This document shows positions 1 to 64,000 of a stretch of 64,000 nt of DNA, piece after piece. Each line of letters starts with the position of its first letter. Positions within the stretch are counted from its first letter, which is position 1. The position numbers and the translations under genes are program-made. A model generated the notes under the pieces. It was given only the letters and a program-made list of their open reading frames with translations, searched no databases and was not told where the DNA came from. The DNA comes from Candidatus Oxydemutatoraceae bacterium (lineage in GTDB: Bacteria > Pseudomonadota > Gammaproteobacteria > Poriferisulfidales > Oxydemutatoraceae), in assembly GCA_965220085.1 (NCBI GenBank), contig CBDCOZ010000003.1:1184001-1248000 (forward strand). Reading direction: 5' to 3'.

Positions 1-75
1 GGCGATGCGCTGGCATCTGAGAACATCAGCACAATCTTTGAGATACCGCAAGAGTTGGCGAAGGAGTACGGTTAG
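1..75 (+). CDS. 3' end of a gene entering the window, possibly a metal ABC transporter ATP-binding protein
   Basis: Frame 1 reads GDALASENISTIFEIPQELAKEYG* (TAG 73-75), which resembles the tail of FecE/HmuV-type ATPases. Only 24 codons are visible. Confidence 0.3.
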   Translation, partial: GDALASENISTIFEIPQELAKEYG

Positions 76-90
76 CGTTTCCCGCTCGCC

Positions 91-545
91 AGTGCGTCTG
101 CGGGCCACACCGTATCCGGCAACTTGCGCATCGTTGGTCACAGCCCTCGCCGATGCATCTGCGAGCGACGCCGTATCTGGCAACTTGCGCATGGTTGACC
201 GCAACCTTCGCCGATGCATCTGCGGGCCACACCGTATCCCGGCAACTTGCGCATGGTTAGCCATAACCTTCGCCGATGCATCTGCGAGCGATGCCGTATC
301 TGGCAACTTGCGCATGGTTGGCCGCAACCTTCGCCGATGCATCTGCGGGCCACACCGTATCCCGGCAACTTGCGCATGGTTAGCCGCAACCTTCGCCGAT
401 GCATCTGCGGGCTACGCCGTATCCCGGCAACTTGCGCATCGTTGGCCACAGCCCTCGCCGATGCATCTGCGAGCGACGCCGTATCTGGCAACTTGCGCAT
501 CGTTGGTCACAGCCCTCGCCGATGCGTCTGCGGGCTACGCCCTTG
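91..545. repeat. Tandem array of ~7.5 copies of a 61-62 bp unit
   Basis: CAACTTGCGCAT recurs at 120, 181, 243, 304, 366, 428 and 489. Two sub-variants alternate (GCGAGCGACGCCGTATCTGG / GCGGGCCACACCGTATCCCGG). There are no unique spacers. Confidence 0.95.
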
Positions 546-580
546 TCTTGCCGATTCCCCCGCGAGAGGAGTGTCGCTTG
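529..580 (-). repeat. REP-like element, reverse orientation
   Basis: The reverse complement matches the ACACTCCCCCTCGCGGGGGAGTCGGC...AAGGGCGTAGCCCGCAG element at ~14925-14972. Confidence 0.75.
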
Positions 581-667
581 CGCCTTGCGGGGAGCATTGC
601 TTGTGATTGCGCCAACGGCGACCGGATTTGCCCATACCAGTAAACAACCCGCAAACAACTAATAACC

Positions 668-692
668 CGCAAACAACTGAATGTTGTTTGCG
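668..692. promoter_or_regulatory. Inverted repeat CGCAAACAAC-N5-GTTGTTTGCG, member of a dispersed palindrome family
   Basis: Perfect 10-bp arms upstream of bfr. Related copies lie at 35011, 55613, 57736, 57780, 60932 and 60976. Confidence 0.5.
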
Positions 693-779
693 TACCATAA
701 ATGGCGTACCATAAATGGCGTACCATATATAATATGCGGTGGTATCCCGCCAAACCGAATCAACCGAAAGGAGTTACTA

Positions 780-1241
780 ATGAACGACATGGAAAAAAGC
801 AAAGCGATTGAAATACTGAACCAGATTATGGAGACCGAGCTGGCCGGCGTAGTCCGCTACACACACTACTCGCTCATGGTATACGGCCATAGCAGAATTC
901 CGATTACCCAGTGGATGAAAGCCAACGCGCAAGAGAGCCTGACCCATGCGGAACGAGCAGGGGAGATGGTCACATTGCTCGGCGGCCACCCCTCGCTCAA
1001 GATCGGCAGTTTGCTTGAAACCGAGCAACACGATATTGAAAGCATCTTGAGGGAGAGTCTGGAGCACGAGAAGCAGGCCCTCAAGGCGTACTACGAATTG
1101 ATGAGGCTCGCCGAAGGCGCTGACGAAGCGGTCTTGTTGCAGGAGTACGCAAGGGAGATGATTACCGGCGAGGAGATGCATGTTGACGAAGTCAATAAGA
1201 TGCTCCGCAAGCCCGGCGACATCCTGCCGTACTCATCCTGA
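780..1241 (+). CDS. bfr: Bacterioferritin / ferritin-like diiron protein
   Basis: ILNQIMETELAGVVRY, ESLTHA and EEMHVD ferroxidase-type motifs; AAGGAG RBS before ATG 780. Confidence 0.8.
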   Translation: MNDMEKSKAIEILNQIMETELAGVVRYTHYSLMVYGHSRIPITQWMKANAQESLTHAERAGEMVTLLGGHPSLKIGSLLETEQHDIESILRESLEHEKQALKAYYELMRLAEGADEAVLLQEYAREMITGEEMHVDEVNKMLRKPGDILPYSS

Positions 1242-1319
1242 TGCCTGACTGGGGGGCAGGGGAATGCATACAATCGGCGGGCAACCTTAAGCGACCATCG
1301 TAAAACCAATTCGCGCGCG

Positions 1320-2528
1320 ATGCAATCGCTAATCCCCGCCGACCAGCCGCTGCTCGTCATGGCAGCGCTCCTCGCTATCGTCCTGTTCGGTTGCTGGGCG
1401 GAGAGAAAGCCGTGGGGCAAAACGATGACGGGCGCGGTGTGGGTGATACTCGCCTCAGTCATCCTGTCAAACGCAGGTGTCATACCGAAAGCGTCCCCGA
1501 CCTACGGCTTCGTATTCGCCTACCTGGTGCCGGCGCTGATCCCGTTGTTTCTAATCCACGCCGATGTGCGCCGCATCCTCGCTGAAAGCGGCCGGGTCGG
1601 AATATGTTTTATCCTCGCTTGCACCGGCACCACTCTCGGTGCGCTGCTCGGTGCGCACTTGCTCGACCTCGGCGCGCACGAGGACAAGCTCACCGGCATG
1701 TTCGCCGCCACCTACACCGGCGGCTCGGTCAATTATGCGGCGGTCGTTCAGGCCACCGGCCTTGATGACAACAACATCATATCGGCCGCCACCGCAGTGG
1801 ACAGCCTGATGGGCGTATCATTTCTGGCCATCCTGGTGATGATGCCCGCCTCCGCCTGGCTGATGCGCCGATTTGCCATCCGACAAGAAGGCGCCGGCTC
1901 TGCGACCGGCACAGAATCATTGCTCGGCGCCGAGTCCGGCGTAGGCAGCTTCGGCATTGCGGCGGCCATTGCATTTGCCCTCGCAGTCGTCGCGCTGTCG
2001 GATGTGACAGTCGCGCTGTTGAACGCCGTATTCCCCGCCACCGGCTTTGACTTCAATCTATTGCGCTATGTGTTTGTCACGCTATTTGCGGTCGTGCCCG
2101 CGACACTCTTCCCCTGGCACATGCAACAACTCAAAGGCGGGCGCAGCATCGGCTTCGTATTCGCATTCGTATTTTTTGCCGCCATCGCCGCCGGCGCCGA
2201 CATACAAAAGATGCTGGACACCGCGCCCATCCTGATCGGCTTTGCCGCCATCTTGCTCCTCGCGCATCTCGTCACCTTATTCATCGGCGGCGCCTTGCTA
2301 TGCCAAATCAGCAACCTCGTGAGCGGCGAACGCAACAACAAACTGGCGCCGAGCTTGCCGGAATTGATCATCGCATCCAACGCCGCAGTCCTCGGTGCGA
2401 CAACCGCCCCCGCACTGGCGCTGGCGCGAGGCTGGACGACATTGGTAACCCCCGGCGTACTCGTCGGTGTCGCAGGCTACATCATCGGCACACCGCTTGG
2501 CATCGCCATCGCCACATTATTGCTGTGA
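1320..2528 (+). CDS. DUF819-family integral membrane protein
   Basis: Multiple hydrophobic helices; ATYTGGSVNYAAV, ASNAAVLGATTA and GVAGYIIGT motifs typical of DUF819. Confidence 0.8.
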   Translation: MQSLIPADQPLLVMAALLAIVLFGCWAERKPWGKTMTGAVWVILASVILSNAGVIPKASPTYGFVFAYLVPALIPLFLIHADVRRILAESGRVGICFILACTGTTLGALLGAHLLDLGAHEDKLTGMFAATYTGGSVNYAAVVQATGLDDNNIISAATAVDSLMGVSFLAILVMMPASAWLMRRFAIRQEGAGSATGTESLLGAESGVGSFGIAAAIAFALAVVALSDVTVALLNAVFPATGFDFNLLRYVFVTLFAVVPATLFPWHMQQLKGGRSIGFVFAFVFFAAIAAGADIQKMLDTAPILIGFAAILLLAHLVTLFIGGALLCQISNLVSGERNNKLAPSLPELIIASNAAVLGATTAPALALARGWTTLVTPGVLVGVAGYIIGTPLGIAIATLLL

Positions 2529-2569
2529 TATACTGATGCGCAACGTAGTATCGCCTTGGAGAATGCAAG

Positions 2570-3901
2570 ATGACTGAAACCGCAAACACAAGCCTTAACA
2601 AAAGTGATGTTGATGATATTGACAATATCATCACACTGTTTAACGAGTACGAGCAGAAGCGGGATGCGCAAAGACACCGGGGCTTGAACGACTTCAATCC
2701 ATTCACGATAGTATTAAAGGGACACTATGAAGTACAACTACACTCTCGTTTCCTGCGTCACTTGCTTGACCCGCATGCCGACCACTATCAGGGTGATTTG
2801 TTTCTGCAACTGTTTTTGGATAAATGCGGATTGCCAGATTTCTTCAATGACACCATGCGTTGCCAGACTTATAATGAATATGAATATATTGACATCTATA
2901 TCACCGATGGGAGCAAGCATCTCATCATTGAGAACAAGATATGGACAGGCGATCAACCCGACCAGCTTAAACGCTATGTGGAAGATATTGAGGAAGAGGG
3001 CGCAGGCAAAGAGAGCATAGCCGTAATATATTTATCTTTGGACAGAGATGGAAAAAAAAGATACCCGAATCTGAAGTCTGAATTTTCATCTGTTAAAGAA
3101 TTCGAATCCATTCATTATGATAAAGAAATCACCGAATGGCTGAAAGACGCCTATGAACAGGTTGCCAATATCACCAACCTGTCTCTGGGTATCCGTCAAT
3201 ATCAGGAAGTGATACAAAAATTATATGGAACCTATAGGAGGAAAGCGATGAGCTTAGAAGACTACATTACAGACAACATACCGGAAGACAAGCGAAGAGA
3301 AACAGTACAGACGATAGAGAAAATTATCCAAGAATATAACCACCGCAGACAGCCTGTAATGCAAAAATTCTTTGACGAGGTCATCAAAAGGCTGGAAGAC
3401 AAACTGAAGAGTCATCAGGAATGGGAAATGAAGTGTAATGAAGGTAATCTTAAAAACGGTAAAGGAGGGGCTCAACTAATAAGAATCCAACCAAAAGAGC
3501 CTGCAGGGGATTCTCTGATACGTTTTTCATTTGAATACGGCGAAAAAAATTTTCATAACCCCTATTGGGGCATCGTTAGCGGTGACCACAAGAAATTGAA
3601 AGAGTTACGAGAAAAGTACAAAGAAAAGCACCCTGACTCAAAGCTTTCCGAACTGCCTCATGCGGATTTGTGGATAAAAATAGAGTCAGTTTATAGCGAG
3701 GATCGCAACTGGAGAGAATATTGCGATCACTTCTCTGAGGTTATGATGAGGCTAGGTATAGAAAAAGCCGCTGAAAATTTTGTCACAAGGTTTTTTGATG
3801 AAATCATCACTGAAGACAATATGGAGTTAGTGAAAGAACTCAATGAGTTGTGGTCGGAGATAGAGAAAGGGGATAAAGGCCAAACCCCTGCGAATAACTA
3901 A
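2570..3901 (+). CDS. PD-(D/E)XK nuclease superfamily protein (PDDEXK_4-like), copy 1
   Basis: EVQLHSRFLRHLLDP..H.QGDLFL and IDIYI...IIENKI..GDQPDQLKRY motifs; AT-rich relative to the flanks. Confidence 0.85.
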   Translation: MTETANTSLNKSDVDDIDNIITLFNEYEQKRDAQRHRGLNDFNPFTIVLKGHYEVQLHSRFLRHLLDPHADHYQGDLFLQLFLDKCGLPDFFNDTMRCQTYNEYEYIDIYITDGSKHLIIENKIWTGDQPDQLKRYVEDIEEEGAGKESIAVIYLSLDRDGKKRYPNLKSEFSSVKEFESIHYDKEITEWLKDAYEQVANITNLSLGIRQYQEVIQKLYGTYRRKAMSLEDYITDNIPEDKRRETVQTIEKIIQEYNHRRQPVMQKFFDEVIKRLEDKLKSHQEWEMKCNEGNLKNGKGGAQLIRIQPKEPAGDSLIRFSFEYGEKNFHNPYWGIVSGDHKKLKELREKYKEKHPDSKLSELPHADLWIKIESVYSEDRNWREYCDHFSEVMMRLGIEKAAENFVTRFFDEIITEDNMELVKELNELWSEIEKGDKGQTPANN

Positions 3902-3942
3902 CTTCAAAATAAACCCAATGCTATCGCCTTAGAGAATGCAAG

Positions 3943-5250
3943 ATGACTGAAACCGCAAACACAAGCCTTAACAAAAGTGATGTTGATGATATTGACAATA
4001 TCATCACACTGTTTAACGAGTACGAGCAGAAGCGGGATGCGCAAAGACACCGGGGCTTGAACGACTTCAATCCATTCACGATAGTATTAAAGGGACACTA
4101 TGAAGTACAACTACACTCTCGTTTCCTGCGTCACTTGCTTGACCCGCATGCCGACCACTATCAGGGTGATTTGTTTCTGCAACTGTTTTTGGATAAATGC
4201 GGATTGCCAGATTTCTTCAATGACACCATGCGTTGCCATGCGCATAACGAATATAAACGTATTGACATCTATATCACCGATGGGAACAAGCGCCTCATCA
4301 TTGAGAACAAGATATGGGCGGGGGATCAGCCCGACCAGCTTAAACGCTATGTGGAAGAAATCGAGAAAGAGGGTGCGGGAAAAAATAGCATAGCCGTAAT
4401 GTATTTATCTTTGGATAGGGATGGAAAAGAAAGATACCCGAATCTGGAGTCTGAATTTTTATCTGTCAAAGAATTCAAATCCATTCACTACAACAAAGAA
4501 ATTACCGAATGGTTGGAAGACGCCCATAAGCAGGTTGCCAGTATTCCTAACCTGTCTCTGGGCATTCGTCAGTATCAGGAAGTGATACAAAAGTTATATG
4601 GAACCTACAGGAGGAAAGCGATGAATTTATACGACTACATTGCAGATACAGAAAATGTATCGCAGGGCAAGCGAAGAGAAACAGCACAGACGATAGAGAA
4701 AATTGTCAAAGAGTGTGACCATTGCAAACCGAATGTAATGAAAGACTTCTTTGACAAGGTTATCGCAGAGTTGAAGAAAAAACTAGAGAGCCCGGAATAT
4801 AACAATGATTGGGAAGTAGGGTGTCCTTGGGGTGAGGCCGAGCTTAAAGCTGGCAAGCGGTGGAAACGTTTAATAGTTCAACAAAAGAGTCCTGCAGAAC
4901 AGCAGCCTCCGATATATTTTGCATTTGAATACGACGCGAATAGTTACCATAACCCCGTTTGGGGCATTGCTAGAAGCAGTGACAAGATAGATTTAGAAGC
5001 TTTAACAAAAAAGTCGCGAAATACACCACAGGCAGCTTGGTGGATAGATATCCGGCCAGTTTATGAGAAAGATTACGATCATTTCTTTGAGGTTATGGCG
5101 CAAGGTGTAGAAAAAGCCGCTGAAGATTTTGTCACAAAACTTTTTAAGGAAGTCATCACTGAAGACAATATGAAATTAGTGATGAAACTCAATGAACTGT
5201 GGCTGGAGATAGAGAAAGGGGATAAAGGCCAAACCCCTGCGAATAACTAA
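3943..5250 (+). CDS. PD-(D/E)XK nuclease superfamily protein (PDDEXK_4-like), copy 2
   Basis: N-terminal ~225 aa nearly identical to copy 1, divergent C-terminal half, identical terminal EIEKGDKGQTPANN. Confidence 0.85.
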   Translation: MTETANTSLNKSDVDDIDNIITLFNEYEQKRDAQRHRGLNDFNPFTIVLKGHYEVQLHSRFLRHLLDPHADHYQGDLFLQLFLDKCGLPDFFNDTMRCHAHNEYKRIDIYITDGNKRLIIENKIWAGDQPDQLKRYVEEIEKEGAGKNSIAVMYLSLDRDGKERYPNLESEFLSVKEFKSIHYNKEITEWLEDAHKQVASIPNLSLGIRQYQEVIQKLYGTYRRKAMNLYDYIADTENVSQGKRRETAQTIEKIVKECDHCKPNVMKDFFDKVIAELKKKLESPEYNNDWEVGCPWGEAELKAGKRWKRLIVQQKSPAEQQPPIYFAFEYDANSYHNPVWGIARSSDKIDLEALTKKSRNTPQAAWWIDIRPVYEKDYDHFFEVMAQGVEKAAEDFVTKLFKEVITEDNMKLVMKLNELWLEIEKGDKGQTPANN

Positions 5251-5291
5251 CTTCAAAATAAACCCAATGCTATCGCCTTAGAGAATGCAAG

Positions 5292-6632
5292 ATGACTGAA
5301 ACCGCAAACATAAACCTTAACAAAAGTGATGTTGACAACATCATCACACTGTTTAACGAGTACGAGCAGAAGCGGGATGCGCAAAGACACCGAGGCTTGA
5401 ACGACTTCAATCCATTCACGATAGTATTACATGGGCACGATGAAGTGCGTCTGCACTCCCGCTTCCTGCGTTACTTGCTTGACCCGCACGCCGACCACTA
5501 TCAGGGTGATTTGTTTCTGCAACTGTTTTTGGAGAAATGCGGATTGCAAGGTTTCTTCGATGATTCCACCCATTGCCAGACTTATAATGAATATGAACAT
5601 ATTGACATCTATATCACCGATGGGAACAAGCGCCTCATCATTGAGAACAAGATATGGGCGGGGGATCAGCCCAACCAGCTTCAAAAGCATGTGAAGAAGG
5701 TTCAAGATAAAAGTGCGGAAGGGGAGAGCACAACCGAAAAAAGTATAGTTGTAATGTATCTGTCTTTGGACAGAGATGGAAAAGAAAGATACCCGAATCT
5801 GGAGTCTGAATTTTCATCTGTTAAAGAATTAAAATCCATTCACTACAACAAAGAAATTACCGAATGGTTGGAAGAAGCCCATGAGCAGGTTGCTAATATC
5901 ACCAACCTATCTCTGGGTATTCGTCAGTATCAAGAAGTGATACAAAAGTTATATGGAACCTATGGGAGGAAAGTAATGAACTTATATGACTACATTACAG
6001 ATACAGAAAATGTATCGCAGGACAAGCGAAGAGAAACAGTACAGACGATACAGACGATAGAGAAAGTTATCCAAGAGTATAACAATTGCAAACTGGATAT
6101 AATGACAAAGTTCTTTGACAAGGTTATCGCGGGGTTAGAAGGTGAATTGGAGAGGCAGGGATGTGCTCAAGAATGGAAAGCAACATTTCATAAAGGGAAG
6201 GAAAGTGATGTTAAAGCTGGCAAGCATTATGGTCGTCGGCGTTTAATAGTCCAACAAAAAAGGAATACAGGGCATCATCCCCCGATATATTTTGCATTTG
6301 AATACAGTGCAAATGGTTATCATAACCCCGGTTGGGGCATCACCAGAAGCCGTCGAGAGGTAGATTTTGCTAAGTTAAAAAGGGCGTATGAGGCTGACCC
6401 TTGTTCTGGCATCGAGTTTCCCGCTTCTGACCCCCTTCCTGCGCATTGGTGGATAAATATTCAGTCAGTTTATGGAGAAGACTGCTATCATTTTCTTAAA
6501 ATTGTGGAATTAGGCGAAAAAGAAGCCGCTGAAAATTTTGTCACAAGGTTTTTTGCCAAAGTCATCACTAAAGAGAATATGAAGTTAGTGATGAAACTCA
6601 ATGAACTGTGGCCGAAGGTGGAGAAGAGCTAG
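5292..6632 (+). CDS. PD-(D/E)XK nuclease superfamily protein (PDDEXK_4-like), copy 3
   Basis: Same N-terminal nuclease motifs and the same upstream TATCGCCTTAGAGAATGCAAG-ATG; third variant of the C-terminal half. Confidence 0.85.
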   Translation: MTETANINLNKSDVDNIITLFNEYEQKRDAQRHRGLNDFNPFTIVLHGHDEVRLHSRFLRYLLDPHADHYQGDLFLQLFLEKCGLQGFFDDSTHCQTYNEYEHIDIYITDGNKRLIIENKIWAGDQPNQLQKHVKKVQDKSAEGESTTEKSIVVMYLSLDRDGKERYPNLESEFSSVKELKSIHYNKEITEWLEEAHEQVANITNLSLGIRQYQEVIQKLYGTYGRKVMNLYDYITDTENVSQDKRRETVQTIQTIEKVIQEYNNCKLDIMTKFFDKVIAGLEGELERQGCAQEWKATFHKGKESDVKAGKHYGRRRLIVQQKRNTGHHPPIYFAFEYSANGYHNPGWGITRSRREVDFAKLKRAYEADPCSGIEFPASDPLPAHWWINIQSVYGEDCYHFLKIVELGEKEAAENFVTRFFAKVITKENMKLVMKLNELWPKVEKS

Positions 6633-6793
6633 CGGGCAAGGGTTAAAACTCTGTGACTTGCTGACTTTGCAAGTGCATCCTGCCGGTCTTGCAAGTAAGA
6701 GGAAACGAGCCTGAATAGGGAGGAGAGGAACAGGCCCGTTTCCAATGCTGTTGAGGCGAGCGCTATCAGGCAAGCACGCCCTCCGCGTTGCCA

Positions 6794-7363
6794 TCAGCGG
6801 CTCGCGTTTGCAATCTCCTCAAAATCCACCTTGCGATAAGCAAACCGCTGTTCGCCGCTCAACTGAGCCCCGTAGCCGCTCACCCAATCCTTATGCAACC
6901 CAAGCGTTTGCGCAGCGGGCGGCAGAATCGTGAAGGTAACCTGATACAAATCGCTGCGCTTGCCGGGCAGCGCTATGTTGCGCGCGTAATGAAAGTTATC
7001 GATCAGATTGAGGTGCGGGGTGAGATCGACAAAAGTCCTCATTCCCGTCTTCTCATTCTTCACCTCCGCAACGATGTTGAGATAGGGCACGAACCCTCCG
7101 GCAGGAGTCCCCGCGGGAATATCTTTGCTGTCCCAGTTCACCCGCGCTTCGATATGCACATCGGTCTGCGCTTCGGGCAGGTGCATGCCTTTGGGCGCGA
7201 TTTCATCTTTGATAGCCCCTTCAAAGATGAACACGATTCCGGGCTCTGCGCGTTCCTTGCCGATGACAAGTTCAAGTGCGGCAACCGTGCCGCCCGCAAG
7301 CAGAAGGGCGGTGCCCAAGATTGCCGAAAGCGTTTTTCTGCTGCTTCTATTGTGTGTATTCAT
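6794..7363 (-). CDS. Periplasmic iron-transport protein, P19/Tp34 family
   Basis: Signal peptide; DVHIEA, GFVPYL and HYARNI motifs characteristic of P19/Tpd; Fur box upstream. Confidence 0.8.
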   Translation of the reverse strand: MNTHNRSSRKTLSAILGTALLLAGGTVAALELVIGKERAEPGIVFIFEGAIKDEIAPKGMHLPEAQTDVHIEARVNWDSKDIPAGTPAGGFVPYLNIVAEVKNEKTGMRTFVDLTPHLNLIDNFHYARNIALPGKRSDLYQVTFTILPPAAQTLGLHKDWVSGYGAQLSGEQRFAYRKVDFEEIANASR

Positions 7364-7462
7364 GATGGTTTCCCTCCGTATTATTTAGGCGCCAAAAGAT
7401 GCCGACATAGGCAGTTAACATCCGGTTTTCGTTGTTGCTAAAGCCTTTCCAGCCTCTATAAG

Positions 7463-7481
7463 AATAAGAATGATTCTCAAT
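7463..7481. promoter_or_regulatory. Fur box
   Basis: AATAAGAATGATTCTCAAT resembles the Fur consensus GATAATGATAATCATTATC and lies between the divergent P19 and outer-membrane protein genes. Confidence 0.7.
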
Positions 7482-7559
7482 TATAGGCTATGAGTCAGGA
7501 TTGTCAAGGAGTATAATCAGGAACCCTGCATCACGGCAGGGCAAGGTTTTGAGGCATCT

Positions 7560-8315
7560 ATGGAGGGTGGCGTCATGAAAAAGGACATAAGAAGGGACAT
7601 ATTTTATACAGGTCTGCTGGCAGCGCTGACAACGGCGCTCGGCCTATCATCGGCATCGGCGGATGAAGGTTTCTACGGCAGCATCATGTTTGGCGAGGAG
7701 TTTGCGGATGCTCGTCTGAACAAGCTCGTCGGTCAAACGAATGCGCGCGACAGCGAGAATGAGGAAGACATGATGTTCGGGATAGCGGTCGGCTATCAGT
7801 TTAGTCTGGCGCCGAGAACACACCTCAAGACCGAGTTGGACTTCGCCGCGCACAAGCAGGCCATTCACGGCTTTCTTGACGGCACCGGAACGGACCCCGA
7901 AGATGTCTGGCCGGGCGCGTGGTCGGTCGAAAAAAACCGCAGCGCGGGTCTGACTTTCAAACTCGGCTACGAACCCGAAGCAATCAACCCGATTGACTCA
8001 ATATATCTGCTCACCGGTGTGCGCTGGCTCCCGCTTACCGGCGAAGTGCATGCAAACGGCAACGCCGCTCCGAACCAACCGATAGCGGCGGTTTCACGCC
8101 GCGATTTTGATGTCCGCCCGTGGGTCATCGGCACCGGCGCAACCTTTGAAGCGCTTGAGACCGGCCAGTTCAACTTTGAATTGCGCTATATGGACTATGG
8201 CTTTGACTGGTTTTTCCCGGGTGACTCCGACCCCGCCGACACCATTATCCGCCACGACATCGATGTAAACGAATGGAAGCTGCTGTTCGGTTACTCGTGG
8301 GAACTGGATATGTAG
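7560..8315 (+). CDS. Outer-membrane beta-barrel protein
   Basis: Signal peptide (ASA-DE), amphipathic strands (FGIAVGYQF, KLGYE) and terminal LLFGYSW. The start may instead be ATG 7576. Confidence 0.7.
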   Translation: MEGGVMKKDIRRDIFYTGLLAALTTALGLSSASADEGFYGSIMFGEEFADARLNKLVGQTNARDSENEEDMMFGIAVGYQFSLAPRTHLKTELDFAAHKQAIHGFLDGTGTDPEDVWPGAWSVEKNRSAGLTFKLGYEPEAINPIDSIYLLTGVRWLPLTGEVHANGNAAPNQPIAAVSRRDFDVRPWVIGTGATFEALETGQFNFELRYMDYGFDWFFPGDSDPADTIIRHDIDVNEWKLLFGYSWELDM

Positions 8316-8449
8316 TCGCCGCCGCTCGCCTTCTATGCCAGTCGCAAAATGGCTTGTAGAAGGTTTCGCATCCGAGCATACCGACGCTTATCACAAACAA
8401 CGCGCTGCCAACGGGCGTCATATTCCCAATGCGCTGACACGCGCAACAA

Positions 8450-8488
8450 TGTCATACAACTGTCATACAAGCGTCATGCGGATGTCAT
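8450..8488 (+). promoter_or_regulatory. Tandem PhoB (pho) boxes
   Basis: Four TGTCAT/CGTCAT half-sites at exact 11-bp spacing (8450, 8461, 8472, 8483) upstream of a porin gene. Confidence 0.8.
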
Positions 8489-8580
8489 AGAGGCGGGCTA
8501 TCCTGTGCATTAATAAGCAAGCGGCCACAGCGTCGCCGCTGTTTTTAGCAAATTGTTTTCACATTATGAGGAAAGTAAAA

Positions 8581-9702
8581 ATGAAACATAACTTTTTAAT
8601 CAGATGCGGTATTGCGCTCGTACTGATGGCGCTTCCGTTGCTGGCAACCGCCGCTAAGTTTAAGATTGAAGACGGTCCCGAGTTGGACATCTGGGGACTG
8701 GCCCAGCTTCAAGCGGAGGTCATTGACACAGATGCCGACGATGACGGCCTGAAGTTTGGCGCGGATCGCGTCCGCTTCGGTACCAAGATGAAGTGGGGCG
8801 ATTGGAAGCTGGACTTCCAATTCAATCCCAAAGACAGCAAAGGCGACGGCAGCGAAGGCACATTGGGCGATGACAGCTTTATCCGTGATGCGGTCGCTGC
8901 CTACAAGTTCGGCGACCATCTTGCGATGAAGTTCGGACAATACAAAACCCCGCTTGGCATGACATATAACATGAGCGGCACCCGGTTGCCGCTGATGAAG
9001 CGCGCGATGGCAAGCCGCTTGGCGCTGGATCGCACACTCGGCGCATCGCTTAGCGGTCGTTATATCGGCGGCGATAAAAAGACCGGCAGCTTCGGCTATG
9101 ACATCGGCGTATACAACCCGGCCGGTCGTTCCAAAGCCTATGCGGATACCAACCAGAACGGCGAAGGCGACACATACAGCTATGTCGGTCGCCTTGTTTA
9201 TGACTACGGCAAGGTGTTGCACTTTGAAGCCGCTTACGCGGAGGTTGAAGATGCCGGCTGTTCGCTATTTGATGTCGACGATCCGACATTGTGCATAGGC
9301 AGCGAAGACTACGAAGTCTTTGATCTCGGCGCCATGTATAAGAACGGCCCGGCGCGCATCCGCGCCGAATACATTGACGGCGAAAACGTCAAAGGCATGG
9401 ATGGCTTTGACGAGCAGTCGTGGTTCGTCGAAGGCGGCTATAAGTTCGCCGACATAGCAGAAGCGGTTGCCCGTTATCAGCAAAGCGAATGCGATGACTG
9501 CGACGGCGCCGTCGGCGCGGACGAAGAACTCAGCCGCATGGAAGTCGGCCTAAACCTCTTCCTCGGCCCGACTGACAGAACCGGTCGCGTCCAACTCTAC
9601 TACGCCGATGTCGGAGACGACGAAGAAGACTACTCCGGCATAGCCGGCGGCGGCAATAACAGGTACGACATGGTCGGCGCGCAGTTGCAGATGATGTTCT
9701 GA
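8581..9702 (+). CDS. Phosphate-selective porin, OprO/OprP-like
   Basis: Signal peptide, RVRFG and KFGQYKTPLG motifs, C-terminal Phe (QLQMMF), pho boxes upstream. Confidence 0.75.
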   Translation: MKHNFLIRCGIALVLMALPLLATAAKFKIEDGPELDIWGLAQLQAEVIDTDADDDGLKFGADRVRFGTKMKWGDWKLDFQFNPKDSKGDGSEGTLGDDSFIRDAVAAYKFGDHLAMKFGQYKTPLGMTYNMSGTRLPLMKRAMASRLALDRTLGASLSGRYIGGDKKTGSFGYDIGVYNPAGRSKAYADTNQNGEGDTYSYVGRLVYDYGKVLHFEAAYAEVEDAGCSLFDVDDPTLCIGSEDYEVFDLGAMYKNGPARIRAEYIDGENVKGMDGFDEQSWFVEGGYKFADIAEAVARYQQSECDDCDGAVGADEELSRMEVGLNLFLGPTDRTGRVQLYYADVGDDEEDYSGIAGGGNNRYDMVGAQLQMMF

Positions 9703-9744
9703 CTTGTAAACAGAGCAAAAAGTGGCTAAACTGCTCATTTGTTT

Positions 9745-10953
9745 ATGAATAGAGCAGACGCTAACAACAAAACTTTATGCCCCCGGGCGCTGATTGGCGC
9801 AGCGCTCGGGTGTGTCCTGCTTTTCTCCGCGCCGACGCAGGCGGCCAAAGAGAACGTCGCCATAGTCTCCATCATCGGCAACAACTTCACATCGGTCTCT
9901 GTCGCCGGCACGGCATTCAACATAGACAAGCACACTGCCAAAGTAAAGCCATGGCAAATAGATCGCTTCGTCACAACGACGATTGAAGACATCCTCGCCG
10001 AGAGCAAAAGCCTTCGCGTCAAAAATATCCGCATCAAACGCAAACCGCTGGCGAAAATATACGACACCAGCAAACACGGGTTTCTCGAAGAGGGCGACTA
10101 TGACTTGGATCAAATCGCCGATGTCATGCCGCGTCTGCGCGACAAGCAAATAGACAAACTGATACTGGTCATCGCATCCAAACTGTATGACCCGCTGCTC
10201 GATGCCAATACGGAATTCAGAGGCTACGGCATGTATCTCAACACCGCGTTTATAGAAAAATATTTCCTCTACGCGTATTTCAAAATACTGATTATCAATA
10301 CCGCCGATAACGAACTGCAACACGAAGAGGACATCCTCGCTTACCGGCCGATTGCCAAAAAGCGCTGGGCGTTTGACCTCGGCCAAACATCGGAGGCTCA
10401 CAAACGCGGTGTGCGCAACGCATTGAAACGGATGATGACAGAGAACATCGCGGTCGCACTGGCCAACGCCGGCGTCATCGCGCCGTCGCTTGTGCGCAAA
10501 CGGCAGGAAACAGAAAAAGCCGGGAAGCGCAAGAAGGGCATCAAGGGGATGCGAATCTCCGCAACCGACGAATACGTGCAAGCGATTAAGCGCGCATATC
10601 TGGCGCTGGACATGCGCCGGGTGTTTGAACGATACGCCCGCGAGTGGGTCGGCGGCAACACCGAGTTATACGCCGATACGATTCGCGATTGGGTGGACGA
10701 CCGCTTCGGCTGGAATAAAGTGCGCAGACCGCTGGTGCTGATGTATAGCAGACTCGGCCTGTCGGCGGATGAAATTAACGATCTGGCGGACCTCGCCGAA
10801 GGCAGCAGTGCGCCGCCGACCCGGGAAGAGATGCAGTCACTGCGCGGAATATGGGATGCGCTCGCCGACCGCGCCGCCCGCCGCTCCTTGCGCCAAGCAA
10901 TCAAACAACGCAGACAACTGATTATCCGCGAAGGCGAACGCCTCCGGCAATAG
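9745..10953 (+). CDS. Hypothetical exported protein
   Basis: ~400-aa ORF with a signal peptide (APTQA-AK); no family recognised. Confidence 0.65.
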   Translation: MNRADANNKTLCPRALIGAALGCVLLFSAPTQAAKENVAIVSIIGNNFTSVSVAGTAFNIDKHTAKVKPWQIDRFVTTTIEDILAESKSLRVKNIRIKRKPLAKIYDTSKHGFLEEGDYDLDQIADVMPRLRDKQIDKLILVIASKLYDPLLDANTEFRGYGMYLNTAFIEKYFLYAYFKILIINTADNELQHEEDILAYRPIAKKRWAFDLGQTSEAHKRGVRNALKRMMTENIAVALANAGVIAPSLVRKRQETEKAGKRKKGIKGMRISATDEYVQAIKRAYLALDMRRVFERYAREWVGGNTELYADTIRDWVDDRFGWNKVRRPLVLMYSRLGLSADEINDLADLAEGSSAPPTREEMQSLRGIWDALADRAARRSLRQAIKQRRQLIIREGERLRQ

Positions 10954-11015
10954 CCCCGCCAACTAACACTTCTCCTCACCGCATCGTCCTTTGCCTTTGG
11001 CTCGGACTCTGCGAC

Positions 11016-11535
11016 TGACTCTCCCGCAAGGGGAGAGCACAACCAACACTCCCCCTCGCGGGGGAGTCGGCAAGCGAAGCGAGCCGGAGAGGGGGCGCTT
11101 CCCCTCTGTAGGGAAGTCAGCGAGTCAAAGGCACTGACTAGCAGGCGGCTTGGCGGTAGCGACTCCGACATTCTTCCCTTGCGGTAAGTGCTCGCACGAA
11201 CACACTCTCCGTCCGTGTAGGGGAGTCGGCAAGTCAAAGGCACTGACTAGCAGGTGGCTTGGCGGTAGCGACTCCGACATTCTTCCCTTGCGGTAAGTGC
11301 TCGCACGAACACACTCTGTTCGTGCAGGGAAGTCAGCGAGTCAAGGGAGCTGACTAGCAGGCGACTTGGCGGTAGCGACTCCGACACTCTTCCCTTGCGG
11401 TAAGTGCTCGCACGAACACGCTCCGTTCGTGCAGGGAAGTCAGCGAGTCAAAGGCGCTGACTAGCAGGCGACTTGGCGGTAGCGACCCCGACACGCTCCT
11501 CTCGCACTATCCCCGCAGGCTATCGGAGAAAGGGG
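11016..11535. repeat. REP-like cluster containing four tandem 107-109 bp units
   Basis: CTGACTAGCAGG at 11134, 11243, 11350 and 11457; hairpins CTCTCCCGCAAGGGGAGAG and CTCCCCCTCGCGGGGGAG. Confidence 0.9.
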
Positions 11536-11595
11536 AATGACAGAAAACCCTTTGCAATACACGGTTTCCGCCCCTATTGCCATATCAAGATGTTA

Positions 11596-11610
11596 TGTTA
11601 TACTATAACA
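11596..11610. promoter_or_regulatory. Zur box
   Basis: Perfect palindrome TGTTATA-C-TATAACA matching the gammaproteobacterial Zur consensus, 30 bp upstream of zur. Confidence 0.85.
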
Positions 11611-11639
11611 ATAGTAACAAAACTAACTCTTACTAAAAC

Positions 11640-12101
11640 ATGCCTACTCACAGCACCGACAAATCTCGCATTGAGCGATCCGTGCGCAAAGCGGACGCAA
11701 TCTGTCGCGACAAAGGACTGCGCTTCACCGCACTGCGGCGCAAGGTGCTGGAAATAATCTGGGCCAACAGAACCCCGATCAAAGCCTACGACATTCTGGA
11801 CACACTCAAAGGCAAAAGCGCTTCGGCCAAACCGCCGACCGTATATCGGACATTGGACTTCCTGTTAGAAAACGGATTGATCCACAAACTGAACAGCCGC
11901 AATGCATACGTCGGTTGCCCGCATCCTCTTGAGCACGGCGAATGCTATTTCCTGATTTGCGAAAAATGCGGAAGGGCCGAAGAACATTGCGACAGCGATT
12001 TGAATGATGCCATCACACGCACCATCGATAAGAACAAATTTCGCCATACGCATACGAACCTGGAAATTGAAGGAGAATGCCGCCGCTGCGCGGGCAGATA
12101 A
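11640..12101 (+). CDS. zur: Zinc uptake regulator (Fur family)
   Basis: RFTALRRKVL, KPPTVYRTLDFL and two CxxC pairs; precedes znuCB. Confidence 0.92.
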   Translation: MPTHSTDKSRIERSVRKADAICRDKGLRFTALRRKVLEIIWANRTPIKAYDILDTLKGKSASAKPPTVYRTLDFLLENGLIHKLNSRNAYVGCPHPLEHGECYFLICEKCGRAEEHCDSDLNDAITRTIDKNKFRHTHTNLEIEGECRRCAGR

Positions 12102-12349
12102 TCGCTATGGACACACTGATAAAAGCACAAAACATAACCGTCACACGCCAGGACAAGGACATCCTCAAAGATGTATCCGTCAACCTGCGATAAGAACAAA
12201 TTTCGCCATACATTTATGAATTTAGAAACTAAAGGAGGGCGCCGCCGCTGCGCGGACAAACAATCATTATGAACACACTGATAAAAGCACAAAACATAAC
12301 CGTCACACGTCAGGGCAAGGACATCCTCAAAGATGTATCCATCGATCTG
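12026..12349 (+). repeat. Diverged 162-bp tandem duplication of the zur 3' end / znuC 5' end junction
   Basis: CGATAAGAACAAATTTCGCCATAC at 12026 and 12188; the first copy leaves a 28-codon false znuC start at 12107. Confidence 0.9.
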
Positions 12350-13000
12350 GTGCGCGAGGACTTTATGACCGTCGTCGGCCCCAATGGCGCCGGCAAATCC
12401 ATGCTGCTCAAATGTCTGATGGGGTTTTATCCGCCGGACAGCGGCGCTATTGAGCGCAGCAAGAATCTCAAAACCGGTTATGTTCCGCAATCTCTGCTGC
12501 TAGACCACAGGATGCCAATTAGCGCAGAGCGTTTTCTCACTCTGCATAAGACAATCAACCCCGAAGATCTGCGCGTGACAGTGCATGAGACCGGTATTGA
12601 GCACACGCTCGAGCAACCGCTTGCGGTGTTGTCCGGCGGCGAGTTGCAACGGGTGCTGCTCGCCCGCAGTTTGCTCGGCAACCCCGAACTCCTGATTCTT
12701 GATGAGCCCGCGCAAAATCTGGACATTTCCGGCCAGATTGCTTTTTACAAACTGCTGCAACGCATCTACGCCGAACGTTCTCTGACCATTCTCATGGTCT
12801 CGCACGACTTACACATGGTGATGGCCGCGACTAAAAAAGTGGTGTGCCTGTTTCATCACATATGCTGTTCGGGAGAGCCGCACACGGTTACCAAAGACCC
12901 TGAATTTATCTCGCTTTTTGGCGACGATATGAGCAAGATGCTGGCGGTATATCAGCATCACCACGACCACACCCACACCGAAGGAGGCGACCATGTTTGA
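12269..13000 (+). CDS. znuC: Zinc ABC transporter ATP-binding protein
   Basis: Walker A GPNGAGKS, LSGGELQRVLLAR, HHICCSGEP and His-rich tail. Confidence 0.93.
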   Translation: MNTLIKAQNITVTRQGKDILKDVSIDLVREDFMTVVGPNGAGKSMLLKCLMGFYPPDSGAIERSKNLKTGYVPQSLLLDHRMPISAERFLTLHKTINPEDLRVTVHETGIEHTLEQPLAVLSGGELQRVLLARSLLGNPELLILDEPAQNLDISGQIAFYKLLQRIYAERSLTILMVSHDLHMVMAATKKVVCLFHHICCSGEPHTVTKDPEFISLFGDDMSKMLAVYQHHHDHTHTEGGDHV

Positions 13001-14012
13001 ATCATCTGTTTTGTATGGCATTGCGGCGGGTGTCGGCATCGCTCTGATTGCCGGCGTCGTTGGCTGTTTTATAGTATGGCGGCGAATGGCGTACTTTGGC
13101 GATGCGCTCGCCCACAGTGCGTTGCTCGGTATCGCGCTCGGATTAGTTGCCGGCATCAGCGCCGACATCGGCGTCCTCATCAGTTCGGCAGCATTTGCGG
13201 TCTTGCTGTTATGGTTGCAACAAAAGAAAGTGTTGGCGACCGACACACTCCTTGGCATCCTCGCGCATGCGTCATTATCGATTGGCATAGTTACCATCAG
13301 CCTGATACAGCGATATAAAGAACAGGCGGGGCATGCGGGGCATGCAGATCATGCCGAGCATGAAGGCCACGCAGAACATGCGGGGCATGCAGATCACGCC
13401 GAGCATGAAGCTCACGCAGAACATGCGGGGCATGCAGATTACGCCGAGCATGAAGGCCACGCAGAACATGAGGGGCATGCCGGTCACGCGAATCATGCCG
13501 GGCATGAGGGCCATGCGGGCCACGCCGACGACGGGCATATGGACCTGCATGCATATCTATTCGGCGACATTCTCGCGATCACACCGTACGAAATAGCCTG
13601 GATATATATCGGCGGCGGCCTGTTGCTGACCGCGCTAATAGCCAACTGGTCGTCGCTGGTGTTAATGACAATTCACAAAGACTTGGCACAAGCTGAGAAT
13701 GTGCGCGTATTCCTCATGCACATCCTGCTTATATCGGCGATGGCTATCGTCGTCGCACTCGCCATGCGCACGATCGGCATCCTGCTGATTGCCTCGCTGT
13801 TGATTATTCCCGCCGCAACCGCCCGCCAACTGGCGCGTTCGCCGGAAGCGATGGTCATCGTCGCATCACTGCTCGGTATCGTCGCGGTTCTCATCGGAGT
13901 GAACATCGCCGCCCACTTTGAGATTCCGTCGGGCGCCGCTATCGTCGCCACCTCGTCGGTCTTATTCATGCTGCTATTCCCGCTGTCCGGCTGGCTGACA
14001 AAGCGAGGCTAA
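12993..14012 (+). CDS. znuB: Zinc ABC transporter permease with a ~70-aa His-rich insert
   Basis: WRRMAYFGDALAH, DTLLGILAH, YLFGDILA and LLIIPAATAR motifs; HxxHxx repeats at ~13330-13545. Confidence 0.92.
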   Translation: MFESSVLYGIAAGVGIALIAGVVGCFIVWRRMAYFGDALAHSALLGIALGLVAGISADIGVLISSAAFAVLLLWLQQKKVLATDTLLGILAHASLSIGIVTISLIQRYKEQAGHAGHADHAEHEGHAEHAGHADHAEHEAHAEHAGHADYAEHEGHAEHEGHAGHANHAGHEGHAGHADDGHMDLHAYLFGDILAITPYEIAWIYIGGGLLLTALIANWSSLVLMTIHKDLAQAENVRVFLMHILLISAMAIVVALAMRTIGILLIASLLIIPAATARQLARSPEAMVIVASLLGIVAVLIGVNIAAHFEIPSGAAIVATSSVLFMLLFPLSGWLTKRG

Positions 14013-14034
14013 CGCGCAAGACCTCCTTGCAGTA

Positions 14035-14435
14035 AGCGCTCGCACCCGCCAACACTCCCCTCTCGCGGGGGGAGTCGGCTTGACTGATGTCGCGCAAGAC
14101 CGCGCGCATCCACACACTCTCCCTCGCGGGGGAGTCGGCTTGACTGATGTCGCGCAAGACCGTGCGCATCCACACACTCCCCCTCGCGGGGGAGTCGGCG
14201 AGTCAAGGGGCTGGCTGGCAGATGGCCTGACGGCAGTTGCTCCGACACGCTCCTCCCAAACTATCCCCGCAAGCTGCCGGAGAAGGGGAGGAAGCAGACT
14301 TCAACGAACTTCGTGCCTTCGCCAAACTTCCCCCCATCCTTCGCCTACGGCTTGGACTTTGCTACTCCCCCACAAGGAGAGGGCAGCGGTAACACGCTCC
14401 TCTCGCGCTATCCCCGCAAGCTGCCGGAGAAGGAA
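14035..14435. repeat. REP-like cluster including a 60-bp tandem duplication
   Basis: CTCGCGGGGGAGTCGGC at 60-bp period (~14063, 14123, 14183); CTATCCCCGCAAGCTGCCGGAGAAGG occurs twice. Confidence 0.85.
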
Positions 14436-14509
14436 AATGCACGCGCCGGATATGCTCGCTAATCAAGTGACGATTTGACCTTGCCGCCGATAGCGGCGAT
14501 AATTTTTTC

Positions 14510-14872
14510 ATGAACAAACAACCCCGCGAGCCGACAAAGCTGCCGGCGCTGACTGATGTAGAGCGCGATGAAGAAGGCTTTCTGCTCAATGCGCAAGAGT
14601 GGCACGAAGGCATGATAGAGCCGCTCGCAAAAGAAATGGAAATTACCCTCACACCCGAACATCTGGAGATCGTGCGCTATGTCCGCAATTATTTTGAAGA
14701 ACGCCAGACGGTTCCCGAGTCGCGCACGTTGCTCAAGCACTTAAAAGAAGCATGGGGTTCCGAGAAAGCCACCCGCCGCTACCTGTACCGTCTGTTTCCC
14801 TATGGCTACGGCCAGCAGGCTTGCAAGATTGCGGGGATGACCAAGCCGCGCAAACTGATGCTGGATGTTTAA
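14510..14872 (+). CDS. TusE/DsrC-family sulfur relay protein
   Basis: DEEGFLLN...W, LYRLFPYG and ACKIAGMTKP motifs; lacks the terminal Cys of canonical TusE/DsrC. Confidence 0.8.
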   Translation: MNKQPREPTKLPALTDVERDEEGFLLNAQEWHEGMIEPLAKEMEITLTPEHLEIVRYVRNYFEERQTVPESRTLLKHLKEAWGSEKATRRYLYRLFPYGYGQQACKIAGMTKPRKLMLDV

Positions 14873-14919
14873 CTTGGGGGGAGTGCCAGCAAGCCTCCTC
14901 CTCGCAGCAGCGCTTGCAC

Positions 14920-14995
14920 GAACACACTCCCCCCTCGCGGGGGAGTCGGCGAGCCAAGGGCGTAGCCCGCAGGCTGCCGGAGAGGGGGAGGAGGG
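14920..14995 (+). repeat. REP-like element
   Basis: CACTCCCCCCTCGCGGGGGAGTCGGCGAGCCAAGGGCGTAGCCCGCAGGCTGCCGGAGAGGGGGAG between convergent genes. Confidence 0.8.
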
Positions 14996-15014
14996 AGCGG
15001 TGCCGGTGTCGGCT

Positions 15015-15836
15015 TTACACGCCGAGAGCGAGCCAGTAGCCGCCCCAGACGATCATAACCACGCCGGTAACTGTGCGCCCGATGCCGATCGGAATCAGCG
15101 TCTTTTCAAAAAAGATGAACAGCGTCAGCGCCAGCAACCAGAGCATATTCATCATACCGACGGCAAGCATGATCAACATCAGCGCCCAGCAACAGCCGAC
15201 GCAAAAGAGTCCGTGCCCGGCGCCGAGCCGCAACGCCGCGACATAACCGTCGCGCCAACGCGGCACGAGATAGCCCATCGGCATCTGGCAATGCTTCAAG
15301 CACGCTTCCTTCAGCGGCGTCCACTGGTATATGCCGGCAATTAACAGAATCACCCCGCTCAAAAGATAGCTGTCGCTCTCCATCGCCGGCGTAATCAGTT
15401 GCTCGACATGCAGGTAATACTGCAAAACCGTCGCAAACACGCTGTACACAGCCCACGCGAGCAGATAGCCCAGCACAAACACAAAAGTCGGCGCGGCAAC
15501 CCCGCCTTGCATGCGCTTAGTCGCGCTGATGTTGGCATACAACGCGACAAAGGGAACCACCGCCGGCAACATCATCGCCAGCATCATCATCACCCACATC
15601 ACAAACAGCATCGCAAAATCAAACGCCGTCCACACAGCGTCGCTGCCGTGCGGCGGCGACCACAAGCCGCCGTGCGAATGCGCGGCGTGCACACCGGTTG
15701 CGGAAGAATCGGCCGTCCACGCCATGTAAGAAAAATAGACCCAGCCAATCAGCAACAAGCCGCCGATGATCGCAAAGACCGTGCGCGCCAGTTGCGGCGG
15801 CAAAGTTCTTATCGGCATCCAGTCGTAGGAAATCAT
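15015..15836 (-). CDS. DUF2182-family metal-binding integral membrane protein
   Basis: MWVMMMLAMMLP, YQWTPLKEACLKHC and CVGCCWALM motifs. Confidence 0.88.
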   Translation of the reverse strand: MISYDWMPIRTLPPQLARTVFAIIGGLLLIGWVYFSYMAWTADSSATGVHAAHSHGGLWSPPHGSDAVWTAFDFAMLFVMWVMMMLAMMLPAVVPFVALYANISATKRMQGGVAAPTFVFVLGYLLAWAVYSVFATVLQYYLHVEQLITPAMESDSYLLSGVILLIAGIYQWTPLKEACLKHCQMPMGYLVPRWRDGYVAALRLGAGHGLFCVGCCWALMLIMLAVGMMNMLWLLALTLFIFFEKTLIPIGIGRTVTGVVMIVWGGYWLALGV

Positions 15837-16057
15837 CGGTACGCAGTAATCTATGAAACGGTATCAATAGGGAGTCATTTTAACCTATCCCGCGCCCGAT
15901 AAGGCACAACAACTGCTTGCCAGAGAGGGGGCTCCCGCACCCGGCGCGCCCCCCGCAAAAGCAAGCCCAGAGCGGCGATTCGGCGCATTATAGCCCGCGG
16001 GCTGATAGGAATCTCCCTATATGGTAGAATGAATCCATTCAATTCACAGGAGGAATT

Positions 16058-16663
16058 ATGTCTGATTGGAATATGAAAGGACACTACTTTGAAGCATGCT
16101 CATGCGATGTCGTCTGCCCCTGTATCTTTCTCAAAGACCCGACCCAAGGGATTTGTGAAGGCTACTTAGTGTGGCGCATAGATGACGGCCATCTGGAAGG
16201 CGTGCAACTCGGCGGCTTAAATGTCGCGGTTGCGCTGCACGCCGGCGGCAACCTGACCAAGGGCGGGCTGAAGTTCGTGTTCTATATTGATAAGAAAGCC
16301 AGTGACGAGCAGGTTGCGGCATTGACCAAGATTTTCAAAGGCGAAGTTGGCGGACATCCGGCAGTTATCGCGGGACTTGGCGATGGCAATGCCAGCTTTG
16401 AAACCGCTGAGATGAAAGTCTCGTGCGAGGACAAAGTCAAAACGCTTGAAATCGTCGGTGTCGGCGGCATCTCGATGACCGCGCTGACTGGCGGCGATGA
16501 AAGCAAACCGGTAGTAGTGGACAACAATCCGCTCGCCGTCTCGCCCGGCCAACCGGTCACCATCCACGATGTGGAAAATGTTGACCATGACCACGGTGGG
16601 ATGCAGTTCAAGTACGCGGGTACTGGCGGCTTATCGGCGCCGTTTGAGTACGCTGCCGGTTAA
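16058..16663 (+). CDS. DUF1326-family protein
   Basis: G.YFEACSCDVVCPC N-terminal Cys motif; AGGAGG RBS; usual genomic partner of DUF2182. Confidence 0.85.
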   Translation: MSDWNMKGHYFEACSCDVVCPCIFLKDPTQGICEGYLVWRIDDGHLEGVQLGGLNVAVALHAGGNLTKGGLKFVFYIDKKASDEQVAALTKIFKGEVGGHPAVIAGLGDGNASFETAEMKVSCEDKVKTLEIVGVGGISMTALTGGDESKPVVVDNNPLAVSPGQPVTIHDVENVDHDHGGMQFKYAGTGGLSAPFEYAAG

Positions 16664-16685
16664 GGCAAGCTCAGGCGATGCAAAC

Positions 16686-16719
16686 AAAAAATCCCCGCCT
16701 GTGCGCGGGGATTTTTTTT
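16686..16719. terminator. Bidirectional rho-independent terminator
   Basis: AAAAAATCCCCGC-CTGTGC-GCGGGGATTTTTTT. Confidence 0.85.
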
Positions 16720-16846
16720 GCCAAGACCGAACTGCCCGCCTTGCCGAGGAAAGCTCGCATACTGCGCCGGAGCCATTCTTGCCGTTGCCCCGAAACTGAT
16801 TGACTGTATATAATTTGATGCGACCCTATCATGAACCGACAGTTGT

Positions 16847-18424
16847 ATGAAAACAAAACCAAATGACAAAATTAAGACAAGGCCGAGCGAGTATGCGGAA
16901 AAGCGCGGCCTTGATTATATTAAGTCTCAGTCCCAAGTCGCCATTAACGATTTGGGGCAGTATCATACTCCGCCGGCAGTCGCCGAATTTATTGCTAAAA
17001 ACTTCGACCTCACAAAAATACCCGATGTCATCAGAGTATTAGATCCCGGAGCAGGGGCGGGAATTCTCTCGTGTGCTCTTTGTGAACAGTTGGCTCATGG
17101 AAAGAATCGGCCAAAAGAAATCAACCTTACCGCATATGAAATTGACGAAGCCATTATCCCGACTCTGGAAAAAGTTTGCGCTCACTTGAAAAAATGGCTC
17201 TGCCAAAATGATATAGAACTGAAAGTCAAAATTCATAATAAAGACTTCGTTCTCACAAATGCGGATATATTGAGCGGGGCTTTCCAAGAAAAGCTATTCA
17301 TTCCCCATAAAGAAGGGAAATTTGACTTGGTTGTGGCTAATCCGCCTTATTTCAAAATATCAAAATCTGATCCCAGAGCAAGAGTTGCCTCATCAATAGT
17401 TCATGGTCAACCGAATATCTATGCGTTATTCATGGCGGTTGCAGCCGAACTTTTAAAGACGAGCGGACAACTTGGCTTTATTACTCCTCGCAGCTACGCC
17501 TCGGGCTTATATTTCAAAAAGTTTAGGCAAAGTTTTTTCACGCATATGAGACCTTTCTTCATTCATATATTCGAACTGAGAGATAAAGTTTTTGGCAAAG
17601 ACAATGTGTTACAAGAGAATGTTATCCTTCACGCAACCAAGGCAGGGAAGTCTGATGTATCCGAACATAACGTAAGAGTATCAAGCAGTAACAATTTGAA
17701 AGACACAGACCGAGCAAGCGTTATCAATATTCCGTTATCGGAGGTAATGACACATCGGAACGGACACATACTCCGCATCCCGACACAGGCCGCGCATCGT
17801 AATATCGTTAAACTTATCGCTTCTTGGAATCAAAATTTGCATTCGCTGTGACTTGAGGTCTCAACCGGCCCGATTGTCGCATTTCGCGCAAAACGATTCC
17901 TTGAGTCTGAGCGCGCTCATGATTCGTATGCCCCTCTGTTATGGCTGCACAATGTCAGGCCCATGAAGGTACTTTGGCCGGTTGACTCGAGAAAGCCAAA
18001 ATACGTAGCAGTCAGCGAAGAATCCGGCAACATTTTATTGCCTAATAGAAACTATGTCTTGATAAGAAGGTTTAGCGCAAAGGAAGAAAAGAGACGGCTT
18101 GTTGCGGCTCCTCTGATACGGAAGAATATAAACTCCGAACATATTGGGATTGAAAACCACCTCAACTATATTTACCGGAAAGGCGGCCAGCTAAGCGAAG
18201 TCGAGACGACGGGTTTGGCGGCTATTTTGAGTAGCAGTCTCCTTGATTCCTACTTCAGGATTTTTAGCGGCAATACACAAGTCAGCGCGACAGAATTAAG
18301 AAATTTTCCGCTGCCGCCGCAACAAATTATCCGGAAGATTGGCGCAATGATACAAGAGCAAGGCATTGATTTTGATCAAGGCGATGAAAGAATTACCAGT
18401 GTAATCAGAGAATATGCCACGTAA
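16847..18424 (+). pseudogene. N6-adenine DNA methyltransferase (BsuBI/PstI-like type II), interrupted by one in-frame TGA at 17849-17851
   Basis: LGQYHTP, LDPGAGAG and NPPY motifs. The frame continues after the stop as LEVSTGPIVAFR...RRFSAKEEKRR...ENHLNY...GNTQVSATEL, in frame with ORF 17963-18424. Confidence 0.85.
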
Positions 18425-18473
18425 AAAAGACATCGATCAAAAAATTAAAGAAGCACAGAAAATATTACAAGAG
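18414..18473 (+). pseudogene. 5' stub of the cognate restriction endonuclease
   Basis: MPRKKDIDQKIKEAQKILQE overlaps the MTase stop as in BsuBI/PstI-type pairs. AT-rich sequence ends abruptly at the 3' end of the convergent FLEGPLR gene. Confidence 0.6.
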
Positions 18474-18486
18474 AGTGTCGCGCGCG

Positions 18487-19540
18487 CTATCGCAACGGGC
18501 CTTCAAGGAAGAGGCGCAAGCGCAAGCGCACAGGCACATGGTCCTCTGTCACCTGAGCGCCTATGCTACACAGCGGCCCTTCCGATGCGGGCGCGGAAAA
18601 CTGATCCTTGAAAGAAACGCAGGCGCGTACGTACTTGTCCACATCGGCCGGGAAGGGCGCGAAGTTCGAGGCAGTGACAGCGGTTGCCGCAACGCCCGCT
18701 ATGTCAGCATAGGCATCGGCTGCGGGAGCGCCATTGGCGGGCGCATCGGCCTGTTGCCACTGCCAACTCAGGGTGTCGACATTGATGCCGTTGTTCTCCG
18801 TCACACCGGCGATGGAAGCTCTGATCATGCCCGTGGCGGTGGTGACTGTGGGTGCGCCGCTGGCGGCCATCTGCGTGGATGCGCTCACCAGGTTGATGGT
18901 CATGATGGCGGAACTTCTATCAGACTGAAATATAAAAGTAAAGTCGGTATAGCCAGTGGCGATGGAAATAGCATCGGCAGGCGGGGCGTATCTGAAACGA
19001 AGATGATTCCCAGGGGGATTAGCGAAATCAAATGTGCCAAAGAAGGCAGTCTGTTCATGCAAACCCACATTGTCAGCAAGATCCCCGCCATCCCCTCTGG
19101 TCAAGGTGCCGCGATCAGGATAGGTTTCAAAGTACAGCGAGGTGTCCTGGGGGAAGCCGGGGAAGTCGGCCAATACGAAAAGGTGGCTGCCGCCAAGGGG
19201 GACATTAACGCTGCTGTCTTGGGCGGTTTGAGCGTTCGCCTGGGTTGCGCCCAATGTCAAAGACAATGCCAGCAGGCAACGCATGGCGCATCCGACCACG
19301 GTGCGGCCGGCGCCTGCCGCCCGCGCGAACGACGGGCGGACCACAACAGACCGCAACCGCAACAACAATCCGCGCACAGCCGGTGCGCACGGTCGCTTTG
19401 CGGATGGCGGGTTGCGATATGCGAGTGATAAAAAACGAGTGAGAAGGCGATACAGCGAAACGCCGACAATCCCCTTACCTACAAGGCTAGGGGGAGGGGG
19501 GGGGGGGGGGGGGGGTAGTGTTAAAAATTTGTCGATTCAT
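18487..19540 (-). CDS. Secreted Ig-like protein, FLEGPLR family member 1, frameshifted in a poly-C tract (OFF)
   Basis: AGGAGG-N7-ATG at 19540; G20 run at 19496-19515 gives MNRQIFNTTPPPPPPSP*. One base fewer joins the open frame through ...LGATQANA-Q to VRLRLRLFLEGPLR*. Confidence 0.75.
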
Positions 19541-20018
19541 ATCTAATCCTCCTATGACAAGTAAACGCGATAGTCTAACCATTGCCGGCACTATCACAAA
19601 TGTAAGCCATCCTATGGCACGTAAATGTGGTTGGGTAATCATTGTCGGCACTATATCACAAACATAAGCCATCCGCAAGTGCCTTTGGATTCTAGCCTCA
19701 CCCCTTTCCGGCTCAGGGTATTTGCACTATATATAGGCTGGCTACGAGGATGGTGTGCTATGCCGATGCGGGGTATTTACACTATATATATAGAGGATAT
19801 GGCGGCATTGCGACCCTCGCCGCTATTGCCATGCGAAAACAGCGACTAAACACCGCTGTTTACAACAGTTTCCGCTGTTGCCGGACAGAGCCAAGTACAT
19901 AAGCCCCGATATTCCCCGATATTTCATGACCGCTCAAGTTGTGTTAGTATGGCATTCTGTGTAGAATAAGCAATGCATGATTATCTGCATTGCAAAAAAG
20001 ATTAAGGATTAAACGGTT

Positions 20019-20137
20019 TGCCTGGCGGCTATAGAGCACTGGTACCACCCGATCCCATTCCGAACTCGGAAGTGAAACGGTGCATCGCCGATGGTAGTGT
20101 GGGGTCTCCCCATGCGAGAGTAGGACACTGCCAGGCG
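20019..20137 (+). rRNA. rrf: 5S rRNA (unlinked)
   Basis: TGCCTGGCGG...CCCGATCCCATTCCGAACTCGGAAGTGAAAC...CGCCGATGGTAGTGTGGGGTCTCCCCATGCGAGAGTAGG...CTGCCAGGC; canonical 5S with paired ends. Confidence 0.97.
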
Positions 20138-20177
20138 TTTATTCCGCTTCCCGTTGTTATTTCCCGGTACTACCGCC

Positions 20178-20924
20178 ATGGGCTTTGATATTGAAACTTT
20201 TCTCGTCGCAGGCACCGCTGTCACGGGCTTGTTGCTCGTCATCGCGCGCTTCGCGAATACCGCCCGCCCGCGCTGGTTGTTTGATACGGCGCAGTCGTTT
20301 TTCCCCGTACTGGCGATTGTTCTGATTCTGCGCAGTTTCATCATTGAGCCGTTTAGAATCCCCTCGGGCTCCATGTTGCCGACATTGGAAATCGGCGATT
20401 TCATCGTTGTCAATAAGTTTTCCTACGGCGTAAAACTGCCGCTGCTACATTGGCAGTTGCTAGAAGTCGGCGCGCCGCAACGCGGGGATGTGGTCGTCTT
20501 CCGTTATCCGCACGACCCATCGCAGGATTACATCAAGCGCCTGATCGGCTTGCCGGGCGATCACATCGTCTATAAAGACAAACAACTGACTATCAACGGC
20601 AGAAAAATCGCGGCGGACGATGCTCGCCCGTATCCGCAGCCCGAGACCTATCCGCTGATCATGGAGCGTCGCAGCGAACAGTTGGAAGGCGCCGCTCACG
20701 ATATTCTCTTGACACCGGCGCGCCGGCAGCACGACGGGGAGTGGACGGTACCCGCGGACTCCTACTTCGTGATGGGAGACAATCGCGACAACAGCAACGA
20801 CAGCCGCGTTTGGGGGTTTGTCGCCAAGGAGCATTTGGCCGGCAAGGCATTTTTGATTTGGATGAGTTGGGACTACGATGAAAACAACATCAAGTTCCCC
20901 CGCATATGGACGAGTATCCGCTGA
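20178..20924 (+). CDS. lepB: Signal peptidase I
   Basis: IPSGSMLPTL, DYIKRLIGLPGD and GDNRDNSNDSR motifs. Confidence 0.96.
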   Translation: MGFDIETFLVAGTAVTGLLLVIARFANTARPRWLFDTAQSFFPVLAIVLILRSFIIEPFRIPSGSMLPTLEIGDFIVVNKFSYGVKLPLLHWQLLEVGAPQRGDVVVFRYPHDPSQDYIKRLIGLPGDHIVYKDKQLTINGRKIAADDARPYPQPETYPLIMERRSEQLEGAAHDILLTPARRQHDGEWTVPADSYFVMGDNRDNSNDSRVWGFVAKEHLAGKAFLIWMSWDYDENNIKFPRIWTSIR

Positions 20925-21583
20925 TGCCCGACTTAAAAGACTTGCTCCCGGCGGAGTTTTTTAAGACCCCCCAATTCAATACGGCGATTACCCACCAGAG
21001 CGCGGGTTTTCCTAACAACGAACGGATGGAATTTCTGGGCGATGCCGTATTGCAGCTTGCCATCAGCGAAACGCTCTACCTCTCGAGCGCAAAAGACGAA
21101 GGGTATCTGACAAAGTTTCGCGCCTATCTGGTATGCAAGGACACGCTGTCCGAGTTGGCGCAGGAATGTCGGCTGGGCGATCTGATCAAGCTCGGCCCCG
21201 GCGAGAACCGAGACAACATCACGAAATCTATTCTGGGCAATGCGTTTGAAGCGATTATTGCCGCGGTGTATCTGGCGCACGGTTGGGATACGGTGCGAGG
21301 ATTTATCGAGACGGTTTATGCGAGCCGTCTGGAGCACATGCCGACCTTGGAAAAACTCAAGGATGCCAAAACAAGATTGCAGGAGTATTTGCAATCGCTG
21401 GGACACGCCTTGCCGGTCTATGCGCTGACAAAGAGCGGCCCCGGCAACGCGCCTGTGTTTGAGGCGCGGTGCAGCATCGACGAGTTGGATGTCGTGACCC
21501 GCGGGCGCGGAGCGACCAGACGCGCCGCCGAGCAGGAAGCGGCTGTCCGCGCGCTGGAGTTGTTGCAAGCCGGACTGTCGTGA
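20924..21583 (+). CDS. rnc: Ribonuclease III
   Basis: NERMEFLGDAVL signature and dsRBD (DAKTRLQEYLQ...AEQEAA); operon position. Confidence 0.96.
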   Translation: MPDLKDLLPAEFFKTPQFNTAITHQSAGFPNNERMEFLGDAVLQLAISETLYLSSAKDEGYLTKFRAYLVCKDTLSELAQECRLGDLIKLGPGENRDNITKSILGNAFEAIIAAVYLAHGWDTVRGFIETVYASRLEHMPTLEKLKDAKTRLQEYLQSLGHALPVYALTKSGPGNAPVFEARCSIDELDVVTRGRGATRRAAEQEAAVRALELLQAGLS

Positions 21584-22431
21584 GCGCGAAGCAACAATGC
21601 GGAAGCGTGGCCATCATCGGCGCTCCCAACGCCGGCAAATCCACATTATTTAACCGCTTGATCGGACGGCATCTGTCGGCTGTGACGCACAAGCCGCAGA
21701 CGACCCGTCGCAATATCAGAGGGGCGCTGACCGAAGGGGCGGCGCAGATGATCTTTATTGATACGCCGGGCATCCACAAAGGGCGGGCGGGCGCGCTCAA
21801 TCGCGCGCTCAATCGCAACGCAAAAAGCGTCCTCTACGATGTCGATGTCATCATCCTGATCGCCTCGTGCCGGCGCTGGACGCGACAGGATCAGGACATA
21901 CACGACTTGATTGCCGATATTCCGGCGCCGTGCCTGCTAGCGCTCAATAAGATCGACCTGCTTGCGGACAAATCCGAGATGTTGCCGCTGATAAAACAGA
22001 TGGACGAGCGCAACCGCTTTGATGCGATTATTCCGATTTCGGTTTTGCGCAACAAAGCGATTGCCGCGCTGAAACAGGAGATCGTATCTCGCCTGCCGCA
22101 ACGGCCGTTTCTGTTCGGCGACGATACGATCAGCGACCAGAGCGATGAGGTGATCATCGTTGAATTGATTCGCGAGAAACTGATGCAATACTCTCACGGC
22201 GAGTTGCCGTATATAACCGATATCCGAGTGGAATCCATTGAGCAAAAGGGGCCGCGGCGCAATATCACCGTGAACATTCTGGCTGACAAACCCGGGCGCA
22301 GAGCGATATTGATTGGCGCCGGCGGCTCCAAATTGAAACTGATCGGTTCCACCGCCCGCAAACGGATAGAGCAGGCGCTCGGCGCCCGCACATACCTCGA
22401 CTTGCGGGTGAAAGACAAGAAGACCGCATGA
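21580..22431 (+). CDS. era: GTPase Era
   Basis: GAPNAGKST, DTPG and NKID motifs plus KH domain; GTG start overlapping the rnc stop. Confidence 0.95.
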   Translation: MSAKQQCGSVAIIGAPNAGKSTLFNRLIGRHLSAVTHKPQTTRRNIRGALTEGAAQMIFIDTPGIHKGRAGALNRALNRNAKSVLYDVDVIILIASCRRWTRQDQDIHDLIADIPAPCLLALNKIDLLADKSEMLPLIKQMDERNRFDAIIPISVLRNKAIAALKQEIVSRLPQRPFLFGDDTISDQSDEVIIVELIREKLMQYSHGELPYITDIRVESIEQKGPRRNITVNILADKPGRRAILIGAGGSKLKLIGSTARKRIEQALGARTYLDLRVKDKKTA

Positions 22432-22437
22432 GAGCAG

Positions 22438-23169
22438 ATGATTGCTTTTCAAGACGAACCGGCCTTTGTCATTCATAAACGCGCCTATAACGACCGCAGC
22501 GATCTGGTGCAAATTTTAACGCCCGGACACGGGCGGCTGACCGTGATTGCCCGCTCGTCCGTGAAGATGATCGGCAAAGTGCTGCAACCGTTTATCCCGG
22601 CCAATGTCAGTTGCGGCGGCAGAGGGGAGATACCGAGCTTGCGCCAGTTTGAGCCCGAAGGCGCACAGATACTGACCGCTGCCGAACAGCGTATCGTCGG
22701 CATGTATGTGAATGAGTTGCTGACCAAGTTGACGCCTTTTCGCAGCGCATCCCGCACTTTGTTTCATTTGTATTCCCGTTGCATAACCGCTATCGGCGGC
22801 ATGTCCGACATGCGCGCCGACCTCGCCGCAGTGGAAAAGATACTGCGGAACTTTGAAGCGGATTTGCTTGAGTTGGTCGGCAACGGTTTGCAGTTGCAAT
22901 ACGAAAGCGGCGGCATGCAAGCGCTACAACCCGACGCATATTACCGCTACGATATTGACCGCGGAGCGGTGCGAGCGGGCGGCGGTGATGCGAGCGAATT
23001 CGTATACACCGGCGCGGCTCTGATTGCGCTGCGCGAACGTCTCACAACCTGCGATCGCCCGTTGATGACCGAAGCAAAGCAACTGTTGCGGCAGGTCATC
23101 GACTGCCACCTCAACGGCAAAGCGATAGAGACCCGCGCCCTGTTTTCGTATTTGCAAAACCTGACTTGA
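22438..23169 (+). CDS. recO: DNA repair protein RecO
   Basis: AFVIHKRAY, LQPF and YVNELL motifs; synteny era-recO-pdxJ. Confidence 0.9.
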   Translation: MIAFQDEPAFVIHKRAYNDRSDLVQILTPGHGRLTVIARSSVKMIGKVLQPFIPANVSCGGRGEIPSLRQFEPEGAQILTAAEQRIVGMYVNELLTKLTPFRSASRTLFHLYSRCITAIGGMSDMRADLAAVEKILRNFEADLLELVGNGLQLQYESGGMQALQPDAYYRYDIDRGAVRAGGGDASEFVYTGAALIALRERLTTCDRPLMTEAKQLLRQVIDCHLNGKAIETRALFSYLQNLT

Positions 23170-23227
23170 AAGCGGGGGGCGATTAGCAGTACTATGGGTA
23201 ACTTCGCCGTAATATGACCGGATAAAC

Positions 23228-23959
23228 ATGGTTCAAACGCACATCAATGCCGCTTTATGGGTCAATATCGACCACGTCGCGACCTTGCGCGAGGCGCGCA
23301 AGACGCCATACCCCGACCTCGCCGAGGCAATCGCGCAAGCCGAAGCCGGCGGCGCTTCCGGCATCACGATGCACTTGCGCGAAGACCGCAGGCATGTGCG
23401 CGATGACGATGTGCGCATGGCGCGGGAGCGAGTGACGACAGCGCTGAATCTTGAGATGGCGGCAACCGATGAGATGGTCGCCATCGCGGTTGCGACAAGG
23501 CCGGATGAGTGTTGCATCGTGCCGGAGAAACGCGAGGAATTGACGACCGAAGGCGGTTTGAATGTCCGCGCACAGTTGGCGCAAATCAGCGATGCGTGTC
23601 GCGCATTGAAGGCCGCCGCAATCAAGGTATCGCTGTTCGTAGAAGCCGATCGGCGAACGCTGGATGATGCGGCGGCGGTCGGGGCGGACATCGTTGAGCT
23701 GCACACCGGCCAATACGCGCTCTGCGAGGGCGAAGCGCAACAAGCCTGTTTGCGGCGGATAGCGGATGCCGCCGAATATGCCGCCGGGCTCGGTTTGCAA
23801 GTCAATGCCGGGCACGGCTTGCGGCGTGAAAATGTCGCCCCGATTGCCGCCATCACACAGATGACGGCGCTAAACATCGGTCACGCTGTCATCGCCGATG
23901 CCGTGTTCATGGGATTGCGCGAGGCGACCGCGGCGATGTATCGGGCGATGCAAGCATGA
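23228..23959 (+). CDS. pdxJ: Pyridoxine 5'-phosphate synthase
   Basis: VNIDHVATLREAR, HLREDRRH, TTEGG and NAGHGL motifs. Confidence 0.97.
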   Translation: MVQTHINAALWVNIDHVATLREARKTPYPDLAEAIAQAEAGGASGITMHLREDRRHVRDDDVRMARERVTTALNLEMAATDEMVAIAVATRPDECCIVPEKREELTTEGGLNVRAQLAQISDACRALKAAAIKVSLFVEADRRTLDDAAAVGADIVELHTGQYALCEGEAQQACLRRIADAAEYAAGLGLQVNAGHGLRRENVAPIAAITQMTALNIGHAVIADAVFMGLREATAAMYRAMQA

Positions 23960-24315
23960 TACACGGTATCGGCATAGACATCGTGGATGTTCGCCGCATC
24001 GTCAGGTTGTTGCGACTCTATCCGTTGCGTTTTCCGCGTCGCATCTTACACCCGACAGAGCTGTTGACATACCAGCAGAAGCGCGACAAGGCCGGCTATC
24101 TCGCGCGCCAATTTGCCGCCAAAGAGGCGATCAGCAAGGCATTAGGGTGCGGTTTTCGCAACGGCTGCTATGCCGGCACGATGATAGTGGAGCGCGATGC
24201 GGCGGGACGTCCGGTTGCCAGCGTACCGGCGGCGGGCGCCGATATAGAGCTCAAAGTCAGCATCTCCGGCGAGAAAGATTATGTGGTGGCTCAAGCGCTT
24301 GCGCTCAGAACCTAA
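23956..24315 (+). CDS. acpS: Holo-ACP synthase
   Basis: GIGIDIV and FAAKEAISKALG motifs. Confidence 0.93.
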   Translation: MIHGIGIDIVDVRRIVRLLRLYPLRFPRRILHPTELLTYQQKRDKAGYLARQFAAKEAISKALGCGFRNGCYAGTMIVERDAAGRPVASVPAAGADIELKVSISGEKDYVVAQALALRT

Positions 24316-24321
24316 TCCATA

Positions 24322-25497
24322 CCATTACCCGCGCTCGCGCTTCAATTCCGCCTTCAGCGCGCAGAGTTGCTCCAGCGCTTCCTTCGGGCTCAGGCGGTCG
24401 GGGTCCAGTTGCTCCAGCGCCTGTTGCAACCCGCCATCGGTTTGCGGACGGGCGGACTCGGTGTCGTATCATGACCCGCGCTCGCGCTTCAATTCCGCCT
24501 TCAGCGCATAGAGTTGCTCCAGCGCTTCCTTCGGGCTCAGGCGGTCGGGGTCCAGTTGCTCCAGCGCCTGTTGCAACCCGCTATCGGTTTGCGGCCGGTC
24601 GGGCTCGGTGTCGTATCATGACCCGCGTTCGCGCTTCAATTCCGCCTTCAGCGCGCAGAGTTGCTCCAGCGCTTCCTTCGGGCTCAGGCGGTCGGGGTCC
24701 AGTTGCTCCAGCGCCTGTTGCAACCCGCTATCGGTTTGCGGACGGGCGGACTCGGTGTCGTATCATGACCCGCGCTCGCGCTTCAATTCCGCCTTCAGCG
24801 CATAGAGTTGCTCCAGCGCTTCCTTCGGGCTCAGGCGGTCGGGGTCCAGTTGCTCCAGCGCCTGTTGCAACCCGCTATCGGTTTGCGGCCGGTCGGGCTC
24901 GGTGTCGTATCATGACCCGCGTTCGCGCTTCAATTCCGCCTTCAGCGCGCAGAGTTGCTCCAGCGCTTCCTTCGGGCTCAGGCGGTCGGGGTCCAGTTGC
25001 TCCAGCGCCTGTTGCAACCCGCTATCGGTTTGCGGACGGGCGGACTCGGTGTCGTATCATGACCCGCGCTCGCGCTTCAATTCCGCCTTCAGCGCGCAGA
25101 GTTGCTCCAGCGCTTCCTTCGGGCTCAGGCGGTCGGGGTCCAGTTGCTCCAGCGCCTGTTGCAACCCGCTATCGGTTTGCGGCCGGTCGGGCTCGGTGTC
25201 GTATCATGACCCGCGCTCGCGCTTCAATTCCGCCTTCAGCGCATAGAGTTGCTCCAGCGCTTCCTTCGGGCTCAGGCGGTCGGGGTCCAGTTGCTCCAGC
25301 GCCTGTTGCAACCCGCTATCGGTTTGCGGCCGGTCGGGCTCGGTGTCGTATCATGACCCGCGCTCGCGCTTCAATTCCGCCTTCAGCGCATAGAGTTGCT
25401 CCAGCGCTTCCTTCGGGCTCAAGCGGTCGGGGTCCAGTTGCTCCAGCGCCTGTTGCAACCCGCTATCGGTTTGCGGCCGGTCGGGCTCGGTGTCGGC
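24322..25497 (-). repeat. Eight tandem 147-bp copies of the mutS 3' end (seven lie beyond the stop codon)
   Basis: Units begin at 24322, 24469, 24616, 24763, 24910, 25057, 25204 and 25351; each encodes ...[18 protein letters not shown](Y/C)[11 protein letters not shown] followed by a stop. Confidence 0.97.
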
Positions 25498-27930
25498 TTT
25501 GAGGCTAAGGCCGAGTTGGGGTGTCTCATCGCTGCCATCATTGCGGGCCGCCTCCAGCGAATGCAATTTATCTTGCGCCTGTGCGATGACACTTTCCGGC
25601 ACCCCGGCCAGGCGGGCGACTTGTAAGCCGTAACTCTTGCTGGCCGGGCCGGGTTTGACTTTGTACAGGAAAACAATTTTTTCCTTGTGCTCGGTGACAT
25701 CGATATGCACATTGCTGATAGTCGGGAACTGTTCGTGCAACGTCGTCAACTCAAAGTAGTGGGTTGCAAACAATGTATAGGAATGATTGTGCTGCGCAAT
25801 GTGGGCGGCACAAGCCCACGCCAGACTCAGCCCGTCAAAGGTACTCGTGCCGCGCCCGATCTCGTCCAGCAACACCAGGCTTTTGTCGGTCGCGTTGTTG
25901 AGGATGTTGGCGACCTCCGTCATTTCCACCATAAAGGTGGAGCGCCCGGATGCGATGTCATCGGACGCCCCGATGCGGGTGAAGATGCGGTCTACCGGAC
26001 CGATGCGAGCCGCTTCGGCGGGCACCCAGGCGCCGATGTGCGCAAGCAATACGATCAGCGCGGTCTGGCGCATATACGTCGACTTGCCGCCCATGTTCGG
26101 GCCGGTGATGATGCGTATGCGACCCTTGTCGCTCAGCGTCAGGTCGTTGGGGACAAAAGGCTGGTCGGAAATGTTCTCTATGATCGGGTGGCGGCCGTTT
26201 TTGATTTCAATCATCGGCTCGGCGGCGAATTGCGGCCTGCTGTGGTCGTAGAGTTTGGCGCAGTGGGCGAGGGTCGCCAGCACATCCAACTCCGCCAGCG
26301 CGCCAGCGCAAGCATAGAGTTTCTGCAGATACGGTTTGAACTCTTCGAGCAACTTTTGATACAGCGCCTTCTCGCGCGCCAACGCGCGCGTCTGCGCGGT
26401 CAGCACCTTGGCCTCGTAATCTTTCAACTCGGCGATGGTGAAGCGCTCGACATTCTTCAGGGTCTGCGTGCGCATATAATCGGCCGGCACTTTCTGCGCC
26501 GACGCTTTGCCGACCTCAATATAAAAGCCGTGCACTTTGCTGTAAGAAAGTTTGAGCGAGTGGATGCCGCTGCGCCGCTGTTCCCGTTGCTCGAGTTCCA
26601 GCAGGTAGCGGTTGGCGCCGTCGTTCATGCTGCGCAACTCATCCAACTGCGCGTCAAAGCCCGCTTTCAATACGCCGCCGTCGCGGATCGTCACCGGAGG
26701 CTCGTCGATGATGGCTTTGTCCAGCAACGCCAGCAACTCGGGTTGTTCGGCGACGGTCTGACGAAGACTTTTAAGCAACGCGCTTGTCGTTGTCTTCAAC
26801 GCGGATTTGATCTGCGGCAGCAGGCGCAAACTTTCGCGTATGCCGATGATGTCGCGCGGACGCGCGTGCAACATGGCGATGCGCGATGTGATGCGCTCAA
26901 TATCGGCGACCGACCCAAGCGATGCGCGCAAGGTCTCGCGACCGGCTTCGTCCGTCAGCCAAGCGATGGCATCCTGCCGCGCGATGATGCGGGCATGGTC
27001 TTTCAAAGGTTGGTTGAACCAGCGCTTAAGACAACGCCCGCCCATCGCCGAACTGACATGGTCGTAGATCGCAAACAAGGTGTGTTCCCGATTCCCCGAT
27101 ATGGATTGATCGATTTCCAAACAGACCCGGCTGACCGAGTCTATCTCCAGATATTCGCCGCCGGATTCCACCGTCAGTTTTCGCAGATGGGGCACCGCGC
27201 TGCGCTGCGTCTCTTTGGCATAGGAGAGCAGGGCGCCGGCGGCGGAGATGGCCGAATCCATATGTTCGCAACCGAAACCCGACAGGTCGCGGGTTCGCAT
27301 CTGCTCGCATAATTTGCGCCGACACGTATCCGCCTCAAAGTGCCACGCAGGGTAGGCGCGACCGTCAATCGGCAGCGTGCCTTCCTGTTCCTCGCTGATC
27401 AATATTTCCGCCGGGCGCAACCGTTGCACTTCGTCCATGACTTCGCTGTCGCTGTCGCACTGGCGCAGGCTGAAGATACCGGCGCTCAGTTCCAGCGCCG
27501 CAATCCCATAGCGGTGGGTGTCGTGCTGGCGAAAGACGGCCATCAGATAATTGTCGCTTTTGGCTTGCAGCAAAGTCTCCTCGGTCAAAGTGCCGGGGGT
27601 GACGATGCGGGTGATTTTACGCTCCAACGGACCCTTGCCCGCCTTGGGGTCGCCGACTTGGTCGCATATCACGACCGACTCGCCGTAGCGGATTAACTTG
27701 GCGATGTAGGAGTCCATCGCGTGCACCGGTATGCCGGCCATCGGAATCGGTTTGCTATTGGCTTGGCCGCGCGAGGTCAGCGTCAGATCGAGCAGGCGCG
27801 AAGCTTTTTCCGCATCAGAATAAAAGAGTTCATAGAAATCGCCCAATTGATAGAACAGCAACAAATCGGGATACTCTGACTTAAACGCCAGATACTGTTG
27901 CATCGCTGGTGTCGGTTTGTTCATTATCAA
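25351..27930 (-). CDS. mutS: DNA mismatch repair protein MutS
   Basis: [44 protein letters not shown] and ATHYFELT motifs. Confidence 0.99.
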
Positions 27931-28264
27931 TCAATCGAGGTAAAGGGTAGTAATACGATCTCCTGGTTTCAGGCTAACTCGCATTTTAGCAAACTCGCCA
28001 TATTCCCCCTTTTTGCCCGCGCTTGTGAGGGCAGGCCAGCGGGATATTTTGTATCATCCGGGCATTGCCACAGAGGAAAGCGCCGCCGAATCATGCCGCA
28101 AACACCCCAAATTTCAGGCATCATACAGGGGGGGTGCAAATATCTTATCTGTGGTATAATCACTGGTCGTTAGGATGTGTTTGAACCCTCATGAGGTTCT
28201 GCTATGGCAAAAAGACGGCGCACATCCCCACGCTTTGCAACTAAGATGAAGAGGAAAATACCAC

Positions 28265-29546
28265 ATGCAGTTTTCACCGGAACCACAGGATGCCCTGACA
28301 ACGTACGATTATATTAATACCCCCCCCCTTGTACGAGAGGCATCCGGTGGCGCGGCTTAGCCTCTGGTCGCTCGCTCTGCTCGCCCTGATTGCAATCTGC
28401 GCTCAGGCACAGGCGCAGACCGCACCCGTCGCTGGGGACAACACCATAGAGGTGTACGTCACCGCAACCGCCGACAATCCCTACGTCTTCGAGAAGAACG
28501 ATTTTCCCTTTGAGGATGACGACAAGCACGCCTTTGCCAGGGTGGATCTGGGCAGTGTGCCCACCGTCGGCACCCTGAGGACGGGCGCTGTCGCCTCAGC
28601 GATGGGGCATCAATTTTATGCGAATCCCACCGGCAGTCAGAGCGGGTTTTCCGACCTTACCTACTACCCGGCGCCGGGGCAGAGCCCGACCGAGGGCTAC
28701 GCCAGTTTCACATTCGGCGTACGCGATTCCTCCGGTGCGCTCAGCCATGCTCTTGCCACCATCACCATAGATCTGGTGCGGGCGCCGCAACTGCCGGCAA
28801 CCGGCGCGCCCGCGGTCACGGCGCCCATGGGCAGCACAGCCTGGCACGAGGATGTGACCCTGACGGCATCCATCGGCACTGTCAGAGATGCCAATGGCAT
28901 TAGCACCGACACCATAGCATGGCAATGGGAACATGCCGCCGCTCCCGCCAGCGGCATCCCGGCCACCAGCGCATACGCCGCCATAGCCGGGGCCGACGAC
29001 GACACATTCACGCCCCTGCAGGATCATGTGGGCGACTATGTGCGGGTATGCGTCTCTTTCATGGACAACTTCATGGTGCCCGGCGACGAGCGGCGATGCA
29101 CCGCGGGCAATGTCATCGTCAATGTCAATGATGCGCCCGCCAGCGCCGATGCCTTTGTCAATGTGCCGATTACCGCAACCGCCGATATGCCGTTCTACTT
29201 TAGCGCCGGGCATTTTGCGTTCATGGATGAGGATGTCGGCGACAATGCGGACTTTGAAAGCGTCAGCATAAGCCTCCCCGGCAGGAGCAACATTGCCGGC
29301 ACATTGCGCCTCGGCGCCGAGCCGGGGTTTGCAAGAGGCACCGCGACCAGCGTTAACTTTGACGACATAGCCACGCTCAACTTTTATCCGAACACGGACC
29401 AGCAGGCTACCACCGCCTATTCCACATTCTCATTTGCCGTGTACGATGGCGCGACGTACAGCGAAATCCACACCATGACCATCAACCTGGTGCCTGCCGA
29501 CATACGCTTGCGGCTGCGCCTCTTCCTGGAAGGCCCGTTGCGATAG
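28265..29546 (+). CDS. Secreted Ig/cadherin-like protein, FLEGPLR family member 2, frameshifted in a C9 tract (OFF)
   Basis: GAGGA-N9-ATG at 28265 stops after 31 codons with C9 (28320-28328). C8 would join ORF 28329-29546, which has signal peptide ...ICAQAQA-Q and ends DIRLRLRLFLEGPLR*. Confidence 0.75.
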
Positions 29547-29707
29547 CGCAAGCGACACCCCTTCGCATATCCATGTTTTAGGCGTGTTTTAATAATTTTC
29601 GTGCCGCTTATCGGACGGATAGGGCATTCGGTCAGAAACCCCTGATGCCCCCGCCGAGTGTGGGATAATATGCGAATAATCTATTCATTATTATTGGGAG
29701 AAGTACA

Positions 29708-30757
29708 GTGGATGAGACTCGAAAGAAAGCGTTATCGGTCGCCTTGTCGCAGATTGAAAAGCAGTTTGGCAAAGGTTCAATTATGCGGCTCGGCGATGTC
29801 GGCGCGAAATTGGATATCGATGTTATCTCAACCGGAGCGTTTGCGTTGGATGCCGCGCTCGGTATCGGCGGCCTGCCGCGCGGGCGCATCGTAGAAATTT
29901 TTGGGCCGGAGTCATCCGGCAAAACGACATTGGCATTGCATGTGGTGTCCGAGTGTCAGGCGAGCGGAGGCACGGCGGCTTATGTCGATGCCGAACACGC
30001 GCTGGACCCGGTCTATGCCAAGAAGCTCGGCGTCAATGTGGAGGAGTTGCTGATATCGCAACCCGACACCGGCGAGCAAGGGCTTGAGATTGTGGACATG
30101 CTGGTGCGCTCCGGCTCGGTGGATATGATTGTCGTCGACTCGGTCGCCGCTTTGACACCGCGCGCCGAGATAGAAGGGGAGATGGGGGATTCCCATATGG
30201 GTTTGCAGGCGCGCCTGATGTCGCAAGCGCTGCGCAAACTGACCGGCAACATCACCCGTTCCAATGTGTTGGTGATTTTCATCAACCAGATTCGGATGAA
30301 GATCGGCGTGATGTTCGGCAACCCCGAGACGACTACCGGCGGCAATGCGCTGAAGTTTTACGCTTCGGTGCGGCTTGACATTCGTCGTATCGGCGCGATC
30401 AAAAAAGGCGACCAGTTCTTGGGCGCCGAGACCCGTGTCAAGGTGGTGAAGAACAAACTCGCGCCGCCGTTTAGAACCGCCGAGTTTGAAATTTGGTTTG
30501 ACGAAGGCATTTCCAAATTGCCGCAGTTGATAGACATGGGAGTGCGTCACGAGATATTGGAAAAGCTCGGTTCCTGGTACAGCTATAACGGCGACAAAAT
30601 CGGCCAAGGCAAGGACAACGCCCGCGTCTGGCTAAAAGAACACCCCGAGGCGGCGGCGGAAATCGAGCAACGCTTGCGCGATGCGATATTCGGCGCCGGC
30701 AAGGAGGAAGAGGTCGCGGATGCCGCGCTGACAGACAAAGCCGGCGATGGCGACTAA
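29708..30757 (+). CDS. recA: Recombinase RecA
   Basis: [17 protein letters not shown] and [17 protein letters not shown] motifs. Confidence 0.99.
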
Positions 30758-31208
30758 ACAGCGCGCGCCGGCATTGGAAAAGGCGCTGGAGTATCTTGGA
30801 AGAAGAGAGCATTACAGGCGGGAGTTAAAGCAGAAACTTAAGGCCAAAGGCTACTCCCCGGCGGAGATAGACGAGGCCCTTGAGCGGTTGCAACAGAGCG
30901 GGAAGTTATCCGAGCAACGTTATCTGGAGGCCTACATCTTTGAGCGTCAGCGTCGGTTGTACGGCCCGCGATGGATACGCGCGCAACTGATATGCAAAGG
31001 CTTTGCTGCCGAGGCGACGGATGCGGCATTGTCCGACGATACGATAGATTGGCATGAGAATATGCGCCGCTGTTGTGACAAAAAATTTGGCGAGGGCGGA
31101 ACCACGGATGCGAAAGAAAAAATCCGGCGCAGAGACTACCTTTACCGGCGCGGTTTTATGCCGGAGATGATCAATCGGTTATTCGGTGAGTACGACGATA
31201 TTCAGTAA
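30747..31208 (+). CDS. recX: Regulatory protein RecX
   Basis: LGRREH..ELKQKL, YGPRWI and LYRRGF motifs; follows recA. Confidence 0.92.
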
Positions 31209-32958
31209 TGCAGACCCTGCTTCCGGTCTTGGCGTTTACCTGCGTCTGCTCGGTTATGTCAGAGGCTATGCCAAATATTTCCTGATCGCTTTCGTCGGCA
31301 TGGCGCTCTATTCGCTGGGCGATGCGGGCTTTGCCGCGCTGGTGAAGCCGCTGTTTGACGAGAGCCTGATCAAGCAAGACGACAGCGTCACCGGCTTGCT
31401 CGCGTTGCTGGTCGTCGGCGTGTTGTTCATGCGCGGCTTGGGAGCTTTTCTTACTTCCGCTTTTCTGGCATACGTCAGCGAGGGCATCACGCGACAGTTG
31501 CGGCTTGAATTGCTGCGGCATATGTTGCGGATGGAAATCGGTTACTACGATGCCAACTCAAGCGGCAAATTGATCTCGCGCCTGACCTTTAATGTCAGCG
31601 GCGTATCGCAGGCCCTGACCAAGACTCTGACGGTTATGATTCGCGATACCCTGACGGCGCTGGTCTTGCTCGGCTGGATGTTTTACCTGAGTTGGGCGCT
31701 GACCTTGGTGCTGGTGTTGGTGTCGCCGCTGATGGGCTTGTTGCTGGTCTATGTCAACAAGCGCTTTCGCAGCGCCCGCGGGCGCTTGCAGGATGCGATG
31801 GGGCTTTTGACCCGCGACATTGAGCAGATGGTGCGCGGCATACACGTGATTAAAATCTTCGGCAATCAGAAGTTTGAGAGCAAGGAGTTTGAGCGCGACA
31901 ACAATGCGGTCTATCGTTATGCGTTGAAAATCGCGCGGACGAAAGCGATGGCGACACCGGTCGCCATTTTTGTTATCGGGCTCGCGCTGGCCGGGGTTAT
32001 TTTTCTTTTGACGTCAACGAGTATGACCGGGCAAATCTCGGTCGGCGGTGTCGCCTCGTTCTTTGTCTCGATCGTCATGCTGATGCGACCGGTGCGCAGC
32101 CTGATCGGCATCAACGCGATCATTCAGCAGGGGGTGGTCGCGGCGCGCAGCGTGTTTGATGTGCTGGATATGCCGCCGGAATGCGACGCCGGCGCCTCCT
32201 CGGTCAAGCATTTTGACGGCGGCATCGCTTTCAAGAACGTCAGTTACCGCTATCCGAACGGAACCTGTCCGAGCCTCAGCGAGGTCTCGCTGGATATTCC
32301 GCCGCGGGCGATGGTCGCTCTTGTCGGCGCATCGGGAGCGGGCAAGACGACGCTGGCACATATGATCCCAAGATTCTACCGCCCCGATGCCGGGCGGATT
32401 GAACTGGACGGGACGGATATTAATGAGATACCGCTATCCGAATTGCGCCGGCAAATCGCGTATGTCGGTCAGCATACGATACTGTTTCATGACACGATAC
32501 GGAACAACATCACCTGCGGGCGGGAGGTCTCGGACGAACAGTTGCGCGCGGTGATAGCGCAAGCGCACGTCAGCGAAATCGCAGACAAGCTGCCGCTGGG
32601 CATTGATACGGTAATCGGCGAAGACGAGGGCGCGCAACTGTCGGGCGGGCAAAGCCAGCGGGTTGCCATCGCGCGCGCCTTGCTCAAGGACGCTGCGATC
32701 ATTATTCTGGATGAGGCGACCTCATTTCTGGATACCGAGAGCGAGAAGGTCATCAAGAATACGCTGGCGGAAATTGCCGGCGGTCGTACGCTCATCGTCA
32801 TCGCGCATCGTCTGGCAACGGTTGAGCGCGCCGACCATATTGTCGTCATGGACGAAGGCAAGATCATCGAGCAGGGCCGGCACGGCGAGCTGCTCGGGCG
32901 CGAAGGAAAATATTACCGGCTGTGCCGCGCCGGACAGCACGAAGGCATATTAAAGTGA
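31186..32958 (+). CDS. msbA: Lipid A export ABC transporter MsbA
   Basis: Fused TMD-NBD with GASGAGKT, LSGGQSQR and ILDEATS; precedes lpxK. Confidence 0.9.
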   Translation: MSTTIFSNADPASGLGVYLRLLGYVRGYAKYFLIAFVGMALYSLGDAGFAALVKPLFDESLIKQDDSVTGLLALLVVGVLFMRGLGAFLTSAFLAYVSEGITRQLRLELLRHMLRMEIGYYDANSSGKLISRLTFNVSGVSQALTKTLTVMIRDTLTALVLLGWMFYLSWALTLVLVLVSPLMGLLLVYVNKRFRSARGRLQDAMGLLTRDIEQMVRGIHVIKIFGNQKFESKEFERDNNAVYRYALKIARTKAMATPVAIFVIGLALAGVIFLLTSTSMTGQISVGGVASFFVSIVMLMRPVRSLIGINAIIQQGVVAARSVFDVLDMPPECDAGASSVKHFDGGIAFKNVSYRYPNGTCPSLSEVSLDIPPRAMVALVGASGAGKTTLAHMIPRFYRPDAGRIELDGTDINEIPLSELRRQIAYVGQHTILFHDTIRNNITCGREVSDEQLRAVIAQAHVSEIADKLPLGIDTVIGEDEGAQLSGGQSQRVAIARALLKDAAIIILDEATSFLDTESEKVIKNTLAEIAGGRTLIVIAHRLATVERADHIVVMDEGKIIEQGRHGELLGREGKYYRLCRAGQHEGILK

Positions 32959-33977
32959 GCCTGCCCGACAAGATTTGGTACGGGCGTCATCGCTTGACGG
33001 CTTTGTGGATGTTGCCGGCGGTGCCGCTGTCGTGGCTCTGCCGCATCGCGGTCGCGCTTCGCGGCTTGCGCGCGCTGGCGCGGACGCCTTTGCCCGTTCC
33101 CGTTATCGTCGTCGGCAACCTGACGGTCGGCGGCACCGGCAAGACGCCGATGGTCATCTGCCTCGCCAAACTGTTGCAAAAGCGCGGCTATAAGGTCGGC
33201 ATCGTCAGCCGCGGCTATCGCGCCCAGTGCCGTCAATTCCCGCATCGGGTGAGCGCGGCGGACAGCGCGGTTTTTTGCGGCGATGAGCCGAAACTGCTGG
33301 CGCAAGCGACAGGCTGTCCGGTTGTGATTGACCCCAAGCGGCGGCGGGCGGCGAAGTCTTTGCTCGCTACCGAAGCGGTGGATGTCGTGTTATCCGATGA
33401 CGGACTGCAGCATGTGTCATTGCCGCGCGCATTGGAAATCGTCATGGTCGACGGCGCGCGCAAGTTTGGCAACAGGCGATTGTTGCCGGCGGGGCCGTTG
33501 CGCGAACCGATCAAACGGCTGGCAAAAGTTGATTTCATCGTTGTCAATGGCGGCGAGAGCAATATCAAAGGCGCCGGGGTGATGCGCGAGAAGATATATC
33601 GTGCGCAGATGCGGATGCTCGGGTTTCGCCACCTGACGACCAAGCAACGCAAGCCGATCGGATATCTCAAGGGCAAAAGCGCGCATCTGAATATCGCCAT
33701 CGCCCACCCGCAACGGGTGGTCAACACGCTTGTTGCCAACGGGATTAAGCCGCGGGCGCATGAATTCCCGGACCATCACCTGTGGCAGGAAGCCGATTTT
33801 GCCTACGATGACGACCTGCCGATTGTGGTGACCGAAAAGGATGCGGTGAAATGTATCGCGTTGCCGATACCGGCGCTGGCGCTGGAGAAAGTATGGGTGA
33901 TTGAAAGTAAAATGTGTCTTGGTGTAGAATTTGAAGAGTGTTTGCTACAAAGTCTCAAAATACATGCTGATGGATAA
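32955..33977 (+). CDS. lpxK: Tetraacyldisaccharide 4'-kinase
   Basis: [28 protein letters not shown] and TEKDAVK motifs. Confidence 0.96.
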
Positions 33978-34167
33978 TCGTTTGCTTGACATACTCGTGT
34001 GCCCGGTCACCAAAGGCCCTTTGATATATGACAAGGAGCGCGCGGAACTGATTTCCTTGTCCGCAAGGCTGGCTTATCCGATACGCGATGGCATTCCGGT
34101 GATGCTGTCTCAGGAAGCGCGTCAGATATCTCAGGATGAATACGAACGCTGCCGAAAAAAGCGCTGA
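33970..34167 (+). CDS. ycaR: Trm112-like protein YcaR
   Basis: [14 protein letters not shown]...[13 protein letters not shown]. Confidence 0.92.
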
Positions 34168-34897
34168 GTTCAAGGTCGTGATACCGGCGCGTTACGATTC
34201 AAAACGCTTGCCGGGCAAACCGTTGCGGCTGATTGCCGGGCGCCCGCTGATCGAACACGCCTACCGCAATGCCGCGGACAGCGGCGCGTCCCAAGTGATC
34301 GTCGCCACCGATGACGAACGCATCGCCGAATGCGTCGCCGGGTTTGACGGCGAGTGCTGCATGACCTCGGCCGATCATCTGTGCGGCAGCGACCGCATTC
34401 ACGAGGCGGCGACAAAGCTGCGGTGGGGCGATGAGGTCATGATTGTCAATGTGCAAGGCGATGAGCCGTTTATTTCCGCACAGTCGATTGCGATGTTGGC
34501 GGCAGACTTGGCGCAGCGCCCGCAAGCCTCCGTCGGCACCTTGGCATCGGCGCACGAGGCCGGCGAAAGCGGATATAATGAGCGCGACCGGGTGAAGGTG
34601 GTGTGCGACGATAACGGCTATGCGCTGTACTTCAGTCGCGAAGCGATACCGGCGGCGGCAGACAGGTGGCTGTGCCATCACGGCATCTATGCTTATCGGC
34701 GGGGCTATCTGCGCAGATTTGCATCCATGAGCCAATCAGATATGGAAAAATGCGAGAAACTGGAACAACTTCGGGCATTGGCGGCGGGTGATAAAATACG
34801 GGTGCGCTTGATTGCCGCTCCGGCCTGCTTCGGCATAGATAGCGAAGCCGACCTCAAACGGGCGGGGGACTTGATAAACAAGGGCAAAAGGTTGTAG
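34136..34897 (+). CDS. kdsB: 3-deoxy-manno-octulosonate cytidylyltransferase
   Basis: [23 protein letters not shown] and EKLEQLRAL motifs. Confidence 0.96.
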
Positions 34898-35010
34898 AAT
34901 TCGCAACCTGAACTTGATTAGATGTGCGCAAACGACATCCGGATGCAGGCAAACAACACTCGATTGTTTCGCAGTGTGACGAATGATTGCTTGTGACTTT
35001 GACTGTGATA

Positions 35011-35039
35011 TGCGCAAATAACTAAGCGCTATTTGCGCA
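35011..35039. promoter_or_regulatory. Inverted repeat TGCGCAAATAAC-TAAGC-GCTATTTGCGCA (dispersed palindrome family)
   Basis: Near-identical to the palindrome upstream of the FLEGPLR cassettes; immediately upstream of the ABC operon start. Confidence 0.5.
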
Positions 35040-35043
35040 CTGT

Positions 35044-35982
35044 GTGACGATGATAAAAATACAGAACCTTACAAAACGTTTTGGCGCGCGCGTTGCGGTG
35101 GATGACATCAGCTTTGAAGTCGCGCCGGGAGAAGTGCTGGGCTTTCTCGGACCAAACGGCGCCGGCAAATCGACGACGATGAAGATCATCTGCGGTTTTC
35201 TGCCCATGAACGAAGGGCGGATCAGCGTCTGCGGGCACGATGTCGTTTCGGATTCGATTGCCGCCAAATCCTGCATCGGTTATCTGCCGGAAGGCGCTCC
35301 GAGTTATGACGACATGTCGGTGCTCGGTTTCCTGCGCTTCATTTCTCAAGTGCGTCAAATCCCCCCGGCCAAGCGCGAAGAGCGGTTGCAATATGTCATC
35401 GACGAACTCAAGATTGAGGATGTTTTGCAACAGCGCATAGATACGCTGTCAAAAGGCTTCAAGCGCCGGGTCGGGTTGGCGCAGGCCCTGATTCACGACC
35501 CGCAGGTATTAATCATGGACGAGCCGACCGACGGGCTGGACCCGAACCAGAAGCACCATGTGCGGTCGTTGATTAACTCCCTGAGCAAGGAAAAGATCGT
35601 CGTCATATCCACCCACATATTGGAAGAGGTCGAGGCGGTCTGCACCCGGGCGATGATCGTCGCGCGCGGCCGCATCCTGATCGATTCCACCCCGCAGGAG
35701 TTGGTCGGCAAGTCGCGCTATCACCGCGCCATCAGCATCACCGCCGACAATCGGGAAACGGTAGACAAGCTGTGCAAAGGCGAGTCCGGCGTGGAGACGA
35801 TCAGGCATACGCCGCCGGGCAATCAGTGGGTGGTGTTTGCCAAACAGGGCAAGCAGGGCGCCGTCTATGAGCATCTGCATCGTCGCATGCGGGAAAATTC
35901 CGCCGGGGTGCGGGACATACGCATGGAGTCGGGGCGGATGGACGAGGTGTTTCGGGAGATTACCGAAGGGAGTCTGGCATGA
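35044..35982 (+). CDS. ABC transporter ATP-binding protein (GldA-like)
   Basis: GPNGAGKSTT, LSKGFKRRVGLAQALIHDP and DEPTDGLDPNQ motifs. Confidence 0.9.
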   Translation: MTMIKIQNLTKRFGARVAVDDISFEVAPGEVLGFLGPNGAGKSTTMKIICGFLPMNEGRISVCGHDVVSDSIAAKSCIGYLPEGAPSYDDMSVLGFLRFISQVRQIPPAKREERLQYVIDELKIEDVLQQRIDTLSKGFKRRVGLAQALIHDPQVLIMDEPTDGLDPNQKHHVRSLINSLSKEKIVVISTHILEEVEAVCTRAMIVARGRILIDSTPQELVGKSRYHRAISITADNRETVDKLCKGESGVETIRHTPPGNQWVVFAKQGKQGAVYEHLHRRMRENSAGVRDIRMESGRMDEVFREITEGSLA

Positions 35983-36716
35983 GCAGTTTGATTGCGGTTG
36001 TGGCGCGGCGGGAGTTTGTGGGTTATTTCGCAACCCCGTTGGCCTATGTTTTCACCATCGTGTTTCTCGCCATGTCGGCGGTTTTCACTTTTTATCTCGG
36101 CAACTTCTTTGAAAGAGGCGAGGCGGATTTGTTGCCATTTTTCCAGTACCACCCGTGGTTGTACTTGTTTTTGATTCCGGCGATTTCAATGCGCCTGTGG
36201 GCCGAGGAGCGCAAGAGCGGCAGCATTGAGCTGTTGATGACATTGCCGATTACGCCGTTGCAGGCGATTCTCGGCAAATATTTTGCCGCGTGGTTGTTTA
36301 CCGGAGTGGTCTTGGCGCTGACGTTCCCGCTATGGATCACCGTCAATTATCTCGGCGAACCGGATAATGGCGTCATCGCATCGGCCTATCTCGGCAGTTT
36401 CCTGATGGCGGGGTCCTTTCTGGCCATCGGCTCGTGCATATCGGCGACGACCAGAAACCAGGTGATCGCATTTATCATCACCATCGTGGTTTGCTTTTTG
36501 CTGCTCCTGAGCAGTCTGTCGCTGGTGCTGGATTTCTTCCGCCCGTGGATGCCGCAATTGTTGCTGGACACCATCGCATCGCTAAGCTTTTTGGCGCACT
36601 TCGCTTCTATCAGCAAGGGGGTGGTCGATTTGCGCGACATCGTTTATTTTGTTTTTATGATTTTATTCTGGCTTGGCGCGAATGCCATCGTTTTGGACAC
36701 TAAGAAAGGCGAATGA
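35979..36716 (+). CDS. ABC-2 permease (GldF-like)
   Basis: YFATPLAY, MRLWAEERKSGSIELLMTLP and TRNQVIAF motifs. Confidence 0.88.
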   Translation: MSSLIAVVARREFVGYFATPLAYVFTIVFLAMSAVFTFYLGNFFERGEADLLPFFQYHPWLYLFLIPAISMRLWAEERKSGSIELLMTLPITPLQAILGKYFAAWLFTGVVLALTFPLWITVNYLGEPDNGVIASAYLGSFLMAGSFLAIGSCISATTRNQVIAFIITIVVCFLLLLSSLSLVLDFFRPWMPQLLLDTIASLSFLAHFASISKGVVDLRDIVYFVFMILFWLGANAIVLDTKKGE

Positions 36717-38698
36717 GCAAGCAAGACAACAAGCAAGGCAAAAGCCGCAAAGCGGCGACGGTGCCGCCGAAAGTCATCTACATCACGATGACCGCGCTCT
36801 TTTTGTTGCTGATGACCATTTCCAACGAGACGTTGCGTCACTACCGTTTGGACATGACCGAGAACGATGCGTACACATTGTCCGACAGCACTTTCACGAT
36901 TCTTGAAAAGATCGAGCAACCGATCAATCTGTACCTGTTTTTCTCCGAGCGGTCGAGCCGAGACCGGCCGTTTTTAAGGAAGTACTACGACAAAGTGAAA
37001 GAACTGCTGGAAGAGTTTGAGCTCTATTCCAACGACCGCATACGCCTCCAATTTATCAACCCCGAACCGTTCTCCGAAGAGGAAGATCGCGCCGATAGTT
37101 TTGGTCTTCAGAAAGTGCCGGTGAGGCAAGGCGGCGAATCGCTTTACTTCGGTTTGGCCGGCACCAACGCCATCGGTCACGTGGAAGTGATTCCGTTTTT
37201 GGATTCGCAACGCGAACCCTTTCTGGAATACGACATAGACAAAATGATCTATTCGCTGATCAATCCGGAGAAGCCGGTGCTCGGGCTGATGACTTCTATC
37301 TCCATGTTTCCTTCCGACAACGTATTGCCGGGCGACAAGGCGTGGGTGATTACCGAGCAATTGGAAGAACTGTTTGAAGTGAAAAAGCTCTATCGGGGGC
37401 TTGACGAAATAAAGAGCGACGAGGTCGATGTGCTGATGGTGGTGCATCCGAAAAACCTCGCCGATGTGACCTTGTATGCGATCGACCAATATGTGATGCG
37501 CGGCGGCAAGGCGATATTCTTTGTCGACCCGTATGCCGAGATTGAATATGTGCCGGGCCTCGGCGTGCCGCGTCCCGGCGACGAAACCAAGAGAAGCTCG
37601 TCGTTAAATCGCATCTTCCGCAAATGGGGGTTTGAAGTCAATGCCGATAAGGTCATCGGCGATTCGGCCGCCGCGCTCAGCGTGTCCGCGCCGGGCAAGG
37701 CCGCCGAGCGCGACATCGTGATGGTCGGTTACGGCCCCGGTAACATCGAAGAAGAAGATGTGGCGACCGCGAGGTTGCAACAGATCATCCTCGGCATGCC
37801 GTCTTACATCCGAGTGCTGAACCAGAACAGAATCAAGATGACGCCGTTGATCTGGTCGACCAGGCAGGCGACATTGCTGTCATTGTTGCATGTTTCCAAA
37901 TCGCGCTTTGCCCAACGGCCGTCCATGTTGCTGGAAGGTTTCAAAGCGACCGGCACCGAATACCCGATTGCCGCCAGAATTCGGGGCAAGTTGCCCAGCG
38001 CGTTTGCCAAAGCGCCCGCGCCGGAGCCGGAAGAAGAGGAGGCGCCGGAATTGGAAGAGGGCGAGGAGCCGCCGGAGCCGCCGCCGCCGCCCAAGCCGCG
38101 CGAGGATTTGCCGGCGCATGTCTCCGCAACGGCAGAGGAGGCCAATCTGGTGGTGGTCGCCGATGCCGATATTTTGAGCGACCGCCTGTGGGTGCAGATT
38201 TCAAGGTTTCTGGAGCAGCGGATTTACCGGCCGTTTGCGAATAACCGAGACTTCATCGTCAATACGCTTGAGAACATGACCGGAGACGAGTCGTTGGTCG
38301 GCATCCGCAGTCGCGCGGTCTTCAGTCGTCCGTTCACGCGCATCGAAGAAATTCAACAGGCGGCGAATTTCAAGTTTCAATCGACCGAGGATGCGTTGAA
38401 CAACAAGCTCAAGGAATCCGAAGAGAAACTGAAAGAATTGCAGAGCCAAAGAACCGATACGACTTCCAGTATCCTGACTCCGGAGCAACAGGCCGAAGTC
38501 GCGAAGTCGCGGCAGCAAATGTTGCAGACGCGCAAGCAGCTGCGCGAAGTTAAGCATAGTATGGTCAAAGATATTGATACATTGGTTGCGCAGATTAAAT
38601 TCATTAATATCGGAGGCGTACCGATTCTGATAACTATTTTTGCGGGAGTATTCGCCCTGGTTAAAAGACGCAAGAAAGGAGGCGCAAAACTGTCATGA
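36713..38698 (+). CDS. GldG-like ABC transporter auxiliary protein
   Basis: RLDMTEN..YTLS, NPEPFSEEED and IDQYVMRGG motifs, C-terminal coiled coil and TM helix; Pro/Glu-rich insert. Confidence 0.85.
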   Translation: MSKQDNKQGKSRKAATVPPKVIYITMTALFLLLMTISNETLRHYRLDMTENDAYTLSDSTFTILEKIEQPINLYLFFSERSSRDRPFLRKYYDKVKELLEEFELYSNDRIRLQFINPEPFSEEEDRADSFGLQKVPVRQGGESLYFGLAGTNAIGHVEVIPFLDSQREPFLEYDIDKMIYSLINPEKPVLGLMTSISMFPSDNVLPGDKAWVITEQLEELFEVKKLYRGLDEIKSDEVDVLMVVHPKNLADVTLYAIDQYVMRGGKAIFFVDPYAEIEYVPGLGVPRPGDETKRSSSLNRIFRKWGFEVNADKVIGDSAAALSVSAPGKAAERDIVMVGYGPGNIEEEDVATARLQQIILGMPSYIRVLNQNRIKMTPLIWSTRQATLLSLLHVSKSRFAQRPSMLLEGFKATGTEYPIAARIRGKLPSAFAKAPAPEPEEEEAPELEEGEEPPEPPPPPKPREDLPAHVSATAEEANLVVVADADILSDRLWVQISRFLEQRIYRPFANNRDFIVNTLENMTGDESLVGIRSRAVFSRPFTRIEEIQQAANFKFQSTEDALNNKLKESEEKLKELQSQRTDTTSSILTPEQQAEVAKSRQQMLQTRKQLREVKHSMVKDIDTLVAQIKFINIGGVPILITIFAGVFALVKRRKKGGAKLS

Positions 38699-39759
38699 AC
38701 CCGAAGACTTTTATAATTCTTGTAACTGCTGTGGTTGCCGCCGCCGGGGCTGTGTTGTTGTTGAATCAGGGCAAGCAGTCCATGGATAACTTCGGGCCGA
38801 TATTTGACGGGTTTGACATAGAAGAAATCAATGATGTGCATGCCTTGAACCTGAGCGCGTCCAGTCGCCGCAGAGTGAGCATGAGCCGCGATGAAGACGG
38901 GCGCTGGCGGGTGCTGGAAAAGAAAAACTACCCCGCTGATTTGGTCAAAATCCGTAAGTTGATGGTTGCTATTTCGGAATCGGAGAAGGTGGAATTAAAG
39001 ACTTCCAGAGCCGAGCAATATACCGAGCTCAAGCTCGCTGATCCTGCGGAAACCGACTACAAGGCCGGGTATCGGGTGGATATCATTACGTCCGATCAGA
39101 CGCGCTCGTTATTCGTCGGCGACATAGCCGAAGGCATAGAGAAGGGACAGTACATTCGCATTCCCGGCGAGAAAGAAAGCTGGCTGGTGAATCAGCGCAT
39201 ATGGATTGATATGGAAGTGGACAAGTGGCTGGACAAGCGCATTCTGCATATGGATCCCGACAACATCCACAAGATTTCCATTACCCCTCCGGAGGGCGAG
39301 ACGATACATGTCGTACGCGCCGCCAAGGGGGAGGAGTTGGCGCTGGAGAATGCGCCCGAAGGACGCAAGCCTAAGGGCGGCGCTGCGATAACCGGCTTGG
39401 CAAAATTCCCCGACTTTCTGGAGTTCAACGAGATACGCAGCCGGGAAAAACTCAAGATACCGGAGGAAGACGTGACCAAAGCGGTGGTCACAACCTTTGA
39501 CGGCCTTGAGTTGCATTACACCGGCTACCCGCAAGGCACGAGACGCCGCTACGGCGTATTTGATGTGAAGGAGAACGCCGAAGTAGCGGAAAAGTTTGGC
39601 ATATCCGAAGAAGACAAGGCGGCGGTCAGCAAGAAATTAGAGCGCTTGACGAATCGCCTGTCGCCTTGGTTCTATGAAATCAGACATACGGCCTACAACC
39701 TGTTCAAGGTTGATATGGAAAAGCTGACCGAAGCGGTAGAAGAAGAGAAAGAAAAGTAA
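38695..39759 (+). CDS. DUF4340-like membrane-anchored protein
   Basis: N-terminal TM helix and W..LEKKNYPAD motif; usual fourth gene of this operon type. Confidence 0.7.
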   Translation: MNPKTFIILVTAVVAAAGAVLLLNQGKQSMDNFGPIFDGFDIEEINDVHALNLSASSRRRVSMSRDEDGRWRVLEKKNYPADLVKIRKLMVAISESEKVELKTSRAEQYTELKLADPAETDYKAGYRVDIITSDQTRSLFVGDIAEGIEKGQYIRIPGEKESWLVNQRIWIDMEVDKWLDKRILHMDPDNIHKISITPPEGETIHVVRAAKGEELALENAPEGRKPKGGAAITGLAKFPDFLEFNEIRSREKLKIPEEDVTKAVVTTFDGLELHYTGYPQGTRRRYGVFDVKENAEVAEKFGISEEDKAAVSKKLERLTNRLSPWFYEIRHTAYNLFKVDMEKLTEAVEEEKEK

Positions 39760-39782
39760 GCGGGCTGTCGGCGCGTTTAATA

Positions 39783-41165
39783 CTACTTCAAACGGCTTTT
39801 AATTTCACGTGCGAGTTTGGCGGCGATGCCGGTATAGGTTTCGCTCCGCAGTTCCAATAACGCCCGCTTTTCATCGGTCGGCAAATCCAACTTTTCAATA
39901 AACGTTTGCAGTTGCTTCTCTCCGAGTTCCTGTCCGCGCGACAGCGATTTCAATTGATCGTAGGCGTCTTCTACGCCGTGCTTGCGGAGTATGGTCTGTA
40001 TTGCTTCGGTGAGGACTTCGGGGTGTGCGGCGAGCTCAGCGGCGATAAAGCGACGGTCGGGCGCGATTTTGTCGCAGCCTTTGATGATGCCGTCCAGACC
40101 GAGCACGGTGTGCGCAAAGACGCTGCCGAGCGAGCGCATAACGGTGGAGTCGGACAGGTCGCGTTGCCACCTGGATATGACCAACTTGTCGGCCAGGTGT
40201 CGCGCTAGGGTCGCTGCGATACCGAGATTGCCTTCGGCGTTTTCAAAATCAATCGGGTTGACCTTGTGCGGCATCGTCGACGAACCGACTTCTTGCCGGT
40301 TCGCCTTTTGTATCAGCACGCCGCGCGAGATATACGCCCACATGTCGCGGCAGAAATCGACCAGCGTGTGCGATGCGCGGGCGAGGGCGTCCAGCAATTC
40401 GGCCAAGCGCTCGTGCGGTTCTATCTGCGTCGTGTAGATTGACGCTTGCAGACCGAGCGAGCCCATCATCTTTTCGCTCATCGCGATCCAATCGGCGTCC
40501 GGCCAGGCGCAGTGGTGCGCGTTGTAATTGCCGACCGCGCCGTTCCATTTGGCCGTAATCGGAACGGATTTTATGCAATGCAAGTGGGCGCGGATACGGA
40601 AACAAAAATTCGCGAACTCCTTGCCGACGGTCGTCGGCGAGGCGGCTTGGCCGTGGGTTCTTGACAGCAACGGAAGCTCGGCATATTCAAGCGCCAACGC
40701 CTGCAAGGTCCCCGCCAGATCATCAAGAGCCGGGACGATGATGTTATCCCGCGCGTCTTTGACCATCAGCGCATAGGCGATGCTGTTGATATCTTCCGAG
40801 GTGCAGGCGATGTGGATGAAGGGGCTGTAGCTTGCCAACTCGGGGACGGCTTTTATCTTTTCGCGCAGATATTCCTCAATCGCTTTGACGTCGTGGTTGA
40901 TGTCGCTTTCGATCGCCTTGACCCGCTCGGCCTGCTCGGTATCAAAGCGGTCGGAGATGTCGTCCAGCCGCTTTTCCATGTTGCCATCCAGCGGTGCGAC
41001 GGAGGGGATTTCCTCGCTTGCGGCGAGTATCTTAAGCCACTGTATCTCGGCTTGCAGGCGCCGGCGCATCAGGCCGTACTCACTGAAGTATTCGGATAGC
41101 GCGAGCGTCTTCTTGTGGTAGCGCCCGTCTAACGGGCTGATGGCGGTCAAAGGGGAGAGAGGCAT
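39783..41165 (-). CDS. purB: Adenylosuccinate lyase
   Basis: LTAISPLDGRY, NHDVKAIE and GSSTMPHKVNPIDFENAEGN motifs. Confidence 0.98.
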   Translation of the reverse strand: MPLSPLTAISPLDGRYHKKTLALSEYFSEYGLMRRRLQAEIQWLKILAASEEIPSVAPLDGNMEKRLDDISDRFDTEQAERVKAIESDINHDVKAIEEYLREKIKAVPELASYSPFIHIACTSEDINSIAYALMVKDARDNIIVPALDDLAGTLQALALEYAELPLLSRTHGQAASPTTVGKEFANFCFRIRAHLHCIKSVPITAKWNGAVGNYNAHHCAWPDADWIAMSEKMMGSLGLQASIYTTQIEPHERLAELLDALARASHTLVDFCRDMWAYISRGVLIQKANRQEVGSSTMPHKVNPIDFENAEGNLGIAATLARHLADKLVISRWQRDLSDSTVMRSLGSVFAHTVLGLDGIIKGCDKIAPDRRFIAAELAAHPEVLTEAIQTILRKHGVEDAYDQLKSLSRGQELGEKQLQTFIEKLDLPTDEKRALLELRSETYTGIAAKLAREIKSRLK

Positions 41166-41254
41166 TTGCTTGACGGTTGCTCGATAGTCATCGTACGGCT
41201 TCGGATTATACTACAACAGCGCTTCATGCCCCTCTCTGCGCTATGCTGACTTTT

Positions 41255-41510
41255 CCACAAGGGGAAAGTATTGGCTGTATTCCCCTCGTGGGGGAGGCGG
41301 CAAGCCAACAAACCAAAGGGGCTGACTAGCAGGCGGTTTGGCGGTACTGCTCCGACACGCTCCCCTCGTACCATCCCTACCGGCGCACCGGAGAGGGGGA
41401 GTCCTTCCGAGAAAGCCGGAAGTTTCCTTCTTTCTACGCTGTGCGGACTCTCCCACAAGGCGGATAATATTGGCTACGCTCCCTGCTTGCGGAGTCGGCG
41501 GCGAGCCGAA
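41255..41510. repeat. REP-like cluster
   Basis: CCCCTCGTGGGGAGGCGGCAAGCC...GCTGACTAGCAGGCGGTTTGGCGGTA...CCGGAGAGGGGGAG, same family as 11016-11535. Confidence 0.8.
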
Positions 41511-41603
41511 GGCTTCTTAACCATTGTGGGGCATACTCCGCAATAGTTTAACTATTATGGAGTATAATCCGGAATAGTCGTACCATTAGGAGGTATTATC
41601 CGA

Positions 41604-42764
41604 ATGAAAACAGTACATAGAATGTTGAGTTTTGAATTGCCCGGAGGCCAATCAGCCTTTCTGTGGGGGCCGCGCAAAACCGGTAAATCCACCTGGCTTA
41701 AACAGACATTCCCCGACAGTATCGTCTTTGATTTTCTGAAGACGGATGTTGCTTTTGACTACATCAGAAACCCTGCGCTGGTACGCGAGCGATTATACCC
41801 GGTTATGGAGCAAGCTCTTGCCGCACCTGTCATCTTGGATGAAGTGCAAAAAATCCCCGCAATACTTGATGAAGTACATTGGCTTATTGAGAATGAAGGG
41901 CTGCGTTTTATTCTGTGCGGATCGAGCGCGCGGAAATTGAAAAGAGGACAAGCAAATCTGCTTGGCGGTCGGGCCTGGCGGTATGAGATGTTTCCGTTTG
42001 TCTATCCCGAACTCAAAGATGCGAACCTGTTGCAAATTCTCAACCATGGGCTGATTCCTTCACATTACTTGCAGCAGAACTATCGGCAATCTCTGCGGGC
42101 ATATGTGAGGGACTATCTCAAGGAAGAAGTATTCAACGAAGGGTTAATCAGGAACATTACCGCCTTCTCCCGCTTTTTTGAAGCGATGGGATATAGCCAT
42201 GGGGAGCTGGTCAATTATGCGAGCATTGGGAGAGACTGCGGCATGGACTCCAAGTCAGTAAAAGAGTATTTCCAGATTCTGGTTGACACCTTGCTCGGGA
42301 CTTACGTCACACCATTCAAAAAAAGACAGCACCGGCAAGTCATAAGCAAGGCACCAAAGTTTTATCTCTTTGATGTCGGCGTCGCCGGACAATTACAAAA
42401 TCGCAAGATTGACGAAGCGCGCGGCGAGCATTTCGGCAGAGCATTAGAGCACTACATATTCATGGAGATTAATGCGCATCGCGCGTATCAAGACCTTCAT
42501 TATGAAATTAATTTTTGGAGGACAAAAACAGGGCTTGAAGTAGACTTCATTTTGGCAAATGGCGAAGTCGCAGTGGAGGTGAAGGGCAGCAACCGCATAG
42601 ATAATCACGACCTGAAGTCAATTCGTGCCTTCCAAAACGAGCACAAAGCGAAGTTTGCAATTGTAGTCGCTAACGAGAAGCAGGAACGCAAGGTCGGGGA
42701 TATTACTATTTTGCCGTGGCAGGTCTTCCTCGACCGGCTATGGAGCGGGAAAATACTGAGCTAG
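41604..42764 (+). CDS. AAA+ ATPase with DUF4143 / nuclease-like C-terminus
   Basis: GPRKTGKST, ILDEVQK, CGSSARKL, PKFYLFDVG and EVDF...AVEVK motifs; AGGAGG RBS. Confidence 0.88.
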   Translation: MKTVHRMLSFELPGGQSAFLWGPRKTGKSTWLKQTFPDSIVFDFLKTDVAFDYIRNPALVRERLYPVMEQALAAPVILDEVQKIPAILDEVHWLIENEGLRFILCGSSARKLKRGQANLLGGRAWRYEMFPFVYPELKDANLLQILNHGLIPSHYLQQNYRQSLRAYVRDYLKEEVFNEGLIRNITAFSRFFEAMGYSHGELVNYASIGRDCGMDSKSVKEYFQILVDTLLGTYVTPFKKRQHRQVISKAPKFYLFDVGVAGQLQNRKIDEARGEHFGRALEHYIFMEINAHRAYQDLHYEINFWRTKTGLEVDFILANGEVAVEVKGSNRIDNHDLKSIRAFQNEHKAKFAIVVANEKQERKVGDITILPWQVFLDRLWSGKILS

Positions 42765-42789
42765 TAGGCATCGTTGAAAGGGGAGTGCA

Positions 42790-42960
42790 ACGAACACCTC
42801 CCTCGCGGGAGGGGTGCTCGCACCAAGTGCAGAGTCTGAGCCGTAGGCAAAAAGTGATGCAACGGAGAGGGGGAAACACTTGCACTAAGAAAGCTGAAAG
42901 CACACCCCCTCTCCGGCTCGCCTGCGGCTTGCCGACTCCCCACGAGGGGGGAGTAGGGAA
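42790..42960 (-). repeat. REP-like cluster, reverse orientation
   Basis: The reverse complement matches units at 44985-45410. Confidence 0.8.
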
Positions 42961-43009
42961 TGGTGCGAAGTGTTTCCCCGCCAGCGTAGCGTTGCTACGC
43001 TGACCCTCC

Positions 43010-43480
43010 CGCAGATTGTAGTTTTTGCGGTCTGCGGCAGTATGTGCAAATTTTGCACACACTGAATCTTGCCAGAGTTCTTTGGAGTCAAATATGCTTT
43101 TCAGGCGCTTGGTGATGGCATACCCTTGAATTGCAAATTTTCGGAGTGCTTGCGTCGCCCATTGGCGGAATTGGGCGGCGCGTCTGGAATTGACGCGGTA
43201 GCCTACGGATATGATGGCATCCAGATTGTAGTAGTTGGTGTTGTAGGTTTTGCCGTCTGCGGCAGTTATCCGGAATTTCCGGATAACTGAATCTTCTTGC
43301 AATTCATCGCTTGCGAGTATGTTTTGCAGGTGCTCGCTGACAGTACGCACATCCGCATCAAACAACTCCGCCATTAACTTTTGCGTCAGCCAGGTGGTTT
43401 CATCTTCGTAGCGCGCTTCTATGTCGTCTTCGCCGGCTTGCCGGGTAAAAATCAGAAACTCGGCGGTGCTACTGCGGATG
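43010..43480 (-). pseudogene. Fragments of RhuM-like (virulence RhuM family) genes
   Basis: IRSSTAEFLIF...TWLTQKLMAELF...YNLDAIISVGYRVNS.RA.QFRQWAT, then a second partial copy (DSVCAKFAHTAAD) running into a REP element. Confidence 0.8.
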
Positions 43481-43521
43481 GTCGGGCAGACCGATGACTG
43501 CATCCAGCAGGTTGTCATCAA

Positions 43522-43645
43522 TCAGCGGTTGTACGCATCGGCACTGGCTTCCTCAGCACCCCACTTGTCGAGAGAAAAGGGCGGATTGGCGATGATGTTG
43601 TCGAACTTCATCAGGGCGTTGTCTTCTACCAAGGCAGGGCTCTTG
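43522..43645 (-). pseudogene. Internal fragment of a type I RM methyltransferase (hsdM-like)
   Basis: SPALVEDNALMKFDNIIANPPFSLDKWGAEEA contains the NPPF catalytic motif; no proper gene start or end. Confidence 0.75.
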
Positions 43646-43722
43646 GCTATAAGGAGTCGTCAAGCATAGCGCACCGGAGAAGGGAGCGATAATATCGTGC
43701 AAGAGTTTCCAAACTCTGCCAC

Positions 43723-44064
43723 CTATTTCTTTTTAGTCTTTTTGGCAGAGGTGGTTCTTTTCGTTCTCCTCGTTATATGGGATCCCGCTTGTGAGCCAAG
43801 CTCCATGAACTCAATGACATCCTCCTGCACGGAGTAGGCATAGAGGATACGAAGCGATGACCCTTTCAAGGTGCGGCAAAACAGCCGGGATTTGATAAGG
43901 CACACAGCATCATCAGTTTGTGTGAGGCAGCGGGAGTGCTTGCTACCTCGCGGACGAACAGAAAGTACCGCCCGAAACGTTTTCAGGGCCTCGGCTAATG
44001 AGTCGTACTTCTTAGCTAGGCGTTTATAGTCGGCTTGAAATTTGGAGCATTCGTTAAACTGCAT
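43723..44064 (-). CDS. Putative RelE/ParE-like toxin, C-terminus possibly disrupted
   Basis: Basic ~113-aa ORF with F..DYKRLAKKY.SL and LRILYAY; overlaps the upstream antitoxin stop by 11 bp. Confidence 0.5.
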   Translation of the reverse strand: MQFNECSKFQADYKRLAKKYDSLAEALKTFRAVLSVRPRGSKHSRCLTQTDDAVCLIKSRLFCRTLKGSSLRILYAYSVQEDVIEFMELGSQAGSHITRRTKRTTSAKKTKKK

Positions 44065-44821
44065 CGCGATAACTTCTCGCGGAGTATTTCTCGTCACGGT
44101 AAAAAACACTTTCGTAAGCGAGCGCTTGGCCATATTCCGCGGATAACCAGGGGATGTCTCCGTGCGCATGGTTTTCTATCTCTTTGTCACTCTTGTCCGA
44201 TAGGCGCGCCAGCACCGCATCGATATGTTCTTTGTCACGCGCAGAGAAGGCGCTTAGATCAGAATTCTTTTGTGGAAGATATTTCTTCTGCGTGTAGTTA
44301 TGATATTTAGTCTTGACGACTTTAATCTCTTCTTGCTCTTGCATCTCTCTCAGAATAGCCCCTAAATCAACCGAGGTCGGGCCGTGATGGTTCTTGATAT
44401 AAGTAGCCCCCATCAGGTTTTCTTCAAACTTTTCATAGTAGTCAAAGTCGATGAAGTAGAGCAGTTTGTGCAGGACAGTTTCGCCAACATTCGGTTTGGC
44501 GCCCACTTTAATCAGCACATAGAGGATGACTTGCTTGAACTTGTCCAAGTCTTTGGCAAGAACGCGGATGTGCAATGCCTTTTGCTTTTTTCGTGATGCC
44601 TTCTCAATCGTTACTCTACGCTTGGTTTCCTCTTCATTGAGAAAATCCTGTAACGGGATATCAAAGACCGCTGCCAGCCTCTTCGCTTCGGATATGGTGA
44701 GCTCTCTCTTACCGCTTTCAATCTGCGTATATGTCGGGCGCGATATGCGAAGCTCTGTCGCCAGCTCTTTTTGCGTTATCTCTTTTTTAGTACGTTGTTT
44801 GCGGATGAACTCTCCAAGCAT
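44054..44821 (-). CDS. XRE helix-turn-helix fused to a Panacea/SocA (DUF4065)-like antitoxin domain
   Basis: TQKELATELRISRPTYTQIESGKR HTH; LHKLLYFIDF, HGP and HGDIPW motifs; AGGAGG RBS. Confidence 0.8.
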   Translation of the reverse strand: MLGEFIRKQRTKKEITQKELATELRISRPTYTQIESGKRELTISEAKRLAAVFDIPLQDFLNEEETKRRVTIEKASRKKQKALHIRVLAKDLDKFKQVILYVLIKVGAKPNVGETVLHKLLYFIDFDYYEKFEENLMGATYIKNHHGPTSVDLGAILREMQEQEEIKVVKTKYHNYTQKKYLPQKNSDLSAFSARDKEHIDAVLARLSDKSDKEIENHAHGDIPWLSAEYGQALAYESVFYRDEKYSARSYRDAV

Positions 44822-44984
44822 CTCCAGCCTCCTTGAAAAGTATGATTGATAATGTTTATATAACTTACATCATAAATGTAAATATTTCAAACCTTATGCA
44901 AACGCCGGCTTAGGCAGCGCGATTATGCGGGACACTTGCACTATGCATCGCTCCACCCTCGTAGAAGAGTGCTTGCACCGTACA

Positions 44985-45410
44985 TCACTCCCCCCTTGCG
45001 GGGGAGTCGGCAAGCCAAGGGGCTGACTAGCAGGCGGCTTGGCGGTAGCCACTCCGGCACTCTCCTCTCGCACTATCCCCGCAGGCGCGCCGGAGAGGGG
45101 GAGAGTTTCATACCCGCACTAATGTTGTGCAAGCTGGAAGCTTTCCCCCTCTCCGTTGCGTCGCCTTTTGCATACGGCTCCTCTGTACTTCGTGCGAGCA
45201 CCCCTCCCGCAAGGGGAGAGTAATGGTTAGCTTAGTGCAAGTGTTTCCCCCTCTCCGCATCGTCCTTCGCCTGCGGCTCGGTCTCTGCACTTGGTGCAAA
45301 CTAGAAACTTTCCCACAAGGAATATTAGTAGTGGAACAATTCTCCCGCAAGGGGAGAGTGATGTTGGCTAGGTGTGAGCACCCCTCCCGCGAGGGGGGAG
45401 AGTGACGCGC
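44985..45410. repeat. REP-like cluster
   Basis: Full-length CACTCCCCCTTGCGGGGGAGTCGGCAAGCC...CCGGAGAGGGGGAG followed by several CTCCCGCAAGGGGAGAG hairpins. Confidence 0.85.
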
Positions 45411-45469
45411 ACTGACGGTGTGCAGGGTATTCGTGTCGGTTTCGGATATACTACGACTCTCACAGAACA

Positions 45470-46849
45470 ATGACTAAATACCGCACAGAAAAAGACAGCA
45501 TGGGGGAGGTGAAGGTTCCTTCCGATATGCTCTACGGCGCACAGACTCAGCGTGCCGTAGACAACTTTCACATCAGCGGCGTGCCGATGCCGGAGCAATT
45601 CATTCACGCACTCGGCTTGATTAAACTCTGTGCCGCTGATGCGAACAAGCAACTCGGCTTGCTCGCGGATGATTTGGCACAGGCGATTATTGCCGCCGCC
45701 ACTCAGGTCGCCGACGGTCAATACGATGCGCATTTCCCGATCGATGTGTTTCAAACCGGTTCGGGGACTAGTTCCAATATGAATGCCAACGAGGTGATCG
45801 CAAAGGTTGCGGCACAGGATTCTGGCCTTGAAATTCACCCTAATGACCACGTCAATATGAGCCAAAGCTCCAATGATGTCGTGCCGACTGCCATCCACAT
45901 CAGCGCGTGTATGGCACTGGCGCACGATTTACTGCCAGCACTGGCGCACCTGATTGGCGTGATTGACGAGAAGGCCGCAACGCTGGATGACAAAGTCACG
46001 ACCGGCAGGACGCATTTGATGGATGCGATGCCGGTGACGCTGGGGCAGGTGCTTGGGGGTTGGAAGAAACAATTGGAATACGGCGAGCAACGAATTCATA
46101 ATGCACTGGAGCGGCTGCGTGAGTTGGCGCAGGGAGGCACGGCGGTCGGCAGCGGGATTAATTGCCCCCCGGAATTCCCGCAGTTGTTCTGTGCTGCATT
46201 GGCGCAAAAAACGCAGGTTGAATTTGTCACTAAACCGGATAAGTTTGAGGCTTTGAGTGCGCAGGATGCGGCGGTGGAATGTAGCGGTCAGCTGAAGACG
46301 CTGGCAGTCGGTATTATGAAAATAGCGAATGATTTGCGCTGGATGAACTCAGGGCCGCTGGCGGGGATTGGCGAGATTGCATTGCCGGCGCTACAGCCCG
46401 GCAGCAGTATCATGCCGGGTAAGGTTAATCCGGTCATACCGGAAGCGACGGCGATGGCGGCGATGCAGGTCATCGGTAACGATACGGCAATTACGGTAGC
46501 GGGGCAGTCGGGTAATTTTCAGCTTAATGTGACGCTACCGCTCATTGCGCATAACTTGTTGCAAAGCATCAAGCTGCTGAAGAATAGTTGTATTGCGCTT
46601 GCCGACAAAGCGATTAAGGATTTTAGCGTTAACGATCAGGTGCTTGCCGATGCACTGCAACGCAACCCGATTTTAGTCACCGGGCTCAACCGCATCATCG
46701 GCTATGAGAAGGGTGCGGCCATCGCAAAACGTGCCTACAAAGAGCAGCGGCCAATCCTTGATGTTGTGCTTGAGGAAACCGACCTAAGTCGTGAAGAGGC
46801 CGAGAAGCTTTTGGACCCGCTTGCCTTGACGCAAAGTCAAAATAAGTAG
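45470..46849 (+). CDS. fumC: Class II fumarate hydratase
   Basis: RTEKDSMG, QTGSGTSSNMN, GRTHLMDA and GSSIMPGKVNP motifs. Confidence 0.97.
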   Translation: MTKYRTEKDSMGEVKVPSDMLYGAQTQRAVDNFHISGVPMPEQFIHALGLIKLCAADANKQLGLLADDLAQAIIAAATQVADGQYDAHFPIDVFQTGSGTSSNMNANEVIAKVAAQDSGLEIHPNDHVNMSQSSNDVVPTAIHISACMALAHDLLPALAHLIGVIDEKAATLDDKVTTGRTHLMDAMPVTLGQVLGGWKKQLEYGEQRIHNALERLRELAQGGTAVGSGINCPPEFPQLFCAALAQKTQVEFVTKPDKFEALSAQDAAVECSGQLKTLAVGIMKIANDLRWMNSGPLAGIGEIALPALQPGSSIMPGKVNPVIPEATAMAAMQVIGNDTAITVAGQSGNFQLNVTLPLIAHNLLQSIKLLKNSCIALADKAIKDFSVNDQVLADALQRNPILVTGLNRIIGYEKGAAIAKRAYKEQRPILDVVLEETDLSREEAEKLLDPLALTQSQNK

Positions 46850-46978
46850 ATATTTTAGCCGAGTCGTCAGGCAAGGATGATTATCTAGGTAGCCCTCTGC
46901 AGGAATCGCAGAAGCCGAGCCGTCATCCGCCACATATTCCGTATAATCCCCGTAGCTAATATCCTCAATATCTTAAAT

Positions 46979-47833
46979 ATGTTGAATACGAAACTTGCTC
47001 GACTATTTATCCATCATTGCCTGAGCGACATTAAAAATCGCCACTATCGTGCTTTTCCGGATATCTGCACGCTCATACAAAGTTCACTACACAGACCTTA
47101 TGCTCCGCGAGAACTGCTTCACAGTGCAATCAACCGCCGATTGATCTATATCAGAATCTACAAATCTGCAAGCACGACTATATACGATTGGATACAACCA
47201 AGCCAAATTCATCCTCTGGAAAATTATTTTCAGCAGATTGCCCGCATTTTACTCTTTCGTCGGAAATGGGGAAATACAGACAAAATCCTTGCCGCACATT
47301 TTCAAAAGTCAGAAACACCTTTTCTTTTCAGTTTTGTCAGAAATCCTTTTATTCGCCATGTTTCCTGCTATAAGGATAGGGTGCTTCGCTATCAAGAGAG
47401 CAAGCAACATAGCACGAATAAGTTACCGACAAAAAATAAATTACTCTTGTGCAATATTTATCCAATCTTGCCTCTTTTGTCCTCTTTTGAAGTCTTCACA
47501 TTGGCAGTTGCCTCTACACCTGACTACTATGCGAACGAACATATCAAATCACAATATGCTACTTTGTATGAAAACGGCAATCTCTTACCTGACTATGTCG
47601 GCAAAGTAGAAAACTTTAATCATGATGCGCGTTACCTCTGCGAGCAATTTAACCTACCCTCTCCCAAAAAATTAAACGCTTCGTTGCCATACGACTATCG
47701 TGCGTTCTACACACTGGAAACGGTTGAACTGGTTGCGAAACGCTATGCTTCGGATATTCAGGCATTTGGTTACGAGGGAGAACTGAAAGCATTGCGGCAA
47801 TATATTGCGAAAGGATATTCTAAAGATAAATAA
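46979..47833 (+). CDS. Sulfotransferase family 2 protein
   Basis: IYIRIYKSASTT (5'-PSB-like), FSFVRNPFIR.VS.Y (3'-PB-like) and YASDIQAFGY; AT-rich. Confidence 0.8.
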   Translation: MLNTKLARLFIHHCLSDIKNRHYRAFPDICTLIQSSLHRPYAPRELLHSAINRRLIYIRIYKSASTTIYDWIQPSQIHPLENYFQQIARILLFRRKWGNTDKILAAHFQKSETPFLFSFVRNPFIRHVSCYKDRVLRYQESKQHSTNKLPTKNKLLLCNIYPILPLLSSFEVFTLAVASTPDYYANEHIKSQYATLYENGNLLPDYVGKVENFNHDARYLCEQFNLPSPKKLNASLPYDYRAFYTLETVELVAKRYASDIQAFGYEGELKALRQYIAKGYSKDK

Positions 47834-47874
47834 AACATGGAGCCCTACAGGGGAGTGGCGTATTGTGCAAGCTA

Positions 47875-47930
47875 TGTCCCCCCTCTCCGGTTCGCTGCGC
47901 TCGCCGACTCTCCCGCGAGGGGAGAGTGCT
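47875..47930 (-). repeat. REP-like element between convergent genes
   Basis: CCCCCTCTCCGG...GCCGACTCTCCCGCGAGGGGAGAGTG. Confidence 0.75.
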
Positions 47931-47950
47931 GGTTAGCTTGGTGCAGGGAA

Positions 47951-50584
47951 TTAAGCGGCGAGTTGCTGGATGACGTATTGCAAGATGCCACCGTGTTGCA
48001 GGTACTCTAACTCACGCGGTGTGTCTATTCGCACCAGTGCGGTGAAGCTACGGGTATTGCCACTGTCATCGGTGGCGTGCACTTCAACCGTGCTGCCCGG
48101 TGCGGTGACATCTCCTATCGTGAAGGTTTCCTCTCCGCTCAGCTTAAGTGAGTCAACGCTGTCGCCCGAATTAAACTGCAACGGCAGGATGCCCATGCCA
48201 ATCAGGTTAGAACGGTGAATCCGTTCGAAGCTCTCGGCGATGACGGCGCGCACACCTTGGAGCATCGGGCCTTTTGCCGCCCAGTCGCGCGATGAACCAC
48301 TGCCGTACTCTTTGCCGGCGAGAATGATGACCGGTGTGGACTCTTCCGCATAGCGCATGGCCGCATCGTAGATTGCCATTTGCTCGCCGGATGGCAAGTG
48401 GCGGGTGTAACCGCCTTCAACCCCGGGCACGAGGCGGTTGCGTAAGCGGATGTTGGCAAAGGTTCCGCGCATCATGACTTCGTGGTTGCCGCGACGCGAG
48501 CCGTAGGAATTGAAGTCCACAACCTCAACACCGTGTTCTTGCAGGTAGCGTCCGGCAGGGCTGTCCGGTGCAATAGATCCGGCGGGCGATATGTGATCGG
48601 TCGTTACCGAATCACCCAGCACGGCGAGCGCTCTGGCATTTTCAATACCTTCGGGCTTTGCTTCCTGCATATTTTTGAAGTAGGGCGGGTGTGCGATGTA
48701 TGTCGATTCGGGCCACGGGTATAACTCGCCCGTATCCGCTTTGAGCTTGCGCCAATCATCGGTGCCGGCATAAATCTCATCGTAGGTCTTACGGAATTGG
48801 GTCTTATCCAATGCGCTGTGCAACAAAGAATCGACTTCGGCATTGCTCGGCCATATGTCTTTGAGATATACCGGCTTGCCGTCGGCATCCTCGCCAATGG
48901 CGTCGTTATACAAGTCAATGTCAACCGTCCCGGCAAGGGCGTAGGCGACGACCAGCGGTGGCGAAGCGAGGTAGTTCATTTTAACTTCCGCATGCACACG
49001 ACCTTCAAAGTTGCGGTTACCGGATAGCACCGAGGTTGCGGTCAAGTCGGCGGCAGAGATTGCAGCGGATACTTCTTTGGGCAAAGGGCCTGAGTTGCCG
49101 ATGCAGGTCGTGCAACCATAGCCGACGACATGAAAGCCCAGTGTGTTGAGAGAATCCAGCAGATTGCTTTTCTCCAGATATTCGGTGACAACGCGGGAGC
49201 CGGGTGCCAGCGAGGTTTTGACCCACGGCTTGACTTTGAGACCGCGCGCCGCGGCTTTTTGTGCGACCAACCCGGCGGCCAACATGACCGACGGGTTGGA
49301 TGTATTCGTGCACGATGTGATTGCGGCAATGGCGATGAAGCCATCGTTCAAAGTGTGTTGCTCGTTGTTCAGGGAGACGCTCGCCTGTTTGCTTGCCTGT
49401 CCGTCGTTGATTGCGGCGAGATCTTTGGCAAAGCTTTCTTTGACTTGCTCCAGCGGGATGCGATCCTGAGGCCGCTTAGGTCCGGCCAGACAGGGTTTGA
49501 CTGTGCCAAGATCAAGTGACAGCGTCTCATCGTAGTCGGCTTGCACATTGTCATCGCGCCAGAGGTTGGTCGCTTTGGCATATTGCTCGACGAGGGCAAT
49601 CTGTTGTTCGTCCCGTCCGCTCAAGCGCAGGTAGTTGATGGTTTCATCATCAATCGGGAAGATGCCGCAGCTAGCACCGTATTCCGGAGCCATATTAGCG
49701 ATTGTCGCACGGTCACCAAGCGTCAGGTGCTCCAAGCCCGGGCCATAGAATTCAACGAATTTGCCGACGACGCCGTGCTTGCGCAGTTGCTCCACAATCG
49801 TCAGTACCAGGTCGGTCGCAGTTGTACCTTCGGGCAAATTGCCATCCAGTTTGAATCCGACTACCGAAGGTATCAACATGGAGATCGGTTGTCCCAGCAG
49901 CGAGGCTTCCGCCTCAATGCCGCCGACACCCCAGCCGAGTATGCCCGCGCCGTTAATCATTGTCGTATGAGAATCGGTGCCGACCAGTGTGTCGGGGAAG
50001 GCCACCTGTCCGTCCTGCGTCTTTTGCGTGAAGACGACACGCCCCAGATACTCCAGGTTGACCTGGTGGACGATGCCCGATCCCGGAGGGATGACTTGAA
50101 AGTTAGAGAAGGTCTCCTGACCCCATTTGAGGAAATGATAGCGCTCCCGATTGCGCGAAAATTCTATCTTGGTATTCAAGTCCAGCGAGTCGGCGTTGCC
50201 GAATTTATCCACCTGAACCGAGTGGTCTATGACCAGTTCGGCGGGTTGCAGAGGGTTTACCTTCATCGGGTCTTTACCCAGTTGTGCCATCGCATCACGC
50301 ATTGCCGCAAGGTCTGCGACCACCGGTACGCCGGTGAAATCCTGCAATAGGACTCGCGCCGGGCGGTAGGCGATCTCGCGCTTCTCGCCGCCTTTGCGCT
50401 TCAGCAAGGCTTCAATGTCGCTGCGGCTTACGGTTACGTCGTCTTCGTAACGCAGTAAATTCTCCAGCAGGATTTTCAATGAGTAGGGCAGGCTGTGAGA
50501 TGCCTCAATCGCACTGCCGTCGTAGATGGAATATGTCTGTCCATTGACTTCAAATGGTTTTTTGGTGTTAAAGCTATTTAGCAT
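47951..50584 (-). CDS. acnA: Aconitate hydratase A
   Basis: QDFTGVP, GTDSHT, ITSCTNTSNP, GCTTCIGNSG and GSSRDWAAKG motifs. Confidence 0.98.
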   Translation of the reverse strand: MLNSFNTKKPFEVNGQTYSIYDGSAIEASHSLPYSLKILLENLLRYEDDVTVSRSDIEALLKRKGGEKREIAYRPARVLLQDFTGVPVVADLAAMRDAMAQLGKDPMKVNPLQPAELVIDHSVQVDKFGNADSLDLNTKIEFSRNRERYHFLKWGQETFSNFQVIPPGSGIVHQVNLEYLGRVVFTQKTQDGQVAFPDTLVGTDSHTTMINGAGILGWGVGGIEAEASLLGQPISMLIPSVVGFKLDGNLPEGTTATDLVLTIVEQLRKHGVVGKFVEFYGPGLEHLTLGDRATIANMAPEYGASCGIFPIDDETINYLRLSGRDEQQIALVEQYAKATNLWRDDNVQADYDETLSLDLGTVKPCLAGPKRPQDRIPLEQVKESFAKDLAAINDGQASKQASVSLNNEQHTLNDGFIAIAAITSCTNTSNPSVMLAAGLVAQKAAARGLKVKPWVKTSLAPGSRVVTEYLEKSNLLDSLNTLGFHVVGYGCTTCIGNSGPLPKEVSAAISAADLTATSVLSGNRNFEGRVHAEVKMNYLASPPLVVAYALAGTVDIDLYNDAIGEDADGKPVYLKDIWPSNAEVDSLLHSALDKTQFRKTYDEIYAGTDDWRKLKADTGELYPWPESTYIAHPPYFKNMQEAKPEGIENARALAVLGDSVTTDHISPAGSIAPDSPAGRYLQEHGVEVVDFNSYGSRRGNHEVMMRGTFANIRLRNRLVPGVEGGYTRHLPSGEQMAIYDAAMRYAEESTPVIILAGKEYGSGSSRDWAAKGPMLQGVRAVIAESFERIHRSNLIGMGILPLQFNSGDSVDSLKLSGEETFTIGDVTAPGSTVEVHATDDSGNTRSFTALVRIDTPRELEYLQHGGILQYVIQQLAA

Positions 50585-50645
50585 GGTATTGTACCTATCT
50601 AGTTATAATTTCATTATTTATTACGAGTTTTTAGAGCCTGACTCC

Positions 50646-51722
50646 TCAGGCGGAAGCGGTAATTATACCACCACCCAAGCATTCTCGGTCACGATAGAAG
50701 ACAACTGCCTGCCCGGGAGTGATCGACCGTTGCGGGCGGTCAAAATAAACCTGCGCCCGCTGGGCGCCGGAAAATTCTATGGAACATTGCTGATCGGCCT
50801 GCCGGTAGCGGATTTTACAACTCAGTTTTTCGCCATCGGCGGGCGTGTCGGCAATCCAATGCAAACTGTTTGCCCGCAGGCTTTCGCCGAACAGGAGAGG
50901 GTGGTCGTTGCTCTGTACCACCGTGACCGTATTGGCGCGGACATCTTTGCGCGCGACATACCACGGCAATTCGCCGCGCTCGCTCAAGCCGCCGATGCCG
51001 AGTCCCTGACGCTGGCCTATCGTGTAATACCAGCAGCCGTCGTGTTGGCCGATGACAGCGCCGTGCTCATCAAGGATATCGCCTTTCTCGGGGGGCAGGT
51101 AGCGGGCGAGAAAATCGCGGAAGCGATGGCTGCCGATAAAGCAGATACCGGTGCTGTCTTTTCGCGCATGGCAGTCAAAACCCGCTTGACGCGCTATGTC
51201 CCGCGCTTGGGATTTCTCCATATCCGCCAACGGGAACAGCGAGTGACGCAAGCCTTCTTGTCCGATCAGGTGCAGGAAGTATGACTGGTCCTTGTTGGCA
51301 TCGCGCCCGCGCAACAGGCGCCAACAGGCGCCCCTTCTTTCCGCGCCGACGTAATGTCCGGTCGCTATCTTTTCCGCGCCGAGACTCTTGGCGCGCTCCA
51401 GAAACGTTTTGAACTTTATCTCGCGGTTGCAATACACGTCCGGGTTCGGAGTTTGCCCGCGGCGATACCCTTCGAGAAAATGCTCAAACACATCCTCCCA
51501 ATAGCGGTCGGAGAAGTTCGCGGTATGCAAAGTTATGCCGAGCGTATCGGCGACCTGACGGGCGGACTCCAGATCCTCGCGGGCGTTGCAACCGTCGCTG
51601 TCATCCTCTTCCCAGTTTTTCATGAACAGCCCGGCAACCTCGTGGCCTTGCCGCTGCAACAGCAGGGCGGCGGTCGCCGAATCTACGCCGCCAGAGAGGC
51701 CGATGATCACTCTGTGCCTCAT
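50646..51722 (-). CDS. mnmA: tRNA 2-thiouridylase
   Basis: SGGVDS, TPNPDVYCNREIKF, KDQSYFL, DSTGICFIG and TPGQ motifs. The start could be TTG 51761. Confidence 0.97.
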   Translation of the reverse strand: MRHRVIIGLSGGVDSATAALLLQRQGHEVAGLFMKNWEEDDSDGCNAREDLESARQVADTLGITLHTANFSDRYWEDVFEHFLEGYRRGQTPNPDVYCNREIKFKTFLERAKSLGAEKIATGHYVGAERRGACWRLLRGRDANKDQSYFLHLIGQEGLRHSLFPLADMEKSQARDIARQAGFDCHARKDSTGICFIGSHRFRDFLARYLPPEKGDILDEHGAVIGQHDGCWYYTIGQRQGLGIGGLSERGELPWYVARKDVRANTVTVVQSNDHPLLFGESLRANSLHWIADTPADGEKLSCKIRYRQADQQCSIEFSGAQRAQVYFDRPQRSITPGQAVVFYRDRECLGGGIITASA

Positions 51723-51875
51723 GTCAATGCGCTCCCGCCAAGGGTCGGTTTTTGTTGTCAAAAGTATTCATTTGTCTAAGCCGCCTGCGGGCAAAGTTTG
51801 TCAATAATTATCAAATCGGGGCAAATGTGGTAAATATAATATGGCAAATATAATACCGTATCCGGATCATTACAA

Positions 51876-52217
51876 ATGGATTCAATGAATGCAACAAATG
51901 AAAACTCCGATTGTCAGGAAAGTGTTCGCACTGCCAACGCAACAGCGACCAAAACCAAAGTGCGACATCCGTCCCAATACGAGGTGTTGTTCGTCAACGA
52001 CGATTATACGCCGATGGATTTTGTGGTTGACATATTGAAGCGCCAATTCCAATTTGACCACCAACGCGCAGTGCGGTTGATGATGGACATACACCGCGAA
52101 GGCATCGGGGTCGCCGGCGTCTTTCCGCGCGAGATTGCCGAGACGAAAGTCGTCGAGGCCAACCGCTACGCGCGCGCTTGCGAGCATCCTCTGTTGTGCG
52201 CGATGAGAAAAGCCTGA
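51876..52217 (+). CDS. clpS: ClpA adaptor ClpS
   Basis: NDDYTPMDFVV, EIAETKV and HPL motifs. Confidence 0.95.
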   Translation: MDSMNATNENSDCQESVRTANATATKTKVRHPSQYEVLFVNDDYTPMDFVVDILKRQFQFDHQRAVRLMMDIHREGIGVAGVFPREIAETKVVEANRYARACEHPLLCAMRKA

Positions 52218-52233
52218 TGAGAAGCCTGATGAG

Positions 52234-54513
52234 ATGTTAGCCAAAGACCTTGAACAAACCCTAGGGCGGGTATTTGACAGAGCCCGGCAGGAATACCACG
52301 AATACATCACCACCGAGCATCTGTTGCTGGGCTTGATAGAAAACACCCATGTCTCGCAAGTGCTCGATGCCTGCGGCGCCGATACCGCCGCGCTGAGCGA
52401 TGAGTTGAAAACATATATCAATGATACGACACCGAAGACGCGCACGGACGGCAAGCCCGATGTGCAGCCGACGGTGGGCTTTCAGCGCGTTTTGCAACGC
52501 GCGATATTTCATGTGCAGTCGCTTCCCGGCGTGAGCGACGAAGAAGTAAAGAGCGAGGATGTGCTGGTGGCGATATTCAACGAGCGCGATTCGCAATCGG
52601 TGCGACTGTTGGCGGCGCACGATGTCGAGCGTCTGGATGTCGTCAGTTATCTGTCACACGGTCTGGCCAAAGAAGAAGGCGCGAAGAAGAGCGCGGACAG
52701 CGACGAAAAGAGCGAAGAGGAAGAGCGACCGCTCGAACAGTTTTGCGAAAACTTAAACGACAAGGCGCGCAACGGCAATACCGACCCCTTGGTCGGTCGC
52801 CAGACCGAGGCGGACAGGACGATACAGGTGCTGTGCCGCCGCCGCAAAAATAATCCGCTGTATGTCGGCGAGGCCGGCGTCGGCAAAACCGCTCTGGCCG
52901 AAGGCTTGGCACAGAAAATCATCGACGGGGAGGCGCCCGATGCGCTCAAGGACACGGTAATCTATGCTCTGGACCTCGGCGCTCTGGTCGCCGGAACCAA
53001 GTATCGAGGCGACTTTGAAAAGCGTTTGAAGGGGGTTATAAAAGACATACGGGCGCACGGCCATGTCATCCTCTTCATCGATGAGATTCATACGCTGGTC
53101 GGCGCGGGGTCGGCCGCCGGCAATGCGCTGGATGCGGCCAATCTGCTTAAGCCGATGTTGCAGTCCGGTCAGTTGCGCTGCATCGGCGCGACAACGTATC
53201 ACGAATACCGCAGTTTGTTTGAGAAAGACCACGCGCTGCAGAGACGTTTTCAGAAGATAGATATCAAGGAACCGTCCGCCGACGAAAGTTACCGGATATT
53301 GCTGGGCCTCAAACAGCGGTTTGAGAAACATCACAATGTGCGTTATTCAAAACAGAGTTTGCGCATGGCGGTTGATTTGTCGGTGCGCTATCTGAACGAC
53401 CGCCGCTTGCCGGATAAAGCGATCGATGTGATGGACGAAGCGGGGGCGTATATGCGCATCCGCTTTCCGGCCAAGCAAAGCAAGACGATACGCAGCACCG
53501 ACATAGAGCGCACGGTGTCGCAGATGGCTCAGGTTCCTCTGCACCGTCTCAGCGAGGAGGTCGGCAAAAACCTGCTGACATTGCCGCGCAATATCAAGCG
53601 GGTTGTCTTCGGTCAGGACGAGGCGGTCGATACGGTGACTGATGTCATCAAGATGTCGCGACTCGGCTTGCGCGAACAGGAGCGATTGATCGGCGCGTTT
53701 TTATTGGTCGGGCCGACCGGGACGGGCAAGACCGAGTTGGTCAGGCAACTGGGCTTTCACATGGGCGTGAAGCTGGCGCAATACGATATGTCCGAATACA
53801 TGGAACGCCATGCGGTGTCGCGGCTGATCGGCGCGCCTCCCGGCTATGCCGGCTTTGATCAGGGCGGACTGCTGACGAATGCCGTGGCGGAATCTCCGCA
53901 CTGCATCGTCCTGCTGGACGAGATAGAAAAAGCCCACCCCGATATCCTCAACATTTTGTTGCAGATAATGGACCACGGCACACTGACCGATACCAACGGG
54001 CGGGCGGTGGATTTCCGCAATGTGTTGCTGATGATGACGAGCAATGCCGGCGCGGAAGAGATGAGCCGCAGCGGGATAGGTTTTTCCAAGCAGGATAACA
54101 GCGGCGATTGGCAAGGAGTCATCAAGCGCATTTTCACGCCCGAGTTTCGCAATCGCTTGGATGCCGTCGTCGGCTTTCGGCGGCTGGATAAAGAAGCGAC
54201 TCTGCAAGTGGTGGACAAGTTTCTGTTGCAGTTTCAGGCGCAGTTGGAAAGCAAGAAGATGGAAGCGCATTTTTGCGACACGGTGCGGGAGTGGCTGGTC
54301 AAGCACGGCTTTGACGAAGAGTTGGGAGCGCGTCCGATGCGGCGGCTGATTGAAGCGGAGATGAAAAAGCCGGTGCTGGATAAGATTCTCTCGTTGCCGA
54401 ATCGCAACAAAGGGGTGCAAATTCGGTATCGTATTGAGAACGACAAGATTGAAGCGGAAGTCTCCGTAAGCAACAAGACGCCGATGAAATCCTCCAAGCG
54501 CGTTGTCAACTGA
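52234..54513 (+). CDS. clpA: ATP-dependent Clp protease ATP-binding subunit
   Basis: Two AAA modules ([16 protein letters not shown]) and RLIGAPPGY; follows clpS. Confidence 0.97.
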
Positions 54514-54662
54514 GACGATAGGATTGATTAAAGGGGCACAGGTTCGCTACCGTACTGAGAATGACAAGATTGAAGCGGAAGCCGCCGCAGACAGCAAGAC
54601 GCCGATGAAATCCTCCAAGCGTGTTGTCAACTGAGACGGTGGGTGAGACGATAGGATTGACT
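54409..54662 (+). repeat. Diverged 121-bp duplication of the clpA 3' end
   Basis: GACAAGATTGAAGCGGAAG...AAGACGCCGATGAAATCCTCCAAGCG(C/T)GTTGTCAACTGAGACG occurs twice (54409-54529 and 54530-54662). Confidence 0.92.
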
Positions 54663-54851
54663 GCGATTTGCTTTCCGGGCTTCTATGCTTGACTCCGCCC
54701 GCCAACGATGACAGCCGGTTACTAAGGCGATGTTCCATCGCTATTTTCACATAGGGCAATAACTAGTGGGAGCGGTTAGAGACGCCGCTATGCTACGACA
54801 CTCAGCAAGGGGAATGTTGCTTGCGCTAAGCAAGGAGAAATGTCGCTCGCA

Positions 54852-55589
54852 CTATCGCAACGGGCCTTCCAGAAAGATGCGCAAGCGCATCCGTAATCCC
54901 GTGAAAACGCATTGACCGCCGACGAGGGGGGAGAGTCCGCCGTGCGGGGCTGAGGAGCGAGTCGCGCCTTGTCGGATATGTGACGGTTTCGCGCATCTGC
55001 ATTCAATCGCGCCAATGGTGTTGATGGTTGCCGGAATCAAACCGCGCGTCCCGTCCGGGTCGCAGTTGTAAACGTATCGCGAATCGCTTCCGTCCTCCGG
55101 TCTTTGCGGAAACTCCAAGTTGGGGCCAAAAGCGTCGTAGCAATTGCCGCCGGAAGAGTATGTGCACTGACTGCCCGTGCTACCGCTGGCAAGGTCCCAA
55201 TGCCCCACCAGACACCGGCTGAGAGAGATAACGGATTGCCAACCTCTCTCCTCGCATTTTTCTTTCGGCATCACGCATCTGCGATCCAACGTCACTTTTC
55301 CCGTCGGACAAGTTTTCACGCATTCGTTTCCGTCACGGAATTCGTCCGTTGCGCAGGATTGTGCTTGGGCCTGAGCGGATACGATGAAAAAGGCGAGCAG
55401 AAAGAGCGACCGGAGGCCGCACCTGCTTAACTTAATGTGGAGGGGGGGGGGGGGGGGGCAAACGGATGCTAACGTGCTTGCACGGAATTGTGCGGCGTTA
55501 AAAAGCGCGGTGCGGGTTTTCAACCTTCCGCAGAAGATTTGAATCGTGCGTCCGCGAATGAAAGAGTTCGGAGTCATATTGCAAATCAT
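54852..55589 (-). CDS. Secreted Cys-rich protein, FLEGPLR family member 3 (ON, G17 tract)
   Basis: Shared leader, poly-Pro from G17 (55442-55458), signal peptide AQAQA-Q, Cys-rich passenger, ends GLRMRLRIFLEGPLR*. Confidence 0.8.
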   Translation of the reverse strand: MICNMTPNSFIRGRTIQIFCGRLKTRTALFNAAQFRASTLASVCPPPPPLHIKLSRCGLRSLFLLAFFIVSAQAQAQSCATDEFRDGNECVKTCPTGKVTLDRRCVMPKEKCEERGWQSVISLSRCLVGHWDLASGSTGSQCTYSSGGNCYDAFGPNLEFPQRPEDGSDSRYVYNCDPDGTRGLIPATINTIGAIECRCAKPSHIRQGATRSSAPHGGLSPLVGGQCVFTGLRMRLRIFLEGPLR

Positions 55590-56152
55590 ATCACAAACCT
55601 CTATAAAAAATTCACAAACAACTGAGTGTTGTTTGTGCTCTTATTACCGTGCCTCATTAAATGCCGTTTGCGTACACAGAAGTCCACACTATATACGATT
55701 TGCACCCGCCTTGCAACTGGCGCATTTATCTTTGTAACGCCTACATTATATAGACTATTCCTAAGCCTTGTGCTTGCACTGGTCACACGCTCCCCTCGCA
55801 GGAGAAGCGCAGAGTCCGCTATAACTCCGAGCTTTTTTGAAAGTTGCAGAATTCGATCCACAGGCGATGGATGATGCAGTGAAGAGAAAGCTTCGTACTT
55901 GCGCCGACCACACGCTCCCCTCGCAGGAGAAGCGCAGAGTCCGCTATAACTCCGAGTTTTTTTGACAGTCGCAGAATTCGAGCTACAGGTGGCGGACGAT
56001 GCAAAGAGTGTTACTTGCACCATGCAAGGGGTGAGTGTTACTCGCACTAGGCAACGGAGAGTGTCGCTTGCGCCAGGCAAGGGGAGCGTGTCACTCGCAC
56101 TCGGCAAGGGGTGAGTGTTGCTTGCGCTAAGCAAGGAGAAATGTCGCTTGCA
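55590..56152. repeat. Conserved inter-cassette spacer (palindrome, 125-bp units, six ~26-bp units)
   Basis: Homologous to 57713-57853 plus 58935-59533, and to 60909-61321. Confidence 0.9.
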
Positions 56153-57712
56153 CTACCGCAACGGGCCTTCAAGAAAGAGACGCAGGCGCAAGCGTATATT
56201 GGCTCTGACCACCGGCGCAACGGAAGTCCAACAACGCATCTCGCTACCGCCGTCATCATCATCAAAGGCGGCGCAGACACGGAGGAGTTTGCCCGCCTGC
56301 CCCTGCATGGGAGCGAAGGTCGCAGAGGCAGCGCCGGGGATATTCGTGATATCGTCGGGCAACTGCGGTGCGCGGGCGAAAAGGCACTCAACAAACTGCC
56401 GATAAGTTGAGTCGGTGTTTCCGATGCACACCAAATTCTCGTCAATTTCATTAAACATGTGAGTGGCGAGAGACCGCGAAGGTCCGCTTGTTTGGAGACC
56501 GTCAAAAATTTGCTGAACGGCATCCAGCATGTCGCCATAGTTTTCGTCGCGGACGAGATAGGACACAAACGCGGTCAGCACGGCATCTCCGATGTCCATA
56601 AGGCCCTGATGCGTCTGTGCGTCCCTTGCGGCGACTATCCCGTCGTATATTTCCTTCGCCGTTCCCGTGAGGGTGGCGGTGGAGACGGTCGCAGTTTCAA
56701 CTTCCTGCCACTGCCAGACGGGGGCGAAGGCAGTGATGTCATTGGCATCGTCTATCGTGCCGATGGATGCGGTCAGTGTGCTGCCCACATTGGGCCCGTC
56801 CATGGTCAGGTCAGCGCCGTCCGCCGCCGTCACCGCCGGTTCGCCGCTGGCTACAGCGTTGACCTTCGCAACGGAAGTCCAGCAACGCGTCTCGCTGTTG
56901 CCGGCATCATCATCAAAGGCGACGCAGACACGAAGGAATTTGCCCGCCTGCGCCTGCATGGGAGCGAAGGCCTCAGCGGTAGCGCCAGGGATATTCGTGA
57001 CATCAGGCATCTGCGGAATTTGAGAGAACAAGCAATGCGTGTATGTCTTTCTGAAAATGTTGCCGCTGCCGACGCACGGCGAGCGGTTAACCCCGCTGGC
57101 CTGCTCCACCACTTCAAAAAGGGCTCCGCCGCTGGCGAAAACTTGTCCGGAAGCGTCATTGGCAAGCGCTCCAAGCGAATGGGTCTCGTAATAGTCGTCG
57201 TCGCGCAGAAGGTAAGACACAAACGCGTCTCGATACGCCATTGCCGCCGTCGCCAATATCGTGTTGGGCGAGGAAAACCACGCCGTGAACCCGTCATAAA
57301 CCTCCTTCGCCGTTCCCGTGGTCGCAACTTCAACCTCCTGCCACTGCCAGACGATGGCGCCATCGGCATCGGCTATCGTGCCCGTAGTTGCGGTCAGCAC
57401 ACTGTTCACATTGGGCCCGTTCGTGGTCAGGTCGGTGCCGTCCGCCGCCGTGACCGCCGGTTCGCCAGCAACGGCAGTGTTGGTCTGCGCCTGCGCTTGA
57501 CCGCAGACGATGATTAGGGCGAGCAGAAAGAGCGACCGGAGGCCGCACCTGCTTAACTTAATGTGGCAAAGGGGGGGGGGGGGGGGGGGGGGGTAAACGG
57601 ATGCTAACGTGCTTGCACGGAATTGTGCGGCGTTAAAAAGCGCGGTGCGGGTTTTCAACCTTCCGCAGAAGATTTGAATCGCGCGTCCGCGAACGAAAGA
57701 GTTCAGAGTCAT
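56153..57712 (-). CDS. Secreted protein with two Ig-like repeats, FLEGPLR family member 4 (ON, G23 tract)
   Basis: G23 at 57571-57593 is in frame; two GEPAVT...WQWQ...RVC repeats; ends NIRLRLRLFLEGPLR*. Confidence 0.85.
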   Translation of the reverse strand: MTLNSFVRGRAIQIFCGRLKTRTALFNAAQFRASTLASVYPPPPPPPLCHIKLSRCGLRSLFLLALIIVCGQAQAQTNTAVAGEPAVTAADGTDLTTNGPNVNSVLTATTGTIADADGAIVWQWQEVEVATTGTAKEVYDGFTAWFSSPNTILATAAMAYRDAFVSYLLRDDDYYETHSLGALANDASGQVFASGGALFEVVEQASGVNRSPCVGSGNIFRKTYTHCLFSQIPQMPDVTNIPGATAEAFAPMQAQAGKFLRVCVAFDDDAGNSETRCWTSVAKVNAVASGEPAVTAADGADLTMDGPNVGSTLTASIGTIDDANDITAFAPVWQWQEVETATVSTATLTGTAKEIYDGIVAARDAQTHQGLMDIGDAVLTAFVSYLVRDENYGDMLDAVQQIFDGLQTSGPSRSLATHMFNEIDENLVCIGNTDSTYRQFVECLFARAPQLPDDITNIPGAASATFAPMQGQAGKLLRVCAAFDDDDGGSEMRCWTSVAPVVRANIRLRLRLFLEGPLR

Positions 57713-57820
57713 ATCACAAACCTCTATAAAAAATTCACAAATAACTAAGCGTTATTTGCGTACATATCTTCCTATATCCCGCGAGCAACTAAGTGTTGTT
57801 TGCGTGCACAGAAGCCCACA

Positions 57821-58879
57821 CTATACACGATTTGCACCCGCCTTGCAACTGGCTGTATGATGCCAGTACATATTGGAAACTTTGGGCAAATATTGTGTAA
57901 TTTGTGCCATAGGTGTTTGGAGCCTCAATCCATAATGTGGTCGTTGGGTATTAAACCATAGCAGGTAGTCTATCATACGCTCATTGAATTCCCGAATATC
58001 GGTCAGCAACAAGCCCTCTTCAAACTCCACAAACTCTTCCTGGAGCGTGCGGTTAAAGCGTTCATTGAATGCGTTCATCTTCGGACATTTGGGATACGTG
58101 TAGCAGTGCCGGATACCTTGCTCTTGCAGGCAGCGATCAAACGCGCCGCAGAACTCGGAGCCGTTGTCGGTGAGCACTTGCTCTATCTTGGCGGGGAACA
58201 CTTCCATCATCAGCTTCATAAAGAACTCGGCGGCGATGCTGTTGCCACGAGGGACGCCGATAGCAAAGCCAAACCGGCTATGCAAATCTACGGCCGTGAA
58301 CAGATAGCGACGCTGACCTTGAATAAACCGTTGCACGGTATCCATAGCGATGCAATGCCCGATACGCTTTGCATTGAAACCCTTTTCAAGACGCTCCTTG
58401 CGCTTGCTTTGCGGTGTGCGTTGCCGACGCGGTTTTGCGGGCACCCAGCGCATCTTATCGGCTTCGCCGGCAATCAGTCGCGCGATGGTGCGCGGCTTGG
58501 GACAACGCAAGCCGCGCTCGTCACACCACGGTTGAATCAGCAGGTATATCTTGGGTGCGCCGTAGGGATAGTTTTCGCGGTGTCGCCGAATCTCGGCGAT
58601 AATCTCCTCAGGCCAGTTGCGCCGGCGTGGCTGGCGCGGGCAAGTGCTCTGATTGATTAAGCCGTTAATGCCATAAAGCCGATATTGTCTCCGCCACTCA
58701 TAGAGTGATGATTTGCTGATGTGGTAAGCGTCCATGCTGGCTTTTATGTTGTGGTTCTCCCATAATATAAGGGCTTCAAGTTTCTGTTTTGCTTTATAGC
58801 TCATAGTTGCCTCGTCTATTGAAAAAGCAGCTATTTTATAGAAACCTTTGATGCCGTGGCCGATGTGTTGATATTGCAT
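57821..58879 (-). CDS. IS481-family DDE transposase
   Basis: HTH, then IAMDT, VLTDNGSEF, NERFNRTLQEEF and RPH motifs; the stop codon lies outside the element. Confidence 0.92.
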   Translation of the reverse strand: MQYQHIGHGIKGFYKIAAFSIDEATMSYKAKQKLEALILWENHNIKASMDAYHISKSSLYEWRRQYRLYGINGLINQSTCPRQPRRRNWPEEIIAEIRRHRENYPYGAPKIYLLIQPWCDERGLRCPKPRTIARLIAGEADKMRWVPAKPRRQRTPQSKRKERLEKGFNAKRIGHCIAMDTVQRFIQGQRRYLFTAVDLHSRFGFAIGVPRGNSIAAEFFMKLMMEVFPAKIEQVLTDNGSEFCGAFDRCLQEQGIRHCYTYPKCPKMNAFNERFNRTLQEEFVEFEEGLLLTDIREFNERMIDYLLWFNTQRPHYGLRLQTPMAQITQYLPKVSNMYWHHTASCKAGANRV

Positions 58880-58934
58880 GTCGGCTACGTTTGTTGTTGA
58901 AGCCAAGAATCCAGAATGTTTCTGGCATTATGCA
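57854..58934 (-). mobile_element. IS481-family insertion sequence (1081 bp)
   Basis: Imperfect terminal inverted repeats TGTATGATGCCAGTACATATTGGA / TGCATAATGCCAGAAACATTCTGGA; absent from the homologous spacers near 55716 and 61045. Confidence 0.9.
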
Positions 58935-59000
58935 CCAGCGCATTTGCCTGTGGCAATGCCTGCATTATATAGACTATTCCTAAGCGTTGTACTTGCGCCG

Positions 59001-59340
59001 GTCACACGCTCCTCAGCGGGGGAGGCGCAGAGTCCGCTATGACTCCGAACTTTTTTGAAAGTTGCAGAGCCCGAGCCACAGGCGATAGACGATGCAGTGA
59101 AGAGAAAGCTTCGTGCTTGCGCCGGTCACACGCTCCTCAGCGGGGGAGGCGCAGAGTCCGCTATGACTCCGAACTTTTTTGAAAGTTGCAGAGCCCGAGC
59201 CACAGGCGATAGACGATGCAGTGAAGAGAAAGCTTCGTGCTTGCGCCGGCCACACTCTCCTCGAGAGAGAGTCGCAAAGTCCGAGCCACAGGCGATGGAC
59301 GATGCGGTGAAGAGAAAGCTTCGTGCTTGCGCCAACTACA
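59001..59340. repeat. 124-bp tandem units within the inter-cassette spacer
   Basis: Unit starts at 59001, 59125 and 59249. Confidence 0.9.
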
Positions 59341-59533
59341 CTTCCTCTCTGGTGCGCTTGCGGAGATAGTGCGAGGAACGTACCGGAGTAACTACCGCCA
59401 GTCAGCCCCCAAGGAAGCATGTGTGCAAGTCCCGCGAAGGAATTGCTTCCCGCTACCGCAACGGAGAATGTTACTTGCACCATGCAAGGAGTGAGTGTTA
59501 CTCGCACTACCGCAAAGGAAGGTGTCACTTGCA

Positions 59534-60908
59534 CTACCGCAACGGGCCTTCCAGGAAGATGCGCAACCGCAAGCGCAAACTGCCGGGCACAACACGGGCG
59601 GCGACGGAGCAGAGCGTCTCGCTGACCGGCATCGGATGGCTGTCCATGAAACTTGCGCAGACTCTTATGTATTGTCCCACCTGCTCCTGGCCTGGGGTGA
59701 ATATGGTGGTGGTGGCATCGGTGATGGCGGAGTAGTCGTTATCCGCCGGGGTGCCGGAGTCCGGGGCAACGGCCTGTTGCCATTGCCACATCAGGGTGCT
59801 GCCATCTATGCCGTTAGGTTCGGTTATGCCTCCTACGCCAGTAGACAGCCGGGTGCCCTCGGCGTAGGTCGGGTTCTCTGCAGTGGTGACCGGGATTATG
59901 CCAGGTCTGCCAGAGGCGGCGACCTGAGCCGCCACCACCAGACGAATGCTGGCTATGGCGTTGTTGGTGCTGGTTTTGTTGTCGGTGCCATCGCTGCCAT
60001 CGTCCACCACATTGAAGTTGAAAGAGGTGTAAGCGTCGCCAAGGTCGTCGGGGTCGTTGGGCTCCTGGCCTGATTCCGGGTAATAGGTCAGTTCCCTGGC
60101 GGTCAGTTGGGCCACAGTTATTTCCATTGTGGGAACATCGGCGTTGGTCAGGACTGTGCCATCCAGAGCCATAGTGCCGCGGAATGGCAATGTTTGTACG
60201 ATGACGGCAGCCAGCATATCGTCATCGGCATCGGTGAGCGGGAAGTCGGTTGCCTTGAATATGTATGGGTTGGCGGCATTGGCGTTGACATTTACCGTGA
60301 GCGCTCTTGTGGTGAATAAATTGCTTGCCGTCGGCTTGTCATTGATGTTGGCCACGGCGGTGGCTATCTGCAGGCATCGCATCTCCGAGTTGGGGGTGGT
60401 GGCCATATCCATGAACGATGCGCAGACCTGCAGAAACTTGCCCACCTCATCATCGCCCGGAATGAAAGCGGCATTGGTCGCGCCGGCTATGGCGGTGTAG
60501 GTGCCGCCGTTGGCGGTGGCCGCGCTCCATTGCCAACTGAATGTGCCCAAGCCATCGGTGTCGGCTATGGCGGTGGAACCGTTGCCGCCGTTGGCAGTGA
60601 TGGCGGAGTCCTCAGTGGGGGTGTTGCCGCTGGCGTAGGTGACGGCGGGTGTGCCGGTGGCCGGGCTGTTGCTCTGCGCTTGCGCCTGAGCGGATAAAAT
60701 GAAAAATGTGAGCAGAAAAAGTGACCGGAAGCCGCACCCGCTTAACTTAATGCGGAGGGGGGGGGGGGGGGGGGGGGTAAACGGATGCTAACGTGCTTGC
60801 ACGGAATTGTGCGACGTTAAAAAGCGCGGTGCGGGTTTTTAACCTCCCGCAGAAAATTTGAATCGCGCGTCCGCGAATGAAAGAGTTCGGAGCCATATCA
60901 CAAATCAT
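59534..60908 (-). CDS. Secreted Ig/cadherin-like protein, FLEGPLR family member 5, frameshifted in a G21 tract (OFF)
   Basis: Leader MICDMAPNSFIRG... terminates just after the tract (60757-60777). G20 or G23 would join the open frame ...FFILSAQAQA-Q to GSLRLRLRIFLEGPLR*. Confidence 0.85.
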
Positions 60909-61321
60909 ATCACAAACCTCTATAAAAAATTCACAAATAACTAAGCGTTATTTGCGTACATATCTTCCTATATCCCGCGAGCAACTAAGTGTTGTTTGCG
61001 TACACAGAAGCCCACACTATACACGATTTGCACCCGCCTTGCAACCAGCGCATTTGCCTGTGGCAATGCCTGCATTATATAGACTATTCCTAAGCGTTGT
61101 ACTTGCGCCGGTCACACGCTCCTCAGCGGGGGAGGCGCAGAGCCCGCTATGACTCCGAACTTTTTTGAGAGTCCGAGCCACAGGCGGTGGACGATGCAAA
61201 GAATGTTACTTGCACTAAGCAACGGAGAATGTTGCTTGCGCTCAGCAAGGGGTGAGTGTTGCTTGCACTACCGCAAGGGGCGAGTGTTACTTGCACCAGA
61301 CAAGGGTGAGTGTTACTTGCG

Positions 61322-61426
61322 CTACCGCAACGCCCCTTCAAGAAAGATGCGCAACCGCAACAGCAAGCGCAAGGGGCGCACACGAGCGGCGACAGAGCAG
61401 AGCGGGGTCGCGCGCGCCCGGCGCAT
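61322..61426 (-). pseudogene. Tail-only remnant of a FLEGPLR family gene
   Basis: MRRARATPLCSVAARVRPLRLLLRLRIFLEGALR* matches the end of member 5 (LCSVAARV...) and is followed by a full spacer. Confidence 0.75.
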
Positions 61427-61539
61427 CTGATTGGTCGCGCCGTTTTGATTTGCCCGCCGGAGACATCCGAACCGCTTATCGGGCGCGCCGGTCACGCCGC
61501 TCGTGTCAGTGCGCTGATATTTTTAAGTATGCAAGCCCC

Positions 61540-61761
61540 TTATTTTTTGCGGTAAGTGATGCGCCCGCGTGTGAGGTCGTAGGGGCTCATTTCTACTGTT
61601 ACGCGGTCGCCCGTTAATATTCGTATATAATGCTTACGCATTTTTCCCGATATGTGCGCAATGATTTTGTGATCGTTTTTATCGAGCTTAACCCGAAACA
61701 TTGCGTTGGGCAGGACTTCAAAAACAGTCCCTTCCATTTCAAAGTGTTCTTCTTTTGCCAT
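61540..61761 (-). CDS. infA: Translation initiation factor IF-1
   Basis: [11 protein letters not shown]...LPNAMFRV...[13 protein letters not shown]...[13 protein letters not shown]. Confidence 0.98.
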
Positions 61762-61827
61762 ATATAATTTGCTGAAATAAAAACACATATTATCGGATAT
61801 TTGAACAATAACTCAAGGCTTGATTCC

Positions 61828-62787
61828 ATGAAAACGAAAACCGCTTTTATCTTCCCCGGACAGGGTTCGCAATCCGCAGGCATGATGGATGCCTACGCAA
61901 ACGACTGCGGCGAAGTGCGCGATACCTTTGCGCGCGCCTCCGATGTGTTGGGCAAAGACCTCTATGCGTTGGCCGCGGAAGGCCCCAAGGACGCGTTGGA
62001 TGCGACGGTGAATACGCAGCCGATTATGCTCAGCGCGTGCTTCTCGCTGTGGTCCATTTGGCAACGGCGGGGGGGAGGGATGCCGGATATGATGGCCGGA
62101 CACAGCTTCGGCGAGTATGCGGCGCTGGTCTGTGCCGGCGCGATTGCGTTTGAAGACGGTATCAGGATTGCGGCAAAGCGCGGTGAGTTGATGCAAGATG
62201 CGGTGCCCGGAATCTCTGCGGCGATGGCGGCGGTGATGGGGGTTGATGCGCAGAGCCTCGGCGCGCATTGTCGGCGGGCGCAAGACGATAGCGGGTTAGT
62301 TGTTGAGATGGTCAACTTCAATGCGCCGACGCAGATCGTTGTCGCCGGACATCGCCAAGCGATCGATGCGCTCTCGGCAAACATCAAGACCGCCGCCGCA
62401 TCCAAAGCTGTCAAAGTGATCGTGTTGCCGGTCAGTGTGCCCGCGCATTCCTCTTTGATGAAGCCGGCCGCGGAACAACTGGCGGCGTTTCTTGAAAATA
62501 TTGAGGTCAAAACTCCGGCGATTCCGGTGGTGCAGAACGTGGAAGCAAAGGCGTATTCGGCGCCCGAAGATATCAAGCAAGCCCTGAACAAACAAGTGTA
62601 TAACCCTGTTTTATGGGCGGAAACCGTCGCGCATTTTACCCAAGCGGGCGCGCAACGCCTGGTTGAGATGGGGCCGGGACAGGTGCTGACGGGCATCGCC
62701 CGACGGATTGATCGCAACCTGGTGTGTATGCCAACCGACACTCCGGACAAGTTGGAAGCATTGCTTTCGGGGAGCGATGGTTTATGA
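61828..62787 (+). CDS. fabD: Malonyl CoA-ACP transacylase
   Basis: FPGQGSQ, AGHSFGEY and VSVPAHS motifs. Confidence 0.97.
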   Translation: MKTKTAFIFPGQGSQSAGMMDAYANDCGEVRDTFARASDVLGKDLYALAAEGPKDALDATVNTQPIMLSACFSLWSIWQRRGGGMPDMMAGHSFGEYAALVCAGAIAFEDGIRIAAKRGELMQDAVPGISAAMAAVMGVDAQSLGAHCRRAQDDSGLVVEMVNFNAPTQIVVAGHRQAIDALSANIKTAAASKAVKVIVLPVSVPAHSSLMKPAAEQLAAFLENIEVKTPAIPVVQNVEAKAYSAPEDIKQALNKQVYNPVLWAETVAHFTQAGAQRLVEMGPGQVLTGIARRIDRNLVCMPTDTPDKLEALLSGSDGL

Positions 62788-63577
62788 TAAAAACCCTCAT
62801 GACTCTAGCAGCCGATCATTACGCACCAATCCGATGAACGAACAGCAACGAACAGCTCTTGTTACAGGCGCCTCGCGAGGCATCGGACAAGCGTGCGCAT
62901 TGGCGCTCGGCGGCATCGGCACGCGCGTAGTCGGCACCGCAACCGCTGCCCAAGGGGCGGCGGGCATATCCGCATTACTTGAGCAACACGAAATTGCCGG
63001 CTTCGGTTTGGAGATGCGCATCGATTCCGCCGACTCAGTTGCCGCCGCTATCAAACTGTTGCAGGAGCGGGACTGTGCTCCGGATATTCTGGTCAATAAT
63101 GCCGGTATCACCAGAGACAATCTGCTGATACGAATGGGCGATAGCGAGTGGTCGGAAGTGATAGAGACAAACTTGAGCTCTCTCTATCGCCTGTGCAAAT
63201 CCTGTGCAAAAAGCATGATCAAAAAACGTTGGGGGCGGATTATCAATATCAGTTCTGTCAGTGCGCAGATGGGGAATCCCGGACAATCCAACTATGCCGC
63301 CGCTAAGGCGGGGATGATAGGGTTCAGCAAAAGTCTTGCAAAAGAACTGGGATTGCGTAATATCACTGTTAATTGCGTTGCGCCGGGCTTTATTCGGACC
63401 GATATGACGGCAGCTTTGCCGCAAGAGCAATGCGAGGAAATAATCCGCCGCATCCCGCTGGGACGTTTTGGCAATTCGGGAGAGGTCGGTGATTTGGTTT
63501 GCTTTTTGGCTTCTGACAAAGCGGCTTATATCACCGGCGAAACGATTGCCGTCAACGGCGGCATGCATATGAACTAA
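62777..63577 (+). CDS. fabG: 3-oxoacyl-ACP reductase
   Basis: TGASRGIG, NNAGITRD and YAAAK motifs; alternative start at 62834. Confidence 0.96.
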   Translation: MVYDKNPHDSSSRSLRTNPMNEQQRTALVTGASRGIGQACALALGGIGTRVVGTATAAQGAAGISALLEQHEIAGFGLEMRIDSADSVAAAIKLLQERDCAPDILVNNAGITRDNLLIRMGDSEWSEVIETNLSSLYRLCKSCAKSMIKKRWGRIINISSVSAQMGNPGQSNYAAAKAGMIGFSKSLAKELGLRNITVNCVAPGFIRTDMTAALPQEQCEEIIRRIPLGRFGNSGEVGDLVCFLASDKAAYITGETIAVNGGMHMN

Positions 63578-63601
63578 TGATAAAACAAACAGGAGAAAAC
63601 A

Positions 63602-63838
63602 ATGAGTGACAACATAGAAAGCAGGGTACATAAAATTGTGGCCGAGCAACTGGGAGTGGAAGAGAGCAAAGTGACGCCCGATGCATCTTTTGTAAACGAT
63701 CTCAATGCGGACTCTCTTGACACGGTCGAGCTGGTGATGGCGCTGGAAGAAGAGTTTGAGTGCAATATCCCCGATGAAGAAGCCGAAAAATTGACGACCG
63801 TCGGCGAAGCAATCGAGTATATAAAATCTCATTTGTGA
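63602..63838 (+). CDS. acpP: Acyl carrier protein
   Basis: [17 protein letters not shown]. Confidence 0.98.
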
Positions 63839-63886
63839 CCCGCCGCAACACGAGGCTCTTGCACCGAACTCCTTGGAGGTAGCGCT

Positions 63887-64000
63887 TTGGAAGGAAGACG
63901 AGTCGTAGTGACCGGGCTGGGCATCGTCTGCCCGGTCGGCGCGTCGGTTGACACGGCGTGGAGCGCATTGACCGCCGGCCGCAGCGGGGTGCGCAAAGTC
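63887..64000 (+). CDS. fabF: Beta-ketoacyl-ACP synthase II (5' part, runs off the window)
   Basis: GGAGG RBS, then TTG-EGRRVVVTGLGIVCPVG...W..L.AGRSGV; follows acpP. Confidence 0.92.
   Translation, partial: MEGRRVVVTGLGIVCPVGASVDTAWSALTAGRSGVRKV

Follow-up and report, generated by a model that had tools for sequence, protein, structure and literature searches.

The window, a stretch of 64,000 nt from a Candidatus Oxydemutatoraceae genome, contains six sites with one and the same protein end. Sequence inspection showed that all six close with the tail (L/I)RLRLR(L/I/V)FLEGPLR-stop, the remnant with an FLEGALR variant (Table 1), and the tail that the original prediction had assigned to five genes and a remnant is present as described. 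The passengers differ, also as predicted, and fall into three types: Ig-like (WQW…RVC), cadherin-like (NVNDAP…TINLV) and Cys-rich with a weak furin-like match. The signal peptides claimed earlier end in A-x-A|Q in genes 1-4, and so does that of gene 5, which lies behind a tract of 21 C. Gene 5 is out of frame at this tract, because the upstream ATG (60908) sits in another frame. A longer open frame of gene 1 reaches 19377. Slippage-prone poly-C tracts precede nearly half of the ~217 tagged genes of the genome. On the other side of the coding sequences, tandem arrays of 26-27 nt in the window have the stop codon inside their first unit, and some tandem arrays elsewhere in the genome re-use the 3′ half of the tag.

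Table 1. Tagged genes, associated repeats and the acceptor gene (window positions, except for the acceptor)
Feature	Position	Strand	Description
Gene 1 (P0031)	18487..19284	-	265 aa from MRCLL…; signal peptide, then cadherin-like and Ig-like modules; a flexible linker leads to the tag
Gene 1 tag	18487..18531	-	14 codons and stop; protein end …VPVRLRLRLFLEGPLR*
Gene 1 poly-C tract	19496..19515	- (G on + strand)	20 nt, upstream of gene 1
Gene 2	28329..29546	+	405 aa; signal peptide, cadherin-like/Ig-like/cadherin-like modules
Gene 2 tag	29502-29546	+	protein end …ADIRLRLRLFLEGPLR*
Gene 3	54852..55589	-	245 aa; Cys-rich passenger
Gene 3 tag	54852-54896	-	protein end …GLRMRLRIFLEGPLR*
Gene 3 poly-C tract	55442-55458	-	17 nt, within 5′ leader
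Gene 4	56153..57712	-	519 aa; pair of insert-bearing Ig-like modules
Gene 4 tag	56153-56197	-	protein end …ANIRLRLRLFLEGPLR*
Gene 4 poly-C tract	57571-57593	-	23 nt
Gene 5	59534..60787	-	417-aa open frame; signal peptide 3′ of poly-C tract
Gene 5 tag	59534-59578	-	protein end …GSLRLRLRIFLEGPLR*
Gene 5 poly-C tract	60757-60777	-	21 nt
Remnant	61322..61495	-	57-aa frame ending in …FLEGALR-stop variant; protein end …LLLRLRIFLEGALR*
Remnant tag	61322-61366	-	
Tandem units	54799..54854	.	26 nt; abut gene 3 stop, first unit overlaps last tag codons
Tandem array	56005..56155	.	27/53 nt; abuts gene 4 stop
Tandem array	61200..61332	.	26/54 nt; abuts remnant stop
Acceptor gene	G000:C3:469169-470137		322 aa, own signal peptide; secreted

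The six sites belong to a genome-wide set of ~217 tag copies found by a six-frame regular-expression search, and tagged open frames make up 20% of the 2.49 Mb genome. A degenerate coding pattern of the tag occurred 211 times in the genome and 0 times as a reversed control; its recurrence is far beyond chance. The tagged family is highly paralogous, and the tag is also found on giant passengers that are not of autotransporter type and on Cys-rich ones. The C-terminal position held in nearly all copies; in three proteins, however, the tag is N-terminal on a GGS linker, which is consistent with a position-independent docking strand. As a strand the tag is regularly amphipathic, its five Leu on one face opposing Arg, Phe and Glu on the other, and in an AF2 monomer of one tagged protein it was modelled as a strand paired in cis (pLDDT ~60-80).

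Purifying selection acts on the tag peptide. At positions outside the criteria by which copies were selected, P was present in 215, L in 217, R in 217 and the stop codon in 212 of the 217 copies, with all three stops in use (TAG 135, TAA 50, TGA 27). When copies were defined by a DNA HMM, the 12 core positions showed no amino-acid deviation in 210 of 228. Codon pairs in the tag were synonymous-different in 40.1% and residue-different in 12.0% of cases, compared with 5.1% and 90.6%, respectively, in the 14 codons upstream. Moreover, information content across the tag has a 3-base period and is gone within ~12 nt past the stop, genome-wide. Since synonymous codons and stops vary freely while residues are fixed, selection acts on the peptide; gene conversion or a DNA or RNA constraint is disfavoured, because neither gives fixed residues with free third positions. 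On the same codon evidence, a DNA-repeat origin of the tag was rejected.

No NCBIfam or Pfam sorting domain matched the tag at E≤10. The exact tag pattern was absent from 185,579 species genomes and from metagenome contigs; its narrowness meant that the dialects described below escaped it. The strings FLEGPLR, FLEGPL and LRLRLFLEG were not found in the literature searched, and FLEGPY, FLQGAY, VFLEGP and KVFLEG gave nothing related there.

A KVFLEGPY strand opens a C-terminal domain of ~215 aa at at least 121 loci, mostly in Bacteroidota, where the original prediction had placed similar strands at the start of domains. We found no Pfam or NCBIfam model for this domain, the body of which follows the pattern …PY…VDWVLVELR…HRNH…dockerin-like repeats. 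Its fold is XDoc-like, as in cellulosomal X-module-dockerin units. The domain profile gave weak matches to PDB dockerins (E 0.0026-0.9), and one of three Bacteroidota domains tested matched the PF00404 dockerin at 24.0 bits (cut-off 22.9). Profile-profile alignment with hhalign matched the tag to columns 2-14 of the domain with a probability of 82.8% (E 9.4e-6), and the tag fits the N-terminal strand pattern of the domain, Φ-x-Φ-x-Φ-[KR]-Φ-F-L-E-G-P-[YL]. FLEGP(L/Y), a turn motif of the intact domain, is invariant in the tags. As judged by these alignments, the tag corresponds to the first beta-strand of the KVFLEGPY domain, and the domain body that would follow in the same polypeptide is absent from all tagged frames.

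An HMM built from 61 Bacteroidota domains and run against the six-frame genome gave exactly one match (E 4.5e-21; next best 1.1), the gene that we call the acceptor. This match spans HMM positions 52-204 only; the mature N-terminus of the acceptor aligns directly after the strand columns and is gapped exactly over them. According to this alignment, the acceptor lacks exactly the strand that the tags carry. The Pfam dockerin model had no match in this genome's acceptor, whose Ca-binding repeats appear degenerate. The tag–strand match and a single secreted, strand-less copy of the domain support what had been proposed earlier, namely that the tag serves in sorting or assembly, for instance as a donor strand.

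The acceptor gene is genomically linked to type II secretion system (T2SS) genes and rhombosortase. It follows the T2SS operon at a distance of 3 kb and precedes rhombosortase (TIGR03902, 96 bits, cut-off 84) by 5 kb, lying between the operon and the genes for a 1369-aa GlyGly-CTERM protein and rhombosortase. Acceptor and rhombosortase are at most 11 kb apart in this genome (G000), G006, G007, G011 and G015, and GspL is no more than 8 kb away from the acceptor in G000, G006 and G010. The 1369-aa neighbour is an evident rhombosortase substrate ending in GGGGGGGG-hydrophobic-RRQRRYE, and no cohesin, or any family, was detected in it. All 18 of 18 family members have a T2SS, and no other general route for folded proteins is left; the genome has neither exosortase nor sortase, no TamA, TamB or TpsB, and a single BamA as its sole Omp85 protein. 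Slam gave no match in the genome in a search run without a positive control. Profiling the neighbours of tagged genes, from which the original prediction had expected a transporter or anchor, turned up recurrent untagged families of IS-like and coiled-coil tail-anchored types only, and these were rejected as partners. Outer-membrane protein candidates with a signal peptide and a C-terminal aromatic residue included nothing unusual.

Relatives extend the tag beyond the one genome in which it was first noticed. Fused, split-adjacent and split-dispersed states all occur within one bacterial family. In G001 the complete domain stands in cis on giant proteins (6/6 sites read). In G015 a gene ending in …KLFLEGPFR-stop is followed ~25 nt on by an acceptor gene, at two loci. 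The split and dispersed state is found in this genome and in G006, G010 and G011, and every one of these four has a separate tag dialect; the tag persists in three genera as differing dialects. Dialects are seen in genomes that carry acceptors: all 20 sites read in genus g3 are C-terminal, with 13-35 FLEGP matches against 0-2 in the control, and so are all 13 read in g2 (…RVFLEGAV…). FLQGA was rejected as a dialect, as it showed no enrichment. Standalone full-length acceptor copies lacked the strand in 8 of 8 cases, in five relatives. In 22 of 22 genomes of other families no acceptors were found, and motif counts there were near controls (0-4 FLEGP, 0-5 FLEGA). Tag-like counts without an acceptor match were obtained for G012, G014 and G018, two of which are 85% complete.

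We propose that the tail is a detached beta-strand, the first of an XDoc-like C-terminal surface-docking domain, which is whole and fused to its passenger in Bacteroidota and G001 and would be split in this genome. Each of the ~217 Sec-exported passengers would retain just the 14-residue strand, and one acceptor gene would provide the remaining ~290 residues. In the periplasm, the strand may insert into the strand-less acceptor by donor-strand complementation in trans; the rebuilt complex would then exit via the T2SS and be retained at the surface through the dockerin-like half of the module, possibly on the 1369-aa GlyGly-CTERM neighbour, lipid-anchored by rhombosortase. It seems to us rather probable, from sequence comparison, that the tag restores a docking module through strand complementation in trans. 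The data suggest a single shared adaptor for many proteins, a natural "tag and catcher" display. Against this proposal stand several observations: one acceptor gene would need to serve >200 tagged genes; the AF2 monomer pairs the tag in cis; genus g5 has acceptor homologs but yielded no tag, and G012, G014 and G018 have tag-like counts but yielded no acceptor; strand-less copies could function by themselves; and neither a Pfam dockerin match in the acceptor nor a cohesin in the 1369-aa neighbour was found. Tentatively, a family of host-associated gammaproteobacteria may have cut the XDoc-like module behind its first strand and so gained a natural split-domain display, in which 14 residues would be enough to direct any secreted protein to one shared adaptor, exported by the T2SS and retained on a rhombosortase-anchored scaffold. 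In this genome, on that view, the system would have taken over an acquired autotransporter family, lost every barrel and expanded to ~217 cargo genes, giving a cheap, combinatorial and phase-variable surface coat.

It is unlikely, on present evidence, that the tag comes from the domain strand but is now read otherwise, either as a signal for the T2SS (GspC/GspD, pseudopilus) or as a strand sticking to LPS or the outer membrane, with the strand-less proteins being independent T2SS cargo that folds without the strand. Such a reading would agree with the amphipathic, five-Leu face of the tag, with the presence of T2SS throughout the family and with genus g5 (G004, G009, G013), in which acceptor homologs are present and no tag was found with FLEGP, FLEGA and FLQGA patterns, nor in G013 with the tag profile. 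Strand-less acceptor copies could fold and act alone. However, it leaves unexplained why the standalone proteins miss just the tag-borne segment, why a tagged gene lies immediately upstream of the acceptor gene in G015, and why the turn motif of the intact domain is invariant in tags.

The history of the passengers brings in a further alternative. Foreign proteins ending in PF03797 barrels have signal peptides, poly-Pro leaders and passengers of Ig-like/cadherin-like type homologous to those found here and, by this homology, many passengers descend from classical autotransporters in which the tag took the place of the barrel. The genome has no PF03797 match above cut-off and no intact barrel; the weak match below cut-off is a 449-aa protein that we take to be FadL-like from its N- and C-terminal motifs. 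With 13 foreign barrels as queries, tblastn found only two remnants in the genome, one directly after a tag. A shared autotransporter barrel in trans was rejected, as there is no barrel in the genome, and so was descent of the tag from an adjacent barrel strand, since DNA homology starts only ~12 nt past the stop. The tag might instead mimic an outer-membrane beta-signal and engage BamA by beta-augmentation, inheriting the role of the last barrel strand (…YRLRARLRW), whose alternating pattern it shares. This is improbable, despite the autotransporter ancestry, the two remnants and a lone BamA: an outer-membrane beta-signal requires an aromatic residue at the C-terminus that is in register with the hydrophobic face, but the tag ends in Arg in 217 of 217 copies, with its Phe on the polar (Arg) face, lacks DNA homology to barrel sequence before the junction, and is carried by Cys-rich and giant non-autotransporter passengers and at three N-termini, and homology to the KVFLEGPY domain accounts better for the motif. 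That the tail is functionless, a truncated-domain relic or DNA-repeat by-product kept uniform by gene conversion, is scarcely credible: the stop codons within array units, the arrays re-using the 3′ half of the tag and the paralogy of the family would fit, but conservation ends shortly past the stop genome-wide, residues are fixed while third positions and stop identity are free, and the tag is kept in three genera with different dialects.

Among known systems, cellulosomal scaffoldins have XDoc (type II dockerin) modules (PDB 2b59_B, 4u3s_B, 4wi0_B, 5k39_B) that are alike in fold. However, the beta-sandwich half of the KVFLEGPY domain has no sequence-level relation to them, the hosts here are Gram-negative (Bacteroidota and Gammaproteobacteria), the module in this genome comes in two parts, a 14-aa strand and a body encoded apart from it, and the 1369-aa neighbour yielded no cohesin. 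If the proposal is true, it would assign a role to a C-terminal domain that lacks annotation and is widespread in Bacteroidota, and would extend cohesin–dockerin-type display to Gram-negatives with T2SS and rhombosortase. Rhombosortase and dockerin were not found together in the literature searched; "donor strand complementation" and "dockerin" co-occur in one general review.

Chaperone-usher and Bacteroidia type V pili use donor-strand complementation or exchange, in which each subunit is donor and acceptor and the product is a polymer. Here too, an alternating-hydrophobic short strand is proposed to complete the incomplete beta-sandwich of another polypeptide, and at the sequence level the acceptor is without one strand that the donors carry; but there would be many unrelated donors, one acceptor, and a docking module as product. 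From type Va autotransporters, the system has homologous signal peptides, poly-Pro leaders and passengers as well as barrel remnants, whereas the C-terminal PF03797 barrel is lacking, the linker and ~300-aa barrel being exchanged for a 14-aa tag.

GlyGly-CTERM/rhombosortase, PEP-CTERM/exosortase and LPXTG/sortase systems likewise relate a short C-terminal signal on many diverse secreted proteins to one partner gene, and here the proposed partner gene is also linked to rhombosortase and T2SS, the route shown for VesB (PMC6219818). Unlike these tripartite signals, the tag has alternating Leu/Arg without hydrophobic helix or basic tail, a difference already pointed out in the original prediction; it is also N-terminal in three proteins, and the partner proposed for it is part of a domain and no enzyme. 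If true, this would be the first natural sorting tag to act through completion of a shared adaptor's fold and not through cleavage or threading by an enzyme or channel. A 2.5 Mb genome could then afford ~217 surface proteins, because 14 residues would replace a ~215-aa domain or a ~300-aa barrel.

SpyTag/SpyCatcher and split GFP are laboratory constructs that pair a strand peptide of ~13-16 residues with a "catcher", covalently in the case of SpyTag. In contrast, the tag here would be natural, probably non-covalent and proteome-wide, and, if the proposal is true, would supply protein engineering with an orthogonal peptide/catcher pair that is ready for use.

In the best-fitting explanation, the C-terminal tail shared by secreted proteins in the window is a first strand that has become detached from an XDoc-like (X-module-dockerin) docking domain, and a single secreted acceptor common to them would complete that domain in trans. 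All six sites named in the original prediction, five genes and one remnant, indeed end in (L/I/V)RLR(L/I)FLEG(P/A)LR followed by a stop codon (6/6), and the passengers differ as described, with Ig-like WQW…RVC modules, cadherin-like NVNDAP…TINLV modules and one Cys-rich type all found. Signal peptides of the A-x-A-Q type had been assigned to all five genes. Genes 1–4 carry them, and gene 5 has one as well, but it lies immediately 3′ of a 21-C tract and the upstream ATG is in a different frame. The check for a known sorting domain, named in the same prediction, gave no sorting-domain match in Pfam or NCBIfam at E≤10.

The window corresponds to G000:C3:1184001-1248000, and the tag is abundant throughout this genome (2.49 Mb, 55.6% G+C, three contigs). 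A six-frame search found 275 F[LIVM]EG sites, 217 of them R-x-R-x-F-x-E-G copies, and a degenerate DNA pattern of the tag occurred 211 times genome-wide versus 0 for a reversed control. Tagged open frames have a median length of 426 aa (longest, 15,193 aa; 25/217 below 100 aa) and span 497,928 nt in total, which is 20.0% of the genome; of the 2,097 frames in a crude gene set, 175 terminate with the tag. Three proteins outside the window carry the strand N-terminally, in the order signal peptide, ~20-aa spacer, PLRLRLRVFLEGPLR, GGS linker and then either repeats, presumably pre-peptidase (PPC)-like, or a region with a TAYHC motif that we take to be trypsin-like. A coiled-coil family at 14 loci lacks a signal peptide and carries a membrane helix at the C-terminus, and 10/14 members are no more than two genes away from a tagged gene versus a background of 18%. 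A repeated element, …LRLRLFL(Q/E)DPCNNA(G/S)I, starts like the tag before another conserved sequence takes over, and may represent one end of a mobile element that targets or mimics tag DNA.

The original prediction also mentioned xKVFLEGPY strands that start domains in Bacteroidota proteins. This proved sound, as a KVFLEGPY coding pattern matched at least 121 loci, mostly from Bacteroidota and Ignavibacteriales among the matches listed. One conserved domain is present at 61 of the 80 sites with DNA, the remaining 19 being unrelated or truncated. Its layout is Φ-x-Φ-x-Φ-K-V-F-L-E-G-P-Y … PY … VDWVLVELR … HRNH … dockerin-like repeats, and the stop lies 189–231 aa after the Lys in 28/28 loci where a stop was reached, hence it is a C-terminal domain. 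Apart from one Dockerin_1 match in the tail, it is not represented by any Pfam or NCBIfam model. This widespread ~215-aa domain (L025–L104, loci in Bacteroidota and Ignavibacteriales) is predicted to adopt a confident XDoc-like fold (pLDDT 97).

An HMM built from the 61 domains and run on the six-frame translation of the genome gave a single significant frame of 322 aa (E 4.5e-21; next best 1.1). This body has a signal peptide, …LLSAHANAQ, and its mature N-terminus, RSMNTGLSDFIPADDPY…, aligns to the segment just past the strand of the intact domain; VDWVLV.LR and HHRNH are retained. With one body frame that starts past the strand, the genome therefore holds ~217 strands and one strand-less body. 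Tag and strand are homologous, and the domain is split. The earlier proposal of a donor strand completing the fold of a partner thus gains a candidate partner, and the 322-aa body may be complemented in this way by the tags of many proteins.

Body homologs occur in 13/18 genomes of the same family (f1) versus 0/22 genomes of other families. In one relative, G001, they lie within giant frames with the full domain and its strand in cis (…RVFLQGAY…) at 6/6 sites read, and standalone full-length copies in five other relatives all begin right past the strand (8/8). The tag itself differs between genera. In genus g3, 13–35 FLEGP matches per genome were counted versus 0–2 for the control, and the tag is C-terminal at 20/20 sites read. 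Genome G011 has FLEGPLR-stop at 15/15 sites, typically …(I/L)RVR(V/I)KVFLEGPLR-stop; tags of G015 read …KVFLEGPLQ-stop or …KLFLEGPFR-stop, and at two G015 loci the body gene follows ~25 nt downstream of a tagged gene. The variant of genus g2 is …RVFLEGAV… with 2–15 more residues, and it is C-terminal at 13/13 sites read (G006 and G010) in frames of up to 6,177 aa. FLEGA counts are elevated in g2 and in part of genus g4.

Several observations run against completion in trans by a shared acceptor. In the AF2 monomer of gene 1, a flexible linker leads to the tag, which with moderate confidence forms a strand pairing with something in cis. Genomes of genus g5 have bodies and no tag by the motifs tried; G012, G014 and G018 have tag-like counts and no body match. 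No dockerin match was found in the body of this genome and no cohesin in the 1369-aa protein encoded beside it.

Besides a detached strand selected as a peptide, the tail could be the product of a DNA repeat, since in this window the stop codon of tagged sites sits in the first unit of a 26–27-nt tandem array. This explanation fails genome-wide, where information content is zero before codon -3 and within ~12 nt past the stop. Within the tag it amounts to ~2 bits at the first two codon positions and 0.6–1.4 bits at the third. Positions not used in selecting copies are conserved (P 215/217, L 217/217, R 217/217, stop 212/217), and the stop codons are TAG (135), TAA (50) and TGA (27). A DNA HMM of the tag, which can also pick up broken copies, gave 228 copies, of which 210 have no residue change at 12 core positions, 12 have one and 6 have two or more. 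Among these copies, 40.1% of codon pairs in the tag are synonymous-different and 12.0% residue-different; for the 14 codons upstream the values are 5.1% and 90.6%. The information profile, the conserved unselected positions and the codon-pair figures together show that selection acts on the translated tag peptide.

Homopolymer runs of C or G that are 10 nt or longer number 86 genome-wide, versus 0 A/T runs of that length. Of the 86, 82 lie on the coding strand inside or just upstream of tagged frames, and a poly-C tract is present in 85 of the 188 tagged frames that reach 100 aa. Gene 5 is out of frame at its tract, and the tracts at tagged genes are probably slippage switches. Units of the arrays that follow some tags, in the window and on C3, measure 26–27 or ~56 nt; they re-use the 3′ half of the tag and its stop (…LEGPLR-stop-RE…), and a small TTGC…GCAA palindrome is part of them. 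A 361-aa open frame located between tagged genes 4 and 5 represents a paralog family of 31, of which 10 are within two genes of a tagged gene; from copy number and overall appearance we take it to be a transposase or integrase. A short frame repeats the last ~40 residues encoded by the 759-aa gene immediately before it, presumably ClpA-like, and looks like a partial 3′ duplication of that gene.

Positions of features in the window and elsewhere in the genome (G000; contigs C1 and C3)
Feature	Sequence	Position	Unit or length
Poly-C tracts in or before 5′ ends of tagged genes	window	19496-19515, 55442-55458, 57571-57593, 60757-60777	17-23 nt
Tandem arrays directly 3′ of some tags	window	54799-54854, 56005-56155, 61200-61332	26-27 or ~56 nt
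Further post-tag tandem arrays	C3	648633-648921, 1659713-1660489	
Tandem repeat between acpS and 3′ end of mutS	window	24323-25495	147 nt, eight copies, 96% matches
Long-period tandem array	window	85-541	61 nt
Long-period tandem array	window	11110-11493	107 nt
Long-period tandem array	window	58992-59283	124 nt
Open frame between genes 4 and 5	window	57821-58906	361 aa
Gene presumed ClpA-like	window	52234-54513	759 aa
Short frame, apparent partial duplication	window	54503-54634	
Strand-less body	C3	469169-470137	322 aa
N-terminally tagged proteins	C1	23868-25292, 36358-38001	
N-terminally tagged protein	C3	1171425-1173515	
Coiled-coil family, examples	C3	496566-498538, 2018313-2020767	
LRLRLFL(Q/E)DPCNNA(G/S)I element	C3	~359907, 734795, 739059, 773238, 833981, 1506417	

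A profile of the tag regions, searched against 5.8 billion proteins, retrieved proteins of this genome and 26 foreign proteins, every one of the latter from metagenome assemblies. These 26 share the signal peptide, a poly-Pro leader and Ig-like and cadherin-like modules, and the tag is present in 0/26; a precomputed column lists PF03797 for 11 of them, and the C-terminus of 13 is of autotransporter type, for example …RLQARLRW. The junction in the foreign proteins runs from …TINLVPP through a linker helix to the barrel, and in gene 2 from …TINLVPA to DIRLRLRLFLEGPLR and stop. Using the 13 foreign barrels, tblastn found only two barrel remnants in the genome; one belongs to a frameshifted gene whose leader is poly-C, and the other directly follows a tag remnant. 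In the DNA alignment, barrel homology begins only ~12 nt past the stop of the tag, and derivation of the tag from the adjacent barrel strand is therefore ruled out.

The genome encodes one BamA, two secretins, one TolC and a complete T2SS operon; in it, TpsB and TamB were absent and no PF03797 match exceeded the cut-off. In f1, PF03797 occurs in 0/18 genomes and GspL of the T2SS in 18/18; in the sister family f2 the figures are 11/11 and 0/11, and one f2 genome has 31 autotransporters. Rhombosortase was found in 17/18 genomes of f1, 0/11 of f2 and 0/22 outside f1. T2SS with rhombosortase and classical autotransporters are thus mutually exclusive between these two sister families of the order. 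The passenger of gene 1 has 64 matches in its own genome, and at E≤1e-5 none of the 40 relatives (G001–G040) has a homolog of it. Together, the passenger and barrel comparisons, the contrast between f1 and f2 and the lack of homologs in relatives show that an acquired autotransporter family lost its barrels in this genome.

Genomic position ties the acceptor gene to the surface route of T2SS and rhombosortase. This gene lies 3 kb beyond the T2SS operon, and directly after it is the gene of the 1369-aa protein, which ends in eight Gly, a hydrophobic stretch and RRQRRYE and has a near-threshold choice-of-anchor U domain; rhombosortase comes next (TIGR03902, 96 bits versus a cut-off of 84). In five genomes at most 11 kb separate the body gene from rhombosortase, and in three at most 8 kb separate it from GspL, although these genomes are kin and the counts are not independent. 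Tagged cargo and acceptor may both be exported by this route and held by a surface anchor. In Vibrio cholerae, GlyGly-CTERM proteins are described as being cleaved by rhombosortase, then lipid-modified and carried to the surface by the T2SS (PMC6219818).

What the first reader, a model, noticed from the sequence alone, without database searches (positions are those of the whole stretch)
19496..60777. Every full FLEGPLR gene has a poly-C switch in its leader: two ON, three OFF
Seen: coding-strand C tracts of 20 (19496-19515), 9 (28320-28328), 17 (55442-55458), 23 (57571-57593) and 21 (60757-60777) nt lie between an RBS-preceded ATG and the signal peptide. I traced the frames by hand: C17 and C23 are in frame, while C20, C9 and C21 are each one base too long and hit a stop shortly after. 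Members 1 and 2 have leaders unrelated to members 3-5 yet still carry a tract at the same functional position. Known: slipped-strand mispairing at homopolymers drives phase variation in Neisseria and Campylobacter. Inference: this is a combinatorial ON/OFF surface repertoire with up to 32 states in this window alone. Caveat: long homopolymer lengths are error-prone in assemblies.
Basis: partly seen in the sequence, partly recalled or inferred. Interest (0 to 1): 0.8.

Follow-up and report, generated by a model that had tools for sequence, protein, structure and literature searches.

The report
Poly-C on/off switches in secreted-protein genes
Five secreted-protein genes in this window, and about 80 more elsewhere in the same small bacterial genome, carry a long run of C's just after the start codon, so that gaining or losing one base should switch each gene on or off, a known trick used here on an unusually large scale.

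Summary
All five tracts (C20, C9, C17, C23, C21) lie at the stated coordinates with C on the coding strand. All five frame calls hold: C17 and C23 are in frame, the other three are one base too long.

The window is a sample of a genome-wide system. 83 of the 90 G/C runs of 9 or more bases (9-28 nt, median 19) lie downstream of an ATG and open into an ORF ending in RLRLRLFLEGPLR-stop.

- **Leader start codon:** paralogues with the same leader but only C2-C7 are in frame in 32 of 33 cases, against 23 of 83 with a tract.
- **Ribosome-binding site:** an SD-like motif precedes the leader ATG in 72 of 83 genes (background 9%). It precedes only 5 of 51 possible starts downstream of a tract.
- **No alternative start:** 54 of 80 genes, including members 3-5, have no canonical start between the tract and the signal-peptide core.

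Best reading (0.68): slipped-strand translational phase variation of a lineage-specific surface-protein family.

Not shown: tract-length variation in reads (the one attempt was uninformative) or any expression. Member 2, and less so member 1, could start downstream of the tract. RNA-polymerase slippage could blur ON/OFF. The mechanism is known; the scale and tract lengths are unusual.

The parts
19548..19553 (-). m1: SD-like AGGAGG, 8 nt upstream of the leader ATG
   Evidence: 20 nt upstream of ATG 19540: ttgtcataggaggattagat
19538..19540 (-). m1: leader start codon ATG (MNRQIFNT leader, type A)
   Evidence: The same leader is in frame with the whole gene in 32 of 33 tractless paralogues.
19496..19515 (-). 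m1: poly-C tract, 20 nt on the coding strand. Out of frame; would be in frame at 19 or 22.
19487..19489 (-). m1: TAG that ends the leader frame at the assembled tract length (17-codon product)
18487..19494 (-). m1: main reading frame, open from the tract to FLEGPLR-TAG (335 codons). It holds a 68-codon module, then the signal-peptide-like MRCLLALSLTLGATQANA (ATG 19284-19282, no SD-like motif).
28250..28255 (+). m2: SD-like AGAGGA upstream of the leader ATG
28265..28267 (+). m2: leader start codon ATG (MQFSPEPQDALTTYDYIN leader)
28320..28328 (+). m2: poly-C tract, 9 nt. Out of frame; would be in frame at 8 or 11.
28358..28360 (+). m2: TAG that ends the leader frame at the assembled length (31-codon product)
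28329..29546 (+). m2: main ORF (405 codons plus TAG) ending in FLEGPLR. Possible tract-independent starts are TTG 28329 and GTG 28347, the latter preceded by SD-like GAGAGG at 28335-28340.
55688..55716 (-). m3: promoter-like site TTGCAA-17-TATAGT (9 of 12), about 100 nt upstream of the leader ATG
   Evidence: The same site occurs at m4 and m5. The count in the region is not above the shuffles, so it is a consensus match only.
55613..55637 (-). m3: 10-bp hairpin followed by a T run, between the promoter-like site and the RBS
55598..55602 (-). m3: SD-like AGAGG upstream of ATG 55589
54852..55589 (-). m3: complete in-frame ORF (245 aa; second ATG at 55577). It runs type B leader, poly-Pro, signal peptide KLSRCGLRSLFLLAFFIVSAQAQA, Cys-rich protein, FLEGPLR-TAG.
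55442..55458 (-). m3: poly-C tract, 17 nt, in frame
57820..57848 (-). m4: promoter-like site TTGCAA-17-TATAGT
57736..57760 (-). m4: hairpin plus T run upstream of the RBS
56153..57712 (-). m4: complete in-frame ORF (519 aa), with ATG 57712 preceded by AGAGG at 57721-57725
57571..57593 (-). m4: poly-C tract, 23 nt, in frame
61016..61044 (-). m5: promoter-like site TTGCAA-17-TATAGT
60932..60956 (-). m5: hairpin plus T run upstream of the RBS
60906..60908 (-). m5: leader ATG (second ATG at 60896), preceded by AGAGG at 60917-60921
60757..60777 (-). m5: poly-C tract, 21 nt. Out of frame; would be in frame at 20 or 23.
60747..60749 (-). m5: TAA that ends the leader frame at the assembled length (53-codon product)
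59534..60754 (-). m5: main reading frame, open from the tract to FLEGPLR-TAG (406 codons). There is no ATG, GTG or TTG between the tract and the hydrophobic core.

Best explanation
Each of the five genes encodes a secreted or surface protein of a lineage-specific family. Family members have a signal peptide, Ig- or cadherin-like domains and the C-terminal motif RLRLRLFLEGPLR-COOH.

Translation starts at an SD-preceded ATG upstream of the signal peptide. It must then read through a poly-C tract, translated as poly-proline, to reach the signal peptide and the rest of the protein. Slipped-strand mispairing during replication changes the tract length. Only one length class in three keeps the start codon in frame. 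In the other two the ribosome stops within about 2-10 codons after the tract and no secreted protein is made.

The tract sits in a part of the pre-protein that signal peptidase would remove. In-frame length changes therefore alter only the discarded leader. The five loci belong to a set of about 83 independent switches in this 2.49-Mb genome, which gives a stochastic, combinatorial surface repertoire.

**Shown here:** the anatomy, the frames, the genome-wide pattern, and the controls from tractless paralogues and SD motifs.

**Inferred:** that tract lengths change at high rate, that the OFF frames give no product, that the N-terminal region works as a cleavable signal peptide, and that the proteins are on the surface.
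For: 1. Tracts and frames are as stated.
2. 83 of the 90 G/C runs of 9 or more bases in the genome lie with C on the coding strand and open into an ORF ending in LEG[PS]LR-stop. Lengths are 9-28, median 19. Five of the other seven precede family-like ORFs that end differently.
3. At the homologous site of paralogues with the strict MNRQIFNT-type leader, the C run is bimodal. 36 genes have 2-7 C and 29 have 9-28.
4. Short-run paralogues are in frame from the leader ATG to FLEGPLR in 32 of 33 cases. This excludes three of the 36 'no tract' rows that have a tract further downstream. Tract genes are in frame in 23 of 83 cases. Fisher p = 1e-12.
5. An SD-like motif lies at -16 to -4 of the leader ATG in 72 of 83 genes. 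The rate for all ATGs of contig C3 is 9.1%, and for candidate starts downstream of tracts 5 of 51.
6. 54 of the 80 tract genes with a recognisable hydrophobic core have no ATG, GTG or TTG in frame within 14 codons before the core. Members 3, 4 and 5 are among them.
7. Phases are 23 in frame, 38 at +1 and 22 at +2. This does not differ from one third in frame (binomial p = 0.30), as expected for unconstrained switching.
8. Of 7 paralogue pairs with at least 90% identical flanks, 4 differ in tract length, by up to 6 nt. One of these pairs is m3 (17) and m4 (23), with 98% identical flanks.
9. The promoter-like sites of m3-5 lie about 230 nt upstream of the tracts, so the tracts are not promoter spacers.
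10. EF-P, which is needed to translate poly-proline, is encoded.
11. Family paralogues carry precomputed Pfam hits to bacterial cadherin-like and Ig-like domains: PF17803, PF05345, PF17963.
Against: - No direct evidence that tract lengths vary within a population. The only run with raw reads gave depth only at the tracts themselves, from poly-G reads. The Logan contigs break there for reasons that paralogy can explain.
- No RNA or protein data.
- ON/OFF calls rest on the assembled lengths of 17-23-nt homopolymers, which are error-prone.
- The type B leader of m3-5 shows no clear third-position excess among 8 paralogues. Variable columns are 22 of 40, 18 of 40 and 26 of 39 by codon position. 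Its translation is supported only by the open frame, the SD-like motif and the lack of any other start.
- The N-terminal extensions are long for a Sec signal peptide: about 45 aa in type A, about 77 aa in m3-5 and about 100 aa in m1.
- 26 of 80 tract genes have a canonical start codon near the core. m2 has an SD-like motif before GTG 28347.
- MutS and MutL are intact. This does not prevent slippage at such lengths but does not favour it either.
Confidence: 0.68

Rival explanations
1. The tracts act mainly at the RNA level. They are far longer than the roughly 9-bp RNA-DNA hybrid, so RNA polymerase slips and every allele yields a mixture of transcript lengths. Each gene is then expressed at a reduced, noisy level whatever its DNA tract length. 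There is no heritable ON/OFF switch. DNA slippage may occur as well.
For: - Tract lengths of 9-28, median 19, are well beyond the run lengths at which transcriptional slippage is described. That threshold is recalled from the literature on programmed transcriptional realignment and poly(A) tracts in endosymbionts; it was not read here.
- The phase distribution, indistinguishable from random (23/38/22), is what one expects if DNA phase is not under selection.
- The anatomy is the same as in the best explanation.
Against: - Slippage is best documented for A/T runs; G/C runs form stable hybrids (recalled).
- A random phase distribution is equally expected for true contingency loci.
- There are no RNA data for this organism.
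- This rival overlaps the best explanation, and both may operate.
Confidence: 0.15
2. Translation starts downstream of the tract, at the signal peptide's own start codon. The tract and the short upstream ORF lie in the 5' untranslated region. They affect expression through transcription, mRNA structure or upstream-ORF coupling, or not at all.
For: - m2 has TTG 28329 directly after the tract and GTG 28347 with an SD-like GAGAGG six bases upstream. That GTG aligns with the ATG of a paralogue (C3:911044).
- m1 has ATG 19284 in front of a textbook-like signal peptide, MRCLLALSLTLGATQANA.
- 26 of 80 tract genes have a canonical start within 14 codons of the core, and 18 of them have an ATG.
Against: - 54 of 80 genes, including m3-5, have no canonical start there.
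- Only 5 of 51 downstream candidates have an SD-like motif, which is background level, against 72 of 83 leader ATGs.
- Tractless paralogues keep the leader ATG in frame over up to 60-70 codons in 32 of 33 cases. An untranslated region would not conserve this.
- The main frame is open from the tract onward in 83 of 90 cases.
Confidence: 0.07
3. The OFF states are assembly errors. The tracts are real, but each gene has a fixed in-frame length, and the one- or two-base excess comes from homopolymer miscalling.
For: - Homopolymers of 17-28 nt are the main error source of long-read consensus. This is general knowledge, and the sequencing platform of this assembly is not known to me.
- +1 phases are somewhat over-represented: 38 of 83 against 22 at +2 (chi-square p = 0.055).
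Against: - It would require 60 of 83 tracts to be miscalled, in both directions.
- The existence, position and strand of the tracts cannot be artefacts.
- A fixed poly-proline of 6-9 residues at 83 loci, encoded only by CCC codons, has no obvious reason to exist other than mutability.
Confidence: 0.05
4. The tracts are mutational decay in an expanding and degenerating gene family of a host-restricted bacterium. They are not selected switches, and the out-of-frame genes are simply pseudogenes.
For: - The genome is small (2.49 Mb).
- The family is highly redundant: 185 ORFs covering 19.5% of the genome.
- Several family members are truncated or end differently.
Against: - 83 of 90 long runs sit at one functional site with one strand orientation. 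Five of the other seven sit ahead of family-like ORFs with a different ending, and only two lie elsewhere.
- The frames downstream of out-of-frame tracts remain open for hundreds of codons up to the conserved C-terminal motif.
- Run lengths are bimodal rather than a decaying tail.
Confidence: 0.05

Closest known systems
Neisseria Opa proteins (CTCTT repeats in the signal-peptide-coding region; recalled, not read here)
   Same: - A multi-copy family of surface proteins.
- The repeat lies inside the leader-peptide coding region, so in-frame length changes do not alter the mature protein.
- Each locus switches independently, which gives combinatorial expression.
   Different: - The repeat here is a homopolymer of up to 28 C, not a pentamer.
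- There are about 83 loci instead of about a dozen.
- The tract lies in an N-terminal extension ahead of the n-region rather than within the hydrophobic part.
- The proteins are unrelated (Ig/cadherin-like with a FLEGPLR C-terminus, no Opa hit in Pfam).
Campylobacter poly-G phasome (PMC6321876, PhasomeIt; passages found by term search)
   Same: - Many homopolymeric G/C tracts per genome, mostly inside ORFs.
- Translational ON/OFF switching.
[quoted passage not shown]
- Homology groups mix members with and without tracts, and interrupted tracts occur in the non-variable homologues.
   Different: - That paper reports 5-81 phase-variable genes per strain and tract lengths peaking at 9 (53%) and 10 (26%), with 13-15 rare.
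- Here there are 83 tracts with median 19 and maximum 28, all in one gene family and at one position.
- MutS and MutL are present here. That Campylobacter lacks MutS/MutL-type mismatch repair is recalled, not read.
Gardnerella nanH3 poly-C tract (bioRxiv 10.1101/2020.09.16.300947; passages found by term search)
   Same: - A poly-C tract near the 5' end of a gene for a secreted, cell-associated protein, next to the signal-peptide coding region.
- Out-of-frame lengths give short truncated peptides.
- Annotation pipelines mis-call the start because of the tract.
   Different: - A single gene with C8-C14 located just after the signal peptide.
- Here the tract lies before the signal-peptide core, is about twice as long, and recurs at about 83 loci.
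Promoter-located poly-C/G tracts (Bordetella fim genes, Neisseria porA/opc, Treponema pallidum tpr genes; recalled; the T. pallidum TprL paper PMC7864442 was seen only in the search listing)
   Same: Long G/C homopolymers upstream of surface-protein genes whose length modulates expression.
   Different: - Those tracts lie in the promoter or upstream region and act on transcription.
- Here the tract is downstream of an SD-preceded ATG.
- In m3-5 it is about 230 nt downstream of the promoter-like site.
Programmed transcriptional slippage at homopolymers (IS elements, dnaX, poly(A) tracts of insect endosymbionts; recalled)
   Same: Homopolymer runs longer than the RNA-DNA hybrid at which polymerase can realign, producing products in several frames from one allele.
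   Different: - The known cases are mostly A/T runs of 9-11 nt at single genes.
- No transcript data exist here, so whether it happens is untested.

Membership tests
SSR-mediated translational phase-variable (contingency) loci | Simple-sequence repeat long enough to be hypermutable and over-represented relative to chance | tested here: met
   90 G/C runs of 9 or more bases, median 19 among the 83 family tracts. The distribution is bimodal, with 112 runs of 7, 10 of 8, 4 of 9 and 1 of 10, then 85 of 11-28. The longest A/T run is 9.
SSR-mediated translational phase-variable (contingency) loci | Repeat lies inside the translated region, so that length changes shift the frame | tested here: met
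   Leader ATG with an SD-like motif in 72 of 83 genes. Tractless paralogues are in frame in 32 of 33 cases. No downstream canonical start in 54 of 80 genes. Weaker for m2 and m1, which have possible downstream starts.
SSR-mediated translational phase-variable (contingency) loci | Tract length varies within populations or between close strains | tested here: inconclusive
   The reads were uninformative. No related genome or close homologue was found. The only indirect support is that 4 of 7 paralogue pairs with at least 90% identical flanks differ in tract length.
SSR-mediated translational phase-variable (contingency) loci | Reversible ON/OFF change of the gene product | not testable with these tools
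   No RNA holder was listed and no proteomic data are at hand.
Opa-like arrangement (repeat within the cleaved leader of a multigene surface family) | Repeat placed in the part of the pre-protein removed by signal peptidase | tested here: inconclusive
   The tract precedes a basic n-region, a hydrophobic core and an AQAQA-type motif in the translations. No signal-peptide predictor was available and cleavage is inferred.
Opa-like arrangement (repeat within the cleaved leader of a multigene surface family) | Pentameric CTCTT repeat and Opa beta-barrel protein | tested here: not met
   The repeat is a C homopolymer. Pfam and NCBIfam give no Opa or outer-membrane-barrel hit for the five proteins.
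Promoter-spacer homopolymer switches (fim, porA, opc type) | Tract lies between or next to the -35 and -10 elements, upstream of the transcription start | tested here: not met
   The tract lies 25-131 nt downstream of the SD-preceded ATG. The promoter-like sites of m3-5 are about 230 nt upstream of the tract (consensus scan only).
Programmed transcriptional slippage sites | Homopolymer of about 9 or more bases in the coding region | tested here: met
Programmed transcriptional slippage sites | Transcripts of heterogeneous length from a single DNA allele | not testable with these tools
   No RNA run is available.
Extended signal peptide region (ESPR, PF13018) of autotransporters and TPS proteins | Match to the ESPR profile at the N-terminus | tested here: not met
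   Pfam scans of the full in-frame m3 and m4 products at E up to 1 gave no ESPR hit. Only the general idea of an N-terminal extension before the signal peptide is shared.

The most novel reading that the evidence does not exclude
This genome runs possibly the longest-tract homopolymer phasome yet seen. About 83 independent poly-C switches (median 19 nt, up to 28) are all placed in a disposable N-terminal leader of one protein family. That family carries a previously undescribed C-terminal signal (RLRLRLFLEGPLR-COOH) and occupies about a fifth of the genome.

At these lengths both DNA and RNA polymerases would slip. Surface composition would then be randomised per cell division and perhaps per transcript, a regime beyond classical ON/OFF phase variation. 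The C-terminal motif would mark a new sorting or anchoring pathway specific to this deep-branching gammaproteobacterial lineage.
Probability: 0.3. Interest if true: 0.8.

Novelty: new member of a known kind. Interest (0 to 1): 0.6.

Why it matters
If the switches work as read, a 2.5-Mb bacterium devotes about 20% of its genome to a secreted protein family. It can express any subset of about 83 members at random.

This would be a very large contingency repertoire in a lineage with no described relatives carrying the family. None was found in 30 relatives, in the GTDB species representatives, in the JGI metagenomes or among 5.8 billion proteins.

It offers three things:
- A natural test bed for how long a homopolymer can grow before replication and transcription slippage erase heritable states.
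- A clean comparative control, because paralogues with and without tracts sit in one genome.
- A practical warning: gene callers will mis-annotate the starts of most of these genes.

The mechanism itself is textbook. The value lies in scale, tract length and the new protein family, not in a new principle.

Tried and rejected
**Read-level test.** One study with three runs was listed.
- No RNA holder was listed.
- The Hi-C Illumina run was sampled at about 1 in 100. 601 reads were laid, 557 of them only partly. There was depth in only 3 of 30 bins, all at the G tracts. The loose ends were long G runs. I take these to be poly-G reads rather than reads of this organism; that is inference.
- The Logan contigs of X1 and X2 break at the tracts. 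However, the flanks of m3, m4 and m5 share 31-mers, so paralogy alone explains the breaks.
- Result: no information on tract-length heterogeneity.

**Relatives.**
- m4 protein against 30 relatives in the same family or order: 0 of 30 had a match.
- A degenerate DNA pattern for R-L-F-L-E-G-P-L-R plus TAR stop gave 0 matches in genome contigs and 0 in metagenome contigs. The pattern misses TGA stops and Ile or Val at the position before FLEGPLR.
- m4 full product against 5.8 billion proteins gave 14 hits. Eight are this genome's own paralogues. Six are metagenome proteins that share only a domain, covering 13-51% of the query at 28-56% identity. No orthologues were available for comparing tract lengths.

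**Family names.** Pfam and NCBIfam on the five proteins gave only sub-threshold Ig-like hits and no ESPR hit.

**Literature.** A full-text search for FLEGPLR, LFLEGPL or FLEGPL found 0 papers. Two searches on phase variation, homopolymers and symbionts found no paper on this system. Supplements were not consulted.

**Rejected readings.**
- The C-terminal motif as a DNA repeat or recombination site. Its codons vary synonymously and all three stop codons occur: TAG 142, TAA 52, TGA 28 of 222.
- The 200-nt module after the m1 tract as a mobile element. All 15 blastn hits are in the same leader context.
- The tract as a promoter spacer.

**Codon-position test of the type B leader.** It showed no clear signal.

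Full report
**Observation.** The four G runs are C runs on the coding (minus) strand. I re-derived the frames by script.
- m1: the ATG at 19540, preceded by AGGAGG, gives MNRQIFNTT-PPPPPP-SP-stop (stop at 19489-19487). The main frame needs C19 or C22.
- m2: the ATG at 28265, preceded by AGAGGA, stops at 28358-28360. The main frame needs C8 or C11.
- m3: ATG 55589 or 55577 reads through C17 to FLEGPLR-stop.
- m4: ATG 57712 reads through C23 to FLEGPLR-stop.
- m5: ATG 60908 stops at 60749-60747. The main frame needs C20 or C23.

So two are in frame and three are one base too long, exactly as reported. The window contains five ORFs ending in FLEGPLR-stop and all five have a tract.

**The window is a sample of a genome-wide system.** The window lies in a 2.49-Mb, three-contig genome of 55.7% G+C.
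- Six-frame translation finds 222 occurrences of LEGPLR-stop.
- 185 of them end stop-to-stop ORFs of 150 aa or more. Together these cover 486,723 nt, 19.5% of the genome. Some are giant, up to about 15,190 codons.
- G/C runs are bimodal: 112 of length 7, 10 of 8, 4 of 9 and 1 of 10, then 85 between 11 and 28. No A/T run exceeds 9.
- Of the 90 G/C runs of 9 or more bases, 83 have C on the coding strand and open directly into an ORF that runs to LEG[PS]LR-stop. Their median length is 19.
- Five of the remaining seven precede family-like ORFs with a different end. Only two lie elsewhere.
- 'Every full FLEGPLR gene has a switch' is therefore true of the window. Genome-wide it holds for 82 of 185.

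**Is the tract inside the translated region?** Four independent lines say yes for most genes.

1. *Paralogue control.* Many family members carry the same leader (SD, ATG, M-N/K-R-Q-I-F-N/D-T) but have only C2-C7 at the homologous site, for example AAT ACT GCC CCG CAT TGG, which reads N-T-A-P-H-W. At that site run lengths are 2-7 in 36 genes and 9-28 in 29 genes matched by a strict leader pattern. Three of the 36 short-run rows have a tract further downstream and were set aside. In the other 33, the leader ATG is in frame with the whole gene down to FLEGPLR in 32. Among tract-bearing genes only 23 of 83 are in frame. Fisher p = 1e-12. In the m1-type subfamily this in-frame continuity spans 60-70 codons between leader and signal peptide.
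2. *SD-like motifs.* An SD-like motif lies 4-16 nt upstream of the leader ATG in 72 of 83 genes. The background is 9.1% for all ATGs of contig C3. For start codons downstream of tracts and near the signal-peptide core it is 5 of 51.
3. *No alternative start.* 54 of the 80 tract genes with a recognisable hydrophobic core have no ATG, GTG or TTG in frame within 14 codons before the core. m3, m4 and m5 are among them.
4. *Distance from the promoter.* In m3-5 a conserved promoter-like site (TTGCAA-17-TATAGT) lies about 100 nt upstream of the leader ATG and about 230 nt upstream of the tract. The tract is therefore not a promoter spacer. This is a consensus scan, and the number of sites in the region is not above the shuffles.

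**Behaviour expected of switches.**
- Phases relative to the leader ATG are 23 in frame, 38 at +1 and 22 at +2. This does not differ from one third in frame (p = 0.30).
- Among seven paralogue pairs whose flanks are at least 90% identical, four differ in tract length, by up to 6 nt. One such pair is m3 and m4 (17 against 23, flanks 98% identical).
- Interrupted tracts also occur, for example C9-T-C8 at C3:617479.
- EF-P is encoded. MutS (in the window, 25351-27930) and MutL are intact.

**Weak points.**
- *Member 2* has only C9. TTG 28329 follows the tract directly. GTG 28347 has an SD-like GAGAGG six bases upstream and aligns with an ATG in a paralogue. It may be expressed whatever the tract length.
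- *Member 1* has ATG 19284 in front of MRCLLALSLTLGATQANA, though without an SD-like motif.
- *The 40-codon type B leader of m3-5* is open in all eight paralogues, and its one long internal indel is 21 nt, a multiple of three. Its variable columns show no clear third-position excess: 22 of 40, 18 of 40 and 26 of 39.
- *The pre-proteins* would carry unusually long N-terminal extensions. No signal-peptide predictor was available, so cleavage and surface location are inferred from sequence features. They also rest on weak or precomputed Ig- and cadherin-like domain hits.
The contig breaks there can be explained by paralogy.
- *No relatives were found.* No related genome or close homologue turned up in 30 relatives, in the GTDB species representatives, in the JGI metagenomes or among 5.8 billion proteins.
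- *Allele states* rest on assembled homopolymer lengths.

**Mechanism and rivals.** The best-supported reading is classical slipped-strand translational phase variation (confidence 0.68). The start codon and signal peptide are separated by a hypermutable C run. One length class in three gives the full pre-protein. The others terminate within a few codons after the tract.
- *Main rival (0.15), which is partly a complement.* Tracts this much longer than an RNA-DNA hybrid may also slip during transcription, making states leaky. Nothing here can test that.
- *Downstream initiation (0.07).* It is contradicted for most genes but open for m2 and m1.
- *Assembly error as the sole source of OFF states (0.05).* It would need 60 of 83 tracts to be miscalled.
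- *Plain pseudogene decay (0.05).* It does not explain why long runs occur almost only at this site, or why the downstream frames stay open.

**Comparison with known systems.**
- *Neisseria Opa family* (recalled). The logic is the same: a repeat in the leader-peptide coding region, many loci, combinatorial expression.
- *Campylobacter homopolymer phasomes.* PhasomeIt reports 5-81 phase-variable genes per strain and tracts mostly of 9-10, with 13-15 rare (PMC6321876, passages).
- *Gardnerella nanH3.* A single-gene parallel with C8-C14 next to the signal-peptide region (bioRxiv 10.1101/2020.09.16.300947, passages).
- *What differs here:* tract length (median 19), confinement to one family and one position, and the family itself. 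The promoter-tract type and the ESPR profile were tested and not met.

**Novelty and verdict.** The mechanism is of a known kind, so I file it as a new member of a known kind. The unusual scale and tract length, and an undescribed protein family, give interest 0.6. A full-text search for the C-terminal motif found no paper. Two further searches found no description of this system. Supplements were not consulted.

Noticed in passing
window 18487-18531, 29502-29546, 54852-54896, 56153-56197, 59534-59578, and genome-wide: The C-terminal motif (I/L)RLRLRLFLEGPLR sits directly before the stop codon on 222 reading frames, 185 of them 150 aa or longer and together 19.5% of the genome. Its codons vary synonymously and all three stop codons occur, so it is conserved as protein. 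There is no Pfam or NCBIfam model, no match in the GTDB representatives or JGI metagenomes by DNA pattern, and no paper. It may be a new sorting or anchoring signal.
   Followed up: partly
G000 C3, e.g. ORFs ending near 1442672, 1770481, 1344718, 1400155 (outside the window): Giant ORFs of about 9,800 to 15,200 codons also end in the FLEGPLR motif.
   Followed up: no
L089:169-1593, L090:159-1802, L091:126-2216: Three proteins carry LRLRVFLEGPLR about 45-55 residues from the N-terminus, followed by a GGS-rich linker. Two continue with repeated pre-peptidase C-terminal (PPC) domains (E 5e-20 and 8e-35). The third has a weak trypsin-like region (E 0.019, below cut-off). The motif is therefore not always C-terminal.
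   Followed up: partly
window 55613-55637, 57736-57760, 60932-60956 (minus strand): A conserved 10-bp hairpin followed by a T run lies between the promoter-like site and the RBS of m3, m4 and m5. It looks like a terminator inside the 5' leader and could be an attenuator or an operator.
   Followed up: no
window 19290-19495 (minus strand) and 14 other places in the genome: A module of about 26-68 codons (xVxKGIAGVSxYRLLTRFLSP...) is inserted between the poly-C tract and the signal peptide in m1 and its paralogues. It is always open in frame. All 15 blastn hits lie in this leader context, and its function is unknown.
   Followed up: partly
window 54799-54854, 56005-56155, 61200-61332: Tandem repeats of 26-27 nt (2-6 copies) start at or just after the stop codons of m3 and m4. 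A third array lies upstream of the m5 promoter region. Elsewhere in the genome the last part of the gene, including LEGPLR-stop, is itself repeated in tandem at 58-, 156- or 168-nt spacing.
   Followed up: no
window 20021-20136 (+): A 5S rRNA gene (Rfam 100.7 bits) with no 23S or 16S match anywhere in the window, about 480 nt from the m1 leader.
   Followed up: no
window 24323-25495 (+): Eight tandem copies of a 147-nt unit (96% matches) inside the 534-codon ORF 23898-25502, that is, 49-residue protein repeats.
   Followed up: no
window 25351-27930 (-): An intact mutS (five MutS domains) lies divergently next to m2, with its start about 335 nt from the m2 leader ATG. The best MutS relatives in the GTDB species representatives are only about 50-56% identical, so the lineage is deep-branching within Gammaproteobacteria.
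   Followed up: partly
5' flank of the tracts, e.g. window 19516-19525, 28311-28319: Whatever the leader type, the bases just before the tract are AT-rich and similar (TTTAATACTA, ATATTAATA, GTTTATAATA, CCGTTTA). This suggests a shared module or a constraint on the 5' flank.
   Followed up: no
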